Made by a program: the position numbers and the translations under genes. The notes under the pieces are model-generated. The model was given only the letters and a program-made list of their open reading frames with translations. It was not told the DNA's origin and made no database searches. A DNA stretch of 64,000 bases from Lysobacterales bacterium (GTDB taxonomy: Bacteria > Pseudomonadota > Gammaproteobacteria > Xanthomonadales > SZUA-36). Location of the stretch: contig WVWV01000033.1 of NCBI GenBank assembly GCA_011773845.1, forward strand, positions 7,113 to 71,112. Reading direction: 5' to 3'. Numbering within the stretch: position 1 is the stretch's first letter; every line of letters starts with the position of its first letter. This document shows positions 1 to 64,000 of the stretch, in pieces.

Positions 1-231
1 GGGCTGACGGAGGCCATGCACATGGTGGCCACTTGCCGCCAGCTCGGCCTGGAGGTGATGGTGGGTTGCATGCTGGGTTCCTCGCTGGCCATGGCGCCCG
101 GCTTCCTCGTGGCCCAGCATGCCCGCTTCGTGGACCTCGACGGCCCGCTGTGGCAGACCAGCGACCACGCGGCCGCCATCGAGTACCGCGGGGCCTCGAT
201 GCAGGCGCCCGGCCTGCAGCTGTGGGGATGA
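1..231 (+). CDS. Enolase-superfamily dipeptide epimerase / muconate-lactonizing-enzyme-like protein, C-terminal fragment (5' end lies outside the window)
   Basis: Frame 1 is open from base 1 to the TGA at 229-231. The tail '...VMVGCMLGSSLAMAPGFLVAQHARFVDLDGPLW...' resembles the C-terminal barrel strands of L-Ala-D/L-Glu epimerase-type enzymes. Confidence 0.55.
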   Translation, partial: GLTEAMHMVATCRQLGLEVMVGCMLGSSLAMAPGFLVAQHARFVDLDGPLWQTSDHAAAIEYRGASMQAPGLQLWG

Positions 232-241
232 GCCCGGTTTT

Positions 242-1528
242 CTATGCGGCATCCAGCGGTCGGTCGGCCCGCACCAGCAACATCAGGCCGGCGGCGACCA
301 GCGCGAAGACGCCGCCCATGGCCATGGCCACCGTCCAGCCCAGGGCGGCCGCCACCACCGGCACCAGCATCGCATTCACGACGCCCATGACGTTGGCGCC
401 GGTGTTCATCACGCCGCCCGCGGCCCCCGCGTGCTCTCCCCCGATGGCGATGGTGGTCGCCCAGAACGGCGCCTCGGTCAACTGGTTGAAGAAGAAACAG
501 AACACGAAGGCAGCCACCGCCCATTGCGGCTGCCCGGACAGGGTGCCGTAAATCAGCAGCAGGCCCGAGAGCGCATTGCCGACGATCACCGGCCAGCGGC
601 AGCCCCACCTGAGGCCGATCCGCCGGCACAGCCGGTCGCACAGCCAGCCGCCAAGCGCGGCGCCGGTGCCCCCCGCGATCCACTGGGTCGACACCACCCA
701 GCCCACCGTCTGGGCGTCGAAGCCGCGGACCGAGGCCAGGTAATAGAAAAACCAGCTGAACACGTCGTAGAACACGAAGTTCATGCAGGAATAGCTGAGC
801 ATCACCAGCAGCACGTCGCGGTTCCTGAGCACCCGCAGCCAGGCCGGGCGCCCGGGACCGGGCGCCTCGGGCCCGGCCCGGCCCGATTCGATCAGGGCGA
901 TCTCCGCAGCATTCACCCCCGCATGCTGCGCGGGCCTGTCCCGCGCCAGCCACCACCACAGCGCCGCGACCAGCACCGCGCTCGGCGACAACCACAGGAA
1001 CGCCTCGCGCCAGCCGATCTCGAGGATCATCCACGTCAGCGCGGGGGCGGTCGCCGCGAACCCCAGGGTGAGCCCGGTGCTGGAAAGGCCCGTGGGGAAC
1101 GCCCAGCCACCCACCGGGAACCAGCGTTGCACGAAGCTGTTGACGGTGGGGAATATCGGCGCGTGCGCCGCGCCGACCAGGAACCGGATCACCACCAGGC
1201 TGCCGATGATGACGTACGGCGAAGCCGCCGCCGGCCCCGGAACCACCGCCGTGGCCACCGTCAGCACCCCCCAGGCGACGGCGATCAGCGTCAGCGCCCG
1301 GCGCGGCCCGAACCGGTCCGAGAACAGCCCGCCGGGAAACTGGAACAGCGCATAACCGAGCGGGAACGCGGCCATCACCCAGCCCCACTGCACCTCGTCC
1401 AGCCCCAGGTCGAGCATCATGGACTGGGGTGCGATGGAGAGATTGCCGCGCAGGACGTAGGAGACGAAGCTGGCCAGGATCAGGATGGCCATGAGGCGCC
1501 AGCGCACCTGGGTGGGCCGCCCGTGCAC
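242..1528 (-). CDS. MFS transporter (anion:cation symporter-like)
   Basis: 428-aa ORF with multiple hydrophobic spans and the MFS loop motif 'GGLFSDRFGPRR'. The GTG start at 1528 directly abuts the TAG stop (1529-1531) of the upstream gene. Confidence 0.85.
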   Translation of the reverse strand: MHGRPTQVRWRLMAILILASFVSYVLRGNLSIAPQSMMLDLGLDEVQWGWVMAAFPLGYALFQFPGGLFSDRFGPRRALTLIAVAWGVLTVATAVVPGPAAASPYVIIGSLVVIRFLVGAAHAPIFPTVNSFVQRWFPVGGWAFPTGLSSTGLTLGFAATAPALTWMILEIGWREAFLWLSPSAVLVAALWWWLARDRPAQHAGVNAAEIALIESGRAGPEAPGPGRPAWLRVLRNRDVLLVMLSYSCMNFVFYDVFSWFFYYLASVRGFDAQTVGWVVSTQWIAGGTGAALGGWLCDRLCRRIGLRWGCRWPVIVGNALSGLLLIYGTLSGQPQWAVAAFVFCFFFNQLTEAPFWATTIAIGGEHAGAAGGVMNTGANVMGVVNAMLVPVVAAALGWTVAMAMGGVFALVAAGLMLLVRADRPLDAA

Positions 1529-3643
1529 CTAGCCGGCCTCCGGCCCGTTCGGTGCGACATAGGCCGCGCCCGGGCCCGCCGCGGTGATGGGCAGGTCGCG
1601 CAGGCACGCCTCGTCTGCGGCCGCATCCAGCTGCCGCGCCCACAGGTGCCCGGCATGGACGGCGTGGACGATGGCCCCGGGCGCCAGCGCGTCCCCGATT
1701 CGGCTGACGGACTTGATGCCGGCATCGGCGTGCGCCGCGCTGTGGGCCATGATCGCCCGGTACAGTTCGTCGCGCGGTTCGCGATGGCCCACGATGACGA
1801 TCGACGCGGCCGCCACCTCCCGGGGCGCGCCGGTGAAGACGCCCTCCAGCCGGGCCACGCCATCCCGGTGGCCCCGCAGCGTGCTGAGGGTGATCAGCCC
1901 GATGCCCCGCTCGTGCAGGGCGCGATGCACGAAAGGCTGCTCGTTGGTCATGAAGGTCCAGGCCGACGCGTGGCCGGCCGGGGTGGCGTAGGTCACCGCC
2001 AGGCCCTGGGCCGCGAGGTGCTCCGCCACGCAACCGCCGAGGTAGTAGTTGTCGAAGTCGTACACCAGCACCGGCGGCTCCGGCAGCCGCCCCGCCGCCA
2101 GGTCATCGGGCGTGAAGACCCCATCCTGTTCCAGGCGGCCGGCCGGGATCTCCATGGCCGAGTACAGGTGCCGGGTCCAGCGTGCGCCGGTGGCGATCAC
2201 CAGGTGCGCATGCTCCGCCGCGAGCAGCTCCGCGGCCGACAGCTCGCTGCCGGGATACAGGGTGACATTGCCCATCTGCTGCAGGGCCTGCAGGCGATAG
2301 TCGCGCACCCTGCCCCAGCTGGCCAGGCCCGGCAGGCGGGTCTCGAACAGCAACCGGCCACCGGTTTCCGCGGCGCGGTCGGCGAGGGTCACCTCGTAGC
2401 CCCGGCGGGCCGCCACCAGCGCGGCCTCCAGGCCCGCCGGGCCGGCGCCCACGATCAGAACGTTGTCGGAACGGCCTGCGGGCGGCACCCGCTCGGGGTG
2501 CCAGCCCCGCCGCCACTCCTCGCCGACCGTGGGGTTCTGCGTGCAGCGCACGGGCACGCCGTCGTGCCAGCTGGCGATGCAGATGTTGCAACCGATGCAC
2601 TCGCGGATCTCGTCCTCGCGGCCCTCGCGAATCTTGTTGGGCAGGAAGGGGTCGGCGATCGACGGCCGCGCGGCGCCGATCAGGTCCAGAATGCCCCGCT
2701 GCACCTGCGAAACCATGGTGTCCGGCGAGGTGAAACGCCCCACGCCGACCACCGGCTTGCCGGTCAGCTGCTTCACGAAATCCACCACCGGCTCGTGGGC
2801 GGCCTCCGGGCGAAAGCGCGAGGCGCCGCAATCGGTGGGGCTGGAATCCAGCTTAACGTCCCACAGATCCGGCACGTCCGCCATCAGCGCCACCGCCTCG
2901 TGCGCCTCGGAGGCATGGTGCTCGCTGGGCCTGGCCCGCAGGTGTTCCAGGCTGATGCGCAAGGCCACCCCGCAGTGCGCGCCCACCGCCTCGCGGGTGG
3001 CCTCGACGAGCTCGCGCACGAAGCGCACGCGGTTGGCCAGCGAACCCCCGTAGGCGTCCGCGCGCTGGTTGTACTCGGGCAGCAGGAACTGGTGGCCGAG
3101 GTAGCCCATGCCGGCGTACACGTAGACGATGTCGAAGCCGGCGGCATGCGCGCGCCGGGCGGCGGCGGCCTGCCAGCGAATGACGTCCCGGATGTCACCG
3201 GCATCCATCGCCCGCGGGCGTTGCTGACCCATGAAACCCACGTGCGTGGCGGCCCAGGGAATTCCGGACGGCGAGTACGGGGCGATGCGCGAGCTGCGGT
3301 TCATCACCGCGGCCCCGCCGTGCCAGAGCTCGATGGCGGCCAGCGCGCCATGCGCGTGCACCGCCTCGGTGACCAGGGCGTGGGCGCGCACGTCGTTGTC
3401 GTCCCACAGGCGCGCGAACGGCAGGGGCGAATCGTCGCAGGAGGGATGGATGGAGACGGCGCCGGTGCTGACCACGCCCCAGCCGCCCTCCGCCTTGGTC
3501 GCGCGGAAGGCGGCCCGCACCCGGGGATTGGCCTCCGTCATGCCGCTCGCGTGGGGCACCTGGTAGAAGCGGTTGGGGGCGGTCACGGGGCCGATGGGTA
3601 CCGGGTCAAACAGGATCGCGTACTTGGGGTTCACGGGCTGCAA
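1529..3643 (-). CDS. Trimethylamine/dimethylamine/histamine-dehydrogenase-family FMN + 4Fe-4S + ADP-binding flavoprotein
   Basis: 704 aa. The N-terminus 'ILFDPVPIGPVTAPNRFYQVPH' and motifs 'KAEGGW', 'CIGCNICIASWH...CTQNPTVGEEWRRGWHPE' and 'VLIVGAGPAGLEAA' are near-collinear with Methylophilus TMADH as I recall it. The residue after 'VPH' is Ala rather than the FMN-linking Cys. Confidence 0.85.
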   Translation of the reverse strand: MQPVNPKYAILFDPVPIGPVTAPNRFYQVPHASGMTEANPRVRAAFRATKAEGGWGVVSTGAVSIHPSCDDSPLPFARLWDDNDVRAHALVTEAVHAHGALAAIELWHGGAAVMNRSSRIAPYSPSGIPWAATHVGFMGQQRPRAMDAGDIRDVIRWQAAAARRAHAAGFDIVYVYAGMGYLGHQFLLPEYNQRADAYGGSLANRVRFVRELVEATREAVGAHCGVALRISLEHLRARPSEHHASEAHEAVALMADVPDLWDVKLDSSPTDCGASRFRPEAAHEPVVDFVKQLTGKPVVGVGRFTSPDTMVSQVQRGILDLIGAARPSIADPFLPNKIREGREDEIRECIGCNICIASWHDGVPVRCTQNPTVGEEWRRGWHPERVPPAGRSDNVLIVGAGPAGLEAALVAARRGYEVTLADRAAETGGRLLFETRLPGLASWGRVRDYRLQALQQMGNVTLYPGSELSAAELLAAEHAHLVIATGARWTRHLYSAMEIPAGRLEQDGVFTPDDLAAGRLPEPPVLVYDFDNYYLGGCVAEHLAAQGLAVTYATPAGHASAWTFMTNEQPFVHRALHERGIGLITLSTLRGHRDGVARLEGVFTGAPREVAAASIVIVGHREPRDELYRAIMAHSAAHADAGIKSVSRIGDALAPGAIVHAVHAGHLWARQLDAAADEACLRDLPITAAGPGAAYVAPNGPEAG

Positions 3644-3756
3644 TCGCTCCGGGCGTCACCGTCGGCGGCCGGCGTGGGGCCAAGAATACACGATCGGGAT
3701 TGAATTTGAGCGCCCGGGGGCCGAGAATGCCCCTCCGGCCAGCCGCCAGCACCCGC

Positions 3757-4731
3757 ATGCAACGCATCGAGCACCAACTGCCCACCCTCATTGCCACCTC
3801 CGTGGTGCGTGGCTCCCAGCAGGGCGAGAGCCATGGGGGCGTGTACCTCGTCGATTTCGCGGCGCAGACCGTCGACCAGGTGGTGGACTGGAACACCGGC
3901 GAAATCGACTGGCAGGGCCGCGGCTGGGACCGCGGGCTGCGCGGCATCGCGTTCTTCGGCGGGGAAACCTACATCGCCGCCAGCGACGAGCTGTTCGTTT
4001 ACGGCCAGGATTTCCGCATCAAGCGGTCGTTCCGCAACCCCTACCTGAAGCATTGCCACGAGATCCACCAGCTCAACAAGCACCTGTACCTGACCTCGAC
4101 CGGCCACGACAGCGTGCTCGCCTTCGACCTCGAGCAGCAGCGCTTCTTCTGGGCCATTCACCTGGCCCTGGGCGAGGATGGCCCGGTAGGCACCGCCTAT
4201 GACCCGAACGGCATCAACGGCCCCGGTGGCGCGAACGGCCCGCCGGCCCGCAACCTGCTGCACCTCAACAACGTGTTTGCGGACGCCACGGGCATGTACG
4301 TCAGCGGCATGCGCACCGGCGGCATCCTGCGGATCGGCGATGGCAACCGGGTGCGGATGGAGGTGGAGCTGCCGGAAGGCATCCACAATGCGCGGCCGTT
4401 CGGCGCGGGGGTGCTGTTCAACGACACCGCCGCCGACCACCTGCGATACGTGCGCCGCGACGGCGGGGAACGGCGCTTCGCCATCCCGCGCTACGAGCCC
4501 GCGGAGCTCACCCACACCGAACTGGGCGACGAGAAGGTCGCACGGCAGGGATTCGGGCGCGGGCTGTGCGTGGTGGACGAGCAGCTGATCGCGGCCGGCT
4601 CGTCGCCTTCCACGGTGACGCTGTACGAACTGCAAACCGGTGATGCGCTGGCGCGCGTGAATTTTTCCATGGACATCCGCAACGCCATCCACGGCCTGGA
4701 AGTGTGGCCGTATGGCACCCCGCAGGCCTGA
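3757..4731 (+). CDS. Hypothetical protein; repeat-like beta-rich sequence, family not recognised
   Basis: 343-aa ORF (3700-4731) with normal, non-shadow amino-acid composition. Start placed at the in-frame ATG at 3757; ATG 3727 and the ORF start at 3700 are alternatives. Divergent from the TMADH-like gene. Confidence 0.55.
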   Translation: MQRIEHQLPTLIATSVVRGSQQGESHGGVYLVDFAAQTVDQVVDWNTGEIDWQGRGWDRGLRGIAFFGGETYIAASDELFVYGQDFRIKRSFRNPYLKHCHEIHQLNKHLYLTSTGHDSVLAFDLEQQRFFWAIHLALGEDGPVGTAYDPNGINGPGGANGPPARNLLHLNNVFADATGMYVSGMRTGGILRIGDGNRVRMEVELPEGIHNARPFGAGVLFNDTAADHLRYVRRDGGERRFAIPRYEPAELTHTELGDEKVARQGFGRGLCVVDEQLIAAGSSPSTVTLYELQTGDALARVNFSMDIRNAIHGLEVWPYGTPQA

Positions 4732-4766
4732 GGGGCGCCGGCCGGCCCGGTGACGGGCCAGGCGAG

Positions 4767-4796
4767 CAAAAAAAAAGCCCCGGCCAGGCCGGGGCT
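4767..4796 (-). terminator. Rho-independent terminator for the TonB-dependent receptor gene
   Basis: GC hairpin AGCCCCGG(CCAGG)CCGGGGCT at 4776-4796, preceded on the plus strand by an A9 run. On the minus strand this reads as a U-tract after the stem, 20 nt past the receptor stop at 4817. Confidence 0.6.
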
Positions 4797-4816
4797 CGAT
4801 CGCTATTGCAGGGCGG

Positions 4817-7279
4817 TTATTCTCCGAACCGCTTGATGAACCGCACCCCGTACTCGCGCGGGCGGTTGATAGTCTGCCGACCCTTGCCAAAGAAGTGGTC
4901 GAACTCGAACGGGTTGTCGTACAGGATCGCGCGCTCGTCGGTGACGTTGTTGACGAACAGCTGCACGCTCCAGTCATTGCCGTCGACGCCAAAGCGCAGG
5001 TCGCCGATGTCATAGGACGGCTGCTTGATCTGCGGCGCCGGCGAATCGATCGGCTCGACCTGGTTCAGCATGTCGCCGACATAGCTCCACTGCACGCGGG
5101 CGTACGCGTTGTTGGCGCGCCCGCCGAACCAGTTGACCGGCATGTCGTACTGCGCATAGGCCGACCCCTTGAATTCCGGCGTCAGCGGCAGGCGGGAGCC
5201 AGGCGGCGTCTCGGTCAGGAAGTTGAAGCCGTCGTCGAGTTCCGAATCGAGCCAGGTGGCGTTGAAGCCGGCCGTGAGGTTCTGGCTGGCGGCCCAGTCG
5301 ACCTGCAACTCGAAGCCGTCCGAACCCGCGTCGCCCACGTTGCCCACCACCTTCTGCCATGGCTGGGAGCAATTGGGCTCCGGCGGCGCGTTGGGGGAAC
5401 CGCAGGAGCGCGTGCTGGGGTCGATGACCTCCAGCTGGTAGTTGTTCCAGTCCATGCTGAAGTAGGTGGCATTCAGGCGCACGCGGCCGTCGGCCAGCGT
5501 CATCTTGGCGCCGAACTCGAGGTTCTCCAGCAGGTCGGACTCGAACTGCTGTGGGAACAGCGGCTCACCGCGGGTCCGGTTGGTGCCGCCGGGCCGGAAA
5601 CCCTCGGAATACAGGCCATACAGCAGGATGTTGTCGGTGGGCCGGAAGCTGAGGCTGAACTTCGGCACCACGTCGTCGTCCTTGGCCGGCAGCCTCAGGA
5701 CGCCGGTATCGGTGAGGTTGTAGCGCGGGTTCTCGACGTAGTAGGTCTTGTCCACCTCGCGGTCGAACCAGCGCGCCCCCACGGTGGCGTCCCAGCGCTC
5801 GTTGATGTGCCAGGTGAACTCGCCGAACACCGCCCATTGCTCCCAGGTGGTGTCGTCGGCCGAACGCCACCAGGCGTCGCCCGGCAGGCGCGTGGCGGCG
5901 GGGCTGCCGGACACGCGTCCGGCGAGGTAGTTCTGCATCGACTTGGACTCGTCAAAGCCGTCGGCGAAGGTATCGAACACCCAGTCCTGGTCGGCCTGCT
6001 CGTAGAACAGGCCCGCCACCCAGTCGAAGCGCTCGCCCTGCGAAAACAGCCGGAATTCCTGCGCGAACTTGGTGTCCTTCTGCGCGTTGCGCAGGTACCC
6101 GACCGGGTCGTTGTAATAGTTGCCGACGCCGGCGGGCTGGAAGCAGTACGGGCTGTAGTTCGAATAGTCGTAGTAATACCCGGCGTAGCAGAACGTGCCG
6201 AAGTAGGACGCGTAGGTCTGCGTGTCCTGGGTGTAGGTCCAGTCACGGGTGAAGTAGGAGGTGGCCGACACGAAATCGGCGAAGCCCAGATCGCCCTCGA
6301 AGGTCAGGGAATACTGGGTCCAGTCGAGGTCATCCTCTTCCCGGTCCGGCCGGAAACGCGCCACGGACAGGTCGCGATCGAGGGTCGGATCGCGCTCCGG
6401 CCGGCCGTGCGACATCGTGTCCTGGTGGACGATGCCGGCGGTCATGGTCCAGCCTTCGTTGATGAACCAGCGCGCCGCGATGCGCCCGCCGAAGTGCTCG
6501 ACATCGTTGAAATTCTTGCGCTCTGCGCCGGCGTTGTTGAACACGCCATACTGCACGGAATCGCCATTGACGTTGTCGATGAAGCCCCCGTCCTCGGCGG
6601 AAAAGCCCACCAGGCGAATGGCGAAATTCTGCGAGATGGGGATGTTGACCATGGCGCTCACGTCATAGCTCATGTCGCTGTCGGAGCCGGTCTTGAGCGT
6701 GGCGTCGATGAAGGAATCGAACGCCGCCGGGTCAGGCTTGTTGGTGATCACGCGCAACAGCCCGGCCTGGGCACTGGCGCCGTACAGCGTGCCCTGCGGC
6801 CCGCTGAGCGCCTCGATGCGCGCAATGTCCACCATGCGCGGGTCCGGCGTCGCGTTGAGGGTCAGGGACTGCTCGTCCAGATACAGCGCCGCCGTCGGCT
6901 CGGCGATGAAGTTCTCTCCCGAGTCCGAAATACCGCGGAACACGAGCACCGCGGATCCCGGGTTGGTCGCCGTGTACGACATGGACGGGATGAAGCGGAC
7001 GTAATCATCCATGGAATACAGGCCGCCCAGCTTGAGATCCTGCTCCGAGATGGCCTGGATGCTCTCCGGGATGTCCATCATGCTTTCTTCGCGCTTGCGC
7101 GAGGTGACCACGATTTCCTCGAGCGCCCCCGCGGCGGCCTCGTCGGGCTGCTCCTGGGCGAGCGCCGCACCCGCCGGCGTGGCCAGCACCGCCGAGATGG
7201 CCAGCGAAAGCTTGCGCGGCTCCAGGTGATTTTGAACGGTGAACGTGTGGCTGAAAACGGAATCGTTCCGGTTCGACAT
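4817..7279 (-). CDS. TonB-dependent outer-membrane receptor
   Basis: 820 aa. Signal peptide '...AVLATPAGAALAQE', plug-domain motif 'EEIVVTSRKREESMMDIPESIQAIS', and a long Gly/Tyr/Asp/Asn-rich beta-barrel ending '...REYGVRFIKRFGE'. Confidence 0.9.
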   Translation of the reverse strand: MSNRNDSVFSHTFTVQNHLEPRKLSLAISAVLATPAGAALAQEQPDEAAAGALEEIVVTSRKREESMMDIPESIQAISEQDLKLGGLYSMDDYVRFIPSMSYTATNPGSAVLVFRGISDSGENFIAEPTAALYLDEQSLTLNATPDPRMVDIARIEALSGPQGTLYGASAQAGLLRVITNKPDPAAFDSFIDATLKTGSDSDMSYDVSAMVNIPISQNFAIRLVGFSAEDGGFIDNVNGDSVQYGVFNNAGAERKNFNDVEHFGGRIAARWFINEGWTMTAGIVHQDTMSHGRPERDPTLDRDLSVARFRPDREEDDLDWTQYSLTFEGDLGFADFVSATSYFTRDWTYTQDTQTYASYFGTFCYAGYYYDYSNYSPYCFQPAGVGNYYNDPVGYLRNAQKDTKFAQEFRLFSQGERFDWVAGLFYEQADQDWVFDTFADGFDESKSMQNYLAGRVSGSPAATRLPGDAWWRSADDTTWEQWAVFGEFTWHINERWDATVGARWFDREVDKTYYVENPRYNLTDTGVLRLPAKDDDVVPKFSLSFRPTDNILLYGLYSEGFRPGGTNRTRGEPLFPQQFESDLLENLEFGAKMTLADGRVRLNATYFSMDWNNYQLEVIDPSTRSCGSPNAPPEPNCSQPWQKVVGNVGDAGSDGFELQVDWAASQNLTAGFNATWLDSELDDGFNFLTETPPGSRLPLTPEFKGSAYAQYDMPVNWFGGRANNAYARVQWSYVGDMLNQVEPIDSPAPQIKQPSYDIGDLRFGVDGNDWSVQLFVNNVTDERAILYDNPFEFDHFFGKGRQTINRPREYGVRFIKRFGE

Positions 7280-7508
7280 GCCTGTACCCTCAGTAGTAGT
7301 TCTGACTTTGATTATTGTGTTTATGGTTGTAATTCCGGGCGATCATATGATGCGCGCGCGAAAAATACAAATGTCCCCGGTTTGCCGCTGCCCGGGCCAG
7401 GTCTCGCGGGGCAGGGCTGACACCCCGCGCCGCCACCCCGCCGGGCCGCACCCCGGCGCCGGGCTTCGGGTATACTCGGCCCGCCGGTTGCAGCGGAGAC
7501 GAAGCCTG

Positions 7509-8081
7509 GTGGACATCGAAGTACCCTTGCGCGACCTCGGCGCGGTCGACGCCCGGGCCCTCATCGAAACGGTGCTGGGTCTGGATGCGGAATCCTGGAA
7601 AGCCCAGGAATACCGCCAGAACGCCTACGAGGTCCACAAGCAGACACGCTCGCTGGTGCTGGTGTTCTGCAGCGGCTGGCCGGAGCTGCAGGTGACCCGC
7701 GAGCCGGCCTGGGACACCCTCAAGGAAGTGGCCGTGCCACTCATGCACGGCATCCTCGCCGAGCACTACCCGCCCGGCGGCACCATCATCCGGGCCATGG
7801 CGGCCAAGCTGCTCGCCGGCGGCGTCATCACCCCGCATCGCGACAGCCACCCCTCGTTCGTCAACAGCCACCGCATCCACATCCCGATCACCACCAACCC
7901 GGGCGTGCGCTTCATGATCAACGGGCGTCCCTACCGGTTCGAGGTGGGCCACGCGTACGAGATCAACAACCAGCTCAACCACAGCGTCATGAACAGCGGC
8001 GCGGAAGACCGCGTCACCTTCATCTTCGACTACCTGCCGCCGGGCGGCGCCGCGGGGCACGAAGCGCCAACGGCCCATTGA
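7509..8081 (+). CDS. Aspartyl/asparaginyl beta-hydroxylase-family (cupin, 2OG/Fe-type) protein
   Basis: Motifs 'ITPHRDSHPSF...HRIHIPITTN...NHSVMNSGAEDRVTFIFDY'. GTG start at 7509 chosen because GGAGAC lies about 9 nt upstream; the N-terminal part of ORF 7239-8081 lies in AT-rich promoter DNA. Confidence 0.7.
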   Translation: MDIEVPLRDLGAVDARALIETVLGLDAESWKAQEYRQNAYEVHKQTRSLVLVFCSGWPELQVTREPAWDTLKEVAVPLMHGILAEHYPPGGTIIRAMAAKLLAGGVITPHRDSHPSFVNSHRIHIPITTNPGVRFMINGRPYRFEVGHAYEINNQLNHSVMNSGAEDRVTFIFDYLPPGGAAGHEAPTAH

Positions 8082-8098
8082 CCGGGGCGCGGCCCGCC

Positions 8099-10129
8099 TC
8101 AGGCGAGTGACGCCGGCCGGTCTTCGGCCGGGAGCTCACGCAGCAGCGGTGCCAGCACCGCGATCAGCTCTCCGATTTGCGGCTCGTAGTTGCGCCAGTA
8201 ATTCAGGGCCTTGGTGTAGATGGGTTGCCGGACCTGCTCCGAGCTGGCGGTGTTGATGGCCCTTTCGGTCTCCCAGAAGCGCAGGCAGCCGTCCTCCCAC
8301 GGCAGGCCCAGGTAGTCGAGGATGCGGCGGGTCTGCGCCTCCTGGTCGCGCACCAGGTCCTCGTAGCGCACGTCCAGCACCTTGCCGGGCAGCACCCGGT
8401 GCCAGTGGTCCATGATGCGCTGGTATTGCAGGTAGTACTGGCCCAACTCGAAGAAATCGTAGGAAAACGACTGGCCGTTGAAAAACAGTTGCTTCCAGGT
8501 CCCCAGGCAGCTGTCCAGGGGATGGCGCCGGGCGTTGATGACCCGGGCGTTGGGCAGCATGAGGTGCAGCAGCCCGATCATGGGAAAGTTGTTGGGCATC
8601 TTGTCGATGAAATAGGGCAGCCCGGTACGGTAGCGCCGCGTCGATTCCATGTAGTTCCGGCCCAGTTCCAGCAGGGCCCCCTCCGGCAACGGCTCGAGCG
8701 CCTCGGGGTACTGCACGCCATCCTTGCGGCTGCGGTTGATGTCGCGCACCGCACGGCTCAGGTCCGGCAATTCCATGGTGCCTTCGACCTGGCTGTGGCT
8801 GGCGATGATCTGCTCGATCAGGGTGGAGCCCGAGCGGGGCAGGCCGACGATGAGGATCGGGTCCGGGCTGGGATCGCCCCAGCCGGCCCGCGCGGCCAGG
8901 AATTCCGGCGTGAACGTTTCGATGATCCGGTCATGCAGGTGCTGGGTGTGGACCGGGTCGTAGGTTTCCTGGGCCCGGCGCAGTTCCGCGCCCGCCCGGT
9001 AGTGCTCGAAGGCGCGTTCGAACTGCTCCTGGCCGTCGTACTGCTTGCCGAGGGCATAGTGGAAATTGACCTTGGGCTCATCGCCCAGGTGCGGTTCCCC
9101 GACCATGCGCTCCATGACGCCCACTTCCTCCGCGGTGAACTCGAAGGTCTTGAGATTGGCCAGGCTCCAGTAGGCCTCGCCATAGGCCGGATGGGCCTCG
9201 ATACACTTGCGGTAGGCGGCAACGGACTCTTCCTGCCGGCCGACGGTTTTCAACACGTGGCCCATGCCCGCCAGTGCGCCACCATGCACCGGGCTCAGCT
9301 CCAGCGCCTTCTGGTACGCCTCCAGCGCCTCGTCGTGGCGCTGCGCCTTCGATAGTACGCCCCCCTTGGCCACCCACGCGTGCGGCAGGCTGGGGTCCAG
9401 CCCGATCGCGGTATCCGCCGCCTCCAGCGCCTCCGCGTACCGGTCCAGTTTCATCAGCACGGTGGTCAGGTCGATCCAGCCGAGGGTGAAGTCGGGCCCG
9501 CTCTCCACCGCCCGCCGCAGCAGGCGCAGCGAGGGGCGCCAGCGATTGGCATCCATCGCGATGGTGGCCAGCAAACGCAACGCCACCGGGTCATCGGGCT
9601 TCGCCGCCAGGTGCTCGCGCAGGATCTTCTCCGCCTCGCCCGCCTGGCCCGCGGACATGGCCTCCGAGGCCTGCGAAATCACCGCCTTGTCGGGGTTCAA
9701 CTCGATCGCGCGCTGGATGGCGCGCTCGGCTTCCGCGCCCTCGCCGCTCATGGCCAGCGCCCGGCCCAGCGCGAGGTGCGTCGAGTAGCGGTCCGGCAGG
9801 GCCTCGGCAGCCTGTCGCAGGTAGCGGGCCGCGCGGCGGGGCTTGCGCTCGGCAAGCAGGGCCCGGCCCTTGCCTTCGAGGGCCCGCGGGTAGTCGGGAA
9901 AGTTCTTCAGGGTGCGGGAGAACCAGGACTGCGCCTCCTGCGGCTGGCGCCGGGCCAGCAGGATCTCCCCCAGCAGACACAGCAGGTTCGGATCGCGCGG
10001 ATAAATGACCTGGCCGCGCCGGCAGACGCGCTCGGCATCATCCAGTTCACCGGCCTGCTTGGCCCGCAGGGCAGTTTCGTAGAACGCGCGGACCGATTGG
10101 TCCGATGTCTTGAGGCCCGTGTCTGTCAT
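8099..10129 (-). CDS. TPR-repeat protein fused to a sulfotransferase domain
   Basis: 676 aa. The N-terminal two-thirds are TPR-like helices. The C-terminal part carries the PAPS-binding-type motif 'LIVGLPRSGSTLIEQIIASH' and '...RYEDLV...'. Confidence 0.85.
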   Translation of the reverse strand: MTDTGLKTSDQSVRAFYETALRAKQAGELDDAERVCRRGQVIYPRDPNLLCLLGEILLARRQPQEAQSWFSRTLKNFPDYPRALEGKGRALLAERKPRRAARYLRQAAEALPDRYSTHLALGRALAMSGEGAEAERAIQRAIELNPDKAVISQASEAMSAGQAGEAEKILREHLAAKPDDPVALRLLATIAMDANRWRPSLRLLRRAVESGPDFTLGWIDLTTVLMKLDRYAEALEAADTAIGLDPSLPHAWVAKGGVLSKAQRHDEALEAYQKALELSPVHGGALAGMGHVLKTVGRQEESVAAYRKCIEAHPAYGEAYWSLANLKTFEFTAEEVGVMERMVGEPHLGDEPKVNFHYALGKQYDGQEQFERAFEHYRAGAELRRAQETYDPVHTQHLHDRIIETFTPEFLAARAGWGDPSPDPILIVGLPRSGSTLIEQIIASHSQVEGTMELPDLSRAVRDINRSRKDGVQYPEALEPLPEGALLELGRNYMESTRRYRTGLPYFIDKMPNNFPMIGLLHLMLPNARVINARRHPLDSCLGTWKQLFFNGQSFSYDFFELGQYYLQYQRIMDHWHRVLPGKVLDVRYEDLVRDQEAQTRRILDYLGLPWEDGCLRFWETERAINTASSEQVRQPIYTKALNYWRNYEPQIGELIAVLAPLLRELPAEDRPASLA

Positions 10130-10318
10130 GCTCGCAAGATCGTTTCGCGCGCGGCGCGCCCGGGGCGAAGAGTGTGCCCGAGCGCCGGCCCGGCCTCAAG
10201 CACCGCGCGCGCCGATGCCACGGCCGGCGGGCGCGCGCCATTGCCAAACCCGCCCCAGCGGCTCAAACTTGAAAGCCTGGTTCACGACCATCACCGGAAC
10301 ATGACCCGCGAGGTTTGC

Positions 10319-11812
10319 ATGCTGGACAAGACGACTCAGGACTGGCACACGATTGCCGCCGCACTGGACATCGAGGGACGGGCTTTCATCAACGGCCGCT
10401 ACGTGGACGCGCTGTCCGGGGAAACCCGGCCCACCACCAATCCCGCCACCGGGCGGCCGCTGGCCGAGGTGGCCCTGTGCGGAACGGAAGATGCCGACCT
10501 GGCGGTCGGGCACGCCCGGGCCGTGTTCGAGCGGGGCGACTGGGCGAACATGGCGCCCATGGACCGCAAGATGGTGCTGGTGCGCTGGGCCGAGCTCATC
10601 GAGCAGAACGCCGACGAGCTGGCGCTGCTGGAAAGCCTGGACGTCGGCAAGCCGATCTCCGACACCACCGCGGTCGACGTGCCCGCGGCCGTGCGCACGA
10701 TCCGCTGGAGCGGCGAGGCCATCGACAAGGTGTACGGCGAGATTTCGCCCACGCCAGCCAATACCCTGGCCCTGATCCAGCGCCTGCCACTGGGCGTGGT
10801 GACGGCCATCGTGCCGTGGAATTTTCCGCTTTCCACCACCGCCTGGAAACTGGCCCCGGCGCTGGCGACCGGCAACTCGGTGATCCTCAAGCCGGCCTCC
10901 AGCACCCCGCTCTCGGCGCTGCGCATCGCCGGACTGGCGGCCGAGGCCGGCCTGCCCGAGGGCGTCCTGCAGGTGCTGCCGGGGCCCGGCGGCAGCCTGG
11001 GCCGGCACCTGGGCCTGCACATGGACATCGACGGCCAGACCTTTACCGGCTCGACGCCGGTGGGCAAGCAGCTGATGGCGTATTCCGGCCGGTCGAACCT
11101 GAAGCGCACCTTCCTGGAGCTGGGCGGCAAGAGCCCGAACATCGTCTTCGCCGACGCCAACCTCGAAAAGGCGGCGGCCATGGCGGCGGTGGCGGTGTTC
11201 TACAACGGCGGCCAGACCTGCACCGCCGGCACCCGCCTGATCGTGGAAGAGCAGATCCTCGACCGCTTCATGAAGCTCGTGCTGGAGAGCGCCTCCAAGT
11301 GGATGCCTGGCGACCCGCTCGACCCCGCGACGCGCATGGGGCCGATGATCGACCAGGCCCAGCACGACGCGGTGGCCGAGTACGTCGGGATCGGCTGTGC
11401 CGAGGGCGCGGAGCTGGTGTTCGGCGGCCACCGGACCCTCGACGAAACCGGCGGCTACTTCATCGAGCCCACCGTGTTCCGCGGCGTGAACAACGCCATG
11501 CGGATCGCGCAGGAGGAAATCTTCGGGCCGGTGCTGTCGGTGATTCCCTTCACCGGCGCGGACGAGGCCGTGCGCATCGCCAACGACTCCATCTACGGCC
11601 TGGCCGGCGCGGTGTGGAGCAACGACATCAATACCGCGCACAAGGTCGCCGCCGCGGTGCGCGTCGGCACCATGGGCATCAACAACTACTTCGGCGGCGA
11701 CATCACGGTGCCGTTCGGCGGCTTCAAGCAGAGCGGCAACGGGCGCGACAAGTCGATCCACGCGTTCCACGACTACACCGAGCTCAAGACCACCTGGATC
11801 GAGTTCGACTGA
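10319..11812 (+). CDS. NAD-dependent aldehyde dehydrogenase, PuuC-like (gamma-glutamyl-gamma-aminobutyraldehyde dehydrogenase family)
   Basis: Motifs 'RTIRWSGEAIDKVYGE', 'VPWNFP', 'ELGGKSP', 'EEIFGPV' and 'PFGGFKQSGNGRDKS' closely parallel E. coli PuuC as I recall it. ATG 10319 has GAGG 5 nt upstream; ATG 10301 is an alternative. Confidence 0.9.
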   Translation: MLDKTTQDWHTIAAALDIEGRAFINGRYVDALSGETRPTTNPATGRPLAEVALCGTEDADLAVGHARAVFERGDWANMAPMDRKMVLVRWAELIEQNADELALLESLDVGKPISDTTAVDVPAAVRTIRWSGEAIDKVYGEISPTPANTLALIQRLPLGVVTAIVPWNFPLSTTAWKLAPALATGNSVILKPASSTPLSALRIAGLAAEAGLPEGVLQVLPGPGGSLGRHLGLHMDIDGQTFTGSTPVGKQLMAYSGRSNLKRTFLELGGKSPNIVFADANLEKAAAMAAVAVFYNGGQTCTAGTRLIVEEQILDRFMKLVLESASKWMPGDPLDPATRMGPMIDQAQHDAVAEYVGIGCAEGAELVFGGHRTLDETGGYFIEPTVFRGVNNAMRIAQEEIFGPVLSVIPFTGADEAVRIANDSIYGLAGAVWSNDINTAHKVAAAVRVGTMGINNYFGGDITVPFGGFKQSGNGRDKSIHAFHDYTELKTTWIEFD

Positions 11813-11870
11813 GCGGGGGGTTGGCCGCACGTGAACAGGCGACCCCTGTCGGCAAGCCGGGGCCGCTGAG

Positions 11871-13244
11871 GTGCCCGGCGGGGACCGCCAGGACCTGACC
11901 CGCGGCCCGGTCGCGGCCCACCTGCGGCGGCAGGGCGTGCCGTTCGCGTTCGGCCTGGTGGCGATTTTCTCCTTCGAGGCCGTGGACCTGTTCTTCATCT
12001 CCCGCCTCGGCGATGCGCCGCTGGCGGCGATCAGTTTCACCTTCCCGGTCATCTGGTTGCTGTACGGCATCGGCATCGGCTTCGAGGCCGGAGCCGCCTC
12101 CTGCATATCGCGGGCGGTGGGCCGGCGCGACAGCCTCCAGGCCCGGCGCCTGACCACCGACACCGCCCTGCTCGGGACGCTGGTGGCGCTGGGGCTGTGC
12201 GCGCTGGGGCTGGCGAGCATTGCGCCCGTGTTCACCATGCTCGGCGCCACCGCGCCGCTGCTGCCGCTGATCACCGACTACATGAGCCTGTGGTACTGGG
12301 TGGCGCCGCTGGACGTGTGCCTGTGGGTCTCGCTGGCTTCCGTGCGCGCGCGCGGCAACACGCTGCTGGAAAGCAAAATCATCACCGCGGCGGCCCTGCT
12401 GAACATGGCGCTCGACCCGGTGTTCATCTTCGGGCTGTTCGGCTTTCCGCGCCTGGAAATCCGCGGCGCGGCACTGGCCTCGCTGGTGGCCACCGGCGTG
12501 ATGCTGGTGTTCACGCTCGGCTACCTGCATTTTCGCCTGCGGGTGTATGCCAGCCCGCTGGCGCCGCTGCGCTCGATCCTCGCCTCCTGGCGCCACATGC
12601 TGCACATCGGCATCCCGGCCATGATCACCAACGCCATCATCCCGGTCTCCAGCGGCATCGTGGTCTCCATGATCGCCGTCTATGGGGTCAACGCGGTGGC
12701 GGGCTACGGCGTCGCCATGCGCATCGAGCCGATGTTCCTGATCCCCTTCTATGCGCTGTCCGCGGTCGCGAGCCCGTTTTTCGGCCAGAATTCCGGCGCC
12801 GGCCACGCCGATCGGCTGCTGGAGGCGCGGCGGGTGCTGGCGCGGTTCTGCCTGAGCCTGGGGGCGGTGCTGGCGATCGCCCTGTGGCTGCTGGCGCGGC
12901 CGCTGGCCGGCATTTTCAGCGAATCGGAAGCCATCCTGCAGGTGGCCGTGCATTACCTGTGGATGGTGCCGCTGTCCTACGGCGCCTATGGCCTGGTGAT
13001 GTCGGTGAACGCCGCCTTCAACGGCATGGGCAAGCCCCTTCCGGGCGTGGCCATTTCGGCCCTGCGCGTGCTGGTGCTGTTCCTGCCCCTGGCCTTCCTG
13101 GGTCGCTGGCTGTTCGATCTGCCCGGCTTGTTCGCTGCCAGCACGGCTTCGAACCTGGCGCTGGGCCTCGCGGGCTTCATCTGGCTGGGCCGGCAGATCG
13201 CGCGCATCCCCCGGCCCGGCGCGGCGGGGAGCGGCCCGCCATGA
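11871..13244 (+). CDS. MATE-family efflux transporter
   Basis: 457-aa polytopic membrane protein with a GTG start and MATE-like repeats ('...AAISFTFPVIW...', '...IGIPAMITNAIIPVSSGIV...'). Confidence 0.8.
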   Translation: MPGGDRQDLTRGPVAAHLRRQGVPFAFGLVAIFSFEAVDLFFISRLGDAPLAAISFTFPVIWLLYGIGIGFEAGAASCISRAVGRRDSLQARRLTTDTALLGTLVALGLCALGLASIAPVFTMLGATAPLLPLITDYMSLWYWVAPLDVCLWVSLASVRARGNTLLESKIITAAALLNMALDPVFIFGLFGFPRLEIRGAALASLVATGVMLVFTLGYLHFRLRVYASPLAPLRSILASWRHMLHIGIPAMITNAIIPVSSGIVVSMIAVYGVNAVAGYGVAMRIEPMFLIPFYALSAVASPFFGQNSGAGHADRLLEARRVLARFCLSLGAVLAIALWLLARPLAGIFSESEAILQVAVHYLWMVPLSYGAYGLVMSVNAAFNGMGKPLPGVAISALRVLVLFLPLAFLGRWLFDLPGLFAASTASNLALGLAGFIWLGRQIARIPRPGAAGSGPP

Positions 13245-13280
13245 AGACCGTACGGCGCCGGCCCCGATCCCCGTAGCGGA

Positions 13281-14120
13281 TCACGGGCCGGCCCGGCGCC
13301 AGGCTTCCTGCGCCCAGGAGCGGATCAGCAGCGCCTCGTCCCAGCGATCGGACAACTCCCGGCCGTCGGCGTCGGTAATCGCGTAGGGTGGCGGCCCCAG
13401 TTCGCACAGGAACACCAGCCTGGCCTGCTCGCCGTTGCGCGCGCGCCACATCCGCATGCCCTGCTCCCACCATTCCCGGAATTGCGCGACCCACGCCTGG
13501 TGCTGGGGAAAGCCCAGCGGCACCTGGATCTGCTCGGCATTGGACACGCGACCCTGGAAGCAGTCGGAGCGCTCCAGGATGCGATGCATCGAATCGCGGT
13601 CCGCCTCGCTCAGCGGCAGGCGCATCTCGCGGTCGAGCACGAAATGCGACAGGTCGGCGCACAGGCGCATCTCCGGCACGGCCTCGATGAGGCGCAGGGT
13701 GTAATGCAGATCGTTGAGGGTGCAGTCGCGGTGGGTCTCGAACAGCAGCGGCAGGCCGGCCGCCGCGGCATCCGCCAGCCAGCCGCGGATCACGGGCACG
13801 CCTTCCCCGATCGTCATGGGCATCACCTGGCCGATGACGTTGACCAGCACGGCATCCATCTCCCGGGCCAGGTCCAGCAGCGGCACGAGCTCCTCGCGGC
13901 GGCGCGGAAAGGCATTGACCATGCACTCGAGGCCGTATTCCCGGTACAGCGGTCGCAGGGCGCGCATGGCCGCGATTTCGTGCACCGCCGGGTCGATGCA
14001 CAGACCGTGATAGCCGGCCTCGGCAGCCCTGCGAAAATGCTCCTCCACGGGCGGCTCGGGCACGCCCGGACGGCGCAGTTCCATGGCCCACAGCGACTGG
14101 AAGACTTGCAGGTCCGGCAC
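13281..14120 (-). CDS. Xylose-isomerase-like TIM-barrel protein (sugar-phosphate isomerase/epimerase family)
   Basis: 279 aa with motifs 'LLFETHRD' and 'LCADLSHFV', typical of the metal ligands in this fold. The family call is by eye only. Confidence 0.6.
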   Translation of the reverse strand: MPDLQVFQSLWAMELRRPGVPEPPVEEHFRRAAEAGYHGLCIDPAVHEIAAMRALRPLYREYGLECMVNAFPRRREELVPLLDLAREMDAVLVNVIGQVMPMTIGEGVPVIRGWLADAAAAGLPLLFETHRDCTLNDLHYTLRLIEAVPEMRLCADLSHFVLDREMRLPLSEADRDSMHRILERSDCFQGRVSNAEQIQVPLGFPQHQAWVAQFREWWEQGMRMWRARNGEQARLVFLCELGPPPYAITDADGRELSDRWDEALLIRSWAQEAWRRAGP

Positions 14121-14132
14121 GCGGCGACCGGC

Positions 14133-14855
14133 TCAGGAGCCTTCCAGTTCGCGCAGGTACTCCTGCAGCATCCCGCGCATGTCCTCGGCCTGCGCCTCGA
14201 AGTCCAGCCCGCTGTAGAACAACATGTAATTGAATTCCTCGTTGGCGAGGGCGCGAAATTCGCTGGACAGGATGCGCCCCAGGGCGAATTCGATGCCGAA
14301 GTCCTCGATTGCCCGCTGGTCGATGTCTTCCCGCAATTCGGCGGGAATCACGGTATGCACGAATGAGACATACCCCGTATGGCGGGTGGCCAGGTTGGTG
14401 AAGGTGGCCCCCAGCCTGCCGTAATACAGCGCGATCCGCTCGCGCAGCGCGGGGTTTCGAATGATGCGGAAATTGCCGGTGGAGCGGAGATCCTGAAACG
14501 TGGTGTCCGCGTACCAGGGTTGCGCCGCGGCGCTCATGATCCCGCCACGGGACACGTTTCTGAAAAATGCCAGGACGTCGTCCGGCACCGGGGCCTGGCC
14601 CCTGACGATCGGCAAGACCTGCGAAAGCGCCGCACGCTTTTCCTGCAGGCGGGGATGCAGGCGTTCGCGGACGTACCAGAGGTCGTGTTCCACGTCTTCC
14701 TGCATCCGCTTGATGTAATCGATCGCGAGCCGATGTTCCTGCTGCCCGGTCCAGAAATCATTGAGCGCCAGCGCAATCAGCACACCCAGCACGACGACCA
14801 GCGTCTCGGCGAGCAGCCAGCGAATCCCCTTGGAGCTGATCAGGTTGCGCGCCAC
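14133..14855 (-). CDS. Hypothetical single-pass membrane-anchored protein
   Basis: 240 aa. N-terminal anchor 'IRWLLAETLVVVLGVLIALALNDFW' followed by a helical soluble domain. GTG start lies 6 nt after the desaturase stop. Confidence 0.6.
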   Translation of the reverse strand: MARNLISSKGIRWLLAETLVVVLGVLIALALNDFWTGQQEHRLAIDYIKRMQEDVEHDLWYVRERLHPRLQEKRAALSQVLPIVRGQAPVPDDVLAFFRNVSRGGIMSAAAQPWYADTTFQDLRSTGNFRIIRNPALRERIALYYGRLGATFTNLATRHTGYVSFVHTVIPAELREDIDQRAIEDFGIEFALGRILSSEFRALANEEFNYMLFYSGLDFEAQAEDMRGMLQEYLRELEGS

Positions 14856-14861
14856 GGCGGC

Positions 14862-15899
14862 TCAGAAGGAGGTGAGGAACGACGCCGCGTTGCCGCCGTA
14901 CTGCAGACCCTGGCGCGCGGTCTCGAAATACCGTTCCTGCATCGCGTCCTGCACCCCGTCGTGCGGTCCGCCGCGATGCGTGACGCGGTGCACCCGGTGG
15001 GCGAAGTAGATCTTCAGTTGCTGCCGGAGCGGGATCACGGAGGCGGGATCGTCGCTGATGTGCTCGCGGTAGTAAGCGGGCAGCCGGTACCAGGGCACGG
15101 TCGGGCGCCGGTGATGGGCGTTGTGGAACCCGAAGTTCAGCACCAGCCAGTTGGGCAGGTCGTAGCGGAAGCTGATGGGGTTGGAGAAGGTGTGCGCCTG
15201 CTCGGTGGCGCGCCCGCCGAACCGTGACGGCGCCTGCCTGGCGTAGAGGATCGGGTTGTTGTCGTAGTCGTGCTGCAGCATGTCCATGAACCGCAGCACG
15301 TGCATCATCAGCAGGTAGGCGACGGCGTATCCCACCGCCACCCGCGGCCAGAGCACCGCCAGCGTCACGAACGCGCCGACCCGGACCACGATCACCGCCG
15401 CCTGGCGCAACCGCTGGCTGCGGCGCTGCGGGATGATGAAGGCCGAAATCATCATGATGCCGTGCATCAGCAGGTCGTGCGCCGGGATGCAGAACCATTC
15501 GAAAAACCTGATGACGCTCACCAGCCGCGGGTGCCGCTCGAAAAACGCTTCGTACTCGAACCACACCGAATCGTCGTTATCCGTGTGGTGGCGGAAGTGC
15601 TTGTAGCGGATGTCCTCGAAGGTGCCATAGCTGGAGCCGCAGACCCAGCTCAGGAGCCGGCCGAGCCGCGCATTGGCCGCCTTGCGGCGGAAGATCGTGT
15701 TGTGGGCGCACTCGTGGACGAGGTAGGCGGCGATGACCATGGCGTGTGCCAGCAGCAGGGTCGCCAGCACGTTCACCCCCCAGTGATCCGCAAACAGGCC
15801 GGCGAACCCCGCGGCATAGCCGACCAGCGCATAGGCGAGCGCGGCGCCGTGGTACCACAGCCCCTGCGGTTCGTTGAAATGTCGCGCCATCGGGTTCAT
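14862..15899 (-). CDS. Membrane fatty-acid-desaturase-family di-iron enzyme
   Basis: Three histidine boxes: 'HECAH', 'HFRHH' and 'HNAHH'. Start set at ATG 15899 (MNPMARHF...); 15890 and 15944 are alternatives. Confidence 0.85.
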   Translation of the reverse strand: MNPMARHFNEPQGLWYHGAALAYALVGYAAGFAGLFADHWGVNVLATLLLAHAMVIAAYLVHECAHNTIFRRKAANARLGRLLSWVCGSSYGTFEDIRYKHFRHHTDNDDSVWFEYEAFFERHPRLVSVIRFFEWFCIPAHDLLMHGIMMISAFIIPQRRSQRLRQAAVIVVRVGAFVTLAVLWPRVAVGYAVAYLLMMHVLRFMDMLQHDYDNNPILYARQAPSRFGGRATEQAHTFSNPISFRYDLPNWLVLNFGFHNAHHRRPTVPWYRLPAYYREHISDDPASVIPLRQQLKIYFAHRVHRVTHRGGPHDGVQDAMQERYFETARQGLQYGGNAASFLTSF

Positions 15900-15950
15900 G
15901 AGCCGGTCCCGCTCAAGTATTGACCCACGCCCGCCACTCCGCAAGCCGCC

Positions 15951-16823
15951 TCACCTCAGCCCGGAGGCCTCGATCGCCGCCGCGATGTGCTCCGGCTCGC
16001 CGGTCGTCATCAGGTTCACCCCCGAGATGCCCGGAATACCGGCCATCGCGCGCATGGTCTCCGCGCAGATCCCGATGCCCTCCGCCAACGGGTCGTCGGC
16101 CTGCTCCAGACGCTCGATGATCGTGTCGGGAATTTTCGAGTCCAGCATGTTGTCCTTCACCCAGCGGGCCGTCTCCGCCGAAGGCAGGGGCGTGAGCGAT
16201 ACGATCACCGAGTAGCGCCAGGTGAGCTGCGCCTGCACCAGCCGCTCCATATACTGGCGCAACAGATCGAGATCGAAGCAGATCTGGGTCTGCAGGAACT
16301 GCGCGCCCGCCTCGGCGCGGGCGCGCAGGGAATCGCCGCGCCAACCGGACCTGGCCCGGTGCGCCTTGGCGCCGGTACCGATGAAGAATGCCGCTTTCTG
16401 CCCGTCGCCCTCCTCGTTCATGGCCTGGGCCATCGCGATCAACTCCCGCGCGGTCAGGTCGAACACGGTGCTGGCGTGCAGCGGGTGCTTCTTGGGCACC
16501 CGTCGCCCGCGGGTCAACAACACGCTGGTCACGCCCAGGGCTCGCAGCCCCAGCAGGTCACTCGTCAACGCGATGCGGTTGCGGTCCCGGCAAGTGAGAA
16601 TGGGAATCGGGTCGATACCCTCTTGCAAAAGCAATGCGGAGGCGGCCAGCGCGGACATGTTGACCCAGGCCAGCGGGTTGTCGGCGACCTGCACGCCATC
16701 CGCCTGGCCGGCGAACAGGCGGGCCTGGCGGGCGACTTCGTCCGCGGTCGTGTTGCGCCCGAGCGTCAACTCGGCGGTGATGGTGAACGCATCGCTTTGC
16801 GCTGCCGTGCTGAAGGTCCGCAC
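15951..16823 (-). CDS. Methylenetetrahydrofolate reductase (MetF)-like protein, paralogue 1
   Basis: 290 aa. MTHFR-like TIM-barrel signatures ('...TAELTLGR...', 'ILTCRDRNR', 'AQFLQTQICFD') and the same length class as the 21486-22352 paralogue. Confidence 0.7.
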   Translation of the reverse strand: MRTFSTAAQSDAFTITAELTLGRNTTADEVARQARLFAGQADGVQVADNPLAWVNMSALAASALLLQEGIDPIPILTCRDRNRIALTSDLLGLRALGVTSVLLTRGRRVPKKHPLHASTVFDLTARELIAMAQAMNEEGDGQKAAFFIGTGAKAHRARSGWRGDSLRARAEAGAQFLQTQICFDLDLLRQYMERLVQAQLTWRYSVIVSLTPLPSAETARWVKDNMLDSKIPDTIIERLEQADDPLAEGIGICAETMRAMAGIPGISGVNLMTTGEPEHIAAAIEASGLR

Positions 16824-17006
16824 CGTGTCTCCGCCTGGCTTCGATAAGGGCTATTCCATCGGCAGGGCCACCTGCGCTACCCTACCCGCGCCAGTCCAGC
16901 ATCATACCCGCGCGGCTTCGATGCGAACAGTTCGGCTGCGGCACCCTGGCAGTCGGTGCCATTCCCCGGAACCCCGGCGCGATGACAAGCGGATGACGAC
17001 AGCGAC

Positions 17007-18299
17007 ATGAAGCAGGCGACAGCCCCCCGACCCCACACGGCGTCGTATTACGCCGCCTCGGTGGCCAGCGAACCCGGCTACCCGGCGCTGGAGGGCGTGG
17101 TCTCGACCGACGTGTGCGTCGTGGGCGGCGGATTCACGGGCGTGTCGACCGCGCTCACCCTGGCCGAGCGCGGCTACCGCGTGGTGCTGCTGGAGGCCAA
17201 CCGCATCGGCTGGGGCGCCTCGGGCCGCAACGGCGGGCAACTGATCGCCGGGGTCAGCGGCGAGGCCAAGGTCCGGCGGCGGTATGGCGAGGACATCGCC
17301 GACCTGCTCTGGAAGATGCGCTGGCTCGGCAATGACATCGTGCACGATCGCGTGGCCCAATACGGCATCGATTGCGATCTCCGCAACGGCTACATCGAGG
17401 CTGCGCTGAAGCCACGCCAGATGCGGGGCCTGGAGGCCGAGCACCGCGAACTCGAGGCCCGCGGCCATCCGCACGAATTCCGGCTGCTGGACGCCGCGGA
17501 GACCCGCGCCACCCTCGGCACCGAGGCCTACATCGGCAGCCTGATCACCATGCGCAACGGGCACCTGCACCCGCTCAAGCTGTGTCTCGGCGAGGCCCGC
17601 GCGGCGCACTCGCTGGGCGTGCAGATTCACGAGGGCTCCCGGGTCACCGCCATCCAGCACGGCGCCCGGCCCCGGGTGGTCACCGGGCAGGGGGCGGTCG
17701 AAGCGGATTCCGTGGTGCTGGCCGGCAATGCCTACCATGCCCTGGAGCGCAAGCACCTCTCGGGGCTCACCTTCGCCGCGGGCAGCTACATCATTGCCAC
17801 CGAGCCGCTGCCGGAGGCGGTGCGCCGCGAGATCAATCCGCTCGACCTGGCGGTATGCGATACCAACGAGATCGTGGATTACTACCGGCTGTCCGCGGAC
17901 GGGCGCATGCTGTACGGCGGCCGCTGCAATTATTCGGGCCGTGCACCCCGCGACATCGCCGCAACCATCAGGCCGCGCATGCTGAAGGTCTATCCCCGGT
18001 TGCAGGAATTCCGCATCGACTACCAGTGGGGCGGCAGGATCGGCATCGTGCTGAACCGCATTCCCGCCCTCGGCCGCATCAACGGCAACGTCTACTACGT
18101 GCAGGGCTACTGCGGCCATGGCGTCAATGCCACCCACATCATGGGCGAGGTGGTGGCCGATGCCATTGCTGGCACCATGGAGCGCTTCGACGTATACGAG
18201 CGCATCAGGCACTTCCGGATCCCCGGTGGCCAGTGGTTCGGCAACCAGTTGGTCGCGCTCGGCATGCTGTATTTCAGGCTGAGGGACCTGCTGCCCTGA
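17007..18299 (+). CDS. FAD-dependent oxidoreductase, PuuB/OrdL/PauB-like (gamma-glutamyl-amine oxidoreductase family)
   Basis: 430 aa. 'SYYAAS...DVCVVGGGFTGVSTALTLAERGYRVVLLEANRIGWGASGRNGGQL' matches the DAO-fold N-terminus of PuuB-type enzymes. Confidence 0.85.
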   Translation: MKQATAPRPHTASYYAASVASEPGYPALEGVVSTDVCVVGGGFTGVSTALTLAERGYRVVLLEANRIGWGASGRNGGQLIAGVSGEAKVRRRYGEDIADLLWKMRWLGNDIVHDRVAQYGIDCDLRNGYIEAALKPRQMRGLEAEHRELEARGHPHEFRLLDAAETRATLGTEAYIGSLITMRNGHLHPLKLCLGEARAAHSLGVQIHEGSRVTAIQHGARPRVVTGQGAVEADSVVLAGNAYHALERKHLSGLTFAAGSYIIATEPLPEAVRREINPLDLAVCDTNEIVDYYRLSADGRMLYGGRCNYSGRAPRDIAATIRPRMLKVYPRLQEFRIDYQWGGRIGIVLNRIPALGRINGNVYYVQGYCGHGVNATHIMGEVVADAIAGTMERFDVYERIRHFRIPGGQWFGNQLVALGMLYFRLRDLLP

Positions 18300-18416
18300 G
18301 CGTGAGCCGGGGCACATTCCGTTAGCCCGGCGCGCCGCGCGGGCCGCCGGGCGGCGGCGCTGCGATGATCCGGATGCCGGGATTCCGAACTCCCGGATGG
18401 CCCGCTGGCGGCCGGC

Positions 18417-19937
<1,521 letters not shown>

Positions 19938-19953
19938 CCTCGCGTTCCTGTGT

Positions 19954-21477
19954 TCACCGGGCGACAACGCCCTCGATCTCATTCTTGCGCCGCGCAACGT
20001 AGTCGGTCAGGGCCTCGCGGATGCCCGGATCCGACGGCGGTTGCTCGTACTCCGACAGCAGGCGCTTCCAGACGCCGTTGGCCCGCTGCGCCACGTCGGC
20101 ACTCCCGGCTTCCTGCCAACGCTCGAAATTGAGCCGGTCGGAAACCAGCGGTTCGTAGAACGCCCTCTCGTACCGCTCCAGTGTATGCCGAGTCCCGAAA
20201 TGATGGCCACCCGGCGGCACCCCGGCAATAGCCTCCAGCGCCAATTCGGCCTCATCCACCGCAATCGGCTCGAGCGAGGCTGCCATCATCTGCAGCATCT
20301 CGGCGTCCACCACCAGCTTCTCGAACGAGGCCGTCAGCCCGCCCTCCAGCCAGCCAGCCGCATGGTTGACGAGGTGGCAGTGCGCCAGCAGGCAGGCCCA
20401 CAGGGACAGGCCGCTCTCGTACGCGGCCTGCGCATCGACGCTGTTGGCCGTGGTGGTGTTGCTGGACCGGAACGGCAAGCCGAGCGCCCGCGCGATCTGG
20501 CCACTGGCAATCACCAGGCGCGCGTACTCCGGCGTGCCGAGCGCGGGTGCGCCGCTGCGCATGTCGACGTTGGAGGCGAACGCGCCGTACATGACCGGCG
20601 CGCCCGGCCTGACCACCTGCGCCAGTGCCACCACCGCCAGCACCTCGGCGGTCTGCTGCACCAGCGTGCCGGCTAGCGTGGCCGGGCTCATGGAGCCGGC
20701 CAGCGTGAACGGCGTGATGCAGGCAACCTGGCCGGCGGCGGCCAGTTCCATCACCGCCTCGGCCATGGGCACGTCCAGCTGGCGGGGCGAGTTGGTGTTG
20801 ATGATGCCCAGCACCGCGGGGTCTGCGGCCAGGCCCTCGCGATCGGTGCCCAGCGCAATCGCCGTCATTTCCAGGCAATCCACCGTGCGCGCCCGACCCA
20901 GTGGGTAGGCCTGTGCGTTCTTGTCCAGCAGGGTCAATTGCGCGAGGTACAGGTCCAGGTGACGCGATTCCGGCGGCAGGTCCATCGGCTCGAAGGCACC
21001 GCCGCCCTCCTGGTGGATGATGTTGAGGCTCTGCACCAGGCGCAGGTAGTCGCACAACTCGGCGTAGCTGCCCGGCCGGCGGCCGCGATCGAGATCGCTG
21101 CAGAAAGCCGGCCCGCCGACCGAGGCGAAGACCATGTGATCGCCCCCGATCACAAGGTCCCGCGCCGGGTTGCGCGCCCGCAGGGCGAATCGCCCGGGCG
21201 CCGTGGCGCCGAGCTCGCGCACCAGGTCGCGCGCGAAACACACCATGGCAGTGGATTCGTCGACCTCGGCGCCCGCGGCGCGCAGCAGCGACCGGCTCTC
21301 GGCCTCCAGGAAGCGCATCCCGTGCTCCTCCAGCACCGCCAGCGCCGCCTCGATGATGACTTCCACCTGGTCTTCACTCAGCAGTGCCAGCGGGGGGTGG
21401 GGGTTGCGCAGGTCCTGCCACGGCAATTGATGGACGGCCGCTGGCTGGCGCCGGACCCTGCGCGAACGCCTGCCCAC
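19954..21477 (-). CDS. Trimethylamine-methyltransferase-family (MttB superfamily) protein, non-pyrrolysine, paralogue A
   Basis: Uninterrupted ORF. '[24 protein letters not shown]', 'NTNSPRQLD' and '[10 protein letters not shown]' are MttB-like. GTG start at 21477, 8 nt after the upstream stop, gives the Arg-rich N-terminus '[10 protein letters not shown]' common in this family. Confidence 0.85.
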
Positions 21478-21485
21478 CGGCCCGC

Positions 21486-22352
21486 TCAGGTGTCCGCGGG
21501 GGACTGCATGACGGCCAGCGCCTGCCGCCGCCACGCCTCGGTCTGTTCCACCTGGTTGAAACTGAACACATGGCAGCCGGCGATGTCGAGCGACTCCTCG
21601 TGCAGCAGCGGCGCTAGCGCCCGCAACAGCGCGTCGGGCGTGTACACCGAGGCGCTCAGGAAGCGCGCCACGGCATCCCGTTTGCGGCGCAGGAACCGCA
21701 GCGAGTCGCCGACGCCGATGCGCAGCGATGTCTTCAGCAGGGTGGCCCGGTCGGACACGCCCGGAATGCCGATCCAGGCCGGCAAGCGGACGCCGCGTGC
21801 CCGGATCGCCCGCAGCCACCGCCCCAGCAGCTGGACATCGAAGCACATCTGCGTCACCAGGTAGGTCGCCAGCGCCTGCTTGCGCTCCAGCTCCGCCAGC
21901 AGCACATCCGCGGCCACCTCCGGGTGGCCCTCCGGGTGGGTGGCAATGCCGATCTCCGCGAAACGGTGGTCGTACTCGGAAATGGCCTGCAGCAATTGCC
22001 AGGCGGTGCCGAACGGGCCGAGCGGCCTGGCGGCGTCGCCACCCGGCACGAAGATGCTGTCCACGGGCAGGTCTTCGAGACGGGCCATGATCTCCCTGAG
22101 GTGCCCGTCGCCCCGCACCATCTTGGCGGCGATGTGCGGCACCACGCGAAAACCCCGGTCCGCCAGGCGGTGCGTCAGATCCAGGGTGGCATCGACCCCC
22201 TTCGTGGGAGAACAGGAAACCGACACGAAGGATCCGGGCGCCAGGTCGGCCAGGCGCCGCTCGATGCTGGGGGTGGGAAAGATCTCCAGGTACGCCTCGC
22301 GCACGAGATGCTCGAGGGCGGCGTCCCGGGGCAGGTTCGGGCTGCCCTTCAT
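21486..22352 (-). CDS. Methylenetetrahydrofolate reductase (MetF)-like protein, paralogue 2
   Basis: The 288-aa tail of ORF 21486-23660 has normal composition ('...SVSCSPTKG...', 'YLVTQMCFD...'). The ATG at 22352 overlaps the upstream stop as ATGA. The N-terminal 436 aa of the long ORF are shadow-like. Confidence 0.8.
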   Translation of the reverse strand: MKGSPNLPRDAALEHLVREAYLEIFPTPSIERRLADLAPGSFVSVSCSPTKGVDATLDLTHRLADRGFRVVPHIAAKMVRGDGHLREIMARLEDLPVDSIFVPGGDAARPLGPFGTAWQLLQAISEYDHRFAEIGIATHPEGHPEVAADVLLAELERKQALATYLVTQMCFDVQLLGRWLRAIRARGVRLPAWIGIPGVSDRATLLKTSLRIGVGDSLRFLRRKRDAVARFLSASVYTPDALLRALAPLLHEESLDIAGCHVFSFNQVEQTEAWRRQALAVMQSPADT

Positions 22353-24343
22353 TCTTGCCTGCGCCTCCGCTGCGGGCGCGCCTTCGACGGCAGGTCGACG
22401 GCGCGCCGCAATTCGGTGAACGGGTCGCTGGCGTGCGGAATGGCCATGGCGGCCACGAAATGCGCCTGGAAGCGTTCCTCGACCGCGGTCTCGATTTTCT
22501 CCACGCGCCGCACCTGCTGCTGGATCAGCGCCCGGGAGGCACGGTCCAGCAGGGCCACGCGCGCGCCCGTGCCGGCCGCGTTGCCGGCGGATGACACCTG
22601 TTCCAGGTCGCAGTCCGGGATCATGCCCAGCACCATCGCGTACTTGACGTCGATCTGCGCGCCGAACGCGCCCGCCAGCCGTATGCGGTCCACCCGCTCC
22701 ACGCCGAGCTTCTCCATCAGCAGCCGGGCGCCGGCGTAGAGGGCCGCCTTGGCCAGCTGGATGGCGCGCACGTCGTTCTGGCGGATCACGATGTGCGGCT
22801 CGCCGTCCCACAGCCGGTAGGCATGGGTGCGCCCGTCCGGCACGACGCGCTCGCTGCGTGCCGCCAGCCGGCCATCGATACGGCCGTCGGCGTCGATCAC
22901 GCCCGCCAGGTAGAGCTCGGCCACCGCCTCGATGATGCCGGAGCCGCAGATGCCGGTGACCCCGCCGTCCGGCAGGCGGTCCCGGAAGTCCGGCTCGTCC
23001 GACCAGGCATCGCTGCCGATGACCCTGAACCGCGGCTCCAGGCTGGCGGCGTCGACCCGCACGCGTTCGATGGCGCCGGGCGCCGCCCGCTGGCCGGCAC
23101 TGATCTGGGCGCCCTCGAATGCCGGCCCGGTGGGGCTCGAAGCCGCCAGCAGCCGGTCGCGGTTGCCCAGCACCAGCTCGGCATTGGTGCCGACATCGAC
23201 GATCAGCGAGACCTCGTCCCGGTCCCAGGGCGCCTCCGCCAGCAGGACGCCCGCCATATCCGCGCCCACGTGCCCGGCGATGCATGGCAGCACATAGGCG
23301 TATCCGCCCGGATGGATGCCGATTTCCAGTTCGCGGGCCGCAATGCTCACCGCCGCATCGCTGGCCAGCGCGAACGGGGCCTGCCCCAGCTCGCTCGGAT
23401 CGTAGCCGAGCACCAGGTGCTGCATGATGGGATTGCCCACCAGCGTAAGTTCCAGTACGTCCTCGACCTGCAAGCCCGCGCCATCGGTCAGCTCGGCCAC
23501 CAGGCCGTTGATGGCCTCCCGCACCACCCGGGTGAGTTCGGCCTCGCCACCCGGGTTCATCATGATGTAGGAGACCCGGCTCATCAGGTCCTCGCCAAAG
23601 CGAATCTGCGGGTTCATGCGCCCGCCACTGGCCAGCACTTCGCCGCTGGTCAGGTCGCACAGGTGCGCGGCGATGGTGGTGGAGCCGATGTCAAAGGCGA
23701 TACCGTACAGCCGCCCCTTGAAACCGGGCCACACACCGACGATCTCGTTGCCATTATGGATGGCGACGGTCACCCGCCACTGGCCCTCGCGCAGCGCCCG
23801 CTGCAGGGCCTGGGTCATGCGCAGATCCCAGTAATGGGCCTCGATGCCCCACTCCCGCTGCAGCGCCTCGCGCAGCCGTTCCAGGTCGCCGCGTGGGTCG
23901 TGCATGTCGGGCGGCGCCACTTCGACGAAATAGGGATGCACCATCGGATCGACGCGGATGTCGTGCGCCTCGTGCGGCTTGCGCACCACCTGGCGGTGCA
24001 CCTGGCTGGTGGCGGGCACATCGATGGCCACGTCACCCAGGATACGGGCCTGGCAGCCGAGACGATGCCCCTCCGGCAGGTCCCGTCGTTCGCGGTAGCG
24101 GGCTTCCGCTTCACCCTCCGCCGACAGGTGCTCCGTGCGCGATACGATGCCGTGCTTGGCGAGTTCACCGGCGGTGGGAAGCACCTGGCAACGCCCGCAG
24201 ATCGCCCGCCCGCCGCAGACCGAATCCAGATCCACTCCGAGGCTGCGTGCCGCCTCCAGCACCGCCGTGCCCTCCGCAAAGCGCCCGCGCTTTCCCGAGG
24301 GGGAGAACACCACCCGGCATTCGGGATGATCGGCGCCGGTCAT
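22349..24343 (-). CDS. RACo-like reductive activase of corrinoid enzymes (2Fe-2S ferredoxin domain + ASKHA/DUF4445 ATPase domain)
   Basis: 664 aa. N-terminal plant-type ferredoxin motif 'CGGRAICGRCQV...GCQA', then ASKHA-type 'GIAFDIGSTTIA' and 'DVGTNAE..' plus 'GICGSG'. Start at ATG 24343. Confidence 0.85.
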   Translation of the reverse strand: MTGADHPECRVVFSPSGKRGRFAEGTAVLEAARSLGVDLDSVCGGRAICGRCQVLPTAGELAKHGIVSRTEHLSAEGEAEARYRERRDLPEGHRLGCQARILGDVAIDVPATSQVHRQVVRKPHEAHDIRVDPMVHPYFVEVAPPDMHDPRGDLERLREALQREWGIEAHYWDLRMTQALQRALREGQWRVTVAIHNGNEIVGVWPGFKGRLYGIAFDIGSTTIAAHLCDLTSGEVLASGGRMNPQIRFGEDLMSRVSYIMMNPGGEAELTRVVREAINGLVAELTDGAGLQVEDVLELTLVGNPIMQHLVLGYDPSELGQAPFALASDAAVSIAARELEIGIHPGGYAYVLPCIAGHVGADMAGVLLAEAPWDRDEVSLIVDVGTNAELVLGNRDRLLAASSPTGPAFEGAQISAGQRAAPGAIERVRVDAASLEPRFRVIGSDAWSDEPDFRDRLPDGGVTGICGSGIIEAVAELYLAGVIDADGRIDGRLAARSERVVPDGRTHAYRLWDGEPHIVIRQNDVRAIQLAKAALYAGARLLMEKLGVERVDRIRLAGAFGAQIDVKYAMVLGMIPDCDLEQVSSAGNAAGTGARVALLDRASRALIQQQVRRVEKIETAVEERFQAHFVAAMAIPHASDPFTELRRAVDLPSKARPQRRRRQE

Positions 24344-24362
24344 GTGCAAACCGCCGCCTCGC

Positions 24363-25265
24363 TCAACGCCGCGGCGGCCGGCGCCGGCGACCGCCGCGGC
24401 GACCCCGTTCGACGCCTGCCCCCGAATCCCGATAGGCGCCGATCCACGCCGCGCACTCGGCGTCATGGCCCATGACCACATTGGCCGCGCGCACCGCCTG
24501 CATCAGCTCGGGCTTGAGTGGATTGGTGATCGCCGAGGTCATCCCGCCCGCGATGGCCATGCCGATGAAGGTGGCGTTCAGTCCTTCCCGGTTCGGCAGG
24601 CCGAAACTGAGATTGGAAGCCCCGCAGGTGGTGTTGACCCGCAACTCCTCGCGCAGGCGCCGCACGATGTGCATGACCTGCCGCCCGGCGGCATTGATGG
24701 CCCCAATGGGCATGACCAGCGGGTCCACCACCACGTCGGACCGCGCAATGCCGTGATCCTCGGCGCGCTCGACGATCTTCTTCGCCACCTCGAAGCGCAC
24801 GTCCGGGTCCTCCGAGATGCCGGTATCGTCGTTGGAGATGGCCACCACCGCGCAGCCGTGCTTCCTGACCAGCGGCAGCACCCGTTCGAGCCGTTCCTCC
24901 TCGCCGGTCACCGAGTTCAGCAAGGCCTTTCCCTGGTAGGCCTGCAGGCCGCTTGCCAACGCCTCGATGACCGACGAGTCGATGCACAGCGGGACGTCGG
25001 TGACCGCCTGGATCAGGCGGATGCACTCGGCCATGATGGCCGGCTCGTCGGCCAGCGGTACGCCGGCATTCACGTCCAGCACCTGGGCTCCGGCCGCGAC
25101 CTGGGCCAGGGCATCCGCCTCGACCCGGCCATAATCGCCGGCCTTCAGCTCCGCTGCCAGCAAACTGCGGCCGGTGGGATTGATGCGCTCCCCGATCACC
25201 ACGAAGGGCCGCCCGAAGCCGATCACCACCTCGCGGCTGGCGGAACTGATGACGGTATCCGTCAT
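24363..25265 (-). CDS. Methyltetrahydrofolate:corrinoid methyltransferase (pterin-binding / dihydropteroate-synthase-like barrel)
   Basis: 'VVIGERINPTGR', 'VLDVN', 'LCIDSS' and 'NSV' are hallmarks of the MeTr/AcsE/MetH pterin-binding domain. Start at ATG 25265. The C-terminus is Arg-rich ('GRRGGRRRRPPRR'). Confidence 0.85.
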   Translation of the reverse strand: MTDTVISSASREVVIGFGRPFVVIGERINPTGRSLLAAELKAGDYGRVEADALAQVAAGAQVLDVNAGVPLADEPAIMAECIRLIQAVTDVPLCIDSSVIEALASGLQAYQGKALLNSVTGEEERLERVLPLVRKHGCAVVAISNDDTGISEDPDVRFEVAKKIVERAEDHGIARSDVVVDPLVMPIGAINAAGRQVMHIVRRLREELRVNTTCGASNLSFGLPNREGLNATFIGMAIAGGMTSAITNPLKPELMQAVRAANVVMGHDAECAAWIGAYRDSGAGVERGRRGGRRRRPPRR

Positions 25266-25305
25266 GCCCGTCGCCTGCCCGGCTGTTGCCTGTGGGCGCC
25301 CGCCA

Positions 25306-25614
25306 TCACCGGGCGCTCGCCCCGGCTCGGCCACCGGCCTTGACCACCCGCTCCAGCTCGGCCGGCGGGAAGCGGCGCTCCAGCGCGCGGGCCCGCTCGC
25401 GGACCAACTGCTCGAGATCGCCCTCGAGCAGTTCCGTCTCGCGGCGCCAGTCTTCCAGGTACGCAGCGCTCGAACCTCGCCCGGCCCGCATCGCGGCCCG
25501 GTCGATGGCCTGTTGGAACCGTGGCTCCAGTTCCTGCTTGCAGCGCTGGCGGCCCTGTTTGCCCACCACCTGGGCCGGGATGTCCCGCCAGTAAATGCTG
25601 GTCAGCTTCACCAT
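25306..25614 (-). CDS. Small conserved protein of the family often annotated 'virulence factor' that accompanies DUF1638/corrinoid clusters
   Basis: 102 aa starting 'MVKLTSIYWRDIPAQVV'. The start overlaps the DUF1638 stop by 7 nt. The family name comes from memory of similar neighbourhoods and is not verified. Confidence 0.55.
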   Translation of the reverse strand: MVKLTSIYWRDIPAQVVGKQGRQRCKQELEPRFQQAIDRAAMRAGRGSSAAYLEDWRRETELLEGDLEQLVRERARALERRFPPAELERVVKAGGRAGASAR

Positions 25615-26204
25615 GCGGCCACCCGATTCCGCAGCACGGCCTCCAGCGGCGCCAGGCCGGTCGGATGTGGATGGAACTCCAGTTTCAGGTAGCGGGCGCA
25701 CTCGCGCGCCCGCTCGGACAATCCGGGCGTATCCGACTGCGCCAGGTAAACGACCCGGCGGTAGTTGCCAAAGTAGCTGTCCCGCAGCTCGGGGTGCCGG
25801 TCGAGGCCCAGCCCGCGCACCACCAGGCGCTCGAAATGCCGCACAAGGAAGTCGGTCAGGTAGAAAGTGCCGGGCTCATCGTTCGCCAGGCGCTCGAAGC
25901 GGCTCGCGCCCGCGAAGAACTGGTAGCAGTGCGCGCCCGGCAGGCGCTCCACGCCATACTCGGTCAGCACGCGGTCCAGCGCCCCGCCGGTCCCGCAGTC
26001 GCCATAGGCGACGAACATGCGGACCCCGTCGGCGCGGTGGCGCTCGATGGCCGTCCGGACCGCACCCGGTATCCGCTGGGGGGTGTTGTGCAGTTCCGCG
26101 GGCAGGCACTGTACGCGCAGCGCCGCCCAGCGGTTGCGGCGCTTGAGTTCAACCAGCTCACGAGCCAGCGCCCCACAGGCGATGATGAGGATTCGCATCG
26201 TCAT
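25608..26204 (-). CDS. DUF1638-domain protein
   Basis: 'MRILIIACGALARE...' and 'FVAYGDCGTGGALD' are typical DUF1638 motifs. Start at ATG 26204 (GGAG 4 nt upstream) or 26198. Confidence 0.7.
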   Translation of the reverse strand: MTMRILIIACGALARELVELKRRNRWAALRVQCLPAELHNTPQRIPGAVRTAIERHRADGVRMFVAYGDCGTGGALDRVLTEYGVERLPGAHCYQFFAGASRFERLANDEPGTFYLTDFLVRHFERLVVRGLGLDRHPELRDSYFGNYRRVVYLAQSDTPGLSERARECARYLKLEFHPHPTGLAPLEAVLRNRVAAW

Positions 26205-26229
26205 CGCACTCCGAGCCCCGCGCTCCCGC

Positions 26230-26931
26230 TCAGCCGGCCTGTCGCCGCTCCATGACCAACTGCTTGGCGACCTCGACGGCGGTGGCGGCATCCCGGCAAT
26301 AGGCGTCCGCGCCGACCGCCTTGCCGAACTCCTCGTTGAGCGGAGCGCCGCCCACCAGCACGATGTAATCGTCGCGGATGCCCTGCTCCTTCATGGCGTC
26401 GATCACCACCTTCATGTAGGGCATCGTGGTGGTCAGCAGGGCCGACATGCCGAGGATGTCCGGTCGCTCGCGCTGCAGGGCATCGATGTAGGCGTCGGCG
26501 TCGGTGTTGATGCCGAGGTCGACGATTTCGAAGCCCGCGCCTTCCATCATCATCCCCACGAGGTTCTTGCCGATATCGTGGATGTCGCCCTTGACGGTGC
26601 CGATCACCATCTTGCCGACCGGCTCGGCACCGGTCTCCGCCAGCAGCGGGCGCAGGATCGCCATGCCGGCCTTCATCGCGTTGGCCGCCAGCAGCACCTC
26701 GGGCACGAACAGGATGCCGTCGCGAAAGTCCTCGCCAACGATGTTCATGCCCGCCACCAGCGCCTCGTCCAGCAGCTTCTTCGGGTCCCAGCCACGCTCC
26801 AGCAAGATCTGCGTGCCCTCGGCGATCTCCTCGGCCAGGCCGTCGTACAGGTCGTCCCACATCTGCTCGACCAGTTCCTCGTCACCAAGTTCGGCGAGCA
26901 CCAGGTCGTCCGTGTCGTGTTCCTGCGTCAT
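26230..26931 (-). CDS. Corrinoid (cobalamin-binding) methyl-carrier protein
   Basis: B12-binding cap helices followed by the Rossmann domain with the DxHxxG motif 'GDIHDIGKN', then 'SALLTTT' and 'VGGAP'. Start at ATG 26931 or GTG 26940. Confidence 0.9.
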   Translation of the reverse strand: MTQEHDTDDLVLAELGDEELVEQMWDDLYDGLAEEIAEGTQILLERGWDPKKLLDEALVAGMNIVGEDFRDGILFVPEVLLAANAMKAGMAILRPLLAETGAEPVGKMVIGTVKGDIHDIGKNLVGMMMEGAGFEIVDLGINTDADAYIDALQRERPDILGMSALLTTTMPYMKVVIDAMKEQGIRDDYIVLVGGAPLNEEFGKAVGADAYCRDAATAVEVAKQLVMERRQAG

Positions 26932-27037
26932 CGCGTCCACCGCTCAGAAAAAACCACCTGGATCATGCCGACCCCGATGGTTTTGAACCCGCATCTTCCG
27001 ACACTTGCCGGGCGCAGTCAATGAGCCCCGCCGTGGC

Positions 27038-28243
27038 TCAGCCATCCGCGCCCACGGCCTCCAGGTACCATTGGAGAAATTTCCAGGTGTAGGTCTCGAT
27101 GCCGGACAGCGGCCCCGGCTCGTAAAACCGCGAGCCCACCCCGCGCGCGTTGTTTTCGATGATGCGCTTGTCGGCCTCGGTGGTCACGTCCCACAACCAG
27201 GTCAGCTGCTCGACGTCGTAGTCCTCGCCCGCGCGCGCATTCCCGTTGACCAGCCAGGTGATGTCGCATTCGCTGCGCCCGATCCCGGACGGCCGGAAGG
27301 CATAGACCACGACGTAATCGCAGTAGGCGAGCGCGAACGTCACCGGCCCCACCTGGAAGTCGGTCGCCCCGCCGTAGTAATCGGAGATGTCGCCCAGCAG
27401 CGGCGCCACCGGCTGCCCGTCCTGGCTGCCCGTGAGGTGGCCGCGAATGAGGGGGTAGCGCTCGTAGAGGAAATCCGCCCCGAAGCCCGTCGCATCGCGG
27501 TAGATGCGGTTCACCTGCGCGTCGCTCATGCCGCAGGCGGGTGCGCGCTCGAACATCTCGCCGTACATCTCGCTGGTTTTCAGATCCGGGTGCGCCAGGA
27601 TGTGGCCGCGCGAGTACTCGGGGTGGGCCGGCGCGCAGTGGTAGCACTCGGTATAGTTCTCCACCGCCAGCTTCCAGTTCGCGGCCATCGGATACACCTG
27701 GCGGTGGGCCACCCGGGCCCCGTCGAGCCGATAGGGTGCCAGGCACTCGGAAAGCGCCGCGCGGACCGGCTCGAATGCCGCCGGGCGGGCGGCGAAATTG
27801 ACGAAAATCAGCCCCTCGAGCACCTCGCAGGCGATGCGCTTGAGGCTCAACTCCGATGGGTCGAAGTCCTCACCCATGTGTGCCGCGGATCGCAGCCGCC
27901 CGTCCAGGTCGTAACTCCAGCCATGATACGGGCAGGTCAGCAGCTTGCCGCGGCCCCGGGGCAGCAGGCAAATCCGGGAGCCGCGATGCCGGCACACGTT
28001 GACCAGCGCCTGCACGCGGTCTTTCGCGGCACGCACCACGATCACCGATTCCCGTTCCAGGTTGAACAGCATCCAGTCGCCGACGTTGGGAATTTCGCTC
28101 AGGTGGCCGGCGTACAGCCACGAGCGCATGAAGATGCGCTCGATGTCCCGACGATAGATTTCGGGCTCGGTGTAGAAGGCCTGGTCCAGCGCCCGCATGC
28201 GGGGATGGGCCGAGGCGAGACGGTCGATGGCCTGCGAATCCAT
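27038..28243 (-). CDS. Rieske [2Fe-2S] non-haem-iron oxygenase alpha subunit, betaine/carnitine-type (GbcA/Stc2/CntA-like)
   Basis: Rieske motif 'CRHRG...CPYHGW' and catalytic-domain motif 'NWKLAVENYTECYHCAPAHPEY'. ATG at 28243 is preceded by GGAGGA. The upstream 239 aa of ORF 27038-28960 are shadow-like. Confidence 0.9.
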   Translation of the reverse strand: MDSQAIDRLASAHPRMRALDQAFYTEPEIYRRDIERIFMRSWLYAGHLSEIPNVGDWMLFNLERESVIVVRAAKDRVQALVNVCRHRGSRICLLPRGRGKLLTCPYHGWSYDLDGRLRSAAHMGEDFDPSELSLKRIACEVLEGLIFVNFAARPAAFEPVRAALSECLAPYRLDGARVAHRQVYPMAANWKLAVENYTECYHCAPAHPEYSRGHILAHPDLKTSEMYGEMFERAPACGMSDAQVNRIYRDATGFGADFLYERYPLIRGHLTGSQDGQPVAPLLGDISDYYGGATDFQVGPVTFALAYCDYVVVYAFRPSGIGRSECDITWLVNGNARAGEDYDVEQLTWLWDVTTEADKRIIENNARGVGSRFYEPGPLSGIETYTWKFLQWYLEAVGADG

Positions 28244-28272
28244 GCGAACTATTCCTCCGAGCTGACCATGGC

Positions 28273-29076
28273 TCACTCCGCCGCCGCTTGCCGGCGGTTG
28301 AGCATGGCGGCCACCAGGACGATTACCGAGACCAGCAGGATGATGACCGTTGCCAATGCGTTGATGTCCGGGGTCACGCCCAGCCTGACCTTGGAGAAGA
28401 TCAGCATCGGCAGGGTCGTAGCCCCCGGCCCGGACACGAAGCTCGCGATCACGACGTCGTCCAGCGACAGGGTGAACGCCAGCAGCCAGCCCGAGACCAT
28501 CGCCGGGGCGATGGCGGGCACGGTGATGTCGAAGAACACCCGCAGCGGCCGCCCGCCCAGGTCCATGGCCGCTTCCTCGAGGGCCTGGTCCATGCCGCTG
28601 AGGCGCGAGCGCACCACGACCGCCACGTAGGCCATGGAAAACGTCACGTGCGCGATGGTGATGGTGGTGGCGCCGCGACTGGCCGGCCAGCCAATCCATT
28701 CGCCCAGCGAGATGAACAGGAACAACAGGGAAATGCCGGTGATGATCTCCGGCATCACCAGCGGCGCGGTGATCATGCCGGTCAGCAGGGTGCGCCCACG
28801 GAAGCGGCCCAGCCGGTTGAGCCCCAGGCCCACCAGCGTGCCCATCACGGTGGCCAGGGTGGCGGCCACGAAGGCGATCTGCAGGCTCAGCCACGCGGAC
28901 GACAGGATCGCCTCGTCCTGCAGCAGCGAACGGTACCAGCGCAGCGAGAAGCCACCCCACAGCGTGACCAGGCGCGAGTCGTTGAACGAATACACCATGA
29001 CCGAAATGATCGGCACGTACAGGAACGCGTAGCCGAAGGCGACGACACTGAGCAGCAGCGTGTGGCGTTGCCTCAT
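28273..29076 (-). CDS. Polyamine-type ABC transporter permease (PotC/PotI-like)
   Basis: 267 aa with six hydrophobic spans and the EAA loop 'LEEAAMDLGGRPLRVFFDITVP'. The start overlaps the upstream permease stop by 4 nt. Confidence 0.9.
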   Translation of the reverse strand: MRQRHTLLLSVVAFGYAFLYVPIISVMVYSFNDSRLVTLWGGFSLRWYRSLLQDEAILSSAWLSLQIAFVAATLATVMGTLVGLGLNRLGRFRGRTLLTGMITAPLVMPEIITGISLLFLFISLGEWIGWPASRGATTITIAHVTFSMAYVAVVVRSRLSGMDQALEEAAMDLGGRPLRVFFDITVPAIAPAMVSGWLLAFTLSLDDVVIASFVSGPGATTLPMLIFSKVRLGVTPDINALATVIILLVSVIVLVAAMLNRRQAAAE

Positions 29077-29990
29077 ACCAGCCTCCGCTCGGCGCGCCCC
29101 GCCTGGGTCTTCTGGAACCACATCATCGGCAACACCAGGATCAGCAACAGCACCACGGACACCGCCGAGGCCACCGGCCAATCCCGGTTGATGAAGAACT
29201 CGTCCCACAGCGCGCGCCCGATCATGAGCGTGTCCGAGCCACCCAGCAGGGCCGGAATGATGAATTCGCCGATGGCCGGGATGAACACCAGCAGGCTGCC
29301 GCCCACGATGCCGGGCACCGACAGCGGCAAGGTGACGTCGCGGAACACCTGCCAGCGGCGGGCACCGAGATCGGCCGCCGCCTCCTCGAGGTCCCGGTCC
29401 ATGCGCTCGAGGATGGCATAAAGCGGCAGGATCATGAACGGCAGGTAGCTGTAGACGATGCCCAGGTAGACCGCGAAATCGTTGTAGATGAGCACCAGCG
29501 GTTGCTCGATCAGCCCCGATTTCAGCAGCAGGTTGTTGATCACGCCCTTGGTGTTGAGCAGGCCGATCCAGGCATACACGCGCAGCAGGAACGAGATCCA
29601 GAACGGCAGGATGACGGCCAGCAACAGCACGTTGCGGCGCCCGGGCGGCTGGCGGGCGATGAAATAGGCCATGGGATAGCCGATCAGCAGGCACAGCACG
29701 GTGCTGATCGCGGCCATCTTGATGGAGTTCAGATAGATGACCCCGTAATAACGGTCCTGGAACAGGAACAGGTAGTTGTCGATGGTCGCGTGGATTCGCT
29801 GCCATCCGCTCGCTGCCCAGTCGAGCAAGGGGGTGAAGGGCGGCAGCGCCACCAGCGGGTCGGCCAGACTGATCTTGAGGATGATGAGGAACGGCGCCAG
29901 GAAGAACACCAACAGCCAGGCGTAGGGCGGCAACAGGGCGCGCCGCAGCCACAGCGTCCGACGGTCGCCGCCCGGCGCCAACCAGCTCAT
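29073..29990 (-). CDS. Polyamine-type ABC transporter permease (PotB/PotH-like)
   Basis: 305 aa with EAA loop 'LEEAAADLGARRWQVFRDVTLP' and a typical PotB/PotH topology. Confidence 0.9.
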   Translation of the reverse strand: MSWLAPGGDRRTLWLRRALLPPYAWLLVFFLAPFLIILKISLADPLVALPPFTPLLDWAASGWQRIHATIDNYLFLFQDRYYGVIYLNSIKMAAISTVLCLLIGYPMAYFIARQPPGRRNVLLLAVILPFWISFLLRVYAWIGLLNTKGVINNLLLKSGLIEQPLVLIYNDFAVYLGIVYSYLPFMILPLYAILERMDRDLEEAAADLGARRWQVFRDVTLPLSVPGIVGGSLLVFIPAIGEFIIPALLGGSDTLMIGRALWDEFFINRDWPVASAVSVVLLLILVLPMMWFQKTQAGRAERRLV

Positions 29991-30011
29991 TGCGTGCGTA
30001 CTCCCCTCACG

Positions 30012-31178
30012 TCATTCATCCAGCAGGATCGCGCTGGGCTCCTGCCAGGACACCCAGACCTCGTCATCCCACTCCACCGTCTTGCGCGCCGTGCGCATGC
30101 GGTTCTGGCCGCTCACCTGCAGAATCTTGCCGCTTTGCAAGCGCACCCGGTACAGCGACAGGTTGCCGTAGTAGCCGAGGTCCTCCACCACCCCGCGCAG
30201 GGCCGCCAGCCCCTCGCCCGCGGGCGCTTCCTTGCTGATGAAGATCTTCTCCGGCCGCACCGCCAACCAGCACGCATGGCCCACCGGCAATGCCGCCGAG
30301 CGCTCGACACGAGCGGCCAGCGTACCCCCGGCCTCCTCGCACTCGACTTCCACGCGCTCGCCGACGACCGCCTTGACGTGGCCGGCCAGCAGGTTGACCT
30401 TGCCAATGAATTCGGCGACGAACCGGTTGCGCGGGTACTCGTAGATTTCCCCCGGGGTGCCGACCTGCTCGAAGCGGCCATCGTTCATGACCACGATGCG
30501 GGTGGACAGCGTCATCGCTTCCTCCTGGTCGTGGGTCACGACGATGAAGGTGATGCCGAGCTCGTCCTGCAGGTTCATCAGCTCGAACTGGGTGTGCTCC
30601 CTGAGCTTCTTGTCGAGCGCCGCCAGCGGCTCATCCAGCAGCAGCAGCTTGGGGCGCTTGACCAACGCCCGGGCCAGCGCCACGCGCTGGCTCTCGCCCC
30701 CGGACAACTGGCGGGGCTTGCGGTTCGCGAGCCTGCCGAGCTTGACCATGTCCAGCATTTCGCCGACCCGCCGCCTGATGTCGGCGGCCGGCACGCCCTC
30801 CTTGCGGAGCCCATAGGCCACGTTCTGCGCCACGCTCATGTGCGGAAACAGCGCGTAGGACTGGAACATCATGTTGACCGGCCGCTCGTAGGGCGGCACG
30901 TCGGTCATGTCCACGCCGTCGATGAGGATGCGCCCGGCGGAGGGCGCCTCGAAACCGGCCAGCATGCGCAGCAGGGTGGTCTTGCCGGATCCCGAACCAC
31001 CCAGGATGCTGAACAACTCACCCGGGTAGATCTCCAGGTCCACGCCGTCCACCGCGGTGACCTCCCCGAACTGCTTGGCCAGGCCGCGTATTTCCACGAT
31101 CGGGCTCAGCGACGGATCCTGCCACGGTGCACCGCCGCTTCCGCCCGGACCGCCAACCGTCTGATTCGAGGCGTTCAT
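30012..31178 (-). CDS. Polyamine-type ABC transporter ATP-binding protein (PotA/PotG-like)
   Basis: Walker A 'GGSGSGKTT', signature 'LSGGESQR' and Walker B 'LLLLDEP', plus a C-terminal regulatory domain. Start at ATG 31178 or GTG 31190. Confidence 0.9.
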   Translation of the reverse strand: MNASNQTVGGPGGSGGAPWQDPSLSPIVEIRGLAKQFGEVTAVDGVDLEIYPGELFSILGGSGSGKTTLLRMLAGFEAPSAGRILIDGVDMTDVPPYERPVNMMFQSYALFPHMSVAQNVAYGLRKEGVPAADIRRRVGEMLDMVKLGRLANRKPRQLSGGESQRVALARALVKRPKLLLLDEPLAALDKKLREHTQFELMNLQDELGITFIVVTHDQEEAMTLSTRIVVMNDGRFEQVGTPGEIYEYPRNRFVAEFIGKVNLLAGHVKAVVGERVEVECEEAGGTLAARVERSAALPVGHACWLAVRPEKIFISKEAPAGEGLAALRGVVEDLGYYGNLSLYRVRLQSGKILQVSGQNRMRTARKTVEWDDEVWVSWQEPSAILLDE

Positions 31179-31199
31179 CGATCTTCCCACTCCCGGCGC

Positions 31200-32288
31200 T
31201 CAGAGCCCCGTCTTGATCCTCGACCACGCGCGGGTGCGCAGGCGCTCATCCTTGGGCCCGAAAATGAAGCCCAGGTCGTATTTCTCCGCATCCTGCTGCC
31301 GAGGATACAACAACGGGTTGGTGGTTATCTCCGGCAGCACGAACGGCCGCGACGCCTGGTTGGCGTTGGCATAGTAGGTGGTGTTGCTGATCGCCGCGAT
31401 GACCTCGGGGCGCAGCAGGTAATTGATGAACCGGTGGGCATTGCCGGGGTGCGGCGCGTCCACCGGTATGAACATGGCATCGAACCACAGCATCGAGCCC
31501 GTGTTCGGCACGGCATAGTCGAGGTTGACCGGCGCCCCGACCTCCTGGGCCCGGTTGGCGGCCGCCAGGTAGTCCCCCGACCAGCTCATGGCGACGCAGA
31601 TTTCACCGTTCGGCAGGTCGTTGATCATCTTGGCCGAGCTGAAATAGCGGATGTACGGCCGCACTGCCTTCAGTTGCCGCTCCGCCGCGGCAATGTGGGC
31701 CGGCTCCAGCGAGTTCGGATCGTGGCCGAGATATTGCAGGACCATCGGGATCACGTCGGTCGGCTCGTCCAGCAACGACACCCCGCAATCGGCCAGCTGC
31801 GCCACCACCTGCGGGTCGAACAGCAGGCGGCCACCGTCGATCGGGGCGTCGGCCAACCGCTGGCGGACCATGTCGACGTTGTAGGCCGCCCCCGTGGTGC
31901 CCCACATGAACGGCACGCCGAAGCGGTTGCCCGGGTCATACTGGGCAACCACGCTCATGACCCACGGGTCGAGATTGGAGCGCAGCGGCAGGCGGTCCAT
32001 TTCCAGCGGCTGGTAGACGTCCACCGCAATCAGCCGCGCCGAATAACGGTAGCCGTGGAACACCACGTCGTAGCCGGTCTTGCCGGCCAGCAGCCGCGCC
32101 TCCACGATCTCGGTCGAATCGTAGGTGTCGTAATTCACCCGGATGCCGAATTCTTCCTCGAAGTCGGCGATGGTGCCCGGCGCGATGTAATCCGCCCAGT
32201 TGTAGATATTGAGCACCGCCTCCTCGGCCACCGCGGCGGCGCTGGCGAGAGCAGCCGCCAGCAGGATGCCATGAGCCCGGCGCAGCAC
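31200..32288 (-). CDS. Periplasmic polyamine-type substrate-binding protein (PotD/PotF family), copy 2
   Basis: Signal peptide 'LLAAALASAAAVA' followed by 'VLNIYNWADYIAP', typical of PotF/PotD proteins. Confidence 0.9.
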   Translation of the reverse strand: MLRRAHGILLAAALASAAAVAEEAVLNIYNWADYIAPGTIADFEEEFGIRVNYDTYDSTEIVEARLLAGKTGYDVVFHGYRYSARLIAVDVYQPLEMDRLPLRSNLDPWVMSVVAQYDPGNRFGVPFMWGTTGAAYNVDMVRQRLADAPIDGGRLLFDPQVVAQLADCGVSLLDEPTDVIPMVLQYLGHDPNSLEPAHIAAAERQLKAVRPYIRYFSSAKMINDLPNGEICVAMSWSGDYLAAANRAQEVGAPVNLDYAVPNTGSMLWFDAMFIPVDAPHPGNAHRFINYLLRPEVIAAISNTTYYANANQASRPFVLPEITTNPLLYPRQQDAEKYDLGFIFGPKDERLRTRAWSRIKTGL

Positions 32289-32290
32289 GT

Positions 32291-33400
32291 CTACAGCCCC
32301 GTCTTGATGCGCGACCAGGCCCGGCTCCGGGTGCGCTCCTGCTTGGGCCCGAAGATGCGGCCCGCCTGCCAGCCGGTGCGTTGGCCCAGCGGTGGATAGG
32401 AGGCGGGGTCGTTGGCGATGCGAGGCTCCAGCCAGGGCAGCGAGGCCCGGTTGGCGTTGGCGTAACCAATCAGGTTGCTGATGTCCGCAATCACCCTGGG
32501 CCGCATCAGGAAATTCAGAAACAGGTGGGCGTTGCCCGGGTGCGGCGCGTCGCTGGGGATCAGCAGGCTGTCAAACCACAGCACGGTGCCCTCCACCGGC
32601 ACCGAGTAGGCGAGCTGGACCCCGGTGCCACCCTGTTGCGCCCGGCCCTGGGCCTGCGCGAAGTCGCCCGACCAGGCCATGGCGATGCAGACCTCGCCGC
32701 TGGGCAGATCATTGAGCAGCTTCGCCGAGCTGAAGTAGCGCACATATGGGCGGACCGACTTGAGCACCGCCTCGGCGGCCGCCAGGTGCTCGCCGTCCAT
32801 GCTGTTCGGATCGTGCCCCAGGTAGACCATCACCATCGGGATCACCGTGGTGGGCTCGTCCAGCAGCGTGATGCCGCAGTCCGCAAAGCGGGCGGCCACC
32901 TCCGGATCGAACAGCATCCGCGCGCTGTCCACCGGCGCCTCCGGCCAGCGGCTGCGGACCAGGTCGACGTTGTAGACGAATCCGGTCGTGCCCCACATGT
33001 AGGGGGCGCCGTAAGTGTTGCCGGGGTCGAATTCGGCCATGAAACCCAGCACCCACGGATCGAGGTTGTCCCACAAGCTCAGCCGGTCGCGGTCCAGTGG
33101 CTGGAACGCGCCCACCGCGATCAGCCGGGCCGAGTAGCGTATCGCCTGCAGCACGACGTCGTAGCCGGTGCGCCCCGTCACCAGCTTGGCCTCCGCCATA
33201 GCGGTCGAGTCGTAGGTGTCGTAATTGACGCGGATGCCGTATTCGGCCTCGAATTCGGCCAGCGTGGAGGCGCCGATGTAATCCGCCCAGTTGTAGAAGT
33301 TCAGCACCGGCTCTTCGGCATCCGGCGCCGCGAGCATCGGCAACGGCCACGCGAGCAGTGCGCCGAGCGCAGCGGTCCGCAGCCACCGCGCGGCCGGCAC
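32291..33400 (-). CDS. Periplasmic polyamine-type substrate-binding protein (PotD/PotF family), copy 1
   Basis: Signal peptide 'ALGALLAWPLPMLAA' followed by 'VLNFYNWADYIG'. Collinear with copy 2 but clearly diverged. Confidence 0.9.
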   Translation of the reverse strand: MPAARWLRTAALGALLAWPLPMLAAPDAEEPVLNFYNWADYIGASTLAEFEAEYGIRVNYDTYDSTAMAEAKLVTGRTGYDVVLQAIRYSARLIAVGAFQPLDRDRLSLWDNLDPWVLGFMAEFDPGNTYGAPYMWGTTGFVYNVDLVRSRWPEAPVDSARMLFDPEVAARFADCGITLLDEPTTVIPMVMVYLGHDPNSMDGEHLAAAEAVLKSVRPYVRYFSSAKLLNDLPSGEVCIAMAWSGDFAQAQGRAQQGGTGVQLAYSVPVEGTVLWFDSLLIPSDAPHPGNAHLFLNFLMRPRVIADISNLIGYANANRASLPWLEPRIANDPASYPPLGQRTGWQAGRIFGPKQERTRSRAWSRIKTGL

Positions 33401-33402
33401 CG

Positions 33403-34569
33403 TTACAGTTCCTCCAGCCCGCGCTTGTCCAGCGCGCGGGCGATGACCAGACGCTGCAGCTCGCTGGCGCCCTCCCAGATGCGGTCGACGCGGATTTCCC
33501 GCGTGAACCGCTCGGCGCAGTTCTCGCGCATGTAACCGCGGCCGCCGAAAATCTGTACCGCCCGGTCGGCGATCCGGCTAGCGGCCTCGGAGGCATACAG
33601 CTTGGCGATCGAGCAGCGGGCATGCAGCGACTTGACGTTCTCACCCCGGTCATGGGCATGCGCCGCCTCGAAGGTGATCAGGCGCGCCGCCCACAACTCC
33701 GTGACGCTGTCCGCCAGCATCGCCTGCACCAGTTGCTTGTCGATCAGCCGCTCGCCGCTGACCCGGCGCTGCTGCGCGAATTCGGTGGCTTCCTCGATCA
33801 GGCGCGTCGCCGCGCCGCAATCCCGCGCCGCGATCATCAGCCGCTCGCGACGAAACCAGCTGTGGGTGTATGCCATGCCCTCGCCCTCGGCGCCGATGCG
33901 GTTTTCCGCCGGCACCTCCACGTCCGTGAATTGCAGCTGTGGGTGGTGGTGATCGAAGGTGTGGCTGAACAGCGGGGTGCGCAGCACCTCGATGCCGGGG
34001 GATGCCCGGTCCACCAGGAACAGTGCCTCGCTGCCGGCATGCGGTCCGGAGGCGAGGCGCGCCTGCACGAACATGAAATCGGCCAGGTTGGCGCTGGTGA
34101 CATACCATTTCTCGCCGTTGATCCGGTAGCGGTCCCCGGCCACCTCGGCGGTCGTCTCGATCACCACGTCGGAGCCGGACTCCCGCTCGGTGATCGCGTA
34201 GCACTCCTTGCGGGTGCCCTGCATCAGGGGCAGGACATAGGCCTCGAGCTGCGCCTCGCGGCAGGCCTCGAACATCCATCGCTGCGGCTCGGAAAAACAC
34301 CAGCACAGGGCGTTGGTAACCCGGCCGAGCTGCTCCCACACCGCCACCTGGTCGACCGTGCGCAACTCCAGGCCGCCGTATTGGCGGGGCACGTCCATGG
34401 CGCTGAAACCCAGCTCCACGGCCATCTCTCGATGCCGCTTGCCCACCTCCGCCGGCAGCCGGCCGCCGTTCATCTCCGCCTCCACCTCGTGCGGTATGAG
34501 TTCCCGTTCCGCGAATTGCCGGGCCTTCGCCTGCCACTCGGTGGCCGTCGCGTCGAGTTGGATCTTCAT
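33403..34569 (-). CDS. Acyl-CoA dehydrogenase family protein
   Basis: 388 aa with 'CYAITERESGSD', 'NGEKWYVT' and 'IFGGRGYMRE...RIWEGASE'. The ATG at 34569 overlaps the TetR stop as ATGA. Confidence 0.9.
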   Translation of the reverse strand: MKIQLDATATEWQAKARQFAERELIPHEVEAEMNGGRLPAEVGKRHREMAVELGFSAMDVPRQYGGLELRTVDQVAVWEQLGRVTNALCWCFSEPQRWMFEACREAQLEAYVLPLMQGTRKECYAITERESGSDVVIETTAEVAGDRYRINGEKWYVTSANLADFMFVQARLASGPHAGSEALFLVDRASPGIEVLRTPLFSHTFDHHHPQLQFTDVEVPAENRIGAEGEGMAYTHSWFRRERLMIAARDCGAATRLIEEATEFAQQRRVSGERLIDKQLVQAMLADSVTELWAARLITFEAAHAHDRGENVKSLHARCSIAKLYASEAASRIADRAVQIFGGRGYMRENCAERFTREIRVDRIWEGASELQRLVIARALDKRGLEEL

Positions 34570-35225
34570 GTCCGTGCGCGCTCCTGTGCGGGGTCGCCAA
34601 AATGGTCCGGGAAGGTATGCGCCAGGTGGTCCATGGCGATGCCCAGGGCCTGCCGGCGCGTCATGTGGCGGGGCGAGACCAGCATGTCCAGCCACAGCCC
34701 CTCGGACATGGCGGCCATGCCGCGGGCCACGGACTCGGGTTTGATCCCGGGATAATCGCCCTCGGCAATGAGGTCGCCGCACAACTGGCGCAGTTGCCGG
34801 TCGTAGCCGCGATCGCGGTCCGCACAGAGTCTGCGATAGGTGGGGCGGGACTTGGACTCGCCCCAGAATGCAAACCACACCGCCAGCTTGTTGCGATCAC
34901 ACACGGAAGGGTGGAAATCCACTTCCACCAGCGCCGCCAGGCGCTCGGCGCTGCTCGGGCCGGCGCGGTCGAGCGCCCTCTCCCAGCGGGACTTGTACTC
35001 GTCCACCACGTAAGCCAGCGTTTCCAGCAACAGGCGCTCCTTGCTGTTGAAGTGGAGGTTGATGATGCCCTGGCTGAGCCCGGCCTCCGCGGCGACGGTA
35101 GCGATGGTGGTATCGGAAAGGCCCTGGCCTGCGATCGAGCGGATGGTCGCCTGGATCAGTTGCGCGCGCCGCTTCTCCCGGGGCTCGGTGCGCCGGGGCC
35201 GGGCCTTGGCAACCGCGCCACTCAT
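34566..35225 (-). CDS. TetR/AcrR-family transcriptional regulator
   Basis: HTH region 'RRAQLIQATIRSIAGQGLSDTTIATVAAEAGLSQGIINLHFNSKE'. Start set at ATG 35225 (GGAAG upstream). The longest ORF begins at TTG 35291. Confidence 0.8.
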   Translation of the reverse strand: MSGAVAKARPRRTEPREKRRAQLIQATIRSIAGQGLSDTTIATVAAEAGLSQGIINLHFNSKERLLLETLAYVVDEYKSRWERALDRAGPSSAERLAALVEVDFHPSVCDRNKLAVWFAFWGESKSRPTYRRLCADRDRGYDRQLRQLCGDLIAEGDYPGIKPESVARGMAAMSEGLWLDMLVSPRHMTRRQALGIAMDHLAHTFPDHFGDPAQERART

Positions 35226-35320
35226 GTGCTTCCGGATCCTGTCATGGTCCTCATCCGCTCTGCGGTCCCGGGGCTTCACCGGCCGGGTCAAATATTAAGC
35301 ACATCCCCCCGATTATGCAA

Positions 35321-35342
35321 TGAATGAATGATTATTCATTCA
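35321..35342. promoter_or_regulatory. Candidate TetR operator: perfect 9-bp inverted repeat TGAATGAAT-GATT-ATTCATTCA
   Basis: Read directly from the sequence. It lies in the AT-rich divergent control region between the TetR-led minus-strand array and the plus-strand operon beginning at 35416. Confidence 0.45.
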
Positions 35343-35415
35343 CTATGGACAGGCGAGCGGGGTTTGTGCCAATCTATGCTGACAAGCAAGAACCGGTTGG
35401 CCCGGGGTAATCGAC

Positions 35416-36747
35416 ATGCGACGTTCATTGGAGCGATCGAACCGGCACTTCAGAAAAGCAGTGCAGAAACTCCCGCTGGGGGTCGCCTCTAATTTCCGCT
35501 ATTGGGGAGACGACCGCACCATCTACATCGACAGCGGCCGTGGTGCCCGACTACGAGACCTGGACGGCAACGAATACATCGACTACCGGCTTGGTTTCGG
35601 GCCCTGCATCCTGGGTTACGCAGACCCACGCGTGGATGCCGCGGCGCGCGACGGCATCGAGGTCGGCGGCGTGTTCGCGCTGTCTACCGAGCGCGAGTAC
35701 GAGGTGGCCCGGCGCATCTCGAGCATGGTGCCGGCGGCGGAGCTGGTGCGCTTCTCCAACTCCGGCACCGAGGCGGTGATGGCCGCGCTGCGCCTCGCCC
35801 GGTCCCATACCGGCAAGGATGCCCACATCGTCGTCGAGGGCGGCTACCACGGCGTGTTCGATGCGGTATTGTGGTATGCGGAAATCGAGGACTGGGAACC
35901 GTCCCAGGGCAAACCGCCGATCGAGGCCTACTGCGAGGGCGTCCCGCGCCTGCTCAGGCGCCTGTCCCATTTTACGCCACTCAACGACGCCGACTACCTC
36001 GAAGATCTGCTCAAGAAACACCACCAGGACATCGGCGCGTTCCTGATCGAGCCCATGATGGGCAACTGCTGTTCCATCACCGCGACGCGCGAGTACGTGC
36101 TGGCGGCCCGGGAGCTGTGCCGCAAGTACGACGTCGTGATGATCGTCGACGAGGTCAAGACCGGCTTCCGGGTGGCGCGGGGCGGCGTGCAGGAGCTGAT
36201 GGGCGTCCGCGCCGACCTGTGCACCTTCGCCAAGGCCATGGGCAACGGCTACCCGATATCGGCCGTGGCCGGGCGCGAAGACATCATGCGCCAGTTCGGC
36301 GACGGCGTGGTGCACGGCGGCACCTATACCTGCCACTCGGTGGCGCTGGCGGCGGCCGAGAAGACGCTGGAGATCCTCGACGAGACGCCGGCGCTCGAGA
36401 CCATCGCCGATTACGGCCTGCGCCTGCAGGCGGGCATGAGCGAGATTCTCAACGCGCGCGGCATCCCCCATTCTTTCACCGGCCACCCCTCGATGTTCGG
36501 CCTGTTCTTCAGCGCCGCGGCACCGGACAATTACCGGGACTGGCTGGAGTCCGACTACGCGTTCTATGATGCGCTGGCCCCCGTGCTCCACGACCACGGC
36601 GTGCTGTGCGAGCCCGATTCCCGCGAGCCGTGGTTCCTGTGCGAGGCGCATGCGAGCGGTGACAATCTGCAGCGCACCCTCGGCGCGTTCGAGCGCGCCG
36701 TGGACTGCACCCGTGACCAACTCAACCTGAAGGCAGTCAATGCCTGA
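35416..36747 (+). CDS. Class-III PLP aminotransferase (glutamate-1-semialdehyde aminomutase-like subgroup)
   Basis: 443 aa with 'RFSNSGTEAVMAALRLAR', 'DEVKTGFR' and the Schiff-base lysine context 'TFAKAMGNGYP'. Confidence 0.9.
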   Translation: MRRSLERSNRHFRKAVQKLPLGVASNFRYWGDDRTIYIDSGRGARLRDLDGNEYIDYRLGFGPCILGYADPRVDAAARDGIEVGGVFALSTEREYEVARRISSMVPAAELVRFSNSGTEAVMAALRLARSHTGKDAHIVVEGGYHGVFDAVLWYAEIEDWEPSQGKPPIEAYCEGVPRLLRRLSHFTPLNDADYLEDLLKKHHQDIGAFLIEPMMGNCCSITATREYVLAARELCRKYDVVMIVDEVKTGFRVARGGVQELMGVRADLCTFAKAMGNGYPISAVAGREDIMRQFGDGVVHGGTYTCHSVALAAAEKTLEILDETPALETIADYGLRLQAGMSEILNARGIPHSFTGHPSMFGLFFSAAAPDNYRDWLESDYAFYDALAPVLHDHGVLCEPDSREPWFLCEAHASGDNLQRTLGAFERAVDCTRDQLNLKAVNA

Positions 36748-36764
36748 GCGAACAAGGATCGAGC

Positions 36765-38384
36765 GTGGCTAAGCAATACGATGCAATCGTGATCGGCGCC
36801 GGGCACAACGGCCTCGCCAACGCGGCCTTCCTGGCCAAGGCCGGGCTGAGCGTGCTGATGGTGGAAAAGAACCCGTATATCGGCGGCGCCTCGGTCAGTC
36901 GTAACCTCTACAAGGACTGGATCTATTCCAACTGCTCGTATGTGTGCAGCCTGCTGCGCCCGGAAGTGTACCGGGCGCTGGATCTGGCCCGCTACGGCCT
37001 GCAGGTGGTCCCCTACGGCGGCAGCGTCACCCTCACCCAGGACGGGGATTATCTCGGCAGCTATATCGACCCCGACGCCTCGCGCCGCGAAATGGCTCGG
37101 CACAGCCCCCGCGACGCGGACGCAGAAGTGCGCTACTGGCGCGACATCATGCGGCAGTGCCGCTTCATCCGCCAGTTCCTGCTGCGCACCGCACCGGACC
37201 CGACCTCGTTCAAGCCGCGTGACCTGCTGGAACTGCTGCACCTCGGCCGGGAGTTCTGGAAGCTCGGCGAGAGCGTCATGTACGACACCATGCGCTTCTA
37301 CACCATGAGCATCGTCGAATTCCTCGACGAGTATTTCGAACACCCGCTGATCAAGGCCGCGCATGCCGGCAGCGGCATCATCGGCTCGGCGCTGGGGGTG
37401 ATGTCGCCCGGCACGGCCTACGTGCTGTTGCACCACGCGATGGGCGAGGTGGACGGCACAGCCGGCGCCTGGGGCTTCGCGCGGGGCGGCATGGGCGCCA
37501 TCGCCGAGGCGATGGGCGCCTGCCTGCGGGACCACGGCGGCGAGATCGTCACCGGCTCCGGCGTCGAGCGCATCCAGGTGCGCAATGGCCGCGCCACCGG
37601 CGTGGCGCTCGAAAACGGCGATGAATACACCGCCGACGTCGTGGTCTCCAACATGACCCTGCCCCGCACCTTCCTGGAATGCATGGACCCCGCCGACCTG
37701 CGGCCCGATTTCCTCACCAAAGTCCGGAATTTCAAGATTCGCGGCTCGTCGGGCAAGGTCAACATCGCCCTCGACGGACTGCCCCAGTTCACCGCCCTGC
37801 GGGAGAACCGCGAACTCATGCACACCGACATGCACCTGATCGACTCGGTGGAGCGCCTGGAGCGGGCCTATGACGACTGGAAGAACGGCATCTGGTCGCA
37901 GGACCCGTACATCGACATGCTGATCCCGACCCTGACCGATCCCACCATGGCACCGCCCGGCAAGCACTTCATGTCGGTCTTCGTCCAGTACGTTCCGCCC
38001 AAGGTCCACGGCCGTGACTGGACCGACGCGGACCGCGACGCCTTCGGCCAGACCGTGCTGAACCAGATCGAGCGCTACGCGCCGGGATTCAAGAACCTGG
38101 TGCTGCACGCCGAGGTGCGCACGCCACGCGAACTGGAGGCGGAAGTGGGCCTCACCGAGGGCAACATCTTCCAGGGCGAGCTGACCATGGACCAGTTGCT
38201 GTTCAACCGCCCCATCCCGGGCTACGCCCAATACCGTGGCCCGGTCAAGGGCCTGTACCTGTGCGGGTCGTCCAACCACCCGGGCGGCGGGGTCATGGCT
38301 GCCCCGGGCGCGAACGCGGCGCGCGAAATTCTGCGGGACCTGCGCAAGCCCAACACCGTGCCGGAGGGCTGGCTCGATGACTGA
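36765..38384 (+). CDS. CrtI/phytoene-desaturase-family NAD(P)/FAD-dependent oxidoreductase, copy 1
   Basis: GTG start with dinucleotide-binding motif 'YDAIVIGAGHNGLANAAFLAKAGLSVLMVEKNPYIGGA' and C-terminal 'GLYLCGSSNHPGGGV'. Confidence 0.85.
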   Translation: MAKQYDAIVIGAGHNGLANAAFLAKAGLSVLMVEKNPYIGGASVSRNLYKDWIYSNCSYVCSLLRPEVYRALDLARYGLQVVPYGGSVTLTQDGDYLGSYIDPDASRREMARHSPRDADAEVRYWRDIMRQCRFIRQFLLRTAPDPTSFKPRDLLELLHLGREFWKLGESVMYDTMRFYTMSIVEFLDEYFEHPLIKAAHAGSGIIGSALGVMSPGTAYVLLHHAMGEVDGTAGAWGFARGGMGAIAEAMGACLRDHGGEIVTGSGVERIQVRNGRATGVALENGDEYTADVVVSNMTLPRTFLECMDPADLRPDFLTKVRNFKIRGSSGKVNIALDGLPQFTALRENRELMHTDMHLIDSVERLERAYDDWKNGIWSQDPYIDMLIPTLTDPTMAPPGKHFMSVFVQYVPPKVHGRDWTDADRDAFGQTVLNQIERYAPGFKNLVLHAEVRTPRELEAEVGLTEGNIFQGELTMDQLLFNRPIPGYAQYRGPVKGLYLCGSSNHPGGGVMAAPGANAAREILRDLRKPNTVPEGWLDD

Positions 38385-39924
38385 CCACGACGCCCGCATC
38401 ATCGTCATCGGCGCCGGCCACAACGGCCTGGTGTGCGCCGCCTACCTGGCGCGAGCCGGCCACGAGGTGACGGTGCTGGAAGCGGCGGCCGAGCCGGGCG
38501 GTGCGGCCGTCACCCGCGAATTCGCACCCGGCTTCAGGGTTCCGGCCTGCGCACACCTGCTGTACCTGCTCGACGACGGCATCCGCAAGGAGCTGGCGCT
38601 GGACAAGCATGGCCTGCGCATGGCCCGCAGCGGGCTGGTCAGCATCGGCCTGGACCCGGACGGCGGCCACGTACGCATCGCCGGCGCCAGCGTCGGTGGT
38701 GTTGCGGATGCCGACCAGGAGGCCATGCAGGCCCATCACCGCCGCATGCGCCGTTTCGCCCACATCATCGGCCGGCTGCACAACCGTCAGCCGCCGCGAC
38801 TGGGCACGACCGATCGTCGCGACCTGGCCAGCCTGGCCCGGCTGGCACTGGACATCCGCACGCTCGGCCGCACCGAGATGCGCGAGTTCCTGCGCATCGC
38901 CGGCATCAACATTTACGACGTGCTCCAGGAGCGCTTCGAGAACCCGGTGCTGAAAGGGGCGCTCAGCCTGGACGCGGTGCTGGGCACCTTCCTGGGGCCA
39001 CGCTCCAACAACAGCGTGTTCTGCGCCCTGCACCGACTGAGCGGCGGCGGCGATTACGCCCTGCCCGCCGGCGGCATGGGCGCCGTCACCGCTGCCCTGG
39101 CCAGCGCCGCGCGCGAAGCCGGCGCGGAGATTCGCACCGGAAGCCCGGTGGCGCGGATCCTGGTCGATCACGACCGGGTCAGCGGCGTGGAGCTCGACGA
39201 CGGCGAATGGCTGCCAGCCGCGAAGGTGGTGTCCAGCGCCGACCCCAGGGCCACCTTGCATGGCCTGCTCGGCGCGCGCCACCTGGAGGCGGGTTTCGCG
39301 CACCGCGTGGGCAACATCCGCATGCGCGGCTGCGCGGCCAAGGTGCACCTGGCGCTGGACGGCATGCCGGAGTTCACCGGCCTGGACGCCGCCGGGGCCG
39401 GCGAACGCCTGTTGATCGCACCCAGCCTCGAGTACGTCGAGCGCGCATTCAACCACGCCAAGTACGGCGAGCACTCGGCCGCGCCGGTGGCGGAGATGAC
39501 GCTTCCGAGCCTGCACGACGACAGCCTGGCGCCGGCCGGACAGCACGTGCTGTCCGCGGTGGTGCAATGGGCGCCGCGGAATCTCAAGCAGGGCTGGGCA
39601 GACGCCCGCGCTGCCTTCCTGGATACCGTGATCGACACCATGGCGCGCTACGCGCCGGGCATACGGGAGCAGATCCTGCACGCGGAGCTGCTCACCCCGG
39701 AGGACATCGAACGCCAGTTCCGCATCACGGGTGGCCACTGGCATCACGGCGAATTGTCCCTGGACCAGTTCCTGATGATGCGCCCGGTACCGGGTGCGGG
39801 GCAGTACGCGACGCCGGTCCCCGGGCTGTGGTTGTGCGGCGCCGGCAGCCACCCGGGTGGCGGCGTCATGGGCAGCGCGGGGCGCAACGCGGCCCGCGCC
39901 ATAGTCGGCAGCAATCGGGAGTAG
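38377..39924 (+). CDS. CrtI/phytoene-desaturase-family NAD(P)/FAD-dependent oxidoreductase, copy 2
   Basis: ATG at 38377 overlaps the copy-1 end by 8 nt. Motifs 'ARIIVIGAGHNGLVCAAYLARAGHEVTVLEAAAEPGGAA' and C-terminal 'GLWLCGAGSHPGGGV'. Confidence 0.85.
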   Translation: MTDHDARIIVIGAGHNGLVCAAYLARAGHEVTVLEAAAEPGGAAVTREFAPGFRVPACAHLLYLLDDGIRKELALDKHGLRMARSGLVSIGLDPDGGHVRIAGASVGGVADADQEAMQAHHRRMRRFAHIIGRLHNRQPPRLGTTDRRDLASLARLALDIRTLGRTEMREFLRIAGINIYDVLQERFENPVLKGALSLDAVLGTFLGPRSNNSVFCALHRLSGGGDYALPAGGMGAVTAALASAAREAGAEIRTGSPVARILVDHDRVSGVELDDGEWLPAAKVVSSADPRATLHGLLGARHLEAGFAHRVGNIRMRGCAAKVHLALDGMPEFTGLDAAGAGERLLIAPSLEYVERAFNHAKYGEHSAAPVAEMTLPSLHDDSLAPAGQHVLSAVVQWAPRNLKQGWADARAAFLDTVIDTMARYAPGIREQILHAELLTPEDIERQFRITGGHWHHGELSLDQFLMMRPVPGAGQYATPVPGLWLCGAGSHPGGGVMGSAGRNAARAIVGSNRE

Positions 39925-39928
39925 CGAC

Positions 39929-41134
39929 ATGCGCACCGTGAGATTCGACCGCCGCGACCATTACCGGCACAAGGTCTTCCCCAGCCCGTTCCATGCCCGC
40001 CAGCAGGCGCACAACGAGCTCAAGGTGTGGTCGCGCTGGTTCGACTACCTGTCCGTGCCGGCCTACACCTGCGCGCAGATGGAGTATTTCGCCGGGCGCA
40101 ATGCCTGCGGCGTGTTCGACCTGACGCCGATGACCAAGCACCGGGTGAGCGGGCCCGACGCCCTGCCCTACCTGAACCGGCTGCTGACGCGGGATGTGGG
40201 CAAGATCCGGCCGGGGCGCGTCGGCTACAGCGTGTGGTGCACGGACGAGGGCCAGGTCATCGACGACGGCACCGTGTTCCACCTGCGCGAGGGGGAGTAT
40301 CGCATCTGCTCACAGGAGCACCAGATCGACTGGTTCCTGATCTCGGCCCTCGGCTTCGATGTCGAGGTCGTCGAGGAGACGCACGACGTGGCGGCGCTGG
40401 CCCTGCAGGGCCCGACCTCCTGCGCCACCCTCAAGCGCATGGGGCTGGACGGCATCGAGAACCTGACCCCGTTCGGCTTGGCCCATTTCGACTTCCAGGG
40501 CACCCAGCTGATGGTCTCGCGCACCGGTTACACCGGCGACCTGGGTTATGAGCTGTGGATCGATCCCGGCCACGCCGAACCGTTGTGGAACCGCCTGTTC
40601 GAGGCCGGGCGGCTGCTCGGCATCAAGCCGATGGGCTCCGAGGCGCTCGACCTGCTGCGCATCGAGGCGGGCTTCATTCTGGCGGGCGTCGATTTCATGC
40701 CGGCCCAGCAAACCGTGCGGCCCACCCACACGCGCACGCCGTTCGAGCTCGGCCTGGGGTGGCTGGTGGACTTCGACAAGCCCGTTTTCAACGGCCGGCG
40801 CGCCCTGCTCGCGGCCCGGGAACGGGGGCCGCGCTACCGGCTCGTCAGGCTGGACATCGAGGGCAACAAGCCCGCCCACCACTCCTACGTGTACTCGACC
40901 CGCAACAAGAACATCGGCTGGGTCACCTCCGCCATGTGGTCGCCCTCGGCCAAGGCCAACATCGCGCTGGCCACGGTAGCAGCGCCGCATGGCGAGCCCG
41001 GCGAGGAAATGCGGATCGAGATTTACTATCAGCGTGAACTGAAGTGGAGCCGCATGATGGCCAGCGCCCGGGTGGTGGAAGGCGCGTTCTACGACCCGCC
41101 ACGCCGGCGCGAAACGCCGCCCCTGGACCACTGA
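39929..41134 (+). CDS. Aminomethyltransferase (GcvT) family folate-binding protein, stand-alone
   Basis: 401 aa with 'VFDLTPMTKHRVSGPDA', 'VSRTGYTGDLGYELW' and 'EALDLLRIEAG'. GGGAG RBS lies upstream. Confidence 0.85.
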   Translation: MRTVRFDRRDHYRHKVFPSPFHARQQAHNELKVWSRWFDYLSVPAYTCAQMEYFAGRNACGVFDLTPMTKHRVSGPDALPYLNRLLTRDVGKIRPGRVGYSVWCTDEGQVIDDGTVFHLREGEYRICSQEHQIDWFLISALGFDVEVVEETHDVAALALQGPTSCATLKRMGLDGIENLTPFGLAHFDFQGTQLMVSRTGYTGDLGYELWIDPGHAEPLWNRLFEAGRLLGIKPMGSEALDLLRIEAGFILAGVDFMPAQQTVRPTHTRTPFELGLGWLVDFDKPVFNGRRALLAARERGPRYRLVRLDIEGNKPAHHSYVYSTRNKNIGWVTSAMWSPSAKANIALATVAAPHGEPGEEMRIEIYYQRELKWSRMMASARVVEGAFYDPPRRRETPPLDH

Positions 41135-41160
41135 GGCCAACCGGCGAAGCGGCCGCAGGC

Positions 41161-43245
41161 ATGGCCCATCGACTGGACCCCCTGCTGAAACCGGCTTCCA
41201 TCGCGGTGCTGGGCGCCAGCCAGCGCCCGGGCGTGGGGCAACAGGTCCTACGCAACCTCTTGCAGGGCGGCTTCGGGGGGCCACTGTATGCCGTCAACCC
41301 GGCTTACCGGGAAGTCTGCGGTGTACCCTGCTTTCCGTCGCTGGACGACCTACCGGAGCCCGTGGAGCACGTGGTGTTCGCCGTCAGCGACCCGCGCGTG
41401 GAGGCGGCGCTGGAACAGGTCATCGCGCACGGCGCCCGCGCTGCAACACTCATGTCGCAACTGGTGCTGGCCGACGATCCCGCACCGACCCTGCTCGAGC
41501 GCGTGCGCTCGCGCATCCTCGAGGCCGGCCTGCTGGTGTGCGGCGGCAACGCCCTGGGTTTCTACAACTGCCGGGACGGCGTGTGGGCCTGCGGCTTCGA
41601 CACGCGGGACAACCACCCCCGCGGCGGCCATGTCACGCTGATCAGCCAGTCCGGATCCGGCATGGCTGGCATCGTCGATTGCGAAGAGCGGATCGACTTC
41701 AACCTGGCGGTCTCCACCGGCCTGGAGCTGAGCGTCGGCCTGCACGATTACATGGATTTCGCCATCGAAGCCCACGCGCCGCGCGCGATCGGCCTGTTCA
41801 TGGAGACCGTGCGCGACCCGGCAGGCATGTGCGCGGTGCTGGACAAGGCGCAGCGGCGGAACGTGCCCGTGGTGGCGCTCAAGGTGGGCCGCACCGCACT
41901 GGCGGCCCGGCTGGCCTTGTCGCACTCCGGCGCCATTGCCGGCAGCGACGCCGCCTACCAGGCCCTGTTCGACCGCTACGGGGTGCAGCGCGTGCACGAC
42001 ATGGATGAGCTGGCGAGTGCGTTAATCATGTTCGCGCAACCGCACGAGGTGGCGCCGGGCGCCCTGGTCGCCATACACGACTCCGGCGGCGAGCGGCAGC
42101 TGCTGATCGACCTGGCCGATGCGATGGAGGTGCCCCTCACGGAGCTCGCGCCCGCCACCGCGCGCGCCCTCACCGAGCGGCTCGACCCGGGGCTGCCGCC
42201 GGTCAACCCGCTGGACGCCTGGGGCGCCGGCGGCCCGGACGCGGACGCCATCATGGAGGATTGCCTGGCAGCGCTGATGAGCGACCCGGGGGCGGCGCTG
42301 GGCGCGGTCATTCACGACCGCTCGCCGTTCGGGCGCATCTATCCAGCCTATATCGACTACCTGCGCAAGGCCCACGCCGCCACCGGCAAGCCGGTATTCC
42401 TGGTCGCAAACCGGCAGGGCACCGGCACCGACCCCGTCGTGGTCGAGGTGACGCGCGAGGGCTTTCCGGTGCTCGACGGCCTGCGCCCGTTCCTGGCGGG
42501 CGTCCGCTGCCTGCTGTCGGTGCGTGACTTCCGCGCCCGCACCCGCCCCGAGCTGCCCACTGTCGACCCAGAGGTGGCCGCGCGCTGGCGGGAGCGGCTG
42601 GCGGGCGGCGGCGCGCTGGACGAGGTTCGCTCGCTCGCCATGCTGGGCGACTTCGGGCTGCCCGTGAACCCCGCCCTGCCCGTCACCAGCCGCGAGGAAC
42701 TGCTGGCCGCCGCCGCGCGGCTCGGCTATCCGCTGGTGCTCAAGACCGCCAAGGCCGGCCTGCACCACAAGACGGAAGCTGGTGGGGTGCGGCTGGACCT
42801 GCCCGACGAGGCCGCCTTGCTGGACGCCTACGCCTCGTTGTGCGAGCGCGTGGGGCCGCAGGCGCTGGTGGCGCGCATGGTGCAGTCCCCTGGCCTGGAG
42901 TTGCTGCTCGGCATGGTCCGCGACGAACAGTTCGGGCCCCTGGTCACCCTGGGCTTCGGCGGCATCGACGTGGAGCAGATGCGGGATTTCGCCTGCGCAA
43001 TGCCGCCGTTCGACGCCGCCACCGCCCACCGGCTGCTGGCAACGCTGCACCGGAGCCGCATGCTGGCGGGCGGGCGGCGCATCGGCACCCCGGCAATTGA
43101 GGCATACTGCGAGATGGCCTCGCGCTTCTCGGTCATGGTGGACGCCCTGGCGGGGGTGCTGGAGGAGATCGACATCAACCCGGTGATCGTGCATGCCACG
43201 GGATGCATCGGCGTGGACGCGCTGGTGGTCGCGCGGCGATCATGA
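41161..43245 (+). CDS. ADP-forming acyl-CoA synthetase (acetate--CoA ligase family: CoA-binding + succinyl-CoA-synthetase-like + ATP-grasp domains)
   Basis: 694 aa with 'LLKPASIAVLGAS', 'TLISQSGS' and the C-terminal ATP-grasp motif 'GYPLVLK...GGV'. Start at ATG 41161, downstream of the gcvT-like stop. Confidence 0.85.
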   Translation: MAHRLDPLLKPASIAVLGASQRPGVGQQVLRNLLQGGFGGPLYAVNPAYREVCGVPCFPSLDDLPEPVEHVVFAVSDPRVEAALEQVIAHGARAATLMSQLVLADDPAPTLLERVRSRILEAGLLVCGGNALGFYNCRDGVWACGFDTRDNHPRGGHVTLISQSGSGMAGIVDCEERIDFNLAVSTGLELSVGLHDYMDFAIEAHAPRAIGLFMETVRDPAGMCAVLDKAQRRNVPVVALKVGRTALAARLALSHSGAIAGSDAAYQALFDRYGVQRVHDMDELASALIMFAQPHEVAPGALVAIHDSGGERQLLIDLADAMEVPLTELAPATARALTERLDPGLPPVNPLDAWGAGGPDADAIMEDCLAALMSDPGAALGAVIHDRSPFGRIYPAYIDYLRKAHAATGKPVFLVANRQGTGTDPVVVEVTREGFPVLDGLRPFLAGVRCLLSVRDFRARTRPELPTVDPEVAARWRERLAGGGALDEVRSLAMLGDFGLPVNPALPVTSREELLAAAARLGYPLVLKTAKAGLHHKTEAGGVRLDLPDEAALLDAYASLCERVGPQALVARMVQSPGLELLLGMVRDEQFGPLVTLGFGGIDVEQMRDFACAMPPFDAATAHRLLATLHRSRMLAGGRRIGTPAIEAYCEMASRFSVMVDALAGVLEEIDINPVIVHATGCIGVDALVVARRS

Positions 43246-43274
43246 TCCAATGACGACACATCGAGGTGAGAGAC

Positions 43275-44807
43275 ATGAGCCTGGCAAATCTGGAATCCTA
43301 CCAACGCACCGACTGGCAGCAGGCGGCCGACCGGGCCGGGGCCAACATCGAGACCCGCCTGTTCATCGACGGTGAATTCGTCGATGCCGCGGGCGGCGGG
43401 CGTTTCGACACCCTCAACCCCGCCACCGGCGAGGTGATTGCCTCGATGTCGGCAGGCACCGCGGCGGACATCGACCGGGCGGTGGCCGCGGCGCGCCGGG
43501 CGTTCCGTTCCGGCGTGTGGTCGCGCATGGCGCCGCGCCGGCGGATGGAGGTCCTGTACCGTTTCGCCGACCTGGTGGAGGCGCGCGCCGAGCAGCTGGC
43601 GGTGCTGGAAACGCTGGACATGGGCAAGCCCATCGCGGACGTGATCGGCGAAGACCTGCCGGCCGTGTGCCAGACGCTGCGCTTCATGGCCGAGTGCATC
43701 GACAAGGTCGACGGGGCGGTGACCAACACCGCGGACGACGTGGTGCACATGGTGTTGCGGGAGCCGCTGGGGGTGGTGGGCGCCATCTCGCCCTGGAACT
43801 ACCCGCTGCTGATGGCCACCTGGAAGATCGCGCCGGCCCTGGCGGCCGGCAACACGGTGGTGCTCAAGCCCGCCGAGCAATCGCCCCTCAGTTGCCTGCG
43901 GCTGGCGGAACTGTTCCTGGAGGCCGGCGGCCCCCCGGGGGTGTTCAACGTGGTCAATGGCATGGGCGAGGAGGCCGGCAAGGCGCTGGCCCTGCACCCG
44001 AACGTGGCCAAGATCAGCTTCACCGGCTCCACCGAGGTGGGCAAGCTGATCCTGCAGTACGCCGGCCAGTCCAACATGAAGCACGTCGGCCTGGAGTGCG
44101 GCGGCAAATCGCCGCAGCTGTTCATGGCTGACCTGCCGGACCTGGGCAGCGCGGTGGCGGCCGCCTACAACGGCGTGTTCGCCAACATGGGCGAGGTGTG
44201 CAGCGCCGGCTCGCGACTGCTGGTGGAGCGCCCCATCTACATGGACTTCATCGAGCGCTTCATCGCCGAGGGTCGTGACGCCTACGTGCCCGGCGACCCG
44301 CTGGACCCCGGCACCAACATGGGTCCGCTGGTCACCCGGAGCGACCAGCAGCGCGTGCTGGCAATGATCCAGGCCGGCCGGGACGAGGGGGCGACGCTGC
44401 ATTTCGGCGGCGACGTGCCGGCGGGACTGGAGCGAGGCGCCTTCGTCAACCCCACGCTGTTCGCGGACGTGAACAACGACATGACCATCGCGCGCCAGGA
44501 GATTTTCGGCCCGGTGGCCAGCGTGATTCCCTTCGACGGCGTGGACGAGGTGCTCGAAATCGCCAACGACACCATCTACGGCCTGGCGGCGGGCGTGTGG
44601 ACCCGCGACATCGACAAGGGCTTCCACCTCCTCAAGCGCATCGAGGCGGGGATCGTGTGGGTCAACTGCTACGAGGGGGGCGACATGACGCAGCCGTTTG
44701 GCGGCTACAAGCAGTCGGGCAATGCGCGTGACAAGTGCATCGACAGCTACAAGAGCTACACGCAGTCGAAATCGGCCTGGATCCAGCTCGCGGGTGGCCC
44801 GGGCTGA
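43275..44807 (+). CDS. NAD-dependent aldehyde dehydrogenase (PuuC-like branch), second copy
   Basis: Motifs 'SPWNYP', 'FTGSTEVG', 'LECGGKSP', 'EIFGPV' and 'PFGGYKQSGNARDK'. ATG 43275 is preceded by GAGGTGAGAG. Confidence 0.9.
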   Translation: MSLANLESYQRTDWQQAADRAGANIETRLFIDGEFVDAAGGGRFDTLNPATGEVIASMSAGTAADIDRAVAAARRAFRSGVWSRMAPRRRMEVLYRFADLVEARAEQLAVLETLDMGKPIADVIGEDLPAVCQTLRFMAECIDKVDGAVTNTADDVVHMVLREPLGVVGAISPWNYPLLMATWKIAPALAAGNTVVLKPAEQSPLSCLRLAELFLEAGGPPGVFNVVNGMGEEAGKALALHPNVAKISFTGSTEVGKLILQYAGQSNMKHVGLECGGKSPQLFMADLPDLGSAVAAAYNGVFANMGEVCSAGSRLLVERPIYMDFIERFIAEGRDAYVPGDPLDPGTNMGPLVTRSDQQRVLAMIQAGRDEGATLHFGGDVPAGLERGAFVNPTLFADVNNDMTIARQEIFGPVASVIPFDGVDEVLEIANDTIYGLAAGVWTRDIDKGFHLLKRIEAGIVWVNCYEGGDMTQPFGGYKQSGNARDKCIDSYKSYTQSKSAWIQLAGGPG

Positions 44808-44810
44808 AGC

Positions 44811-45632
44811 ATGGCGGCGGGCTCCGACTACCGGCTCATCCGCTACGCGGTGGAGCGTGGCGTGGCGCGGCTCACGCTCGACCGGCCGGACAAGCTCAAC
44901 GCCATCAACGCGCCGATGGTGGCGGAATTGAACCACGCGCTGGACCGCGCCGAGGCGGACGAGGGGGTGCGGGCAATCGTGCTGGACGGCGCGGGGCGGG
45001 CCTTCTCGGCGGGCTTCGACCTGCAGACCGAGGCCGACGCGGGCGATGCGGCGGCCCTGCGCCGGGAACTCGAAGCCGACCTCGCCATCATCATGCGCTT
45101 CTGGAACTGCCCCAAGCCGACGGTGGCCGCCGTGCACCAGTGGTGCCTCGGCAGCGCGATGGAGATGGCGCTGGCCTGCGATGTCACGGTGGCGGCAGCA
45201 GACTGTCGTTTCGGCGCGCCGGAAGTCCGCTTCGGCAGCGGCATCGTGTGCATGATCCTGCCGTGGCTGTGCGGGCCCAAGCGCGCCAAGGAACTGCTGT
45301 TGACCGGTAACGACCGGGTCAGCGCCGAGCAGGCCGAGGCCTGGGGGCTGGTCAACCGGGTCGTGCCGACCGACCGCCTGCAGCAGGAGGCGCTGGCGCT
45401 GGCGCGCGAGATCGCCGCCAACGACGCGCTGGCGGTGCGGCTGACCAAGCGGGCCGTCAACCGCGCCGCGGAACTGGCCGGCATGCCGGCGGCCCTGGCC
45501 GAGGCGCTGGCCCTCGACGTGGAGATCGAGAGCACCGAGACCGAGGAGTCGCGGGCCTTCAACGAGGTCCTCGAGCGCGAGGGGACGCGCGCGGCGATCG
45601 CCTGGCGCAACGCCCGCCTCGGCAACGAATGA
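44811..45632 (+). CDS. Enoyl-CoA hydratase/isomerase (crotonase) family protein
   Basis: 273 aa with 'LTLDRPDKLNAIN' and 'GAGRAFSAGFDL'. The start lies 3 nt after the ALDH stop. Confidence 0.9.
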   Translation: MAAGSDYRLIRYAVERGVARLTLDRPDKLNAINAPMVAELNHALDRAEADEGVRAIVLDGAGRAFSAGFDLQTEADAGDAAALRRELEADLAIIMRFWNCPKPTVAAVHQWCLGSAMEMALACDVTVAAADCRFGAPEVRFGSGIVCMILPWLCGPKRAKELLLTGNDRVSAEQAEAWGLVNRVVPTDRLQQEALALAREIAANDALAVRLTKRAVNRAAELAGMPAALAEALALDVEIESTETEESRAFNEVLEREGTRAAIAWRNARLGNE

Positions 45633-45649
45633 CACCTGGAGAGAAGCCC

Positions 45650-47023
45650 ATGGCAAAAGCACCATTGCAGCAGGAGCTCCAACAGTACCTGCAGGACCAC
45701 CCGGAGACCGTGAACCTGGAGTTGCTGATCACCGACATGAACGGCATCGTGCGCGGCAAGCGGGTCGGCCCGGAAGATTTTGCCAAGGCGTTCAAGAACG
45801 GGGTCAATTTCTGCGGCAGCACGGTGGTGATGGACACCCTGGGCCGGACTTTCGAGACGGTCGTGTACGGCGGCCATGATGGCGACCCGGACCTCAAGGC
45901 CATGGCCGTGCCGGGGACGCTGGCGCCCGTCCCCTGGGCCAGCCGGCCCAGCGGACAGGTGCTGCTGGAATTGCTGGACCTGGAATCGCGGCCGATGTTC
46001 TTCGACCCGCGCAACGTGCTCCGGCGCGCCCTGCAACCGCTTGCCGAAGCGGGCCTGCGGCCGGTGCTGGCCACCGAGCTGGAGTTCTACCTGGTGGAGC
46101 ACGACGGCGAGGCCTTCCGGCCGCGCGCCGCGCGCATCCCGGGCACGGACCTGCCGCAGGTGGGCCAGCAGTACGCCATCATGGAGGACCTGTACGAGAT
46201 CGACGACTTCCTCCGCGGCCTGGAGCAGGCCTGCGCGGCGCAGAACATACCGGCCGGCGCCACCCTGTCGGAATATTCGCCGGCCCAGTTCGAGATCAAC
46301 CTGCATCACGTCGACGACCCGGTGCTGGCCTGCGACCACGCGGTGATGCTGAAGCGCGCGGTGAAGGCGGTGGCCCGCCAGCACGGGCTGGCGGCGACCT
46401 TCATGGCCAAGCCGTTTCCCGACATTGCCGGCAGCGGACTGCATGTCCACCTCAGCCTGCTGGATGCGGACGGCAACAACGTGTTTGCCGGCGAGTGCGC
46501 CGACGGCCCCTTCTCGGACACCCTGCGCCACGCCATCGGCGGGCTGCGCGACATCATGGCCGAGAGCATGGCCATCTACTCGCCCAACGCCAACTCCTAC
46601 CGGCGTTACGCGCCCTGGTCGTACGTGCCGACGACGCCCAACTGGGGCCTCAACCACCGCAGCCTGGCGCTGCGCATCCCGCTGTCGGGCCCGGCCAACA
46701 CCCGCGTCGAGCACCGCGTGGCGGGCGCCGATGCCAACCCCTACCTGGTGGTGGCCACATTGCTGGCGGGCATCCATCACGGCATCACCCGCGAGGTCGA
46801 TCCCGGGCGCATGGTGCAGACCGGCGAGGTGGTCGAGCACGAGGTGACCTTGCCCATCCGCTGGCCGCTGGCGCTGGACGCCTTCGATGCCGGCAGCCTG
46901 CTGCCCGGCTACCTGGGGGAGGACTACCACCAGCTGTTCTCGGCCTGCCGGCGGGAGGAGGAAGGCCAGTTCCACGCCCAGATCACCAACCGCGATTTCG
47001 AGTGGTACCTGCGCGCGGTGTGA
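45650..47023 (+). CDS. Glutamine-synthetase-family gamma-glutamyl-amine ligase (PuuA/PauA-like)
   Basis: Motifs 'ELEFYL', 'SPAQFEIN', 'KPF...GSGLHVHLSL' and 'NSYRR'. ATG 45650 has GGAGAG upstream. ATG 45629, overlapping the upstream stop as ATGA, is an alternative. Confidence 0.9.
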   Translation: MAKAPLQQELQQYLQDHPETVNLELLITDMNGIVRGKRVGPEDFAKAFKNGVNFCGSTVVMDTLGRTFETVVYGGHDGDPDLKAMAVPGTLAPVPWASRPSGQVLLELLDLESRPMFFDPRNVLRRALQPLAEAGLRPVLATELEFYLVEHDGEAFRPRAARIPGTDLPQVGQQYAIMEDLYEIDDFLRGLEQACAAQNIPAGATLSEYSPAQFEINLHHVDDPVLACDHAVMLKRAVKAVARQHGLAATFMAKPFPDIAGSGLHVHLSLLDADGNNVFAGECADGPFSDTLRHAIGGLRDIMAESMAIYSPNANSYRRYAPWSYVPTTPNWGLNHRSLALRIPLSGPANTRVEHRVAGADANPYLVVATLLAGIHHGITREVDPGRMVQTGEVVEHEVTLPIRWPLALDAFDAGSLLPGYLGEDYHQLFSACRREEEGQFHAQITNRDFEWYLRAV

Positions 47024-47061
47024 GCCGGCGGGCGACTCGAGCCCCCGCCTGACCGCGCAGG

Positions 47062-47096
47062 CAAAAAAAGGCCCGGCATTGCCGGGCCTTTGTTGA
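47062..47096. terminator. Bidirectional rho-independent terminator between convergent genes
   Basis: Perfect 8-bp GC stem GGCCCGGC-ATT-GCCGGGCC (47070-47088), flanked by A7 upstream and TTTGTT downstream. Confidence 0.7.
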
Positions 47097-47115
47097 TGGC
47101 TATTTACTCAGTGGC

Positions 47116-48186
47116 TCAGCGCTGCCCGCGCCTCGCCCGGCCGGCATACAGCCCCACGCCGAGCGTCAGCATGGCCAGCAGGGCCAGCATCCATTCGCTG
47201 AGCGTCGGCACCGGAATGACCTCCGGCGGTGGCGGTGGCGGTGGCGGCGGCCCCGTATTGGTGAAAATGCAGGTGTAGGTCAGCCCACCCGCCACGGTGA
47301 GGTCAACCGAGCTGCTGCCGGAGGCAACGAGCACGTCCGCCTGGTAACATTCCACGGATGCCGTGAACCCCGCCTTCGTCGTTTCGGTAATCGTGTAGGT
47401 ATCGTTGGTTACGCCGGTGAACTGCTCGACCCCGCCGCCAGCGGCTATGCTGAAACCGCCAAGTTCGCCGGAGAAGTCCCAGGCTGACGCCGGGGGCGTG
47501 ACGCCATCCGGCTCGAGGTCCTTGACCACGTTGATGACGTTTCCTTCAGGAGGCGGCGGCGGTTCGTCGCAGGCCAGTACGGATCCCCCGCCGTCGTGGA
47601 AAATCTCCAGGCACACGGCGTCGACCTTGACCTCGGCTGTGACGATCTTCTCGAACACCACGCCGAAAGCATTGTTATTGACGATGGCGGGCGTGAGATC
47701 ACCCGGACCCAAACCCCAACCGGCCAAGGTCCCATTGACGGAGGCGAATGTGGTATCTGCGCAGTTGCCGGACCCTGGGTCTGGGGTCGGGATGTTGCGG
47801 GCAATACCCACGGTGGTCGGCGGATCGACGGTCGCATTCGAAGCCAGCTGAACACTGACATCCTGCCCCCCCTGCGAACCCGCCTTGATGAAGGCCTCGA
47901 CGCCCGTGATGGTCGCCCCACCGGGGATGGTGAATCCGAAATTCGAGATCAGGTTGATTTTACCCACGGCTCCCATGTTGGCGCAGGTATCATCGGGCGG
48001 GCCGATAACCGCCCCTTTCTTGCCGCCCCAGTCCCCGGCCTCGGCCCCTGCATACTCCGCCTGGACATTGTCGACGCCAGCCCACACCAGTGAGGGCAGC
48101 AGCACCGCAAGCCCCATGAGGGCTGCGTTAAGCACTTTCGTTGCTGAGAACCGGGTCTCGGTCGCCTTTCGCTTTCCTGCATTCAT
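47116..48186 (-). CDS. Secreted/surface protein with a C-terminal IPTL-CTERM sorting signal
   Basis: Signal peptide 'LMGLAVLLPSLVWA'. Two polyproline linkers ('DEPPPPPEG', 'GPPPPPPPPPE'). C-terminal 'IPVPTLSEWMLALLAMLTLGVGLYAGRARRGQR' (IPTL motif + TM helix + basic tail). ATG 48186 is preceded by GGAGAA. Confidence 0.8.
   Translation of the reverse strand: MNAGKRKATETRFSATKVLNAALMGLAVLLPSLVWAGVDNVQAEYAGAEAGDWGGKKGAVIGPPDDTCANMGAVGKINLISNFGFTIPGGATITGVEAFIKAGSQGGQDVSVQLASNATVDPPTTVGIARNIPTPDPGSGNCADTTFASVNGTLAGWGLGPGDLTPAIVNNNAFGVVFEKIVTAEVKVDAVCLEIFHDGGGSVLACDEPPPPPEGNVINVVKDLEPDGVTPPASAWDFSGELGGFSIAAGGGVEQFTGVTNDTYTITETTKAGFTASVECYQADVLVASGSSSVDLTVAGGLTYTCIFTNTGPPPPPPPPPEVIPVPTLSEWMLALLAMLTLGVGLYAGRARRGQR
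47225..47251. repeat. Hexanucleotide tandem repeat (GGCGGT)x3 + GGCGGCGGC encoding the polyproline linker
   Basis: Read directly at 47225-47251. It lies in frame within the IPTL-CTERM gene, on the minus strand as CCN codons. Confidence 0.8.
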
Positions 48187-48398
48187 GGGTGTTCTCCCTA
48201 TGCCTTGCATCATTCATGGCGTTCGGTCTCGATTTCGAGTCCGCTTATCACAAAGTATATTCAGATTCTTCTTTATCCGCCCCATTTTCCCCAATTGGAA
48301 GCCATTTTTCAATGAGAGTGCATGGGGTTTTAACGCGTGCGTCTTCCGCGGCATTCGCTTGGCATTTCGCTGGAATGTAGAGAAATATAGCAAGCGAT

Positions 48399-48474
48399 TG
48401 GTGCCGGCTGAGGGATTCGAACCCCCGACCTACTGATTACAAATCAGTTGCTCTGCCAACTGAGCTAAGCCGGC
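48399..48474 (-). tRNA. tRNA-Thr (anticodon UGU), CCA encoded
   Basis: Manual cloverleaf of 76 nt: acceptor GCCGGCT/AGCCGGC, D-arm GCTC-AGTTGGCA-GAGC, anticodon arm ACTGA-TTTGTAA-TCAGT, T-arm GGGGG-TTCGAAT-CCCTC, then ACCA. Confidence 0.93.
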
Positions 48475-48536
48475 GCCGCGCTCCATTCTAATGCACCCGG
48501 GCCCGCGCGCGCAGCCCGCGCAACGGGCGCGGGCGG

Positions 48537-49253
48537 TCATGGCTCTGGCCGGTCGGCCGGCTCGGCCGCCTGCTCCCCCGGCTCCAGGCAGGTCACTGGG
48601 CGCTGCGCGATGCCGGCATGGCCCTCGCCCAGCAGGTAGGGCGCCGAGGGGCCGCCGGTGTGCTGCGCGTAATCCAGCCAGTACTGCATCTCGGAAGTCA
48701 GCTGCGGCCGCAGGCGGGCCTGGAACCCGGCGGCGGCCAGCTGGTCCATGCGGTTGAGCGCGTTCATCCGGTTGCCGAAGAAGCCCGCGGAAATGGACAG
48801 GTTCCATTCGTCCCCGGAGGCGACGTTGATGTCGGCGAGCCCGGCCGCGCGCATTTCCGCGGCTGCCGCGCGTGCCGCCTCCAGGCTGTGGAAAGGCGGG
48901 ATGTACACCCAGTAACCCCGCGTCACCTCGGCCTCGGCCGCCCAGCCCTGCACCGACTGGACCGCCTCGCGGACCGTCGCCATGGCCGCGTCGCGCATGG
49001 CGGCATCGGTGAACGGACCCAACGTGAAGCAGTGCACCCCGGCCGTGGCATCGGCCCCCGCGCCCGGCAATTCTTCGAGCAGCACGATGCCGGCAAGCTC
49101 GGCCCTCTGCCCGCCCCCGCGCGATGCCGCCTCGACCTCCGGCGGCGGTCGCAGGGCCTTCAGCACCACCAGCAGCAGGTTCAGGAGCAGCAGCGCCAGC
49201 ACCATCATGCGCTGCAGCTGGCGGTCGCCCGCCAGCCGGCGCCAATCGCCCAT
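48537..49253 (-). CDS. SPOR-domain (septal peptidoglycan-binding) membrane-anchored protein
   Basis: 238 aa. TM anchor 'MMVLALLLLNLLLVVL' and SPOR-like repeats ('GYWVYIPPFHSLEAARAAAAEMRAAG', 'ISAGFFGNRMNALNRMDQLAAAGF'). The upstream part of ORF 48537-50165 is shadow-like. Confidence 0.65.
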   Translation of the reverse strand: MGDWRRLAGDRQLQRMMVLALLLLNLLLVVLKALRPPPEVEAASRGGGQRAELAGIVLLEELPGAGADATAGVHCFTLGPFTDAAMRDAAMATVREAVQSVQGWAAEAEVTRGYWVYIPPFHSLEAARAAAAEMRAAGLADINVASGDEWNLSISAGFFGNRMNALNRMDQLAAAGFQARLRPQLTSEMQYWLDYAQHTGGPSAPYLLGEGHAGIAQRPVTCLEPGEQAAEPADRPEP

Positions 49254-49258
49254 CGTCT

Positions 49259-50251
49259 TCACCCTCCGCCCCGGCCCGCGCGCAGCAGGCTGGCCTCGCC
49301 GGCCAGCACCTCCTGCCGGCGCCCGTCGACATCCAGCCACAGGCCGCCGCGCTCGCTGACGCCGCGCGCCACCCCCCGCAGGCGGGCGCCGCCCTGCTGC
49401 ACGGAAACGCGCCGGCCCCACAGCGCGTCGGCCCGCCGCCATGCCGGCCGAAACACGCCAAACCCATGCGCCTCGAAGCGCTGCATGGATTGCAGCAGCT
49501 CGGCCAGCACCGCGGCCGCCAGCGCGTTGCGCGATACCGTTCCCAGCGCGCTGCCCAGGTCGGTCCACGGCTGGTCGATCAGTTCGCGGGCCTGGCTGTC
49601 CGCGGGCATGTGGACGTTGATGCCGATCCCCATCACGGCCCGGCAGGGCCCGTTGGCGTCGCCCTGGATCTCGACCAGGCACCCGCCCAGCTTGCGCCCG
49701 TCCACCACCAGGTCGTTGGGCCACTTGACGCCCTGGGCCCGCAGCCCCGCCCCCCGAATGGCGCGCGTCGCGGCCAGGGCCACCACCAGCGGCAGGCCGC
49801 CGAGTTCGGCCACGCCGCGCTCCAAGACCCATCCCAGGCTCAGGTACAGGTTGCGCGCGAAGGGTGAGTGCCAACGGCGGCCGTGGCGACCCCGGCCGGC
49901 GGTCTGGCGTTCCGCCAGCACGGCTGCGCCGTGCGCTTCGTCCCGCCCCAGCTTGCGCACCACGTCGTTGGTCGAATCGCACGTCGCCAGCACCCGTACA
50001 TTTCCCAGCGCGGCGCGCGATGCGCCCATGGCCGCGAGGATGCGCTCGCGATCGAGCAGTTCCAGTGCCTCGCGCAAGCGGTAGCCCTGACCCGGTACCG
50101 CGTCGATGCCGACCCCCAGGGCGCGCAAGGCGCCCACCTGCTTCCAGACCGCCGTGCGCGAGCACCCCAGCTCGGCGGCGATCGACTGGCCCGACCGCGT
50201 CTCGGTGCTGGACAGGAAGCCCGCCAGGAGAAGGTCCGCTGGCCCACCCAC
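49259..50251 (-). CDS. birA: Bifunctional biotin--[acetyl-CoA-carboxylase] ligase / biotin operon repressor
   Basis: N-terminal wHTH 'SGQSIAAELGCSRTAVWKQVGALRALG', catalytic 'QTAGRGRHGRRW' and 'KWPNDL'. GTG start at 50251 lies 5 nt after the plsY stop; the start is less certain than the gene call. Confidence 0.88.
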   Translation of the reverse strand: MGGPADLLLAGFLSSTETRSGQSIAAELGCSRTAVWKQVGALRALGVGIDAVPGQGYRLREALELLDRERILAAMGASRAALGNVRVLATCDSTNDVVRKLGRDEAHGAAVLAERQTAGRGRHGRRWHSPFARNLYLSLGWVLERGVAELGGLPLVVALAATRAIRGAGLRAQGVKWPNDLVVDGRKLGGCLVEIQGDANGPCRAVMGIGINVHMPADSQARELIDQPWTDLGSALGTVSRNALAAAVLAELLQSMQRFEAHGFGVFRPAWRRADALWGRRVSVQQGGARLRGVARGVSERGGLWLDVDGRRQEVLAGEASLLRAGRGGG

Positions 50252-50256
50252 GACCG

Positions 50257-50892
50257 TCAGCGCGCCCGGCGGAACCAACGGGTGAGCCGCGCGCGCTCGA
50301 AACGATGCTCGGTGCCCGCGCGCATGCGCTGCAAATTGCTGCGGTGGGTGAACGCCATGAACGCGGCGCTGGCCACGCAAAATATCCACAGCCCCGGCGA
50401 GGCGTCGAGCCACAACGCGCCCGGCAGCAGGCTGAACCCGGCCAGCACGGTGGCTAGGCCGACGTACCCGCTGAGCGCCAGCGCCACGAGCCAGGTGCCG
50501 ACCATCGGCAACAGCAGGCAGGGCTGGACCACCAGCAACGCGCCCAGCGCGGTGGCCGCGCCCTTGCCGCCCCGGAAACCGTGATAGAGCGGATAGCAGT
50601 GGCCCACGATGGCCGCGAAACCACAGGCCAGCATGGCCACCTCCCGGGCCGTAGCGCCCGGGCTCGCGACCAGGGCGGGCAGCCAGGCGACCGCCACTAC
50701 GCCCTTGCCGACATCCACCACCACCACGCCCAGGGCAAACCAGAACCCCTGGGTGCGAAAGGCGTTGGTGCCGCCGGCATTGCCGCTGCCCAGGGTGCGG
50801 ATGTCCACCTGGCGCAGCTTGCCGAGCAACAATGAGCCCGACAGGGAGCCCAGCAGGTAGGCCAGCAACACCATCCCGGCCAGCGACCACAT
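50257..50892 (-). CDS. plsY: Acyl-phosphate:glycerol-3-phosphate acyltransferase PlsY
   Basis: 211 aa with 'YLLGSLSGSLLLGKL...DIRTLGSGNAGGTNAFR' and 'GGKGAATALG', the canonical PlsY motifs. Confidence 0.95.
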   Translation of the reverse strand: MWSLAGMVLLAYLLGSLSGSLLLGKLRQVDIRTLGSGNAGGTNAFRTQGFWFALGVVVVDVGKGVVAVAWLPALVASPGATAREVAMLACGFAAIVGHCYPLYHGFRGGKGAATALGALLVVQPCLLLPMVGTWLVALALSGYVGLATVLAGFSLLPGALWLDASPGLWIFCVASAAFMAFTHRSNLQRMRAGTEHRFERARLTRWFRRAR

Positions 50893-52703
50893 CAGCCCAG
50901 CACCTCCGGCTGCGGCAGGATGCCGGCGATCAGGCCGCCGCGACCGAAATGCACGCCCAGGGCCGGCCCCGCCTCGGTGATGTGGCAGGAGTGGATCATG
51001 GGATGCCGCGCCAGGATCAGGCGCCGCACCTTGTGCGCCCCCGCGTCGTTGTCCACATGCGCAATCAGCACCCGGTAGAACACGCCCGGCTGCATGCGCG
51101 CCAGCGCGCGCGCCGCCAGCGCGCGTGCGCTGGCGCCCTTGCCGAAACTGACGCCGGCGAACCCCACCGTGCCCCGGCGGGCCATCAGCACCGGCGTGAG
51201 GTTCAGCACATCACACACCTTCTTGACCCAGGCCGGCACCCGTCCGCCGCGCACCGCCCACGACAGGTCCTCGGTAATCGCGATGGTGAGCGCCTGCGGC
51301 GCCATTTCCGCCAACAAGGCCAGGATCTCATCGGCGGTCATGCCCCCCGCGGCTGCCTCGGCCGCCACGATGGCCAGCAGGGCCTGTCCGCAACTGGCAT
51401 TCTCCGTATCGAACACCTCCACGCGCCCCGAGGTGACGCGTTCGGCGGCCGAGGCGGCTGCCTGGGTGGTGCCGCTGAGCTTGCGGGTCAGGCCCACCGA
51501 CACGACCTCGTAACCGTGGCTGCACAGCAACGAGTAGACGCGCCGAAAATCCTGCGCCGGCGGCTGCGAGGTCCGCGGCAGCTCCTCGCTCTCCTCCAGC
51601 ATGCGATAAAACTCGGTCGGCTTGATCGACACCCGGTCGAGGAATTCGCGGTCGCCGAAGCTCAGGCGCACGGGCACGACGTTGATGCCGAGCCGCTCGA
51701 TTTCCGACTCCGGCAGGTCCGCCGCCGAATCCACCACGATGGCGGTGCGGCCCGGCTGGTTCATGAGGCCATGCTGGCGCTGCATGTCGTCGGCTTTCTG
51801 CTGCGTGATCTCGCCAAACGCCTCGCAGGCCAGGAAGACTTCCGCCGGCTGATTGACATGAATGTGCACGCGGATCCGGTCGGGGCTTCCCGCCACCACC
51901 AGCGAGCTGCCGTCAAGCGCCTGCAGGCGCGCCATGACCCGCCCGCGGTCCATGTGCTGGCCGTCGATCACGCACTCGGTGCAGTAGCGGTGGTCCCCGG
52001 GCGCCTCACCGGCCTCGAGGTCGACCGTCGCCAGGTCCTGCATGTCCGCTTCCAGCGCATCGATCTCGCCCCGGTCGGTATACGCCCAGATGCCTTCCAG
52101 CAGGTCCACGAAACCCTGCCCGCCCGCATCCACCACGCCCGCCTGCTTCAACACCGGCAGCTGGTTGGGCGTATTCGCCAGGGAGGCGTGCGCGCGCTTC
52201 ATCCCATCCCTGAGCAGCATGCGGATATCCGTCACGCCCGCGGCCACGCGCTGCGTGAGCTCGTCGGCAAAATCCTCGAGCACGGTGGGCAGCGTGCCGG
52301 CGACCGGCTCGGCCATGGCCGTCCAGGCTTGCTCCGCGCCCCGCGCACTGGCGGCCGCCAGACCATTGGCCGTCAGCAGGCGGCGGCCGCCCGCGGCTTC
52401 GCGAAAGCCCTGGAAGAATTGCGCCATGATGGCGCCCGAGTTGCCGCGCGCACCGTCAAGCGACGCCTCGGTGACCCGCTCCAGCACCTCGCCGAGGCCC
52501 AGCTCCGGGTGCCCACTGAGCCGCTCCAGGATGGCTCGGAAGGTAAAGGCCATGTTGGTGCCGGTATCGCCGTCGGGCACCGGGAACACGTTGATGCGGT
52601 TGATATATTCCCGCCGTCGAAACAGGTGACGAATGCCCGCCGCGAGGCCACGCGCAAGGCGCGGCCCGTCCAGGTATGCAATTGACGGCGGGGTTGAGTT
52701 CAT
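50892..52703 (-). CDS. DAK2-domain (FakA-like N-terminal half) fused to a DegV/FakB-like fatty-acid-binding domain
   Basis: N-terminal 'NVFPVPDGDTGTNM', 'GARGNSG', 'AGVVDAGGQGF' and 'YCTECVI' (Dak2/YloV-like). C-terminal 'TAIVVDSAADLP...VVPVRLSFGDREFLD...PRTSQPP' (DegV-like). The stop overlaps the plsY ATG by 1 nt (TGATG). Start at ATG 52703. Confidence 0.85.
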   Translation of the reverse strand: MNSTPPSIAYLDGPRLARGLAAGIRHLFRRREYINRINVFPVPDGDTGTNMAFTFRAILERLSGHPELGLGEVLERVTEASLDGARGNSGAIMAQFFQGFREAAGGRRLLTANGLAAASARGAEQAWTAMAEPVAGTLPTVLEDFADELTQRVAAGVTDIRMLLRDGMKRAHASLANTPNQLPVLKQAGVVDAGGQGFVDLLEGIWAYTDRGEIDALEADMQDLATVDLEAGEAPGDHRYCTECVIDGQHMDRGRVMARLQALDGSSLVVAGSPDRIRVHIHVNQPAEVFLACEAFGEITQQKADDMQRQHGLMNQPGRTAIVVDSAADLPESEIERLGINVVPVRLSFGDREFLDRVSIKPTEFYRMLEESEELPRTSQPPAQDFRRVYSLLCSHGYEVVSVGLTRKLSGTTQAAASAAERVTSGRVEVFDTENASCGQALLAIVAAEAAAGGMTADEILALLAEMAPQALTIAITEDLSWAVRGGRVPAWVKKVCDVLNLTPVLMARRGTVGFAGVSFGKGASARALAARALARMQPGVFYRVLIAHVDNDAGAHKVRRLILARHPMIHSCHITEAGPALGVHFGRGGLIAGILPQPEVLG

Positions 52704-52877
52704 GTTGAAAAACGCTGGAGCCCGTGGCCCGAGCATAGCATTTTGCGCCTCCTTTTAGACCCCGCCATGGCGAGAAAATCCCGGCGATGGCGAATACCGC
52801 CGCTGCCCGACGCCGGGCAGCAGCGGGCGCCTGGCGTTGCGGCCGGCGGCGCATCGAACCGTGGCTTTCGGCACATC

Positions 52878-52894
52878 TGGCATGAAACCTGCAT
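52878..52894 (+). promoter_or_regulatory. Candidate sigma-54 (-24/-12) promoter: TGGCATGAAACCTGCAT
   Basis: The GG and GC dinucleotides have exact canonical spacing (consensus TGGCACG-N4-TTGCW) with two mismatches at defined positions. It lies about 43 nt upstream of the PspC-domain gene ATG. Confidence 0.4.
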
Positions 52895-52936
52895 CGCTAT
52901 ACTGGACCAGGGTGGAAAACGAGCGGGTTGAGGACC

Positions 52937-53278
52937 ATGAACGCCGAGAACGTCATCGAAAGCATTCGCAAGAATCTCAACGGGCGACCGGGACAGCCGA
53001 TCGTGCTGGGGGTGTGCAGCACCCTGGCAACGCGCTTTGACCGCGAGCCATGGGTGTTCCGGGCCGCTGCCATCGTGCTGGCGGTGTTCTTCACCCTCGC
53101 CACGCTGGCGGTTTACGTGGCGCTTGGCCTGCTCATGAAAGAGACCGAGACGCGCACCCGCGGCCTGTTCACGGGCCTCGTCATCTGGGGGCGCGAGGCC
53201 TTCGAGCGGTGCCTGGAAGCCTGCGGCACGCTGTCCGGCGGCGGGCGGACGGCCGATCGCAACGGGCCACCCCATTAA
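52937..53278 (+). CDS. PspC-domain membrane protein
   Basis: 'IVLGVCSTLATRFDREPWVFRAAAIVLAVFFTLATLAVYVALGLLM' matches the PspC domain pattern. Start at ATG 52937 or TTG 52928. Confidence 0.7.
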   Translation: MNAENVIESIRKNLNGRPGQPIVLGVCSTLATRFDREPWVFRAAAIVLAVFFTLATLAVYVALGLLMKETETRTRGLFTGLVIWGREAFERCLEACGTLSGGGRTADRNGPPH

Positions 53279-53347
53279 GACACTGCGAACCGGCGCTGAG
53301 CCGGGCCATGAGCCGCACCGCATGCGCGTGTGCCGGCGGCACGGGGA

Positions 53348-53581
53348 TCAGGCGACCAGCCACTCCCGCAAGGCGTCCCGGTCGAAGGGCCAGGACAGCT
53401 CGGCCCCGCTGTCCGCGCGCCGCAGCACCGGTATCCGGACGCCGTAGCGGTACGTGAGCGCCAGGTCCCCCTCGATATCCACCACGCGCAATTCGTGCAC
53501 GCCGAGCTCGGCTTCGATCAGCGCCAGGGCCTGCTCGCACAGGTGGCAGCCGGGTGCGCTGTAGAGGGTCAACTCAGCCAT
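53348..53581 (-). CDS. Glutaredoxin-like small thioredoxin-fold protein
   Basis: 77 aa. 'LTLYSAPGCHLCEQA' is a CxxC motif at the start of a thioredoxin fold, followed by 'GVRIPVL'. The N-terminal 36 aa of the longest ORF were rejected. Confidence 0.7.
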   Translation of the reverse strand: MAELTLYSAPGCHLCEQALALIEAELGVHELRVVDIEGDLALTYRYGVRIPVLRRADSGAELSWPFDRDALREWLVA

Positions 53582-53649
53582 TACGCGCCTAGGCGCCTGT
53601 CGGGCGACCCACCAAGCCGCCCCTTCGCGTCCGGGGCCGCGCGCCAACC

Positions 53650-54591
53650 TCAGCCATGCGCCGCAGCGCGGGTGAGCAACAGGCCCCAACCCAGCACTTC
53701 CGCCGCCCCCGGGGCAGGTGGGGCGGCGCCGGGCGGCACCGCCGCTGCCCCCGCCACATCCTCGATGGGGCCAAAGTGGCTGACACGGAAACCGCTAGCC
53801 TCCAGCAGGGCGCGGAACGCGCCCCGGTCCTCCACCACCCCCGCCAGCAGCGCCTCGCGCCGCCGTTGGTCGAGCAGGAAGCTTTGCCGCCATTTCACGA
53901 ACCGCTCCATGCTCGGCAGGTGCAGGTAGCGGTTGACCGTCTTGACGACCGCGTCGACCCGCCAGAACCTGCTCAGTTCGGGGCGGTCCAGGCGCCGGGC
54001 CAGGATCTCCTCGACTGCGCGCCGCCGCTCGGGTGAGGGTTCCGCCACGTACTCCTGCGTGGCCTCGAAAATGCCCGATTCCAGGATCACCGGGATGTCT
54101 TCGCGCATCGCCGCCCGCGCGGACTGCACGGAGACCGAATCCGGGTGATGCAGCACAAAGGCGCCCCGCGCGCGCGGCTTCATGACGCGGTGGAGCTCCG
54201 GCAGCGAACGCTCGAGCTCCGAATACTCCAGCGCGAAGCAGCCGGTCACCCCATCGAACATGGCGCCCGGAAAACCCGTGTCCTCCGCGGTGCGACGGTA
54301 GAAATGCACGTTGCCGGTCGCAGGCACCTGTTCGGGCCGGATATCGGCCGTATCGATGGCGTGGATATCGAATTCATGGCCCCTGATCCCGAGCATGATT
54401 TTGGGAATGGGCAAGTTGCCCGTACCGATGTCCAGCATCGTGTGCCGACGATCGGGCGGGAAACCGGTGAAGAAATCGATCCAGAATTGCAACAACCGGC
54501 CCGAGTACGGCTCCAGGAACGTGGTGGGGTGACGCAGGTCGTGGAACTGCGTCCAGATGTCTTCGGTGCTGTGAGTGGTTTGGTCGTTCAT
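53650..54591 (-). CDS. Class-I SAM-dependent methyltransferase
   Basis: 313 aa. Motif I 'MLDIGTGNL' and post-I/II 'FDGVTGCFALEY...RVMKPRARGAF'. Start at ATG 54591. The upstream 397 aa of ORF 53650-55782 are shadow-like. Confidence 0.75.
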   Translation of the reverse strand: MNDQTTHSTEDIWTQFHDLRHPTTFLEPYSGRLLQFWIDFFTGFPPDRRHTMLDIGTGNLPIPKIMLGIRGHEFDIHAIDTADIRPEQVPATGNVHFYRRTAEDTGFPGAMFDGVTGCFALEYSELERSLPELHRVMKPRARGAFVLHHPDSVSVQSARAAMREDIPVILESGIFEATQEYVAEPSPERRRAVEEILARRLDRPELSRFWRVDAVVKTVNRYLHLPSMERFVKWRQSFLLDQRRREALLAGVVEDRGAFRALLEASGFRVSHFGPIEDVAGAAAVPPGAAPPAPGAAEVLGWGLLLTRAAAHG

Positions 54592-54717
54592 GGGCTCGCC
54601 CCGCACGGGCGCCAGTGTACCCGATATCGCCCGGCCCATACCGAGGCCTGGCGGACCCGGCGGGCGGCCGCCCCCGCGGATGTCCGGGCCGCAATCCGTT
54701 AGCGCTAGAATGGGGCC

Positions 54718-55698
54718 ATGAAGACCCGCGGCAGCGAATGGAAGGCCGGCATAGCAGGCTGCGCCCGGCGCCTGTGCATGGCGCTCGCGTGCGGGTTCGG
54801 GTGCGCGCTGGCGCTCGCCGGCGACATGTACAAATGGCAGGACGAGGACGGCGTCTGGCATTTCAGCGACCGACCGCCGGCAGCGGGTGAGGCGTTCGAC
54901 ACCTTCGAGGTGCCCGCCGAGCCACGCGAAATGGTCTCCCTGCGGCGGGTGGGCAGCGAGCGGGAACCCACCTACGTGTTCTTCAATCACTACCACGGGC
55001 CGGCCGAGCTCGAGGTGCACCTGGCAGAGGCCCGCAACGTGCGCACCGAGCCGGCCTTGCCAGCGCGCTTCGTGTTGCCGGGACAGGCCGAGCGCTACCT
55101 GGTGGACCTGCGGGCGGTGGATGCGCGCCAGGGTTTCCGCTACCGCCTGGGCTATGCGCTGGTTCCCGGGCCGCCGACCATGGCGCTGCCCACCGACCTC
55201 GACTTCTATCCACCCTTTCCCGCCGGCCTGGCCTTCCCGATCAGCCAGGGGCTGGACGATAGCGCCACCCACAGCACCCCGGACAGTGAATTCGCCGTGG
55301 ACATCGCCATGCCCGAGGGCACCCCGGTGCTCGCGGCCCGGGCCGGGGTGGTCATGGACCTGGAGGACGGTTTCCACGCCGCCGGCAAACAGCAGCAGCG
55401 CTACATGAATCGCGCCAACCACGTGCGCATCCTGCACGAGGACGGCAGCATGGCCGTGTACGCGCACCTGCAGGCCGACAGCGCGCGGGTGGGGCCCGGC
55501 ATGCGGGTACCGGTCGGGACCTGGATCGCCAATTCCGGCAATACGGGTTTCAGCAGCGGCCCGCACCTGCATTTCGTGGTTCAGCTCAATACGGGCATGA
55601 CGCTCACCTCGCTGCCATTCCGGTTTCGGCTGCGGGGCGGCAGGGTGTTGAGCCCGGACCGGGCCCAGATGCTGAGCGGCGTTATCCCCTTGCCCTGA
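54718..55698 (+). CDS. M23-family metallopeptidase with an N-terminal DUF4124-like domain
   Basis: '[18 protein letters not shown]' is DUF4124-type. M23 motifs are '[16 protein letters not shown]' and '[15 protein letters not shown]'. An internal ATG at 54778 is an alternative start. Confidence 0.85.
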
Positions 55699-55721
55699 CG
55701 GCGCGGTTGCGGGCACGCATC

Positions 55722-55730
55722 TGCTAGAAT
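55722..55730 (+). promoter_or_regulatory. Candidate extended -10 promoter element TGCTAGAAT upstream of prfC
   Basis: TGn-TAGAAT read directly, about 45 nt upstream of the prfC ATG. No convincing -35 element. Confidence 0.35.
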
Positions 55731-55774
55731 GGCGCGTTTTTTCGAGCCGCGCCGGCGACGCCAATCCGATCCCC

Positions 55775-57370
55775 ATGTCCAAGCTTCAGGAACAGCTGCT
55801 GCGCCGCCGCACGTTTGCGATCATCTCGCATCCCGACGCCGGCAAGACGACGCTCACCGAGAAGCTGCTGCTGTTCGGCGGCGCCATCCAGATGGCGGGC
55901 ACCGTCAAGGCACGCAAGGCCGCGCGCCACGCCACCTCCGACTGGATGAAGCTGGAGCAGGAGCGGGGCATCTCGGTGACCAGTTCCGTGATGCAGTTTC
56001 AGCATCGTGACTACATCGTCAACCTGCTGGATACCCCCGGCCACGCCGATTTTTCGGAGGACACCTACCGCACCCTGACCGCCGTGGACTCGGCGCTGAT
56101 GGTCATCGACTGCGCCAAGGGCGTGGAGGAGCGCACCATCAAGCTGATGGAGATCTGCCGCCTGCGGCAGACGCCCATCTTCACCTTCATCAACAAGCTG
56201 GACCGCGAAGGCCGCGAACCGATCGAGCTGCTCGACGAAATCGAGCGCGTGCTGGGCATCGAGTGCGCGCCGATCACCTGGCCGATCGGCATGGGGCGCC
56301 GCCTGCGGGGGGTCTACCACCTGCTGGACGACGCCGTCCACCTGTACGAGAGCGGCCGCAATTACGTCACCCAGGAAGCGGAGGTCATTGCCGGCATCGA
56401 CAACCCGGTGTTGCGCGAGCGTCTCGGCGATGCGATCGACGCGTTGCGCGAGGAAATCGAGCTGGTGCGCGGCGCCAGCCATGACTTCGATCGGCAGGCC
56501 TTTCTGGCCGGCCGGCAAACCCCGGTATTTTTCGGTTCCGCGATCAATAATTTCGGCGTCACCCCCCTCCTGGACGCCTTCGTCGATAACGCACCCCCAC
56601 CCGGGCCCCGTGCCACGCTGGGCCGCACGGTGGAAAGCGATGAGCCCGCGCTCACCGGCTTCGTCTTCAAGATCCAGGCCAACATGGATCCGGCGCACCG
56701 CGACCGCGTGGCCTTTGTGCGGATCTGTTCCGGCCACTTCCGACAGGGCATGAAGCTCAGGCACGTGCGCCTGGGCAAGGACGTGCGCATCGCCAATGCC
56801 CTGACCTTCATGGCGGGCGAGCGCGGGCAGGTGGAGGAGGCCTGGCCCGGCGACATCATCGGGCTTCACAACCACGGCACCATCGTCATCGGGGACAGCT
56901 TCACCGAGGGGGAAGCGCTGCAGTTCACCGGGATTCCCAACTTCGCGCCGGAGCTGTTTCGCCGCGCGCGGCTGCGCGACCCGCTGCGGCTCAAGGCGCT
57001 GCAAAAAGGCCTGCAGCAACTCTCCGAGGAGGGTGCAACGCAGTTCTTCCGCCCCCTGCTGGGAAACGACCTGATCCTGGGCGCGGTGGGCGTGCTGCAG
57101 TTCGAGGTGGTGGCCTACCGCTTGCAGAACGAATACAACGTGCAGGCCGCCTTCGAGGACGTCAACGTGCAAACCGCGCGCTGGGTGAGCTGCGAAGACG
57201 AGCGCCAGCTGGCGGACTTCACCCGCCAGCTGCAAGCCCACCTGGCGCACGACGCGGCCGGCCAGCTGGTCTACCTCGCACCCACGCGTGTTAACCTGCA
57301 GCTCACCGAGGAACGGTGGCCCGCAATCAGGTTCGCCCGCACCCGGGAAACCGTGCCGTTCGTGGATTGA
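55775..57370 (+). CDS. prfC: Peptide chain release factor 3
   Basis: 531 aa with '[33 protein letters not shown]', 'DTPGHADF' and 'NKLDR', the canonical RF3 GTPase pattern. Confidence 0.95.
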
Positions 57371-57374
57371 CGCA

Positions 57375-58736
57375 TTGCAGCACGCTGGCAGCAGGCATTG
57401 GCGCTACTTTTTCCCGGACCGGGGACGCCGGGCGGCCATCTGGGCCATTGCCCTGCCGATCATGGGCGGCATGGTCTCGCAGAACATCCTCAACCTCGTC
57501 GATATCGCCATGGTGGGGCACCTGGGCGACGCCGCACTCGCCGCCACCGGGATCGGCAGCTTCACCAACTATCTGTGCATCGCCTTCATCATCGGGCTCT
57601 CCGCCGGGGTGCAGGCGCTGGCCGCGCGCCGGCTGGGCGAAGGGCGCGACCGGGAGACTGCCATACCCCTGAACGGCGGGCTGATCCTGGCCCTGGCGCT
57701 CGGGGCGCCGATGTCCGTGCTGCTCATCCTGCTGGTCCCGGCCGGTTTCAGCTACCTCACCAGCGATCCGGAGGTGATCCGCCAGGGGGTCCCGTACCTG
57801 CAGATCCGGCTGGCCTCCATGGTGGCGGTCGGCATGAACTTCTCGTTCCGGGGATTCTGGAGCGCGGTCCACATGACGGGCATCTACCTGCGCACGCTGG
57901 TCATCATGCACGCCATCAACATTTTCCTGAACTGGGTGCTGATCTTCGGCAACCTCGGCGCACCTGCCCTCGGCGTGCGCGGCGCGGGGCTGGCGACGAC
58001 GGTGTCGCTGTTCATCGGCACCGGCATCTATTTCTTCTTCGCCCTGCGTCACGCGCGCGACAAGGGCTTCCTGCACGGCATCCCCTCGCTGGCCACGCTG
58101 CGGCAACAGTTCATGCTGTCGCTGCCGGCCAGCCTGCAACAGTTCTTTTTCGCGGCCGGCCTGGTGGCGCTGATGTGGATCATCGGCCGCATCGGCACCG
58201 CCGAGGTGGCGGCCACCAACGTGCTCATGACCTTCCACCTGACCGCCCTGTTGCCTTCGTTCGGCGTGGCGCTGGCCGCCACCACGCTGGTGGGCAATGC
58301 GCTGGGGCGCGGCGAGGTCGAGGAGGCGGCCCGGTGGGGATGGAATGCGGCCACGCTCACCCTGATCTATGGCGTGGTGCTGGGCCTGGCCGTGATACCA
58401 CTGGCCGAGCCCTTGCTGGGCTTTTTCCTGAAGAACCCGGCCACCCGCGACCTGGCGCAGCTGCCACTGGTGCTGTGGGCGCTGGTCATTGGCTTCGATG
58501 CCGCGGGCCTGGTGCTGTTGAACGGGCTGATCGGCGCCGGCGACACCCGGCGCAGCATGTGGATCTCCATCATCGCGCAGTGGGCTTTCTTCCTGCCGCT
58601 GGCCTGGCTGGCCGGCCCGGTGCTGGGCTTCGGCCTGCTCGGCGTGTGGGCGCTGAACGGCATCTACCGCCTGGGTCAGGCCGTGGTGTGCGCGCAGCAA
58701 TGGGTGGGCCGCAAGTGGGCCCATGTCCAGATCTAG
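57375..58736 (+). CDS. MATE-family efflux transporter, second copy
   Basis: Polytopic protein with 'IALPIMGGMVSQNILNLVDIAMVGHLG'. No ATG lies upstream of the first TM span after the prfC stop, so the start is assigned to TTG 57375; this start is uncertain. Confidence 0.75.
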   Translation: MQHAGSRHWRYFFPDRGRRAAIWAIALPIMGGMVSQNILNLVDIAMVGHLGDAALAATGIGSFTNYLCIAFIIGLSAGVQALAARRLGEGRDRETAIPLNGGLILALALGAPMSVLLILLVPAGFSYLTSDPEVIRQGVPYLQIRLASMVAVGMNFSFRGFWSAVHMTGIYLRTLVIMHAINIFLNWVLIFGNLGAPALGVRGAGLATTVSLFIGTGIYFFFALRHARDKGFLHGIPSLATLRQQFMLSLPASLQQFFFAAGLVALMWIIGRIGTAEVAATNVLMTFHLTALLPSFGVALAATTLVGNALGRGEVEEAARWGWNAATLTLIYGVVLGLAVIPLAEPLLGFFLKNPATRDLAQLPLVLWALVIGFDAAGLVLLNGLIGAGDTRRSMWISIIAQWAFFLPLAWLAGPVLGFGLLGVWALNGIYRLGQAVVCAQQWVGRKWAHVQI

Positions 58737-58751
58737 GCGCCCCTGACGGAC

Positions 58752-58769
58752 GGGGCAGCTTGCTGCCCC
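58752..58769 (+). terminator. GC hairpin GGGGCAG-CTTG-CTGCCCC downstream of the MATE gene (possible weak terminator)
   Basis: Perfect 7-bp stem read directly. No U-tract follows, so termination activity is uncertain. Confidence 0.3.
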
Positions 58770-58832
58770 TGCGCAAAGGCATTACATTGCCGGGGGTCAT
58801 CAGCACACCACCAGCGCAGTGGAGCGTCGCCT

Positions 58833-60110
58833 ATGTTCAGCAGCATCCTGTTCGGGATTCTCGGGCTGTCGGTCCTGATCGCGATCGCCTTCGCGTTCTC
58901 CGATAACCGCAAGGCGGTCGACTGGAAGCTGGTTACCGCCGGCATCGCCCTGCAACTGCTGTTTGCGTGCATCGTCATCGTGCTGCCGGGCGGACGCGAG
59001 TTCTTCGAGGCCCTGAGCCGGATTTTCGTGCGCGTCATCAGCTTTGCCTCTGACGGCGCCATTTTCGTATTCGGCAACATCGGAGACCCGTCAAGCAATC
59101 TCGGCTTCATCTTCGCGTTCCAGGTGCTGCCGACCATCATCTTCTTCGCATCGCTGATGAGCGTGCTCTACCACCTCGGCCTCATGCAGAAGGTGGTGCA
59201 GGCCATGGCCTGGGTCATGCTCAAGGTGATGCGCATCAGCGGCTCGGAATCGCTGTCGGTGGCAGCGAACGTGTTCGTAGGCCAGACCGAGGCGCCGCTG
59301 GTGGTGCGCCCCTACATCGCCCGCATGACCCAGTCGGAACTGCTCACCATGATGGTGGGCGGCATGGCCACCATCGCCGGCGGCGTGCTCGCCGCCTACA
59401 TCACCATGCTCGGCGGCGGCGACGAGGCGCTGCGTGTGTACTACGCCAAGCACCTGCTGTCGGCCAGCGTCATGGCGGCGCCGGCCACCATCGTGCTGGC
59501 CAAGATTCTCAAGCCCGAGACCGAAGAATCCCTGACCAAGGGCGACGTGCGCATCCACGTCGAGAGAACCGCCACCAATGTCATCGAGGCCGCCGCCAAC
59601 GGCGCTGCGGACGGGGTGCGACTGGCCCTCAACGTGGGCGGCATGCTGATCGCTTTCATCGCGCTGATCGCATTGGTCAATTATCCGCTCGGCTGGATCG
59701 GCGAGATCGTCGGCCTGGAAGCGGTGCTCGGCCAGCCGCTGAGCCTGTCCCTGATCCTGGGCTACGTGCTCTCGCCGCTGGCCTGGATCATCGGCGTGCC
59801 GTGGCAGGATGCGATCACCGTCGGCGGGCTGCTGGGCGAGAAAATCGTGGCCAACGAGTTCGTTGCCTATACCCACCTCAACGAGATACAGAACACCCTG
59901 ACGCCCAAGGGCCTGCTGATTTCCACCTATGCGCTGTGCGGGTTCGCGAATTTCGCGTCCATCGCCATCCAGCTCGGCGGCATCGGCGGCCTGGCCCCGG
60001 AACGGCGCCCGGACCTGGCGCGATTCGGCCTGCGCGCGGTGCTCGGCGGGGCGCTGGCCACCATGATGACCGCGACCATCGCGGGCGTGCTGACCGGCAT
60101 GGTGAACTGA
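58833..60110 (+). CDS. NupC/CNT-family concentrative nucleoside transporter
   Basis: 425 aa. N-terminal 'GILGLSVLIAIAFAFSDNRKAVDWK' and C-terminal 'NEFVAY...ALCGFANFASIAIQLGGIG' are typical of NupC-type transporters. GGAG RBS upstream. Confidence 0.9.
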   Translation: MFSSILFGILGLSVLIAIAFAFSDNRKAVDWKLVTAGIALQLLFACIVIVLPGGREFFEALSRIFVRVISFASDGAIFVFGNIGDPSSNLGFIFAFQVLPTIIFFASLMSVLYHLGLMQKVVQAMAWVMLKVMRISGSESLSVAANVFVGQTEAPLVVRPYIARMTQSELLTMMVGGMATIAGGVLAAYITMLGGGDEALRVYYAKHLLSASVMAAPATIVLAKILKPETEESLTKGDVRIHVERTATNVIEAAANGAADGVRLALNVGGMLIAFIALIALVNYPLGWIGEIVGLEAVLGQPLSLSLILGYVLSPLAWIIGVPWQDAITVGGLLGEKIVANEFVAYTHLNEIQNTLTPKGLLISTYALCGFANFASIAIQLGGIGGLAPERRPDLARFGLRAVLGGALATMMTATIAGVLTGMVN

Positions 60111-60122
60111 CCCACCCGATCG

Positions 60123-62003
60123 GTGTCCGGCACCTCCCAGTTTGCCCTGTTCCGCGCGCGGCGTTTCATGCCGTTCTTCATGACCCAGGCACTGGGTGCG
60201 CTCAACGACAACATCTTCAAGAACGCGCTCGCGGCCCTGCTGGTGTTCCAGAGCAGCCGGCTGGCGGGGCTCAACACCGACCAGCTGATCAACCTCAGCG
60301 CCATGGTGTTCATCCTGCCCTTCTTCCTGTTCTCGGCGCTGTTCGGCCAGTTCGCGGACAAGTACGAAAAATCGCGGCAGATCAGGGGCATCAAGCTGTT
60401 CGAGGTGACCATCATGGCGATCGCGACCATCGGCTTCTGGCTCAACAGCCTGCCGCTGCTGCTGGCCGTGCTGTTCCTGCTGGGTTTCCAGTCCACCATG
60501 TTCGGCCCCATCAAGTACGGCATCCTGCCGCAGGTACTGGACCGGCGCGAACTGGTGGGTGGCAACGCCCTGGTGGAGATGGGCACCTTCGTGGCGATCC
60601 TGGCCGGCACCATCGCCGGACCCCAGCTGGCGGGCATCGAGGCCGGCTGGCCGGTGTGGGTGAGCCTGGCGGCGCTGGCGGTTGCCGTGCTGGGCTACCT
60701 GTTCAGCCGCGGCATCCCGGCCGCGGGACCGGTCGCGCCCGACCTGGTGGTGAACTGGAACGTCTTCACCGAGACCTGGCGCAACCTGCGGTTCATCAAC
60801 GAGAACCCGACCGTCCTCAACAGCGTGCTCGGCATCTCCTGGTTCTGGTTCTTCGGCGCCACCTTCCTGGTGCAGATTCCGAGCTATTCCCAGAACGTCC
60901 TGGGCGGCGACGAGGACCTCATGTCCCTGCTGCTGGCCATGTTCATCGTCGGCATCAGCACCGGCTCGCTGCTGTGTGAGCGCCTGTCCGGGCGCCAGGT
61001 GGAGATCGGCCTGGTGCCGTTCGGCTCCATCGGCCTGACCGTGTTTGGCCTCGACCTGTGGCTGGCGAGCCCGCTGCAGGCCAGCCCGGGCCTGTCCATC
61101 GGTGCCTTCCTGGCCGCCCCCGGGAGCTGGCGCATCGTGGTCGACCTGGTGATGATCGGCATTTTCGGCGGGTTCTACATCGTGCCCCTGTACGCGCTGG
61201 TGCAACAGCGCTCGGAGCCCGCTCACCGCTCACGCGTGATCGCGGGCAACAACATCCTCAACGCGTTGTTCATGGTGGTGGCGGCGGTGCTGGCCATGGT
61301 GGTGCTGGGACGGGCGGGGTTCAGCATTCCCGAGCTGTTCATGCTCACCGCCATCCTCAACGCGGTGGTGGCGGTCTACATCTTCACGCTGGTGCCCGAA
61401 TTCCTCATGCGCTTCCTGGTATGGATCCTGATTCATACCATCTACCGGGTTCGACCCAGCGGCCTGGACCGCATCCCGGAACAGGGCCCGGTCGTGCTGG
61501 CGGCCAACCACGTCAGTTTCGTCGACCCCCTGATCATCGGCGGACTGGTGCGCCGGCCGGTACGCTTCGTGATGCATCACCGCATTTACCGCATTCCCCT
61601 GCTGCGCTTCGTGTTCAGAACCGGCAAGGCCATCCCCATCGCCTCCGGCCGGGAGGACCCGGCGATCCTGGAGAACGCCTACCAGCGCATCGGCGAGGTA
61701 CTCGACGCCGGCGAGGTGCTCGGCATCTTTCCCGAGGGCGCCATCACCTGCGACGGCGCGATTCACCCATTCAAGAAGGGCATCGACAAGATCATCGCCG
61801 AGCGCCCGGTGCCGGTCGTGCCCATGGCGCTGTGCCACCTCTGGGGATCGATGTTCAGCCGCCGGGACCCCCTGCTGAAGCGCCGGCCGTACAAGTTGTG
61901 GGCGCGGGTGGAGCTGCGCATCGGCCAGCCCATCGCGCCGCAGGAGGTCAGCGCGGAACGCCTGGAGGCGGAGATCCGGCGCCTGCGCGGCGACGATCAG
62001 TGA
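60123..62003 (+). CDS. LplT-like MFS transporter fused to a PlsC-type (HX4D) acyltransferase domain
   Basis: 626 aa. The N-terminal ~410 aa are a 12-TM MFS ('FFMTQALGALNDNIFKNAL'). The C-terminal domain carries 'ANHVSFVDP' (HX4D) and 'FPEG'. GTG start. Confidence 0.85.
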   Translation: MSGTSQFALFRARRFMPFFMTQALGALNDNIFKNALAALLVFQSSRLAGLNTDQLINLSAMVFILPFFLFSALFGQFADKYEKSRQIRGIKLFEVTIMAIATIGFWLNSLPLLLAVLFLLGFQSTMFGPIKYGILPQVLDRRELVGGNALVEMGTFVAILAGTIAGPQLAGIEAGWPVWVSLAALAVAVLGYLFSRGIPAAGPVAPDLVVNWNVFTETWRNLRFINENPTVLNSVLGISWFWFFGATFLVQIPSYSQNVLGGDEDLMSLLLAMFIVGISTGSLLCERLSGRQVEIGLVPFGSIGLTVFGLDLWLASPLQASPGLSIGAFLAAPGSWRIVVDLVMIGIFGGFYIVPLYALVQQRSEPAHRSRVIAGNNILNALFMVVAAVLAMVVLGRAGFSIPELFMLTAILNAVVAVYIFTLVPEFLMRFLVWILIHTIYRVRPSGLDRIPEQGPVVLAANHVSFVDPLIIGGLVRRPVRFVMHHRIYRIPLLRFVFRTGKAIPIASGREDPAILENAYQRIGEVLDAGEVLGIFPEGAITCDGAIHPFKKGIDKIIAERPVPVVPMALCHLWGSMFSRRDPLLKRRPYKLWARVELRIGQPIAPQEVSAERLEAEIRRLRGDDQ

Positions 62004-62320
62004 GCGACCTGGGCGGACCGGGCGGCCATGCAATTCCAGCAATGCGTGAACGCCCCGTCGACCTCGGTCCGGCACCGCCGGCAGGTCCAGCCGGGCTGGT
62101 CTTCCGGAACGGCCAGCACCTCCGCGATCAGCTGACGCGCGCGCGGCAGGTCGTGGGCTTCGAGCACCCACAGTTCCGGCATCACCTCCACGAACGGGAT
62201 TTCGCCCAGCGCCGAGGACACGTACTGATTCTTCAACAGCGTGCGGATGCCGGCGGATTCCAGTAACGACTGGAGCTGACCCACGCGCGAGAGATCGAAA
62301 TCCTCGTACACCTTGATCAT
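61997..62320 (-). CDS. DUF2007-like small protein with a C-terminal CxxC...CxxC zinc-ribbon
   Basis: 107 aa, 'MIKVYEDFDLSRVGQLQSLLESAGI...' with 'CRRC...CWNC'. Its 3' end overlaps the convergent gene by 7 nt. Confidence 0.6.
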   Translation of the reverse strand: MIKVYEDFDLSRVGQLQSLLESAGIRTLLKNQYVSSALGEIPFVEVMPELWVLEAHDLPRARQLIAEVLAVPEDQPGWTCRRCRTEVDGAFTHCWNCMAARSAQVAH

Positions 62321-62422
62321 TGGCTGGGCCGCCCCTGGTAGCAATCACTGCCCCGGGCGGGGCAATGTCCGAACGCCAAGGATACCGTACAATCGAGGCC
62401 CCTGCGCTGCACGGAGACGGCC

Positions 62423-63181
62423 GTGCCGAAACGCCCGCTCGATTCCGGTTGCCTCGTCACCGGCCCCGACGGGCTGGCCTTCGAACAGGCCGGCCCGCTG
62501 CGCTGGGCGCGCGTGGTGGGCGCCGACGACGGGGCGCGCATGCTGTCCCTGTTCTATGCCGAGGCCGATCCGGGAAAGGGGCCGGAGATCGCCTGCGGCG
62601 ACTCCGAGGCCGTGCTGTTCCTGCTCAGCGGCCGCTGCACCCTGGCCATCGGCGGGCGCGCATTTTCCGTGCAGCCGCACAGCGGGGCCTACGTTGGCCG
62701 CGGCGAGTCCTTCCACTTCGAGGTGCCCGCCGCAGGCCCACGCGCGCGCTGGCTGCTCTGCGTGTGCCCGCAACGGAACGCCCTGGACGTGGCCGGGGCG
62801 CCGTCGAAGCGCTTCGACGAGGCGCTGCCCGGGCGGGTGGTGGCCGCGAGCGGGCAACGCCGCGAAGCCACCGGGGAGCGCTATTTCAAGCTGCTGGTCG
62901 GCCCGCAGACGGGTTCCCGGGAGGTCACCCAGTTCATCGGCATGATCCCGCGCTCGCGGGCCGCCGAGCACTTCCACACCTACGAGGAGGTGATCTGCGT
63001 GCTGTCGGGGGACGGGCGCCTGTGGGCCGGCGCCGAATCGGCCCCGGTGGGCCCGGGCAGCATGATCTTCCTGCCCCGCAGGCAGCCCCACAGCCTGGAG
63101 TGCACCAGCGCCGAGGGCATGGAACTGGTCGGGATGTTCTACCCGGCCGGGAGCCCCGCGGTGAATTACCCGACCACCTGA
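62423..63181 (+). CDS. Bicupin-domain protein
   Basis: 252 aa, GTG start. The second cupin carries 'EHFHTYEEVICVLSGDG...GSMIFLPRRQPHSLE'. The first half is a degenerate cupin lacking an obvious His cluster. Confidence 0.65.
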   Translation: MPKRPLDSGCLVTGPDGLAFEQAGPLRWARVVGADDGARMLSLFYAEADPGKGPEIACGDSEAVLFLLSGRCTLAIGGRAFSVQPHSGAYVGRGESFHFEVPAAGPRARWLLCVCPQRNALDVAGAPSKRFDEALPGRVVAASGQRREATGERYFKLLVGPQTGSREVTQFIGMIPRSRAAEHFHTYEEVICVLSGDGRLWAGAESAPVGPGSMIFLPRRQPHSLECTSAEGMELVGMFYPAGSPAVNYPTT

Positions 63182-63184
63182 GGC

Positions 63185-64000
63185 ATGGCCGGCCCGCAGC
63201 GATTCTCGTCGCGCCTGGCAACGCTGCTGACCATGGCCGGGCTGGCCATCGGGCTCGGCAACGTGTGGCGCTTCCCGTACATGATGGGCCAGCACGGCGG
63301 CAGCGCATTCCTGATCATCTACATCTTCTTCATGCTGCTGCTGGCAGTGCCGGCGCTGGCGGGCGAATGGTCGTTGGGGCGCGCCGCGCGCCAGGGGCCC
63401 ATCGCGGCGCTGCGGATTGCCTACGGACCACGCGCCGGACTGGCCCTGGGACTGCTGATCGTGTCCGGCGTATTCATGGCGCTCAGCTACTACAGCATCA
63501 TCGTGGCCAACGTCTTCTACAGCGTCTGGTTCGCCGCCCGGCACGGGTTTTCGCAGGCGGGCATCGACCAGTACCAGGCCGGCCTGGCGGATGACGGCCT
63601 GCAGTACCTGCTGGCGCTGGCGGTCTGCCTGGTCAGCGTGTGGGTCGTGCATCGCGGCCTGCGGCGGGGCATCGAACGTGCGAACCGACTGCTGGTGCCG
63701 TTGTTCGCGGCCATTGCCGTCTATCTCGTCGCGGTGGCGCTCAACCTGGATGGCGCCGTGCCCAGGCTGCTGGGCTACCTGAAGCCGGACTTCTCGCGCG
63801 CGGGGCCGGAAGTCTGGTTCGCCGCCATGGGGCAGGCCTGTTTTTCGGTCGGCCTGTCCGGGATCCTGCACGTCATGTACGGATCCTACCTGCGGAGTGC
63901 CGAGCCGATTGTGCCCACCTCCGTCAAGACCGGCCTGATGGACACCGGCGCGGCGCTGCTGGCCACCCTGTTCGTGGTGCCGTCGGTGCTGGTGTTCGGC
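63185..64000 (+). CDS. Sodium-dependent neurotransmitter:sodium symporter (NSS/SNF) family transporter, 3'-truncated by the window end
   Basis: Frame open from ATG 63185 to the window end, so it is absent from the ORF track. My translation begins 'MAGPQRFSSRLATLLTMAGLAIGLGNVWRFPYMMGQHGGSAFLIIY', which contains the NSS hallmark. Confidence 0.88.
   Translation, partial: MAGPQRFSSRLATLLTMAGLAIGLGNVWRFPYMMGQHGGSAFLIIYIFFMLLLAVPALAGEWSLGRAARQGPIAALRIAYGPRAGLALGLLIVSGVFMALSYYSIIVANVFYSVWFAARHGFSQAGIDQYQAGLADDGLQYLLALAVCLVSVWVVHRGLRRGIERANRLLVPLFAAIAVYLVAVALNLDGAVPRLLGYLKPDFSRAGPEVWFAAMGQACFSVGLSGILHVMYGSYLRSAEPIVPTSVKTGLMDTGAALLATLFVVPSVLVFG

Follow-up and report, generated by a model that had tools for sequence, protein, structure and literature searches.

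The question raised by this locus is whether a region in which several enzymes of N-methyl removal and one-carbon (C1) transfer lie side by side holds a set of parallel systems or parts with a shared logic. The window analyzed is a 64,000-nucleotide stretch of one contig from a marine Wenzhouxiangellaceae bacterium, whose 2.73-Mb assembly is a MAG, 90% complete in 165 contigs, so that statements on single-copy genes are provisional. The region of interest covers 45.5 kb, or 1.7% of the assembly, and contains two of the genome's four MttB genes, two of its three MTHFR-family genes, both PYROXD2-like genes, its only RACo, DUF1638 and TMADH-family genes and, outside MetH, its only corrinoid-protein and methyl-THF:corrinoid methyltransferase (MeTr) genes. 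This clustering is not due to chance, because the linkage recurs in related genomes. A preliminary description had proposed four demethylation and C1-capture systems here (a TMADH-family dehydrogenase, a betaine-type Rieske oxygenase, an MttB/corrinoid set and FAD oxidoreductases with a stand-alone GcvT), and Pfam, motif and PDB comparisons place all four families at the positions it gave, give or take a few bases. Its broader view of a specialized neighborhood that strips N-methyl groups and feeds the folate pool is likewise supported, with synteny in relatives, the check it had called for, revealing that the clustering is conserved. Its division into four separate systems fared less well. 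On the gene content, family assignments, synteny and operator conservation established below, our favored and moderately probable reading is a three-layered mosaic whose layers differ in history. A conserved catabolic unit with a single repressor makes up most of the region, and a known vitamin B12 methyl-transfer module has probably been inserted into it. The first layer is this core unit (27.0-47.0 kb) together with a DAO-family gene at 17.0 kb, the second a separable corrinoid block (18.4-26.9 kb), and the third a left arm made up of the TMADH-family and MFS genes, a TonB/sulfotransferase block and an array with the first MTHFR paralogue and a desaturase.

At the center of the core unit lies a BetI-type TetR repressor gene (34566-35225, minus strand; Pfam TetR_N and TetR_C_6), whose product scores 127 bits against the NCBIfam BetI model PRK00767, above its cut-off of 118. 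The divergent promoter region beside it holds a candidate operator at 35321-35342, a perfect 9-4-9 palindrome, TGAATGAATGATTATTCATTCA, with the core ATGAATGA-N4-TCATTCAT. No other site in the window matches it at up to three mismatches, and the genome has no further close copy, only two matches with two core mismatches each. Of 20 family loci, 16 retain the core in the corresponding place, as do G001, G015 and one Woeseiaceae locus, and we infer that TetR represses both divergent operons through it.

In the minus-strand operon, the repressor stop overlaps the start of an acyl-CoA dehydrogenase (33403-34569; Pfam) resembling acryloyl-CoA reductase and crotonobetainyl-CoA dehydrogenase, with NCBIfam scores of 181 bits for AcrC and 162 bits for a CaiA-type model, both below cut-off. 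A PotF-type ABC importer follows (28273-33400; Pfam), with two paralogous binding proteins (31200-32288 and 32291-33400) that are 62% identical, an ATPase (30012-31190) and two permeases (28273-29076 and 29073-29990, the second found by re-framing). Beyond it lies a Stc2/GbcA-type Rieske oxygenase, alpha subunit only (27038-28216; Pfam Rieske and Ring_hydroxyl_A), also recovered by re-framing, its GC3 signal being masked under a long overlapping ORF. It carries the motifs CRH..CPYH and ECYHCAPAH, and among solved structures 3n0q (230 bits) is closest, followed by 3vca (212 bits), an entry of the stachydrine demethylase type. No GbcB-type reductase partner scored over the cut-off in the genome.

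The plus-strand operon begins with a class-III aminotransferase of the GSA-aminomutase/GntE-like kind (35416-36747; Pfam; GntE 441 bits, below the NCBIfam cut-off of 525), followed by two PYROXD2-like flavoproteins of the CrtI/amine-oxidase fold (36765-38384 and 38377-39924; Pfam Amino_oxidase/CrtI-like, NCBIfam). The two genes overlap by 8 nt and their products are paralogues with 36% identity; the PDB offers only CrtI at 67 bits, and UniRef names their orthologs PYROXD2. Next comes the stand-alone GcvT-fold folate-binding protein (39929-41134; Pfam GCV_T and GCV_T_C), which matches best the C-terminal part of TMAO demethylase (181 bits in PDB, 255 bits in NCBIfam) and reaches only 106 and 153 bits with DmdA. 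The operon continues with an ADP-forming acyl-CoA synthetase (41161-43245; Pfam; 3-hydroxypropionate-CoA ligase 224 bits, below cut-off), a PuuC/BADH-like aldehyde dehydrogenase (43266-44807; Pfam; PuuC below cut-off), an enoyl-CoA hydratase of the crotonase type (44811-45632; Pfam) and a PuuA-like, glutamine-synthetase-like ligase (45629-47023; Pfam), and the gene order from 41161 to 47023 matches that of seven related genomes. The DAO-family FAD oxidoreductase, which resembles sarcosine and pipecolate oxidases, is encoded apart (17007-18299, plus strand; Pfam DAO 237 bits; pipecolate oxidase 195 bits in NCBIfam, below cut-off). It adjoins MttBb orthologs in three genomes and, in G019, the MttBa gene of an MttBb-MttBa pair.

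The core unit is old and recurs across gammaproteobacterial families; Elongatibacter sediminis is one cultured relative that has it. Of 94 family genomes, 81 have an ortholog of the flavoprotein CrtI1, at 75-86% identity, and 64 a Rieske ortholog. Where both are present (63 genomes), they lie on one contig within 12 kb of each other in 47, and on a shared contig they are never further apart than that. The layout in which TetR, the acyl-CoA dehydrogenase, the PotF-type ABC genes and Rieske face the aminotransferase, the flavoprotein pair, GcvT and the acyl-CoA synthetase is also seen in loci labeled Steroidobacteraceae, Woeseiaceae, Porticoccaceae and beta-proteobacterium, all of which are without the corrinoid genes. 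The Rieske enzyme and the flavoprotein/GcvT set, which the preliminary description had counted as two systems, are therefore better described as two arms of one repressor-centered unit that share a PotF-type importer.

Nearly all specific NCBIfam matches in the region fall below curated cut-offs (211 against 650 bits for the PuuA-like ligase as gamma-glutamylputrescine synthetase, 370 against 636 for PotF, 209 against 370 for MtgC), so that substrate-level names are not established. It is conceivable, though we think it quite unlikely, that the core is an ordinary Puu/Spu-type pathway of putrescine and spermidine catabolism, in which the Rieske, PYROXD2-like and GcvT proteins perform reactions other than N-demethylation, such as polyamine C-N cleavage. 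The PotF-like binding proteins (SBP1 at 331 bits with PotF in PDB, SBP2 at 370 bits in NCBIfam), PuuC-like dehydrogenases (557 bits here, 615 bits for the one at 10319-11812), the PuuA-like ligase and the class-III aminotransferase would all suit such a pathway, and the Pfam Amino_oxidase family includes polyamine oxidases. However, GcvT-fold proteins are C1-to-folate transferases, and in each family locus, among the 20 retrieved, whose contig extends that far this one comes after the flavoprotein pair, a constancy that would be puzzling if no C1 product arose. Moreover, the regulator is of the BetI type, above the curated cut-off, and the Rieske enzyme has its nearest relatives among betaine demethylases. 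An N-methylated polyamine-like compound or a quaternary amine is the putative substrate.

In the model we propose, the core unit would catabolize a cationic N-methylated amine under a BetI-type TetR that acts on one operator and two divergent operons. The substrate would enter through the PotF-type importer, and the Rieske enzyme would remove N-methyl groups oxidatively, releasing formaldehyde. The flavoprotein pair may also take N-methyl groups, and GcvT would hand the iminium or formaldehyde equivalent on to tetrahydrofolate, yielding 5,10-methylene-THF. After demethylation, the amine would be transaminated or gamma-glutamylated, oxidized to an acid and handled further as a CoA thioester.

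The corrinoid block (18417-26940, minus strand) separates the DAO gene from Rieske, a position that it has only in some genera, and is oriented like the Rieske operon. Nearest to Rieske is an MtgC-like, B12-binding corrinoid protein (26230-26940; Pfam B12-binding and B12-binding_2; motif DIHDIG; 209 and 178 bits with the NCBIfam MtgC models, below cut-offs), followed by a DUF1638 protein (25608-26204; Pfam, 109 bits) and a small conserved ORF (25306-25617), read from its translation, which matched no family and corresponds to a gap of equal size in three related genomes. Then come a pterin-binding, MtgD-type MeTr (24363-25265; NCBIfam PRK07535 365 bits, over its cut-off of 259) and a RACo/RamA-type corrinoid reductive activase (22349-24343; Pfam RACo_C_ter, Raco_middle and RACo_linker) with a ferredoxin-like N-terminal part and 380 bits with NCBIfam AcsV. 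The second MTHFR-like paralogue (21486-22352; Pfam MTHFR 34 bits, over cut-off; NCBIfam fadh2 56 bits) occupies a MetF2-type position, the canonical MetF being on contig C55. Two uninterrupted, non-Pyl members of the MttB superfamily complete the block: the MtgB-like MttBb (19954-21477; Pfam MTTB 614 bits; PDB 4yyc 346 bits, glycine betaine methyltransferase 9yce/2qne 302 bits) and the divergent MttBa (18417-19937; Pfam MTTB 253 bits; MtgB 186 and MttB 163 bits in PDB), orthologs of which, at 80-82% identity, stand in tandem with MttBb in three genomes. Neighboring genes of the 16-gene minus-strand array overlap or leave gaps of no more than 97 nt, and the array is probably co-transcribed. The gap between Rieske and the corrinoid-protein gene, itself 97 nt, contains a weak terminator-like hairpin, so the block may have its own promoter.

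By its components the block is the known aerobic MtgBCD/MetF2/RamA/DUF1638 system described in 2025 in Ruegeria pomeroyi (PMC12478193), where MtgCD also function in methionine synthesis (PMC12478193). It would transfer a methyl group from a quaternary amine to a Co(I) corrinoid and on to methyl-THF, which MetF2 would oxidize to methylene-THF. The corrinoid protein, MeTr, RACo and DUF1638 are single-copy in the genome, apart from the classical MetH on contig C133, and contig C29 carries the order MttB-DMGDH-like-SoxBAG-SoxBA-BCCT without corrinoid genes. As the genome's only corrinoid set, the block is likely to serve each of the four MttB paralogues, including one that belongs to a canonical glycine-betaine cluster on a separate contig, and looks like a shared hub rather than a redundant alternative.

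The distribution of the block further separates it from the core. RACo is found in 50 of 94 family genomes; of 46 genomes, 13 have it linked to CrtI1 at no more than 24 kb. The block stands with Rieske in some genomes, follows TetR directly in three that have no Rieske and ABC genes, and is absent from G043, where the DAO gene adjoins Rieske, as it also does in a Porticoccaceae locus. Its presence differs between genera and inside a single genus, with G001 and G019 having it and G043 not. In two outgroup loci the TonB-hydroxylase-sulfotransferase block directly follows Rieske, from which it is 17 kb distant here; it is from this outgroup gene order that we tentatively read an insertion here over a deletion elsewhere. 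If the core were a polyamine pathway, the block would be its neighbor through an accident of insertion and would serve glycine betaine and methionine synthesis. The affinity of MttBb to glycine-betaine-type MttB proteins and the role of MtgCD in Ruegeria fit this, but the position behind the same TetR in the three genomes without Rieske and ABC genes argues against accidental adjacency, and a classical MetH is present.

The same evidence bears on the possibility of four independent, partly redundant demethylation systems in one C1 neighborhood, serving several substrates or oxygen regimes, with the O2-independent corrinoid and O2-dependent Rieske enzymes as alternatives for the same step. Characterized MttB-type and Stc2-type relatives do both act on quaternary N-methyl groups (PDB names; PMC12478193), MttB and Rieske genes are adjacent here and in four further genomes, and in some genomes just one of them stands beside the flavoprotein/GcvT module, as would suit interchangeable parts. 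Nonetheless, Rieske and flavoprotein/GcvT genes do not form independent systems, being linked almost everywhere and having a single common operator, and the corrinoid set, unique in the genome, must also serve MttB genes elsewhere. Together with the TMADH-family gene, which is unlinked outside the nearest genus, this makes four systems an improbable reading, and the redundancy earlier suggested gives way to a mosaic.

The left arm consists of neighbors that are linked to the core elsewhere only in part. The TMADH/histamine-dehydrogenase-family Fe-S flavoprotein (1529-3643, minus strand; Pfam Oxidored_FMN and Pyr_redox_2) is abutted by an MFS transporter (242-1528, minus strand; Pfam MFS_1 148 bits), whose syntenic ortholog in G018 is 81% identical. 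Its closest PDB matches are histamine dehydrogenases (3k30, 592 bits; 6l6j, 589 bits), ahead of trimethylamine dehydrogenase (477 bits), and it keeps the 4Fe-4S motif CIGCNICI..C, while the covalent-FMN cysteine is aligned with alanine (VPHA versus VPHC). The repressor's operator has no copy at this gene, the only ortholog among five relatives searched is in G018, of the nearest genus, and nothing ties the gene to demethylation or C1 capture, so that its listing as a demethylation system is not upheld. The conserved flanking block at 4817-10129 contains a TonB-dependent receptor (4817-7279, minus strand), an Asp/Arg-hydroxylase-like gene (7239-8081, plus strand) and a TPR-sulfotransferase (8099-10129, minus strand), all assigned by Pfam, with no recognized demethylase gene. 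A PuuC/BADH-like aldehyde dehydrogenase follows (10319-11812, plus strand; Pfam Aldedh 552 bits; NCBIfam PuuC 615 bits against a cut-off of 850, BADH 498 bits). Of the two MATE exporters reported earlier, one (11871-13244, plus strand; Pfam MatE) is inside the region and adjoins the locus in six other genomes, and the second, at 57288-58736, is outside it. Both MTHFR-like paralogues are confirmed, the first (15951-16823) forming a four-gene minus-strand array with a di-iron protein of the FA_desaturase family (14862-15944; both Pfam/NCBIfam), a membrane protein of unknown function (14133-14855) and a further unknown protein (13281-14120); parts of this array adjoin DAO or Rieske in five genomes.

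Finally, the whole 47 kb could be a recently acquired genomic island, which we regard as very unlikely. A tRNA-Thr gene (48399-48474) lies 1.4 kb past the right end, the corrinoid block comes and goes inside one genus, and the first 5 kb, holding the MFS and TMADH-family genes, are at the 98th genome percentile for GC and the 92nd for tetranucleotide distance. Against this, and in line with the preliminary description, no mobility genes were found anywhere in the window, nor were an integrase, a transposase or repeat borders. The composition check gave no sign of recent transfer, with tetranucleotide distances from 5 to 47 kb between the 16th and 78th percentiles, and nearly all of the family carries the core unit.

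A preliminary description of this DNA presented 1529-47023 as a neighborhood in which four mechanistically different amine-demethylation and C1-capture systems are concentrated. The region is indeed a real and conserved catabolic locus, but it is a mosaic and not a set of four parallel systems: it consists of one old, repressor-centered unit holding both the Rieske oxygenase and the flavoprotein/GcvT genes, an inserted corrinoid hub of known type, and a loosely associated TMADH-family gene. Comparison with Pfam, NCBIfam, the PDB and sequence motifs placed all four named enzyme families in the window, and both MTHFR-like paralogues proved genuine, with the canonical MetF located on a different contig. 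Two MATE exporters had also been counted within the range, where we find just one; the second sits at 57.3 kb. Copy numbers are provisional, as the source assembly is a metagenome-assembled genome of an uncultured member of the Wenzhouxiangellaceae (2.73 Mb in 165 contigs, 90 % complete), but within it this 45.5-kb region holds two of the four MttB genes, the sole RACo and DUF1638 genes, the sole corrinoid-protein and MeTr genes if MetH is set aside, two of the three MTHFR-family genes, both PYROXD2-like genes and the sole TMADH-family gene.

The GC content of the window (64-71 %) left the raw ORF lists filled mostly with spurious frames. Reading frames were chosen by GC3 and then verified against Pfam, NCBIfam and the PDB sequence library, with start codons adjusted using ortholog coverage. 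Two genes masked by long overlapping ORFs were overlooked by GC3 calling alone: the Rieske oxygenase (392 aa, 27038-28216(-)), recovered by motif search and then Pfam, and a second ABC permease (28273-29076(-)), revealed by re-framing.

The core unit is conserved in gene content and order. Orthologs of the first flavoprotein are present in 81 of the 94 family genomes at 75-86 % identity, and Rieske and RACo orthologs are found in 64 and 50 of the 94, respectively. Proteins of Elongatibacter sediminis and Marinihelvus fidelis, both Wenzhouxiangellaceae, are among the flavoprotein orthologs. Where both flavoprotein and Rieske genes occur, they lie within 12 kb of each other on one contig in 47 of 63 genomes and are never further apart on a shared contig. 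Linkage of the flavoprotein to RACo within 24 kb is seen in 13 of 46 genomes, and all three genes are linked in eight genomes from six genera; these family-wide counts are not phylogenetically independent. For 20 family genomes we compared segments of approximately 32 kb that contain the flavoprotein genes, and we added 80 loci surrounding Rieske relatives in named genomes. The common core that emerges has a BetI-type TetR regulator, an acyl-CoA dehydrogenase, a PotF-type ABC importer and the Rieske gene on one side, and on the divergent side an aminotransferase, the flavoprotein pair, GcvT, an ADP-forming CoA ligase, an aldehyde dehydrogenase, a crotonase and a GS-like ligase. The same core is found in loci labelled Steroidobacteraceae (L036), Woeseiaceae (L041), Porticoccaceae (L043) and beta-proteobacterium (L044), and in unclassified Gammaproteobacteria (L040, L081, L108), with corrinoid genes absent from all seven of these outgroup loci. 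Directly after the Rieske gene of L036 and L040 come genes for a TonB receptor, an Asp/Arg-hydroxylase-like protein and a TPR-sulfotransferase, the block that occupies 4.8-10.1 kb in the window.

The Rieske protein carries the cluster motif CRH..CPYH (residue 75) and the mononuclear-iron motif ECYHCAPAH (residue 190), with Rieske and Ring_hydroxyl_A domains in Pfam. Among solved structures it is nearest 3n0q and two entries of the stachydrine-demethylase type, 3vca and 4qup (212-230 bits, with 212 for 3vca). It shares with Stc2 and GbcA the combination of a Rieske 2Fe-2S and mononuclear-iron motif in a protein of about 390-410 aa, with no beta subunit. Unlike those systems, however, the gene stands behind a PotF-type importer and not a betaine-type one, and no recognizable Stc3/Stc4- or GbcB-type reductase adjoins it in the window or is encoded in the genome, where the best match to the GbcB model scores 68 bits against a cut-off of 500 in an assembly that is 90 % complete.

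On the divergent side, the two CrtI/amine-oxidase-fold flavoprotein genes (36765-39924(+), the first being CrtI1) share an 8-nt overlap, and a gene for a 401-aa GcvT comes after them (GCV_T 199 bits, GCV_T_C 50 bits). Neither flavoprotein has a characterized close relative in the PDB or NCBIfam: the best NCBIfam match, CrtO-like, scores 265 bits (cut-off 1000), and CrtI in the PDB reaches 67 bits. A carotenoid role for the pair was considered and rejected, with scores this far below the cut-offs, no carotenoid genes nearby and constant linkage to GcvT in the family loci compared. The orthologs take their UniRef name from the orphan human PYROXD2, a link made by name and not by alignment. The pairing of an amine-oxidizing flavoprotein with a folate-binding module of the GcvT fold for C1 capture recalls DMGDH, sarcosine dehydrogenase, SoxABDG and the TMAO demethylase Tdm. 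The window proteins nonetheless differ from these systems in having the CrtI/PYROXD2 fold and not the DAO fold, and in comprising two paralogous, translationally coupled flavoproteins, with GcvT as a separate polypeptide. The presence of GcvT alongside a CoA ligase, an acyl-CoA dehydrogenase and a crotonase might also be read as DMSP demethylation by DmdA-D, a reading that we rejected. GcvT scores 153 bits where the DmdA cut-off is 410; it is nearest in the PDB to the C-terminal folate-binding half of Tdm (181 bits, compared with 106 for DmdA), and the ligase is ADP-forming, not AMP-forming. This flavoprotein/GcvT module, together with the identity of the substrate, accounts for most of the novelty that remains in the locus.

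The transport and downstream genes give hints about the substrate. The two PotF-like binding proteins score 331 and 370 bits, the latter against a cut-off of 636. Two aldehyde dehydrogenases are nearest PuuC and BADH (PuuC 557 and 615 bits, cut-off 850), and the GS-like ligase is nearest gamma-glutamylputrescine synthetase (211 bits, cut-off 650). The CoA ligase is nearest 3-hydroxypropionate-CoA ligase and the acyl-CoA dehydrogenase is nearest acryloyl-CoA reductase and crotonobetainyl-CoA dehydrogenase, all below their equivalog cut-offs. An ADP-forming butyrobetainyl-CoA synthetase is also known, and no reading of the locus rests on it. To judge from these scores, the PotF-, PuuA- and PuuC-like proteins are relatives and not equivalogs of their namesakes. 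The overall composition resembles the E. coli Puu and P. aeruginosa Spu systems, with a PotF/SpuD/SpuE-like importer that has two binding proteins, a PuuA-like ligase, PuuC-like aldehyde dehydrogenases and a class-III aminotransferase. In contrast to Puu and Spu, every score falls under the equivalog cut-off, no PuuD-type hydrolase was seen in the window, and the locus has in addition a BetI-type regulator and three enzymes of N-demethylase type. This combination points to a cationic N-methylated polyamine-like compound or a quaternary amine as the probable substrate class. Its methyl groups would pass to folate, and the remaining skeleton would be handled in amino-aldehyde, acid and CoA-ester form.

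A bolder proposal, which we put forward as a rather doubtful one, is that the BetI-type-controlled supra-operon encodes an entire and as yet undescribed route for breaking down aminopropyl- or polyamine-type cations that are N-methylated, with chemistries matched to methylation state and a C3 exit via a CoA ester. In this scheme, quaternary nitrogen would be handled by the corrinoid or Rieske enzymes, tertiary and secondary nitrogen by the PYROXD2-like pair with GcvT and by the DAO enzyme, and the C3 skeleton would leave as 3-hydroxypropionyl- or acryloyl-CoA. Candidate substrates would include the N-methylated long-chain polyamines of diatoms, N-methylputrescine, homocholine and beta-alanine betaine. 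Literature searches on a Sinorhizobium gamma-butyrobetaine CoA pathway, on the breakdown of homocholine and beta-alanine betaine and on amine metabolism in Wenzhouxiangellaceae turned up nothing relevant to the locus. Were the proposal correct, it would supply the first biochemical function for PYROXD2-type flavoproteins, including the orphan human enzyme.

The repressor of the core unit combines a TetR_N domain with a BetI-type C-terminal domain (PF13977, 91 bits); it exceeds the curated BetI model PRK00767 (NF001978; 127 bits, cut-off 118) and falls below TIGR03384 (123 bits, cut-off 201). The 190-bp divergent region carries a perfect 9-4-9 palindrome at 35321-35342, which is the sole site in the window at up to three mismatches, with none arising in shuffled sequences, and the sole close copy in the genome. 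Its core, ATGAATGA-N4-TCATTCAT, is conserved in position in 16 of 20 family loci, in relatives G001 and G015 and in the Woeseiaceae locus. Gene junctions along the minus-strand array overlap or span at most 97 nt, and terminator-like sites in the array are no more common than in shuffled sequences; on these grounds co-transcription of the array is plausible. The 97 nt that separate the Rieske gene from the corrinoid-protein gene, at the junction with the corrinoid block, contain a weak terminator-like hairpin (26960-26974(-)) whose tail is T-rich. The corrinoid route and the older demethylation unit both appear to be under one repressor with a defined operator. That operator does not serve as a regulon-wide motif joining the left arm, as its single close copy in the genome rules out; a search of the window located no copy at the DAO gene, the MTHFR1 array (13281-16823(-)) or the TMADH-family gene. 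The locus thus offers a compact experimental handle, in which the regulator, its single operator and the pair of binding proteins could serve to identify the substrate, and the system could also reveal the role of PYROXD2-like flavoproteins that have a GcvT partner. Cultured relatives (Elongatibacter, Marinihelvus) carry the core unit.

The corrinoid block (18417-26940(-)) comprises MttBa (18417-19937(-)), MttBb (19954-21477(-)), an MTHFR-like gene in the MetF2 position (21486-22352), RACo, MeTr, a small ORF, DUF1638 and the corrinoid protein. The two MttB reading frames are uninterrupted (PF06253, 253 and 614 bits for MttBa and MttBb, respectively), and the proteins are therefore of the non-Pyl type. 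MttBb is MtgB-like at 302-346 bits, with 302 bits to the solved glycine betaine methyltransferase, while MttBa is much more divergent (186 bits to MtgB). The corrinoid protein has B12-binding and B12-binding_2 domains and a DIHDIG sequence that fits the DxHxxG motif; its scores of 209 and 178 bits against the NCBIfam MtgC models fall under the cut-offs of 370 and 310 and do not establish MtgC-clade equivalence. The pterin-binding, MtgD-type MeTr clears its NCBIfam threshold (PRK07535, 365 bits, cut-off 259), and the RACo domains, DUF1638 and the MTHFR-like gene were all detected. Between the DUF1638 and MeTr genes lies the small conserved ORF (25306-25617(-), beginning MVKLTSIYWRDIPAQV), which has no Pfam or NCBIfam match; a slot of equal size is found in relatives G001, G015 and G018.

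On sequence grounds, this block corresponds part for part to the published aerobic MtgB/MtgC/MtgD system, described with MetF2, RamA and DUF1638 in Ruegeria pomeroyi DSS-3 and Phaeobacter inhibens (Mausz et al. 2025, PMC12478193). That system has a dual role as glycine-betaine methyltransferase and split methionine synthase, its MetF2 probably oxidizes methyl-THF, one corrinoid core may be common to several MttB paralogues, and its genes are often co-located with later demethylation steps (PMC12478193). The R. pomeroyi and window sets share a non-Pyl pfam06253 MttB, a small corrinoid protein, MeTr, an MTHFR paralogue, RACo/RamA and DUF1638, as well as an oxygen-using proteobacterial host and several MttB paralogues per corrinoid set (PMC12478193). 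However, the parts that are scattered in R. pomeroyi form a contiguous 8.5-kb block in the window, behind a Rieske/PotF-importer operon under a BetI-type repressor. The genome also differs in encoding a classical MetH (contig C133) and a canonical MetF, so that a methionine-synthesis role for the block is not required; stand-alone S-methyltransferase domains are found on contigs C70, C91 and C34. Methylated amines and betaines are major marine currencies of carbon, nitrogen and energy, and the B12-dependent aerobic route was recognized only in 2025; this locus physically joins that route to an older, widely conserved and uncharacterized demethylation unit with a polyamine-type importer.

A second methylamine cluster lies at about 16.3-34.2 kb of contig C29 in the same genome (L027/L028). 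Its genes encode an MttB that shares 43 % identity with MttBb, a DMGDH-like protein, SoxB-SoxA-SoxG, SoxB-SoxA, a BCCT transporter and an AMP-forming ligase; corrinoid genes are lacking, and a TonB receptor and TPR-sulfotransferase lie beside it. This looks like the canonical glycine betaine route, which would have to borrow the corrinoid set of the window. Sharing of that one set would explain how the four MttB paralogues of the genome can function. TonB-dependent receptor and TPR-sulfotransferase pairs of this kind occur at least four times in the genome by tblastn (window 4817-10129; contigs C52, C29 and C6).

The position of the corrinoid block varies between relatives. Three layouts were seen among the 20 family genomes: the Rieske gene alone, the corrinoid block alone and directly behind TetR (G009, G044, G022), and both together. 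In G043 the DAO gene adjoins the Rieske gene, with no corrinoid genes there and no RACo genome-wide, whereas both are present in the congeneric genomes G001 and G019. The most economical interpretation is an insertion of the 8.5-kb block between the DAO and Rieske genes, or its loss elsewhere, a direction taken from gene order and not from a rooted tree. In the complete genome G001 an IS3-type transposase truncates the GcvT ortholog (L014:1319-2296), and a frameshift or in-frame TGA interrupts the orthologs of CrtI1 and MttBb (L014/L015); the locus in G001 seems to be decaying, or to contain assembly errors. Two features of the G015 and G001 loci were read by eye and not by family scan: a probable secreted amidohydrolase-like gene between the acyl-CoA dehydrogenase and Rieske genes, in place of the PotF-type importer (L017:12703-14595, L014:9068-10462), and a putative 686-aa hydantoinase/oxoprolinase-like ASKHA gene after RACo (L018:4347-6407).

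The TMADH-family gene (1529-3643(-)) is the least integrated member of the neighborhood. Its product has the three-domain architecture of the TMADH/histamine dehydrogenase family, with an OYE-like FMN domain, a 4Fe-4S motif whose cysteines are retained and ADP-binding domains, and scores 477-592 bits to solved members. It is, however, nearer histamine dehydrogenase, a deaminase of a primary amine (3k30, 592 bits; 6l6j, 589 bits), than TMADH (477 bits). Alignment revealed that the cysteine forming 6-S-cysteinyl-FMN is absent, with VPHA where the histamine dehydrogenases have VPHC; the residue is likewise alanine in 6l6j and in 1djq, the entry for the C30A mutant of TMADH. The gene is paired with that of an MFS transporter and has no folate-binding partner in the window. 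Among five relatives with the core cluster, only G018 has an ortholog (76 %), within a left arm entirely collinear with that of the window, whereas the other four have FadH-like paralogues at about 30 % identity. In neither the window nor these relatives did we find evidence tying the gene to demethylation or folate, and we regard it as only loosely associated. Elsewhere in the left arm, the array at 13281-16823(-) is headed by an MTHFR-like gene, followed by a membrane di-iron protein of the FA_desaturase family and two proteins with no family match; pieces of this array adjoin Rieske or DAO genes in several genera.

The 5-kb segment around the TMADH-family gene is the sole compositionally odd part of the window (98th percentile for GC, 92nd for tetranucleotide distance). 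From 5 to 47 kb the tetranucleotide distance is ordinary, at the 16th-78th percentiles of the genome, and Pfam scans identified no mobility genes in the window. The earlier caution against claiming horizontal acquisition was thus justified, and a recent genomic island is without compositional support. Beyond the right end of the cluster, a gene for an IPTL-CTERM-type protein (47116-48213) precedes a tRNA-Thr(TGT) at 48399-48474(-), 1.4 kb past that end. Housekeeping genes follow to the right (BirA-like, SPOR, PlsY and RF3), with a DAK2-FakA-like/DegV fusion gene (50257-52736(-)) abutting plsY.

What the first reader, a model, noticed from the sequence alone, without database searches (positions are those of the whole stretch)
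27038..28243. Betaine-type Rieske oxygenase embedded between the importer and the corrinoid module, with no partner reductase in the window
Seen in sequence: 'CRHRG..CPYHGW' plus 'NWKLAVENYTECYHCAPAHPEY', with a strong GGAGGA RBS. No ferredoxin-NAD(P) reductase or flavodoxin-reductase-type gene is evident anywhere in the 64 kb. The only 2Fe-2S ferredoxin-like module is the N-terminus of the RACo-like gene.

Established knowledge: the ECYHC-containing subgroup includes glycine betaine monooxygenase GbcA, stachydrine demethylase Stc2 and carnitine oxygenase CntA. All act on quaternary amines and all need a dedicated reductase.

Inference: O2-dependent and corrinoid/THF-dependent attack on N-methyl groups would be co-expressed. 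This is mechanistically redundant unless the two act on different methyl groups or different pathway intermediates.
Basis: partly seen in the sequence, partly recalled or inferred. Interest (0 to 1): 0.6.

Follow-up and report, generated by a model that had tools for sequence, protein, structure and literature searches.

The report
Reductase-less quaternary-amine Rieske oxygenase clade
This gene encodes an intact iron-sulfur oxygenase of the kind that attacks methylated ammonium compounds, but it belongs to an unstudied branch that never has its electron-donor gene next door and sits in a breakdown island for a polyamine-like methylated amine, beside a vitamin-B12-dependent system that probably does the same first step without oxygen.

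Summary
Window 27038-28243 (-) encodes an intact 401-aa Rieske oxygenase alpha subunit with every cofactor ligand, a GGAGGA ribosome-binding site, and no FNR-type reductase or free ferredoxin on the 133-kb contig.

- It is a group V (quaternary-ammonium) Rieske oxygenase, not an aromatic ring hydroxylase.
- It is not GbcA: it scores 297 bits against a 670-bit cut-off.
- It lies in its own well-supported clade, closest in sequence and fold to Stc2/3N0Q. It nevertheless carries the aromatic residue (Tyr197) that marks the CntA/choline/benzalkonium subgroup.
- None of about 80 related loci has a reductase within 10 kb, whereas every sister-clade locus does.
- Its usual neighbours are PotF-type importers, flavin amine oxidases or dehydrogenases, GcvT and an aminotransferase. 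The corrinoid/MttB module is a recurrent but minority add-on.

Best reading: an O2-dependent first-step N-dealkylase for a cationic, polyamine-like methylated amine, fed by a reductase encoded elsewhere. It would be the B12-independent counterpart of the MttB route. The substrate and the electron donor are unknown.

First readers of this scan noted similar orphan Rieske genes in two other genomes.

The parts
27038..28243 (-). Rieske oxygenase alpha subunit, 401 aa (group V, uncharacterised clade). Ligands: C84/H86/C104/H107 for the Rieske cluster, E199 bridging, C200/C203 pair, H202/H207/D358 for Fe, Y197 at the CntA-Y203 position.
28252..28257 (-). GGAGGA ribosome-binding site, 8 nt before the ATG
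   Evidence: read directly
28273..33400 (-). PotF-type ABC importer: PotI (28273-~29076), PotH (29073-29990), PotG (30012-31190) and two PotF-like binding proteins (31200-32288, 32291-33400)
33403..35291 (-). Acyl-CoA dehydrogenase (33403-~34569) and a BetI-type TetR regulator (34566-35225/35291). The TetR-ACAD-Rieske order is conserved in the closest gammaproteobacterial loci.
18417..26940 (-). Corrinoid methyl-transfer module: corrinoid protein (26230-26940), DUF1638 (25608-26291), methyl-THF:corrinoid methyltransferase (24363-25334), RACo activase with an N-terminal 2Fe-2S domain (22349-24481), MTHFR-like (21486-~22350), and two amber-less MttB paralogues (19954-~21480, 18417-19997)
35416..47023 (+). 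Divergent operon: class III aminotransferase (35416-36747), two CrtI-family FAD amine oxidoreductases (36765-38384, ~38390-39924), GcvT-type folate protein (39929-41134), ADP-forming CoA ligase (41044-43245), PuuC-like aldehyde dehydrogenase (43266-44807), enoyl-CoA hydratase (44811-45632), gamma-glutamylputrescine-synthetase-like GS (45629-47023)
1529..3643 (-). Histamine/trimethylamine-dehydrogenase-family amine dehydrogenase (FMN, Fe-S, ADP/FAD domain). In 17 related loci its 44-52% identical homologues end -4 to +22 nt from a candidate Rieske start (15 of 17 have a candidate start within about 10 nt).
17007..18299 (+). DAO-family FAD amine oxidase (PuuB/pipecolate-oxidase-like), divergent from the MttB end of the array

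Best explanation
The gene encodes a functional alpha3-type group V Rieske monooxygenase from an uncharacterised clade. It most likely carries out the O2-dependent first step on a quaternary, or otherwise N-methylated, cationic polyamine-like amine brought in by the adjacent PotF-type importer. It would hydroxylate a carbon next to the nitrogen, most probably an N-methyl group. That releases formaldehyde and leaves a tertiary amine, which flavin enzymes can oxidise. Those enzymes are the two CrtI-family oxidases with GcvT and, in other lineages, a TMADH/histamine-dehydrogenase-type enzyme. The aminotransferase and aldehyde dehydrogenase then finish the pathway. Tyr197 would hold the ammonium head by a cation-pi contact, as Tyr203 does in CntA. 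Electrons would come from a redox partner encoded elsewhere. Candidates in this genome are a BenC-like Fer2-FNR fusion on contig C10 and a ferredoxin reductase plus putidaredoxin-type ferredoxin pair on contig C165. The downstream MttB/corrinoid module is read as the B12-dependent, O2-independent alternative for the same kind of step, because both chemistries can open a quaternary nitrogen that flavoenzymes cannot. Shown: gene integrity, clade placement, residue signature, conserved neighbours, clade-wide lack of a cis reductase. Inferred: substrate class, site of hydroxylation, electron donor, relation to MttB.
For: - Domains and ligands are intact.
- The family is large and conserved: 4454 hits, many at 60-73% identity.
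- The closest solved structures are 3N0Q and Stc2 (E 9e-68 and 7e-62; Foldseek TM 0.79), then CntA (TM 0.62), then aromatic RHOs (about 0.55).
- The clade is distinct: 98/94 support, against Vb 100/99 and Va 99/98.
- Tyr/Phe sits at the CntA-Y203 position in 87 of 88 clade members, and Asn in the 6 of 7 Stc2/GbcA-like rows where the motif was matched. The literature meaning of that residue is from PMC7948474. The Cys-X-X-Cys pair is from PMC10952381.
- Conserved neighbours among 50 loci with at least 19 kb: Pot genes 20-21, TetR 26, CrtI-like oxidase 15, GcvT 12.
- A TMADH/HADH-like gene lies within 10 kb in 22 loci and immediately upstream, on the same strand, in 17.
- The binding proteins score 331-357 bits to E. 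coli PotF.
- No reductase was found in about 80 loci, using four reductase probes and motif scans. The same probes find the reductase in every Vb/Va control locus.
- In 4 of 5 complete genomes, GbcB-architecture reductases lie far from the Rieske gene.
- Candidate donors exist in the own genome.
- MttB or a corrinoid protein sits next to this Rieske clade in several separate subclades.
- The genome lacks CbiD and CobN but has a B12 riboswitch before a BtuB-like receptor. This fits reliance on imported B12.
Against: - No member of the clade has been characterised, and no paper describing this cluster was found.
- The aromatic residue belongs, in the literature, to enzymes that hydroxylate a non-methyl carbon (CntA, OxyBAC, choline monooxygenase). 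N-demethylation is therefore not secured.
- The branching order among the three group V clades is unresolved: the AU test does not reject this clade grouping with Va (p = 0.149), and rooting on HcaE is unstable.
- The corrinoid module accompanies the gene in only about 11% of loci.
- The genome is 90% complete in 165 contigs, so a dedicated reductase or B12 synthesis genes could lie in the missing part.
- There are no expression data.
- The structure model is only of moderate confidence (pLDDT 67.6).
Confidence: 0.5

Rival explanations
1. It is a C-N-cleaving oxygenase in the manner of CntA or OxyBAC. It would hydroxylate the methylene next to the quaternary nitrogen and release trimethylamine (or another small amine) plus an aldehyde. 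The aldehyde dehydrogenase, CoA ligase, ACAD and hydratase would then process that aldehyde.
For: - Tyr/Phe at the CntA-Y203 position is the published signature of subgroup Va, whose members attack non-methyl carbons.
- The AU test does not reject a grouping with Va (p = 0.149).
- An aldehyde dehydrogenase, CoA ligase, ACAD and hydratase are in the island.
- MttB-family genes (the trimethylamine methyltransferase family) are adjacent.
Against: - Full-length sequence and fold are much closer to the demethylases Stc2/3N0Q. CntA and YeaW align only over the N-terminal 211 residues.
- Both MttB paralogues lack an in-frame amber codon. Characterised amber-less MttBs use quaternary amines, not trimethylamine (PMC8604678 abstract).
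- The most conserved neighbours are N-demethylation-type flavoenzymes with a GcvT folate partner and an aminotransferase. These imply that the nitrogen stays on the carbon skeleton.
Confidence: 0.2
2. The Rieske enzyme and the MttB/corrinoid system are not alternatives. They would act on different methyl groups, different nitrogen centres or different pathway intermediates. One example is MttB taking the quaternary step and the Rieske enzyme a later one. Another is that each handles one of two related substrates delivered by the two binding proteins.
For: - Stc2 can carry out two successive demethylations, down to proline, in the crystal (PMC10952381). Group V enzymes are therefore not restricted to quaternary nitrogen.
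- There are two binding proteins and two divergent MttB paralogues in one array.
- Rieske and MttB genes are juxtaposed repeatedly in unrelated lineages with non-orthologous MttBs at 25-29% identity. This could reflect complementary rather than duplicate roles.
Against: - Most clade members have no MttB within 10 kb and still have the full flavoenzyme/GcvT/aminotransferase set. The Rieske enzyme alone appears sufficient for entry into the pathway.
- Tertiary and secondary amines are already covered by two or three flavin amine oxidases or dehydrogenases in the island.
Confidence: 0.2
3. It is simply a divergent glycine betaine monooxygenase (GbcA/BmoA) or stachydrine demethylase that uses a shared cellular reductase.
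For: - GbcA is the only NCBIfam equivalog model that matches full length (297 bits).
- The regulator passes a BetI model (126.5 against a cut-off of 118).
- The closest solved structures are Stc2 and 3N0Q.
Against: - The score is far below the GbcA cut-off, and below the scores of Stc2 and 3N0Q (484-514 bits).
- It forms a separate clade.
- It has Tyr instead of the Asn of subgroup Vb.
- There is no adjacent GbcB, although all Vb-clade loci have one.
- The importer is PotF-like rather than a betaine-type ProX/OpuAC system.
Confidence: 0.05

Closest known systems
Stachydrine demethylase Stc2 (Sinorhizobium meliloti, PDB 3VCA/4QUP) and the uncharacterised 3N0Q protein of Ruegeria sp. TM1040: group Vb Rieske N-demethylases
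   Same: Full-length alignment at 34-35% identity, with Foldseek TM 0.79. The Rieske ligands, bridging Glu, Cys-X-X-Cys pair, His-His-Asp triad and the Trp equivalent to Stc2 W353 are all shared. No beta-subunit gene is adjacent.
   Different: It is a separate clade (98/94 support). Tyr197 replaces the Asn that defines Vb. No reductase is adjacent, whereas Vb loci have a GbcB-like gene next door. The neighbouring transporter is PotF-type, not a betaine transporter.
Glycine betaine monooxygenase GbcA/GbcB (BmoAB)
   Same: Same superclade. NCBIfam GbcA is the best full-length model hit. A BetI-like regulator is nearby.
   Different: It scores 297 bits against a 670-bit cut-off. There is no GbcB anywhere in the 90%-complete genome (best hit 68 bits, which is NqrF). 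It has the aromatic residue instead of Asn.
Carnitine monooxygenase CntA/CntB (YeaW/YeaX), choline monooxygenase, OxyBAC: group Va
   Same: Aromatic residue at the Y203 position. The motif N-Y-x-E-C-Y-H-C-x-P-A-H-P is nearly identical to that of YeaW. The bridging Glu and the Cys pair are shared.
   Different: Only the N-terminal ~210 residues align by sequence (34% identity). Fold similarity is lower (TM 0.62). The C-terminal half of the catalytic domain follows Stc2. There is no CntB-type partner next door.
MtgBCD(E) cobalamin-dependent glycine betaine demethylation in aerobic marine bacteria (PMC12478193)
   Same: The module downstream of the Rieske gene has the same parts: MttB-family methyltransferase, corrinoid protein, pterin-binding methyltransferase, RamA/RACo activase and DUF1638.
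   Different: That paper treats GbcAB and MtgBCDE as occurring in different organisms. Here a Rieske oxygenase and the corrinoid module lie in one array, behind a polyamine-type importer.

Membership tests
Group V (quaternary-ammonium) Rieske oxygenases | Rieske CXH...CXXH cluster ligands, 2-His-1-carboxylate iron site and bridging glutamate | tested here: met
   C84/H86/C104/H107, H202/H207/D358 and E199 align with Stc2 C86/H88/C106/H109, H204/H209/D360 and E201, and with the corresponding CntA residues.
Group V (quaternary-ammonium) Rieske oxygenases | Cys-X-X-Cys pair flanking the first iron-binding His (E-C-Y-H-C) | tested here: met
   C200 and C203. The motif ECYHC is present in all 88 clade rows.
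Group V (quaternary-ammonium) Rieske oxygenases | Clusters with CntA/Stc2/GbcA-type enzymes rather than with aromatic ring-hydroxylating alpha subunits; alpha-only, no beta subunit | tested here: met
   Trees. Foldseek ranks Stc2/3N0Q, then CntA, then aromatic RHOs. The flanking genes are PotI and the corrinoid protein, so there is no small-subunit gene.
Group V (quaternary-ammonium) Rieske oxygenases | Two-component system with a dedicated FNR/2Fe-2S reductase (GbcB, CntB, YeaX) | tested here: not met
   None on the contig. None within 10 kb in about 80 related loci, while control loci of Vb and Va all have one.
Group V (quaternary-ammonium) Rieske oxygenases | Oxidises a quaternary ammonium substrate | not testable with these tools
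   Needs an enzyme assay.
GbcA (glycine betaine monooxygenase oxygenase subunit, NCBIfam NF058607) | Score at or above the curated equivalog cut-off (670 bits) | tested here: not met
   297.5 bits. Stc2 scores 484, 3N0Q 498, and the S. meliloti GbcA-like protein 514.
Group Vb (Stc2, GbcA/BmoA: oxidative N-demethylases) | Asn at the position of CntA Y203 | tested here: not met
   Tyr197. 87 of 88 clade members have Tyr or Phe. The 6 of 7 Vb rows in which the motif was matched all have Asn.
Group Va (CntA, choline monooxygenase, OxyBAC) | Aromatic residue at position 203 for the cation-pi contact | tested here: met
   Tyr197 by alignment with YeaW. The definition comes from PMC7948474.
Group Va (CntA, choline monooxygenase, OxyBAC) | Phylogenetic placement inside the CntA-type clade | tested here: inconclusive
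   This clade and Va are each monophyletic and separate (98/94 and 99/98). A tree forcing them together is not rejected (AU p = 0.149). Sequence and fold are nearer to Vb.

The most novel reading that the evidence does not exclude
The clade has dispensed with an NAD(P)H reductase. Its Rieske cluster would be reduced by the amine-oxidising flavoproteins of the same pathway: the TMADH/histamine-dehydrogenase-type Fe-S flavoprotein that is translationally coupled to it in 17 loci, or the CrtI-family oxidases in this lineage. The two electrons released by oxidising the tertiary-amine product would then pay for the oxygenation of the next quaternary substrate, giving a redox-self-sufficient demethylation cascade. 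This would explain why about 80 loci lack a reductase while every sister-clade locus keeps one.
Probability: 0.1. Interest if true: 0.8.

Novelty: new variant of a known kind. Interest (0 to 1): 0.5.

Why it matters
Group V Rieske oxygenases are known from a handful of enzymes: CntA, GbcA, Stc2, plant choline monooxygenase and OxyBAC. This gene represents a third, large and widespread clade, found in Gamma- and Alphaproteobacteria and also in Bacteroidota, Acidobacteriota, Planctomycetota and Rhodothermota MAGs.

The clade mixes the signatures of the two described subgroups. It is consistently separated from any reductase gene. It marks an undescribed catabolic island for a cationic methylated amine taken up by polyamine-type transporters.

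Finding the substrate would add a nitrogen/C1 flux to marine and soil methylated-amine cycling. It would also test the published Va/Vb rule that ties the aromatic residue to reaction type. The side-by-side O2-dependent and B12-dependent systems would offer a natural case of B12-sparing enzyme redundancy, comparable to MetE/MetH.

Tried and rejected
No expression or habitat evidence could be obtained.
- The look-up of encoding contigs found nothing for the Marinihelvus homologue P0069.
- Four literature searches for the cluster or for newer group V members returned nothing beyond the CntA, Stc2 and MtgBCDE papers. The terms were Rieske+PYROXD2, Rieske+demethylase+marine, 'group V', and Rieske+aminomethyltransferase+polyamine+Ruegeria.
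- A sample of 300 genomes of the same class held no true GbcA above the cut-off. The tree therefore uses Stc2, 3N0Q and a S. meliloti GbcA-like/GbcB pair as Vb references, not Pseudomonas GbcA.
- Rooting on E. coli HcaE is unstable because its branch is very long. In the 121-row tree it makes this clade sister to Vb. In the 55-row careful tree it falls inside this clade with weak support (47/53). I therefore claim only three separate clades.
- Considered and rejected: the RACo N-terminal 2Fe-2S domain as the general donor, because most clade loci have no RACo.
- Considered and rejected: the ACAD as a universal partner, because it is confined to the closest gammaproteobacterial subclade (8 of 17 loci).
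- Considered and rejected: a B12 riboswitch controlling the Rieske gene, because there is none in the window.
- The terminator-like hairpin between the Rieske and corrinoid genes is no better than chance: 1 found against 0.9 expected.
- The AlphaFold model (pLDDT 67.6) was used only for fold ranking, not for pocket analysis.
Full report
**The observation**

The gene lies on the minus strand from the ATG at 28243 to the TGA at 27038-27040 and encodes 401 residues.
- GGAGGA sits 8 nt upstream of the ATG.
- The upstream permease gene ends at 28273, leaving a 29-nt gap.
- The corrinoid-protein gene starts 97 nt downstream, at 26940.
- Pfam finds a Rieske domain and the Ring_hydroxyl_A catalytic domain.
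- By alignment with Stc2 and YeaW, the ligands are C84/H86/C104/H107 (Rieske cluster), E199 (bridging carboxylate), H202/H207/D358 (iron) and the C200/C203 pair.
- The protein has thousands of relatives. The best is 96% identical, and dozens of 398-404-aa proteins are 60-73% identical and align end to end. The gene and its start are therefore real.

**The 'no reductase' claim**

Whole-genome scans with the GbcB model, NAD_binding_1, Fer2 and Reductase_C give nothing on the 133-kb contig C32 except the Fer2 domain at the N-terminus of the RACo gene. The genome is 2.73 Mb in 165 contigs and 90% complete.

**What kind of Rieske oxygenase it is**

Sequence search of the PDB gives these best hits:
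- 3N0Q, a structural-genomics protein of Ruegeria sp. TM1040 (9e-68);
- stachydrine demethylase Stc2 (7e-62);
- carnitine monooxygenase CntA, matching only over residues 19-211;
- aromatic dioxygenases, weaker still.

An AlphaFold model of moderate confidence (pLDDT 67.6) gives the same ranking by fold: 3N0Q/Stc2 TM 0.79, CntA 0.62, biphenyl-type about 0.55.

The NCBIfam GbcA equivalog model scores 297 bits against a cut-off of 670. On the same model, Stc2 scores 484, 3N0Q 498, a S. meliloti GbcA-like protein with an adjacent GbcB 514, and E. coli YeaW 154. The protein is therefore a relative of these enzymes and not a GbcA.

**Trees**

In a 121-row tree and a 55-row careful tree three groups stand out:
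- the query and 87 relatives, fetched from 185,579 species genomes, form one clade (SH-aLRT 95 in the large tree; UFBoot/SH-aLRT 98/94 in the careful tree);
- the Stc2/3N0Q/GbcA-like group is separate (100/99);
- the CntA/YeaW group is separate (99/98).

The order among the three is not settled. A tree forcing this clade together with the CntA group is not rejected (AU p = 0.149), and the very long HcaE outgroup branch attaches unstably.

**A mixed signature**

Quareshy et al. (PMC7948474) split group V into two subgroups.
- Va has Tyr or Phe at CntA position 203, making a cation-pi contact with the trimethylammonium group. Its members are CntA, plant choline monooxygenases and OxyBAC.
- Vb has Asn at that position. 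Its members are the N-demethylases Stc2 and GbcA/BmoA, whose substrate carboxylate binds the iron.

In this protein the position is Tyr197. The local motif N-Y-T-E-C-Y-H-C-A-P-A-H-P is almost that of YeaW (N-Y-L-E-C-Y-H-C-G-P-A-H-P), whereas Stc2 has N-N-R-E-C-Y-H-C-S-S-N-H-P. Across the tree rows, 87 of 88 clade members have Tyr or Phe, and the 6 of 7 Vb rows in which the motif was matched all have Asn. The rest of the catalytic domain, including the Trp equivalent to Stc2 W353 and the spacing to the Asp ligand, follows Stc2.

The clade thus has a Vb-like scaffold with the Va head-group residue. I did not find this described.

**The missing reductase is a clade trait**

I searched the 80 related loci, each with up to 10 kb on either side, using four reductase probes: S. 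meliloti GbcB-like, E. coli YeaX, and the genome's own BenC-like and NqrF proteins. I also used Fer2/FNR motif scans.
- No fused FNR-ferredoxin reductase appears in any locus. The only hits are one stand-alone ferredoxin (L083) and a RACo N-terminus (L013).
- The same probes find a GbcB-like gene directly beside the oxygenase in every Stc2/GbcA-like locus, even with only 1.5-kb flanks (L102, L086, L087, L088), and they find YeaX beside YeaW. The absence is therefore not a sensitivity problem.
- Annotated plasmid records agree. The Parasedimentitalea marina island and the solitary Shinella gene have no reductase, whereas the S. meliloti GbcA-like gene overlaps one.
- In four of five complete genomes that carry a clade member, a single GbcB-architecture reductase exists hundreds of kilobases away.

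In the window's own genome the possible donors are:
- a BenC-like Fer2-FAD-NAD protein at C10:27260-28309, beside haem-synthesis genes (210 bits to BenC);
- a ferredoxin reductase (Pyr_redox_2 + Reductase_C) with a putidaredoxin-type ferredoxin at C165:46549-48149, beside the Rnf genes;
- two plain FNRs and three small Rieske ferredoxins.

None is linked to this gene by any evidence.

**Neighbourhood**

The minus-strand array runs in this order:
- BetI-type TetR regulator;
- acyl-CoA dehydrogenase;
- two PotF-like binding proteins, PotG, PotH, PotI;
- the Rieske gene;
- corrinoid protein, DUF1638, methyl-THF:corrinoid methyltransferase, RACo, an MTHFR-like protein;
- two amber-less MttB paralogues.

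The two binding proteins score 357 and 331 bits to E. coli PotF. The imported compound therefore looks like a di- or polyamine, not a carboxylate betaine.

**Which neighbours travel with the Rieske gene**

Among 50 related loci with at least 19 kb:

| Neighbour | Loci |
|---|---|
| TetR | 26 |
| Pot genes | 20-21 |
| CrtI-like oxidase (at least 55% identical) | 15 |
| GcvT | 12 |
| Corrinoid protein | 2 |
| MttB-family gene | 4 |

- In the closest loci without the importer (L005, L008), the order is TetR-ACAD-Rieske, facing the aminotransferase/oxidase/GcvT/ligase operon.
- Over all fetched loci, MttB or a corrinoid protein lies within 10 kb in nine: L007, L013, L016, L018, L052, L060, L068, L074 and L076.
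- These nine fall in several separate subclades, and their MttBs are only 25-29% identical to those of the window. The juxtaposition has therefore arisen more than once.

A further partner emerged. The window's 704-aa protein at 1529-3643 belongs to the histamine/trimethylamine dehydrogenase family (592 bits to 3K30, 477 to TMADH).
- Homologues 44-52% identical lie within 10 kb in 22 loci.
- In 17 loci they sit immediately upstream of the Rieske gene on the same strand. The dehydrogenase stop lies -4 to +22 nt from a candidate Rieske start, and 15 of the 17 have a candidate start within about 10 nt.

**Mechanistic reading**

A quaternary nitrogen has no lone pair, so flavin amine oxidases and dehydrogenases cannot attack it. 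Two chemistries can:
- hydroxylation of a carbon next to the nitrogen by a Rieske oxygenase;
- methyl abstraction by Co(I) through an MttB-family enzyme.

Both give a tertiary amine. The TMADH-like or CrtI-like flavoenzymes, with GcvT trapping the C1 unit on folate, can then demethylate it further. An aminotransferase and an aldehyde dehydrogenase follow. This accounts for the recurrent company of the Rieske clade, and for why MttB genes are sometimes placed beside it.

I therefore read the Rieske enzyme as the O2-dependent entry step, and the corrinoid module as a B12-dependent alternative that conserves the methyl group.

Circumstantial support comes from B12 supply. The genome shows no CbiD or CobN, but has one cobalamin riboswitch in front of a BtuB-like receptor, with a BtuC-like permease nearby. 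B12 is probably imported and may be limiting. No riboswitch lies in the window.

The 2025 work on MtgBCDE in aerobic marine bacteria shows that such corrinoid systems operate in oxic organisms. It treats GbcAB and MtgBCDE as found in different organisms. Here both kinds lie in one array.

**What remains open**

- The substrate is unknown.
- The site of hydroxylation, methyl or methylene, is unknown. The Va-type Tyr keeps a CntA- or OxyBAC-like C-N cleavage alive as a rival.
- Whether the Rieske and MttB systems duplicate or complement each other is untested. Stc2 can remove two methyl groups in succession, so a later-step role is possible.
- The electron donor is unknown.
- The most novel reading not excluded is that the pathway's own amine-oxidising Fe-S flavoproteins reduce the Rieske cluster. 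That would explain the clade-wide loss of a reductase gene and the tight coupling to the TMADH-like gene. There is no precedent for this and I rate it at about 10%.

**Verdict**

It sits in an undescribed island for a methylated, polyamine-like amine. It is a new variant of a known kind of enzyme, of moderate interest, and directly testable.

First readers of this scan noted similar orphan GbcA/CntA-like genes in two other genomes. I checked the orphan status independently here.

Noticed in passing
window 18893-18992 (-), inside the MttB paralogue 18417-19997: Rfam PYLIS_3 (the pyrrolysine insertion element of mttB) matches at 41 bits, just over its 38-bit gathering score, although the ORF has no in-frame amber codon. 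It may be only coding-sequence homology to Pyl-type mttB.
   Followed up: no
window 1529-3643 (-): This is a histamine/trimethylamine-dehydrogenase-family amine dehydrogenase (592 bits to PDB 3K30). Its homologues are translationally coupled to the Rieske gene in 17 related loci, mostly Rhodobacterales. Here it lies 23 kb away, next to an MFS transporter.
   Followed up: partly
G000 C165:46549-49142 (-): A putidaredoxin-type 2Fe-2S ferredoxin, a ferredoxin reductase (Pyr_redox_2 + Reductase_C) and an FNR-like protein directly follow an Rnf operon and a large PFOR/NifJ-like gene. It is an unusual electron-transfer gene string and a possible donor for orphan oxygenases.
   Followed up: partly
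G000 C12:31319-31937 (+) and C162:219-725 (+): Two further Rieske oxygenase alpha-subunit genes (NVCPHRGN...CS[FY]H[SG]WQ) are cut by contig ends or masked bases. The genome has at least three such oxygenases, and their partners may lie in unassembled sequence.
   Followed up: no
window 45629-47023 (+), 43266-44807 (+), 17007-18299 (+): A gamma-glutamylputrescine-synthetase-like GS, a PuuC-like aldehyde dehydrogenase and a PuuB/pipecolate-oxidase-like DAO enzyme give the island a putrescine-utilisation (Puu) flavour alongside the demethylation genes.
   Followed up: partly
L007 11266-12072, L013 11195-12058, L016 1509-2309, L012 2427-3242: In related loci an MTHFR-like gene sits between the Rieske gene and the corrinoid protein. 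In the window the homologous gene is instead between RACo and MttB (21486-~22350), and a second MTHFR-like gene lies at 15951-16823.
   Followed up: partly
L101 (Parasedimentitalea marina plasmid pW43C) 7940-9142 and 23724-25185; also L036, L047, L054: Alphaproteobacterial and Arenicellales versions of the island carry a second, distantly related Rieske oxygenase (28-36% identical, motif VDNEGYHVP, no Cys pair). P. marina also has two SRPBCC/Ring_hydroxyl-like genes. Several oxygenases per island suggest several oxidative steps.
   Followed up: no
G000 C2:72074-72319 (-): This is the only cobalamin riboswitch in the genome. It precedes a BtuB-like TonB receptor, with a BtuC-like permease downstream. 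CbiD and CobN were not found in the 90%-complete assembly, which suggests B12 auxotrophy with salvage.
   Followed up: partly

What the first reader, a model, noticed from the sequence alone, without database searches (positions are those of the whole stretch)
36765..41134. Tandem CrtI-like FAD oxidoreductases followed by a stand-alone GcvT protein: a possible split dimethylglycine/sarcosine-dehydrogenase-like N-demethylase
Seen in sequence: two paralogous amine-oxidase/phytoene-desaturase-fold genes, both with GxGxxG 'IGAGHNGL' and C-terminal 'CG..HPGGGV'. They overlap by 8 nt, and a 401-aa GcvT-family gene lacking any FAD domain follows 5 nt later.

Established knowledge: DMGDH, sarcosine dehydrogenase and heterotetrameric sarcosine oxidase combine an FAD amine-oxidising module with a GcvT-type folate-binding module, so the iminium or formaldehyde unit is captured as 5,10-methylene-THF. 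DmdA is also a stand-alone GcvT-family demethylase.

Inference: these three genes may form a multi-subunit THF-dependent oxidative N-demethylase (or S-demethylase) built from a different FAD fold than the known enzymes.
Basis: inference. Interest (0 to 1): 0.68.

Follow-up and report, generated by a model that had tools for sequence, protein, structure and literature searches.

The report
PYROXD2-like flavoproteins with folate partner
Two paralogous flavoproteins related to the orphan human enzyme PYROXD2 always sit next to a stand-alone folate-binding protein inside a methylated-amine breakdown island. They most likely remove N-methyl groups and pass the carbon to folate, which gives PYROXD2 a testable function.

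Summary
Gene A (36765-38384) and gene B (38377-39924) are 36% identical FAD proteins that overlap by 8 nt. A 401-aa GcvT-family gene, C (39929-41134), follows 4 nt later.

A and B are not carotenoid enzymes. They fall far below the CrtI and CrtO family cut-offs and belong to the PYROXD2 clade. C is not GcvT, DmdA or YgfZ. Its closest solved relative is the folate domain of TMAO demethylase, which captures formaldehyde, and it keeps that domain's folate-contact residues.

The order A-B-C is kept in 66 of 66 (A) and 76 of 76 (B) related gammaproteobacterial loci, and on alphaproteobacterial plasmids, while the neighbouring genes vary.

The trio lies in an island with three kinds of first-step quaternary-amine demethylase:
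- MttB/corrinoid MtgBCD-like
- Rieske GbcA-like
- BHMT-like in a relative

The island also has PotF-type uptake genes and a transaminase. A distant family member is fused to a glutathione-dependent formaldehyde-activating domain.

The best reading is a split, tetrahydrofolate-coupled oxidative N-demethylase for tertiary and secondary methylamines. The substrate, any physical complex and the separate roles of A and B are unresolved. I found no published description. This is a new variant of a known kind, and of high interest.

The parts
36765..38384 (+). Gene A: PYROXD2-clade FAD oxidoreductase (539 aa) and the most conserved member of the trio
   Evidence: Pfam PF01593, and CrtI/CrtO families below cut-off. 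Orthologues are 69-86% identical in Gammaproteobacteria and 61-64% in Alphaproteobacteria. UniRef names its orthologues 'Pyridine nucleotide-disulfide oxidoreductase domain-containing protein 2'. The AF2 model has the CrtD/amine-oxidase fold.
38377..39924 (+). Gene B: paralogous PYROXD2-clade FAD oxidoreductase (515 aa), overlapping A by 8 nt
   Evidence: 36% identical to A. It keeps the FAD motifs and 57 invariant residues shared with A, but has its own invariant substitutions: S58A, Y59H, H224R, N333H, I468W, F469H and S502A in A numbering. It is present in 76 of 76 loci.
39929..41134 (+). Gene C: stand-alone T-protein-like tetrahydrofolate-binding protein (401 aa)
   Evidence: GCV_T plus GCV_T_C. 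The best solved relative is the C-terminal THF domain of TMAO demethylase 9q59, E 3e-52. Tdm's THF contacts R480, F582, F672 and K782 (PMC13619132) align with R88, F182, W278 and R392, all invariant among 22 orthologues.
34566..35291 (-). Divergent TetR regulator with a BetI-type C-terminal domain
   Evidence: TetR_N plus TetR_C_6. A homologue was detected in 56 of the 80 loci, always upstream of the trio on the opposite strand. It is also divergent next to the trio on three alphaproteobacterial plasmids.
35321..35342 (.). Perfect palindrome TGAATGAAT-N4-ATTCATTCA in the TetR/operon intergenic region; probable operator
   Evidence: It is found with at most 3 mismatches at the same relative position in 52 of 80 related loci. 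By my calculation about 0.4 matches are expected by chance in all loci together.
35416..36747 (+). Class-III (omega) aminotransferase, first gene of the operon
   Evidence: Aminotran_3. The best NCBIfam hit is GntE-type transaminase, 441 bits against a cut-off of 525. It is present in 44 of 80 loci. A 63% orthologue heads the Fuscovulum operon.
41161..43245 (+). ADP-forming acyl-CoA synthetase
   Evidence: CoA_binding_2, Succ_CoA_lig and ATP-grasp_5. The start codon was refined. It is present in 52 of 80 loci.
43266..44807 (+). Aldehyde dehydrogenase, PuuC/BADH-like
   Evidence: Aldedh 553 bits. PuuC scores 557 and BADH 509, both below their cut-offs. It is present in 42 of 80 loci.
44811..45632 (+). 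Enoyl-CoA hydratase
   Evidence: ECH_1. It is present in 26 of 80 loci.
45629..47023 (+). Glutamine-synthetase-like gamma-glutamyl-amine synthetase, last gene of the operon
   Evidence: Gln-synt_C. The best NCBIfam hit is gamma-glutamylputrescine synthetase, 211 bits, below cut-off. It is present in 37 of 80 loci.
47067..47091 (.). GC-rich palindromic hairpin between the convergent GS-like gene and the gene at 47116-48213; marks the end of the operon
   Evidence: Terminator-like site with 11 pairs followed by a T-run.
33403..34569 (-). Acyl-CoA dehydrogenase
   Evidence: Acyl-CoA_dh N, M and C domains. The best NCBIfam hits are acryloyl-CoA reductase (182 bits) and crotonobetainyl-CoA dehydrogenase (163 bits), both below cut-off. 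It is present in 31 of 80 loci.
28273..33400 (-). Polyamine-type ABC importer: two PotF-like binding proteins (32291-33400, 31200-32288), PotA-like ATPase (30012-31190) and two permeases (29073-29990, 28273-29076)
   Evidence: PotF scores 370 and 341 bits, below the cut-off of 636. Orthologues follow the trio in Fuscovulum.
27038..28243 (-). Rieske oxygenase alpha subunit, GbcA-like
   Evidence: GbcA 297.5 bits against a cut-off of 670. Homologues lie upstream in 27 of 80 loci, directly beside A in Marinihelvus fidelis, and in the alphaproteobacterial clusters.
18417..26940 (-). MtgBCD-type cobalamin-dependent quaternary-amine methyltransferase set: two MttB-family genes (18417-19997, 19954-21486), RamA-like activase (22349-24481), methyl-THF:corrinoid methyltransferase (24363-25334), DUF1638 (25608-26291) and MtgC-like corrinoid protein (26230-26940). 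Some start codons are uncertain.
   Evidence: The same gene set demethylates glycine betaine in aerobic marine bacteria (PMC12478193).
15951..18299 (.). MTHFR (15951-16823, -) and a DAO-family amine oxidase (17007-18299, +) at the left edge of the island
   Evidence: The DAO gene's best hit is pipecolate oxidase AmaA at 195 bits, below cut-off.

Best explanation
A, B and C form a split, tetrahydrofolate-coupled oxidative N-demethylase for tertiary and secondary methylamines.

A and B are cytoplasmic FAD enzymes of the PYROXD2 clade, with the CrtI/amine-oxidase fold. Each is proposed to oxidise an N-CH3 group to the iminium ion. C is a T-protein-like folate protein that is not fused to either. 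It takes the one-carbon unit as 5,10-methylene-THF instead of letting formaldehyde escape.

Quaternary amines have no nitrogen lone pair and cannot be oxidised this way. Other enzymes encoded alongside the trio must therefore remove the first methyl group: MttB/corrinoid MtgBCD-like, Rieske GbcA-like, or BHMT-like in one relative.

My preferred sub-model is that A and B act in sequence, dimethyl to monomethyl and then monomethyl to primary amine, as DMGDH and SARDH do. The primary amine would then go to the co-transcribed omega-transaminase, the aldehyde dehydrogenase and the CoA-ester enzymes. A and B could equally form one heteromeric enzyme.

The substrate is taken up by a PotF-type transporter and is unknown. 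Candidates are methylated diamines or polyamines, omega-(di)methylamino acids, N-epsilon-methyl-lysines, and dimethylglycine/sarcosine.

Shown: gene structure, family placement, synteny, context and conserved folate residues. Inferred: the chemistry, the hand-off to C, the order of steps, the electron acceptor and the substrate.
For: 1. Linkage. B is present in 76 of 76 and A in 66 of 66 related loci with enough upstream DNA, in the same order and spacing. The flanking genes vary, and some loci hold only TetR-A-B-C.
2. Second class. The same A-B-C order with a divergent TetR is found on plasmids of Rhizobium, Parasedimentitalea and Fuscovulum. A, B and C each pair with their own orthologue: A 61-64%, B 40-45%, C 46-49%. 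Four further replicons (two Shinella zoogloeoides, Shinella sp. PSBB067, Ensifer adhaerens) show an A-type match (62-64%) plus a second match in the record; I did not inspect them.
3. Tight coupling. The A/B overlap is 8 nt and the B-C gap is 4 nt, within an 8-gene operon. The TetR operator is conserved in 52 of 80 loci.
4. Context. The island holds two MttB genes, MtgC, a methyl-THF methyltransferase, RamA, DUF1638, MTHFR, a GbcA-like Rieske gene and PotF-type uptake. L078 has a Rieske gene and a BHMT-like gene directly upstream of A, and L057 has the corrinoid set upstream of TetR-A-B-C. PMC12478193 reports that genes for the later demethylation steps often sit near mtgBCD in marine bacteria.
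5. Protein C. It is closest to the THF domain of TMAO demethylase, which converts channelled formaldehyde to methylene-THF. The four named folate contacts and the DDG Asp (D112) are invariant.
6. Independent pairings of the FAD family with one-carbon capture modules:
   - a single A-like protein next to GcvT in Shinella sumterensis;
   - an uninterrupted 816-aa fusion of a GFA (glutathione-dependent formaldehyde-activating) domain to a PYROXD2-like domain;
   - GFA and MTHFR genes beside a homologue;
   - Fae two genes from another homologue;
   - Rieske genes adjacent in 4 of 7 sister-clade contexts.
7. Human genetics. Variants at PYROXD2 explain about 50% of the variance in plasma N6-methyllysine and associate with N6,N6-dimethyllysine, N-methylpipecolate, trimethylamine and dimethylamine. 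Lower expression goes with higher methylamine levels (PMC8109053; PMC3169529).
8. Fold. After CrtD and CrtI, the fold neighbours are tertiary- and primary-amine oxidases: NicA2, 6-hydroxynicotine oxidase, putrescine oxidase and MAO.
Against: - No member of the PYROXD2 clade has a demonstrated activity, and all characterised CrtI-family enzymes act on C-C bonds.
- Many more distant single homologues (31-38% identical) have no GcvT neighbour and sit beside acyl-CoA enzymes.
- The 80 loci were picked through close orthologues of C, so part of the synteny reflects shared ancestry.
- No electron acceptor such as ETF is encoded nearby.
- The AF2 model has low confidence at 462-488 and 502-510, near the conserved C-terminal motif.
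- Complex formation between A, B and C is untested.
Confidence: 0.6

Rival explanations
1. A and B are not two enzymes. They are the two subunits of one heteromeric dehydrogenase: A is catalytic and B is a diverged partner that holds a second flavin or shapes the site. C docks on this complex, as the alpha and beta subunits of heterotetrameric sarcosine oxidase combine two nucleotide-binding proteins with a folate domain. The chemistry is the same as in the best explanation, but only one demethylation step is catalysed.
For: The overlapping start and stop codons suggest translational coupling. A and B always occur together in this clade. A is much more conserved than B, 61-86% against 40-69%. 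B replaces a block of residues conserved in A, in the single Shinella protein and in the recalled human sequence.
Against: B keeps all FAD-binding motifs, and its own substitutions are invariant, which suggests a working site of its own. Single A-like proteins occur with GcvT, or alone with Rieske genes, so one flavoprotein can suffice. After the first-step enzyme, a quaternary amine still has two methyl groups to lose.
Confidence: 0.25
2. A and B perform CrtI/RetSat-type C-C desaturation or saturation, or a deaminating, polyamine-oxidase-like C-N cleavage at a non-methyl carbon. C works independently, either as a DmdA-like methyltransferase or as a scavenger of formaldehyde released by the Rieske monooxygenase.
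For: All characterised relatives catalyse C-C chemistry. The closest solved structures are CrtD and CrtI. Distant homologues lie next to an acyl-CoA dehydrogenase and CoA ligases. The operon also encodes acyl-CoA synthetase, acyl-CoA dehydrogenase and enoyl-CoA hydratase. The Rieske enzyme is a real source of formaldehyde.
Against: C is linked to A and B in every locus, whereas the Rieske gene is found in only 27 of 80 loci and the CoA genes in 26-52 of 80. Minimal loci contain only TetR-A-B-C. The GFA fusion and the GcvT pairing tie the flavoprotein itself to a one-carbon product. C scores 153 against 410 for DmdA. The human PYROXD2 associations are with N-methyl amines.
Confidence: 0.12
3. 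[quoted passage not shown]
For: Automatic names such as 'phytoene dehydrogenase-like protein' and 'aminomethyltransferase'. CrtO is the top NCBIfam hit.
Against: All curated cut-offs are missed by wide margins: CrtO 264.7 and 218.2 against 1000, crtI_fam 113.9 and 138.3 against 238.1, GcvT 236.8 against 300 and 168.8 against 235.85. No crtB, crtE, crtY, gcvH or gcvP appeared among the roughly 40 window genes screened. The synteny and the amine-catabolic context are conserved.
Confidence: 0.02

Closest known systems
Dimethylglycine dehydrogenase / sarcosine dehydrogenase and bacterial dimethylglycine oxidase (DMGDH, SARDH, DMGO)
   Same: FAD-dependent oxidation of an N-methyl group, coupled to a GcvT-type folate module that yields 5,10-methylene-THF. 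Two paralogous enzymes handle the dimethyl and monomethyl steps. C aligns with their folate domains (1pj5 and 4p9s, E about 1e-24).
   Different: Their FAD domain has the DAO fold and is fused to the folate domain in one chain. Here the flavoproteins have the CrtI/amine-oxidase fold (PYROXD2 clade), and the folate protein is a separate polypeptide shared by the two paralogues.
Heterotetrameric sarcosine oxidase (SoxABDG) / N-methylglutamate dehydrogenase
   Same: A multi-subunit arrangement in which the catalytic flavoprotein and the folate-binding GcvT-like domain lie on different polypeptides.
   Different: No soxB, soxD or soxG homologues are present in the operon. C scores 153 against 1164 for the soxA family and covers only its C-terminal part. 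The flavoprotein fold is different.
TMAO demethylase Tdm (PDB 9q59; PMC13619132)
   Same: It is C's closest solved relative (E 3e-52). The Tdm folate domain captures channelled formaldehyde as methylene-THF, and its four named folate contacts are conserved in C.
   Different: Tdm's catalytic part is a fused Zn-containing N-terminal domain, not a flavoprotein. C lacks that domain: the NCBIfam match covers only positions 414-760 of 763.
Human PYROXD2
   Same: A's orthologues carry this name in UniRef. The genetics link it to N-methyl-lysines, N-methylpipecolate, trimethylamine and dimethylamine.
   Different: The human protein is an orphan with no known reaction. It is mitochondrial, single-copy, and has no known dedicated folate partner.
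LSD1/KDM1 histone demethylases (my knowledge, not tested here)
   Same: These are flavin amine oxidases of the same Pfam family (PF01593). They demethylate mono- and dimethyl-lysine through an iminium ion but cannot attack trimethyl-lysine, the same logic that requires a separate first-step enzyme here.
   Different: They act on protein substrates, carry SWIRM and tower domains, release formaldehyde, and have no GcvT partner. A and B are much closer to CrtI and PYROXD2.
MtgBCD glycine-betaine demethylation system of aerobic marine bacteria (PMC12478193)
   Same: The left part of the island has the same parts: MttB-family methyltransferase, MtgC, methyl-THF methyltransferase, RamA and DUF1638.
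   Different: That system removes only the first methyl group. The published pathways continue with DMGDH or sarcosine-oxidase-type enzymes, whereas here the adjacent candidates are A, B and C.

Membership tests
CrtI / phytoene desaturase family (TIGR02734) and CrtO ketolase (NF045689) | Score at or above the curated family cut-off | tested here: not met
   crtI_fam scores 113.9 (A) and 138.3 (B) against 238.1. CrtO scores 264.7 and 218.2 against 1000.
CrtI / phytoene desaturase family | Carotenoid pathway genes (crtB, crtE, crtY) in the neighbourhood | tested here: not met
   None appeared among the roughly 40 window genes screened, nor among the flanking genes sampled in related loci.
CrtI / flavin amine oxidase structural superfamily | Overall fold: Rossmann FAD domain plus substrate domain | tested here: met
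   The AF2 model of A has pLDDT 78.7. Foldseek gives 4rep (CrtD) at E 9.5e-22 with TM 0.73/0.80, then 4dgk, NicA2, putrescine oxidase and MAO.
PYROXD2 clade | Full-length similarity to animal PYROXD2 clearly above that to CrtI | tested here: inconclusive
   UniRef names A's orthologues PYROXD2. No database copy of the human protein was available.
Glycine cleavage T protein (GcvT) | Curated equivalog score, and partnership with gcvH and gcvP | tested here: not met
   PRK00389 scores 236.8 against 300. TIGR00528 scores 168.8 against 235.85. No gcvH or gcvP was found among the window genes screened.
GcvT superfamily (folate-binding fold) | GCV_T and GCV_T_C domains, and conserved folate-contact residues | tested here: met
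   The domains score 198.8 and 49.8 bits. R88, F182, W278, R392 and D112/D113 are invariant in 22 orthologues and align with Tdm R480, F582, F672 and K782.
DmdA (DMSP demethylase) | Curated equivalog score | tested here: not met
   NF009133 scores 153.1 against 410. PDB 3tfh gives E 1.3e-29, weaker than Tdm and the T proteins.
YgfZ | Any significant match to a YgfZ model | tested here: not met
   C's eight NCBIfam hits at E up to 1e-3 include no YgfZ family.
TMAO demethylase Tdm | N-terminal Zn catalytic domain fused to the folate domain | tested here: not met
   The match covers only model positions 414-760 of 763, at 255.5 bits against 1100. C is 401 aa and has no extra domain.
DMGDH / SARDH / DMGO | DAO-fold FAD domain fused N-terminally to the GcvT domain | tested here: not met
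   C has no FAD domain. No A-C or B-C fusion was found in 80 loci; the apparent merged ORFs were frameshifts.
Heterotetrameric sarcosine oxidase | soxB, soxD and soxG subunits, and a soxA-family score | tested here: not met
   soxA scores 153.1 against 1164 for C. soxB scores only 24.5 bits for A, through the Rossmann motif. No soxD or soxG was found.
THF-coupled oxidative N-demethylase (functional class) | Methylene-THF formed from an N-methyl amine in an FAD-dependent reaction | not testable with these tools
   This needs enzyme assays. Only genomic and sequence evidence is available.

The most novel reading that the evidence does not exclude
The PYROXD2 clade as a whole may be an unrecognised class of N-methyl-amine dehydrogenases. 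These enzymes would hand the oxidised methyl carbon to interchangeable capture modules: a stand-alone T-protein with THF here, a fused or adjacent GFA domain with glutathione elsewhere. They would act downstream of Rieske, corrinoid or BHMT-type quaternary-amine demethylases. Human PYROXD2 would then be the missing mitochondrial demethylase of free N-epsilon-methyl-lysines and related methylamines. The bacterial A-B-C operon would be a non-orthologous replacement for DMGDH/SARDH-type chemistry on a polyamine-like methylated substrate, possibly N-methylated polyamines.
Probability: 0.45. Interest if true: 0.85.

Novelty: new variant of a known kind. Interest (0 to 1): 0.75.

Why it matters
Oxidative N-demethylation coupled to folate is known only from DAO-fold enzymes (DMGDH, SARDH, sarcosine oxidases) and from Tdm. 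If confirmed, this module has several consequences.
- It adds a second, unrelated flavoprotein scaffold with a detachable folate subunit.
- It fills the 'later demethylation steps' next to the newly recognised aerobic MtgBCD and Rieske systems in abundant marine and sediment Gammaproteobacteria. Homologues number in the thousands in metagenomes.
- It gives the first concrete, assayable biochemical hypothesis for human PYROXD2. That protein is an orphan mitochondrial flavoprotein tied to a severe infantile disorder. It also underlies some of the strongest known metabolite QTLs (N6-methyllysine, trimethylamine and dimethylamine).
- Cultured hosts are available for direct tests: Marinihelvus fidelis, Rhizobium sp. 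SL42, Parasedimentitalea marina and Fuscovulum ytuae. Four more replicons that I did not inspect (two Shinella zoogloeoides, Shinella sp. PSBB067, Ensifer adhaerens) show a 62-64% A-type match plus a second match.

Tried and rejected
- **Carotenoid or glycine-cleavage reading.** Rejected on curated cut-offs and context.
- **DmdA or YgfZ orthology of C.** Rejected.
- **Literature.** Nine full-text searches were run. Eight looked for a described activity or a bacterial operon (PYROXD2 with demethylase or operon; phytoene dehydrogenase with aminomethyltransferase; MttB with GcvT; dimethylglycine and sarcosine with phytoene; and others) and found neither. One retrieved the Tdm structure paper.
- **A-C or B-C fusion proteins among the 80 loci.** None were found. 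The merged or missing ORFs in L061, L067, L070 and L076 are frameshifts in long-read MAGs.
- **Long hits in the representative search.** P0279 has no extra Pfam domain. Only P0305 was informative, carrying a GFA domain.
- **Contexts of distant single homologues on plasmids.** Paracoccus aminophilus, Aminobacter, Sphingobium, Agrobacterium, Roseovarius and Halococcus show no consistent GcvT link, so the link is specific to certain clades.
- **Substrate inference from neighbours.** PotF-like binding proteins, a GntE-like transaminase, a PuuC/BADH-like ALDH, a PuuA-like GS and CaiA/AcrC-like acyl-CoA dehydrogenase hits all score below cut-off and point in different directions (polyamine, butyrobetaine, beta-alanine or lysine-type). 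I could not settle the substrate.
- **Promoter scan.** No sigma-70-like sites were found in the operon region.
- **Not possible with these tools.** Multimer structure prediction and whole-genome phylogenetic profiling could not be run.

Full report
**Observation**

The three genes exist as described. Gene A is 36765-38384 (539 aa). Gene B starts at the ATG at 38377, giving an 8-nt overlap (ATGACTGA), and ends at 39924 (515 aa). Gene C is 39929-41134 (401 aa), after a 4-nt gap.

A and B are full-length paralogues, 36% identical with E 3e-92. Both carry the IVIGAGHNGL dinucleotide-binding motif and the C-terminal CG...HPGGGV motif. Both hit Pfam Amino_oxidase. C has GCV_T and GCV_T_C domains and no flavin domain. 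Third-position GC of 0.88-0.92 marks all three as real genes in this 68% GC genome.

**What the proteins are not**

A and B have the beta-carotene ketolase CrtO as their best NCBIfam hit, but score 264.7 and 218.2 bits against a cut-off of 1000. They also miss the general crtI family cut-off, at 113.9 and 138.3 against 238.1. The nearest solved structure by sequence is CrtI, at only E 1.3e-17. No carotenoid genes were found nearby.

C falls below both GcvT cut-offs (236.8 against 300; 168.8 against 235.85) and below the DmdA cut-off (153 against 410). It has no YgfZ hit.

**What the proteins are**

A has thousands of close homologues, 80-88% identical. Most are in marine and sediment MAGs labelled Lysobacterales or Xanthomonadales, and in the isolates Elongatibacter sediminis and Marinihelvus fidelis. 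UniRef names these 'Pyridine nucleotide-disulfide oxidoreductase domain-containing protein 2', that is PYROXD2. An exhaustive phmmer search finds 2052 50%-identity clusters at E up to 1e-30. It aligns over its full length at 37% identity (348 bits) to A and at 35% (251 bits) to B.

An AlphaFold2 model of A (pLDDT 78.7) matches the carotenoid desaturases CrtD and CrtI best. The next matches are flavin amine oxidases: nicotine oxidoreductase NicA2, 6-hydroxynicotine oxidase, putrescine oxidase and MAO.

C's best solved relative is the C-terminal folate domain of TMAO demethylase (9q59, E 3e-52), ahead of the true T proteins and DmdA. A 2026 cryo-EM study showed that this domain receives formaldehyde through a tunnel and makes methylene-THF. 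It named R480, F582, F672 and K782 as folate contacts (PMC13619132). In the alignment these correspond to R88, F182, W278 and R392 of C. All four are invariant in 22 orthologues, as is the DDG motif at D112/D113. By my recollection of the E. coli T protein, D112 matches the catalytic Asp97.

**Co-occurrence**

A genome-collection scan with an alignment of C orthologues found 352 relatives, and I examined the best 80 loci (63-79% identical).
- Every locus with at least 1.6 kb upstream has B (76 of 76).
- Every locus with at least 3.3 kb upstream has A (66 of 66), in the same order and spacing.
- Four apparent exceptions are frameshifted long-read assemblies.

The flanks vary:

| Neighbouring gene | Loci out of 80 |
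|---|---|
| TetR | 56 |
| Acyl-CoA synthetase | 52 |
| Transaminase | 44 |
| ALDH | 42 |
| GS-like | 37 |
| Acyl-CoA dehydrogenase | 31 |
| Rieske oxygenase | 27 |
| Enoyl-CoA hydratase | 26 |

Some loci contain only TetR-A-B-C among unrelated genes.

A tblastn search of plasmids found seven alphaproteobacterial replicons with an A-type match (62-64%) and a second match in the record. I inspected three of them. Rhizobium sp. SL42, Parasedimentitalea marina and Fuscovulum ytuae carry A-B-C in the same order with a divergent TetR. Each protein pairs with its own orthologue: A 61-64%, B 40-45%, C 46-49%. The A/B duplication and the trio therefore predate that split, or moved as a unit. The other four replicons (two Shinella zoogloeoides, Shinella sp. 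PSBB067, Ensifer adhaerens) were not inspected.

In Fuscovulum the operon reads transaminase (63% orthologue)-A-B-C-Rieske-Rieske-PotF-type ABC transporter.

The palindrome TGAATGAAT-N4-ATTCATTCA at 35321-35342, between the TetR gene and the operon, recurs at the same position in 52 of 80 loci. By my calculation about 0.4 matches would be expected by chance.

**Genomic context in the window**

The trio lies inside a tight 8-gene operon: transaminase, A, B, C, ADP-forming acyl-CoA synthetase, ALDH, enoyl-CoA hydratase and GS-like gamma-glutamyl-amine synthetase. Intergenic distances range from -8 to 26 nt. A palindromic hairpin at 47067-47091 closes the operon.

On the other strand, reading leftwards from the operon, lie:
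- the TetR gene and an acyl-CoA dehydrogenase;
- two PotF-like binding proteins with a PotA/B/C-type importer;
- a GbcA-like Rieske oxygenase (297.5 bits against a cut-off of 670);
- an MtgC-like corrinoid protein, DUF1638, a methyl-THF:corrinoid methyltransferase (365 bits against a cut-off of 259) and a RamA-like activase;
- two MttB-family methyltransferases;
- a DAO-family oxidase and MTHFR.

The corrinoid set is the same kit recently shown to demethylate glycine betaine in aerobic marine bacteria. That paper notes that genes for the later demethylation steps are often next to mtgBCD (PMC12478193). Related loci place other first-step enzymes beside the trio:
- a Rieske gene and a homocysteine S-methyltransferase (BHMT-like) in L078;
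- the corrinoid set in L057;
- a Rieske gene directly divergent from A in Marinihelvus fidelis.

**Evidence from the wider family**

A sister clade about 40% identical to A usually occurs as a single gene.
- In Shinella sumterensis it sits directly upstream of a GcvT gene, within an ECH, acyl-CoA synthetase, HADH and BKACE cluster.
- In Methyloraptor, Acidiphilium, Inquilinus and Ancylobacter it is adjacent to a Rieske oxygenase. In Methyloraptor, Inquilinus and Ancylobacter that operon also has a polyamine-type ABC importer; Acidiphilium has a peptide-type (SBP_bac_5) importer instead.
- In a gammaproteobacterial MAG it lies beside a GFA-domain protein and MTHFR.
- In Ancylobacter an Fae gene is two genes away.

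One representative, P0305 (816 aa), is an uninterrupted fusion of an N-terminal glutathione-dependent formaldehyde-activating (GFA) domain (59.7 bits against a cut-off of 24.3) to a PYROXD2-like domain. Its contig has eukaryote-like neighbours.

More distant single homologues (31-38% identical) show no such link and often sit beside acyl-CoA enzymes. The connection to one-carbon capture is therefore specific to certain clades.

**Human genetics**

The PYROXD2 locus explains about 50% of the variance in plasma N6-methyllysine. It associates with N6,N6-dimethyllysine, N2-acetyl derivatives, N-methylpipecolate and N6,N6,N6-trimethyllysine (PMC8109053). It also associates with urinary trimethylamine and plasma dimethylamine, and lower expression goes with higher levels (PMC3169529). 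None of my searches found a paper that assigns an enzymatic reaction to PYROXD2.

**Mechanism proposed**

Flavin amine oxidation needs a nitrogen lone pair. Quaternary amines must therefore first lose one methyl group, through a Rieske monooxygenase, a corrinoid methyltransferase or BHMT. This is the same limit that stops LSD1 acting on trimethyl-lysine (my knowledge). The resulting tertiary and secondary amines are the natural substrates for A and B. C, tightly co-encoded with them, would take the iminium or formaldehyde carbon as methylene-THF, and MTHFR links methyl-THF and methylene-THF. The demethylated primary amine would pass to the omega-transaminase, the ALDH and the CoA-ester enzymes.

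Two findings favour two sequential enzymes.
- A and B share 57 invariant residues, including all the FAD motifs.
- B has its own strictly conserved replacements at positions conserved in A, in the single Shinella protein and in the recalled human sequence. In A numbering these are S58A, Y59H, H224R, N333H, I468W, F469H and S502A.

Two other findings favour a heteromer: the translational coupling, and the higher conservation of A compared with B. I cannot decide between the two models.

The substrate is unknown. The PotF-like uptake proteins and the PuuA/PuuC-like enzymes point to methylated di- or polyamines. The acyl-CoA synthetase, dehydrogenase and hydratase point to omega-(methyl)amino acids of the butyrobetaine type. 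The human data point to N-epsilon-methyl-lysines. The MtgBCD/GbcA neighbourhood points to dimethylglycine and sarcosine.

**Verdict**

It remains a genomic inference without biochemistry. It is best classed as a new variant of a known kind: THF-coupled oxidative N-demethylation on a new flavoprotein scaffold with a detachable folate subunit. Interest is high because it gives the orphan human enzyme PYROXD2 a testable function.

Noticed in passing
window 18417-26940 (- strand): A complete MtgBCD-type cobalamin-dependent methyltransferase kit lies in an apparently aerobic gammaproteobacterium. It has two MttB paralogues, an MtgC-like corrinoid protein, DUF1638, a methyl-THF:corrinoid methyltransferase and a RamA-like activase. 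MTHFR lies at 15951-16823. The substrates of the two MttB paralogues are unknown.
   Followed up: partly
window 27038-28243 (-): A GbcA-like Rieske oxygenase alpha subunit scores 297.5 bits against a cut-off of 670, so it is probably specific for a different quaternary or methylated amine. No reductase partner is encoded next to it.
   Followed up: partly
window 35321-35342: A perfect 9-nt inverted repeat with a 4-nt spacer sits in an AT-rich stretch between the TetR gene and the operon. It is conserved at the same position in 52 of 80 related loci and is a likely operator, useful for finding the inducer.
   Followed up: yes
L093:1437-3887 (protein P0305): An 816-aa uninterrupted ORF fuses a glutathione-dependent formaldehyde-activating (GFA) domain to a PYROXD2-like flavoprotein. 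Its contig has eukaryote-like neighbours (VMP1, RTC, CDP-alcohol phosphatidyltransferase).
   Followed up: partly
L087:3032-9752 (Shinella sumterensis plasmid): The operon ECH, ADP-forming acyl-CoA synthetase, 3-hydroxyacyl-CoA dehydrogenase, single PYROXD2-like protein and GcvT is followed by a class II aldolase and a BKACE. This carnitine/butyrobetaine-like context has its own flavoprotein-GcvT pair.
   Followed up: partly
window 17007-18299 (+): A DAO-family FAD oxidase lies convergent with the MttB genes. Its best hits are pipecolate oxidase AmaA (195 bits) and a putative aminophosphonate oxidoreductase (172 bits), both below cut-off. It could be a PuuB-like or sarcosine/pipecolate-type oxidase belonging to the same island.
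   Followed up: no
window 47116-48213 (-): A 365-aa protein has an IPTL-CTERM sorting signal and no other recognised domain. It lies immediately after the operon's terminator hairpin.
   Followed up: no
window 14862-15944 (-) and L081:6236-8910: A fatty-acid-desaturase-family (MocD-like) gene lies next to MTHFR in the window. The Rhizobium SL42 plasmid has a desaturase-family gene, a MocE ferredoxin gene and an FAD reductase gene (rhizopine-type) a few kb from its A-B-C cluster. This may be coincidence.
   Followed up: no
L002, L009: Contigs binned as Rhodothermales and Nitrosopumilus carry the cluster at 75-77% identity (protein C) to the gammaproteobacterial version. They are probably mis-binned contigs and not evidence of cross-phylum transfer.
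   Followed up: no
L061, L067, L070, L076: Genes A and/or B appear broken into several frames in these long-read ('MFD') MAGs. The pattern fits assembly indels better than pseudogenes.
   Followed up: partly
window 50257-52736 (-): A fused FakA-like (Dak2) plus DegV protein is followed by a PlsY-type glycerol-3-phosphate acyltransferase. This is a fatty-acid kinase and phospholipid synthesis pair unrelated to the amine island.
   Followed up: no
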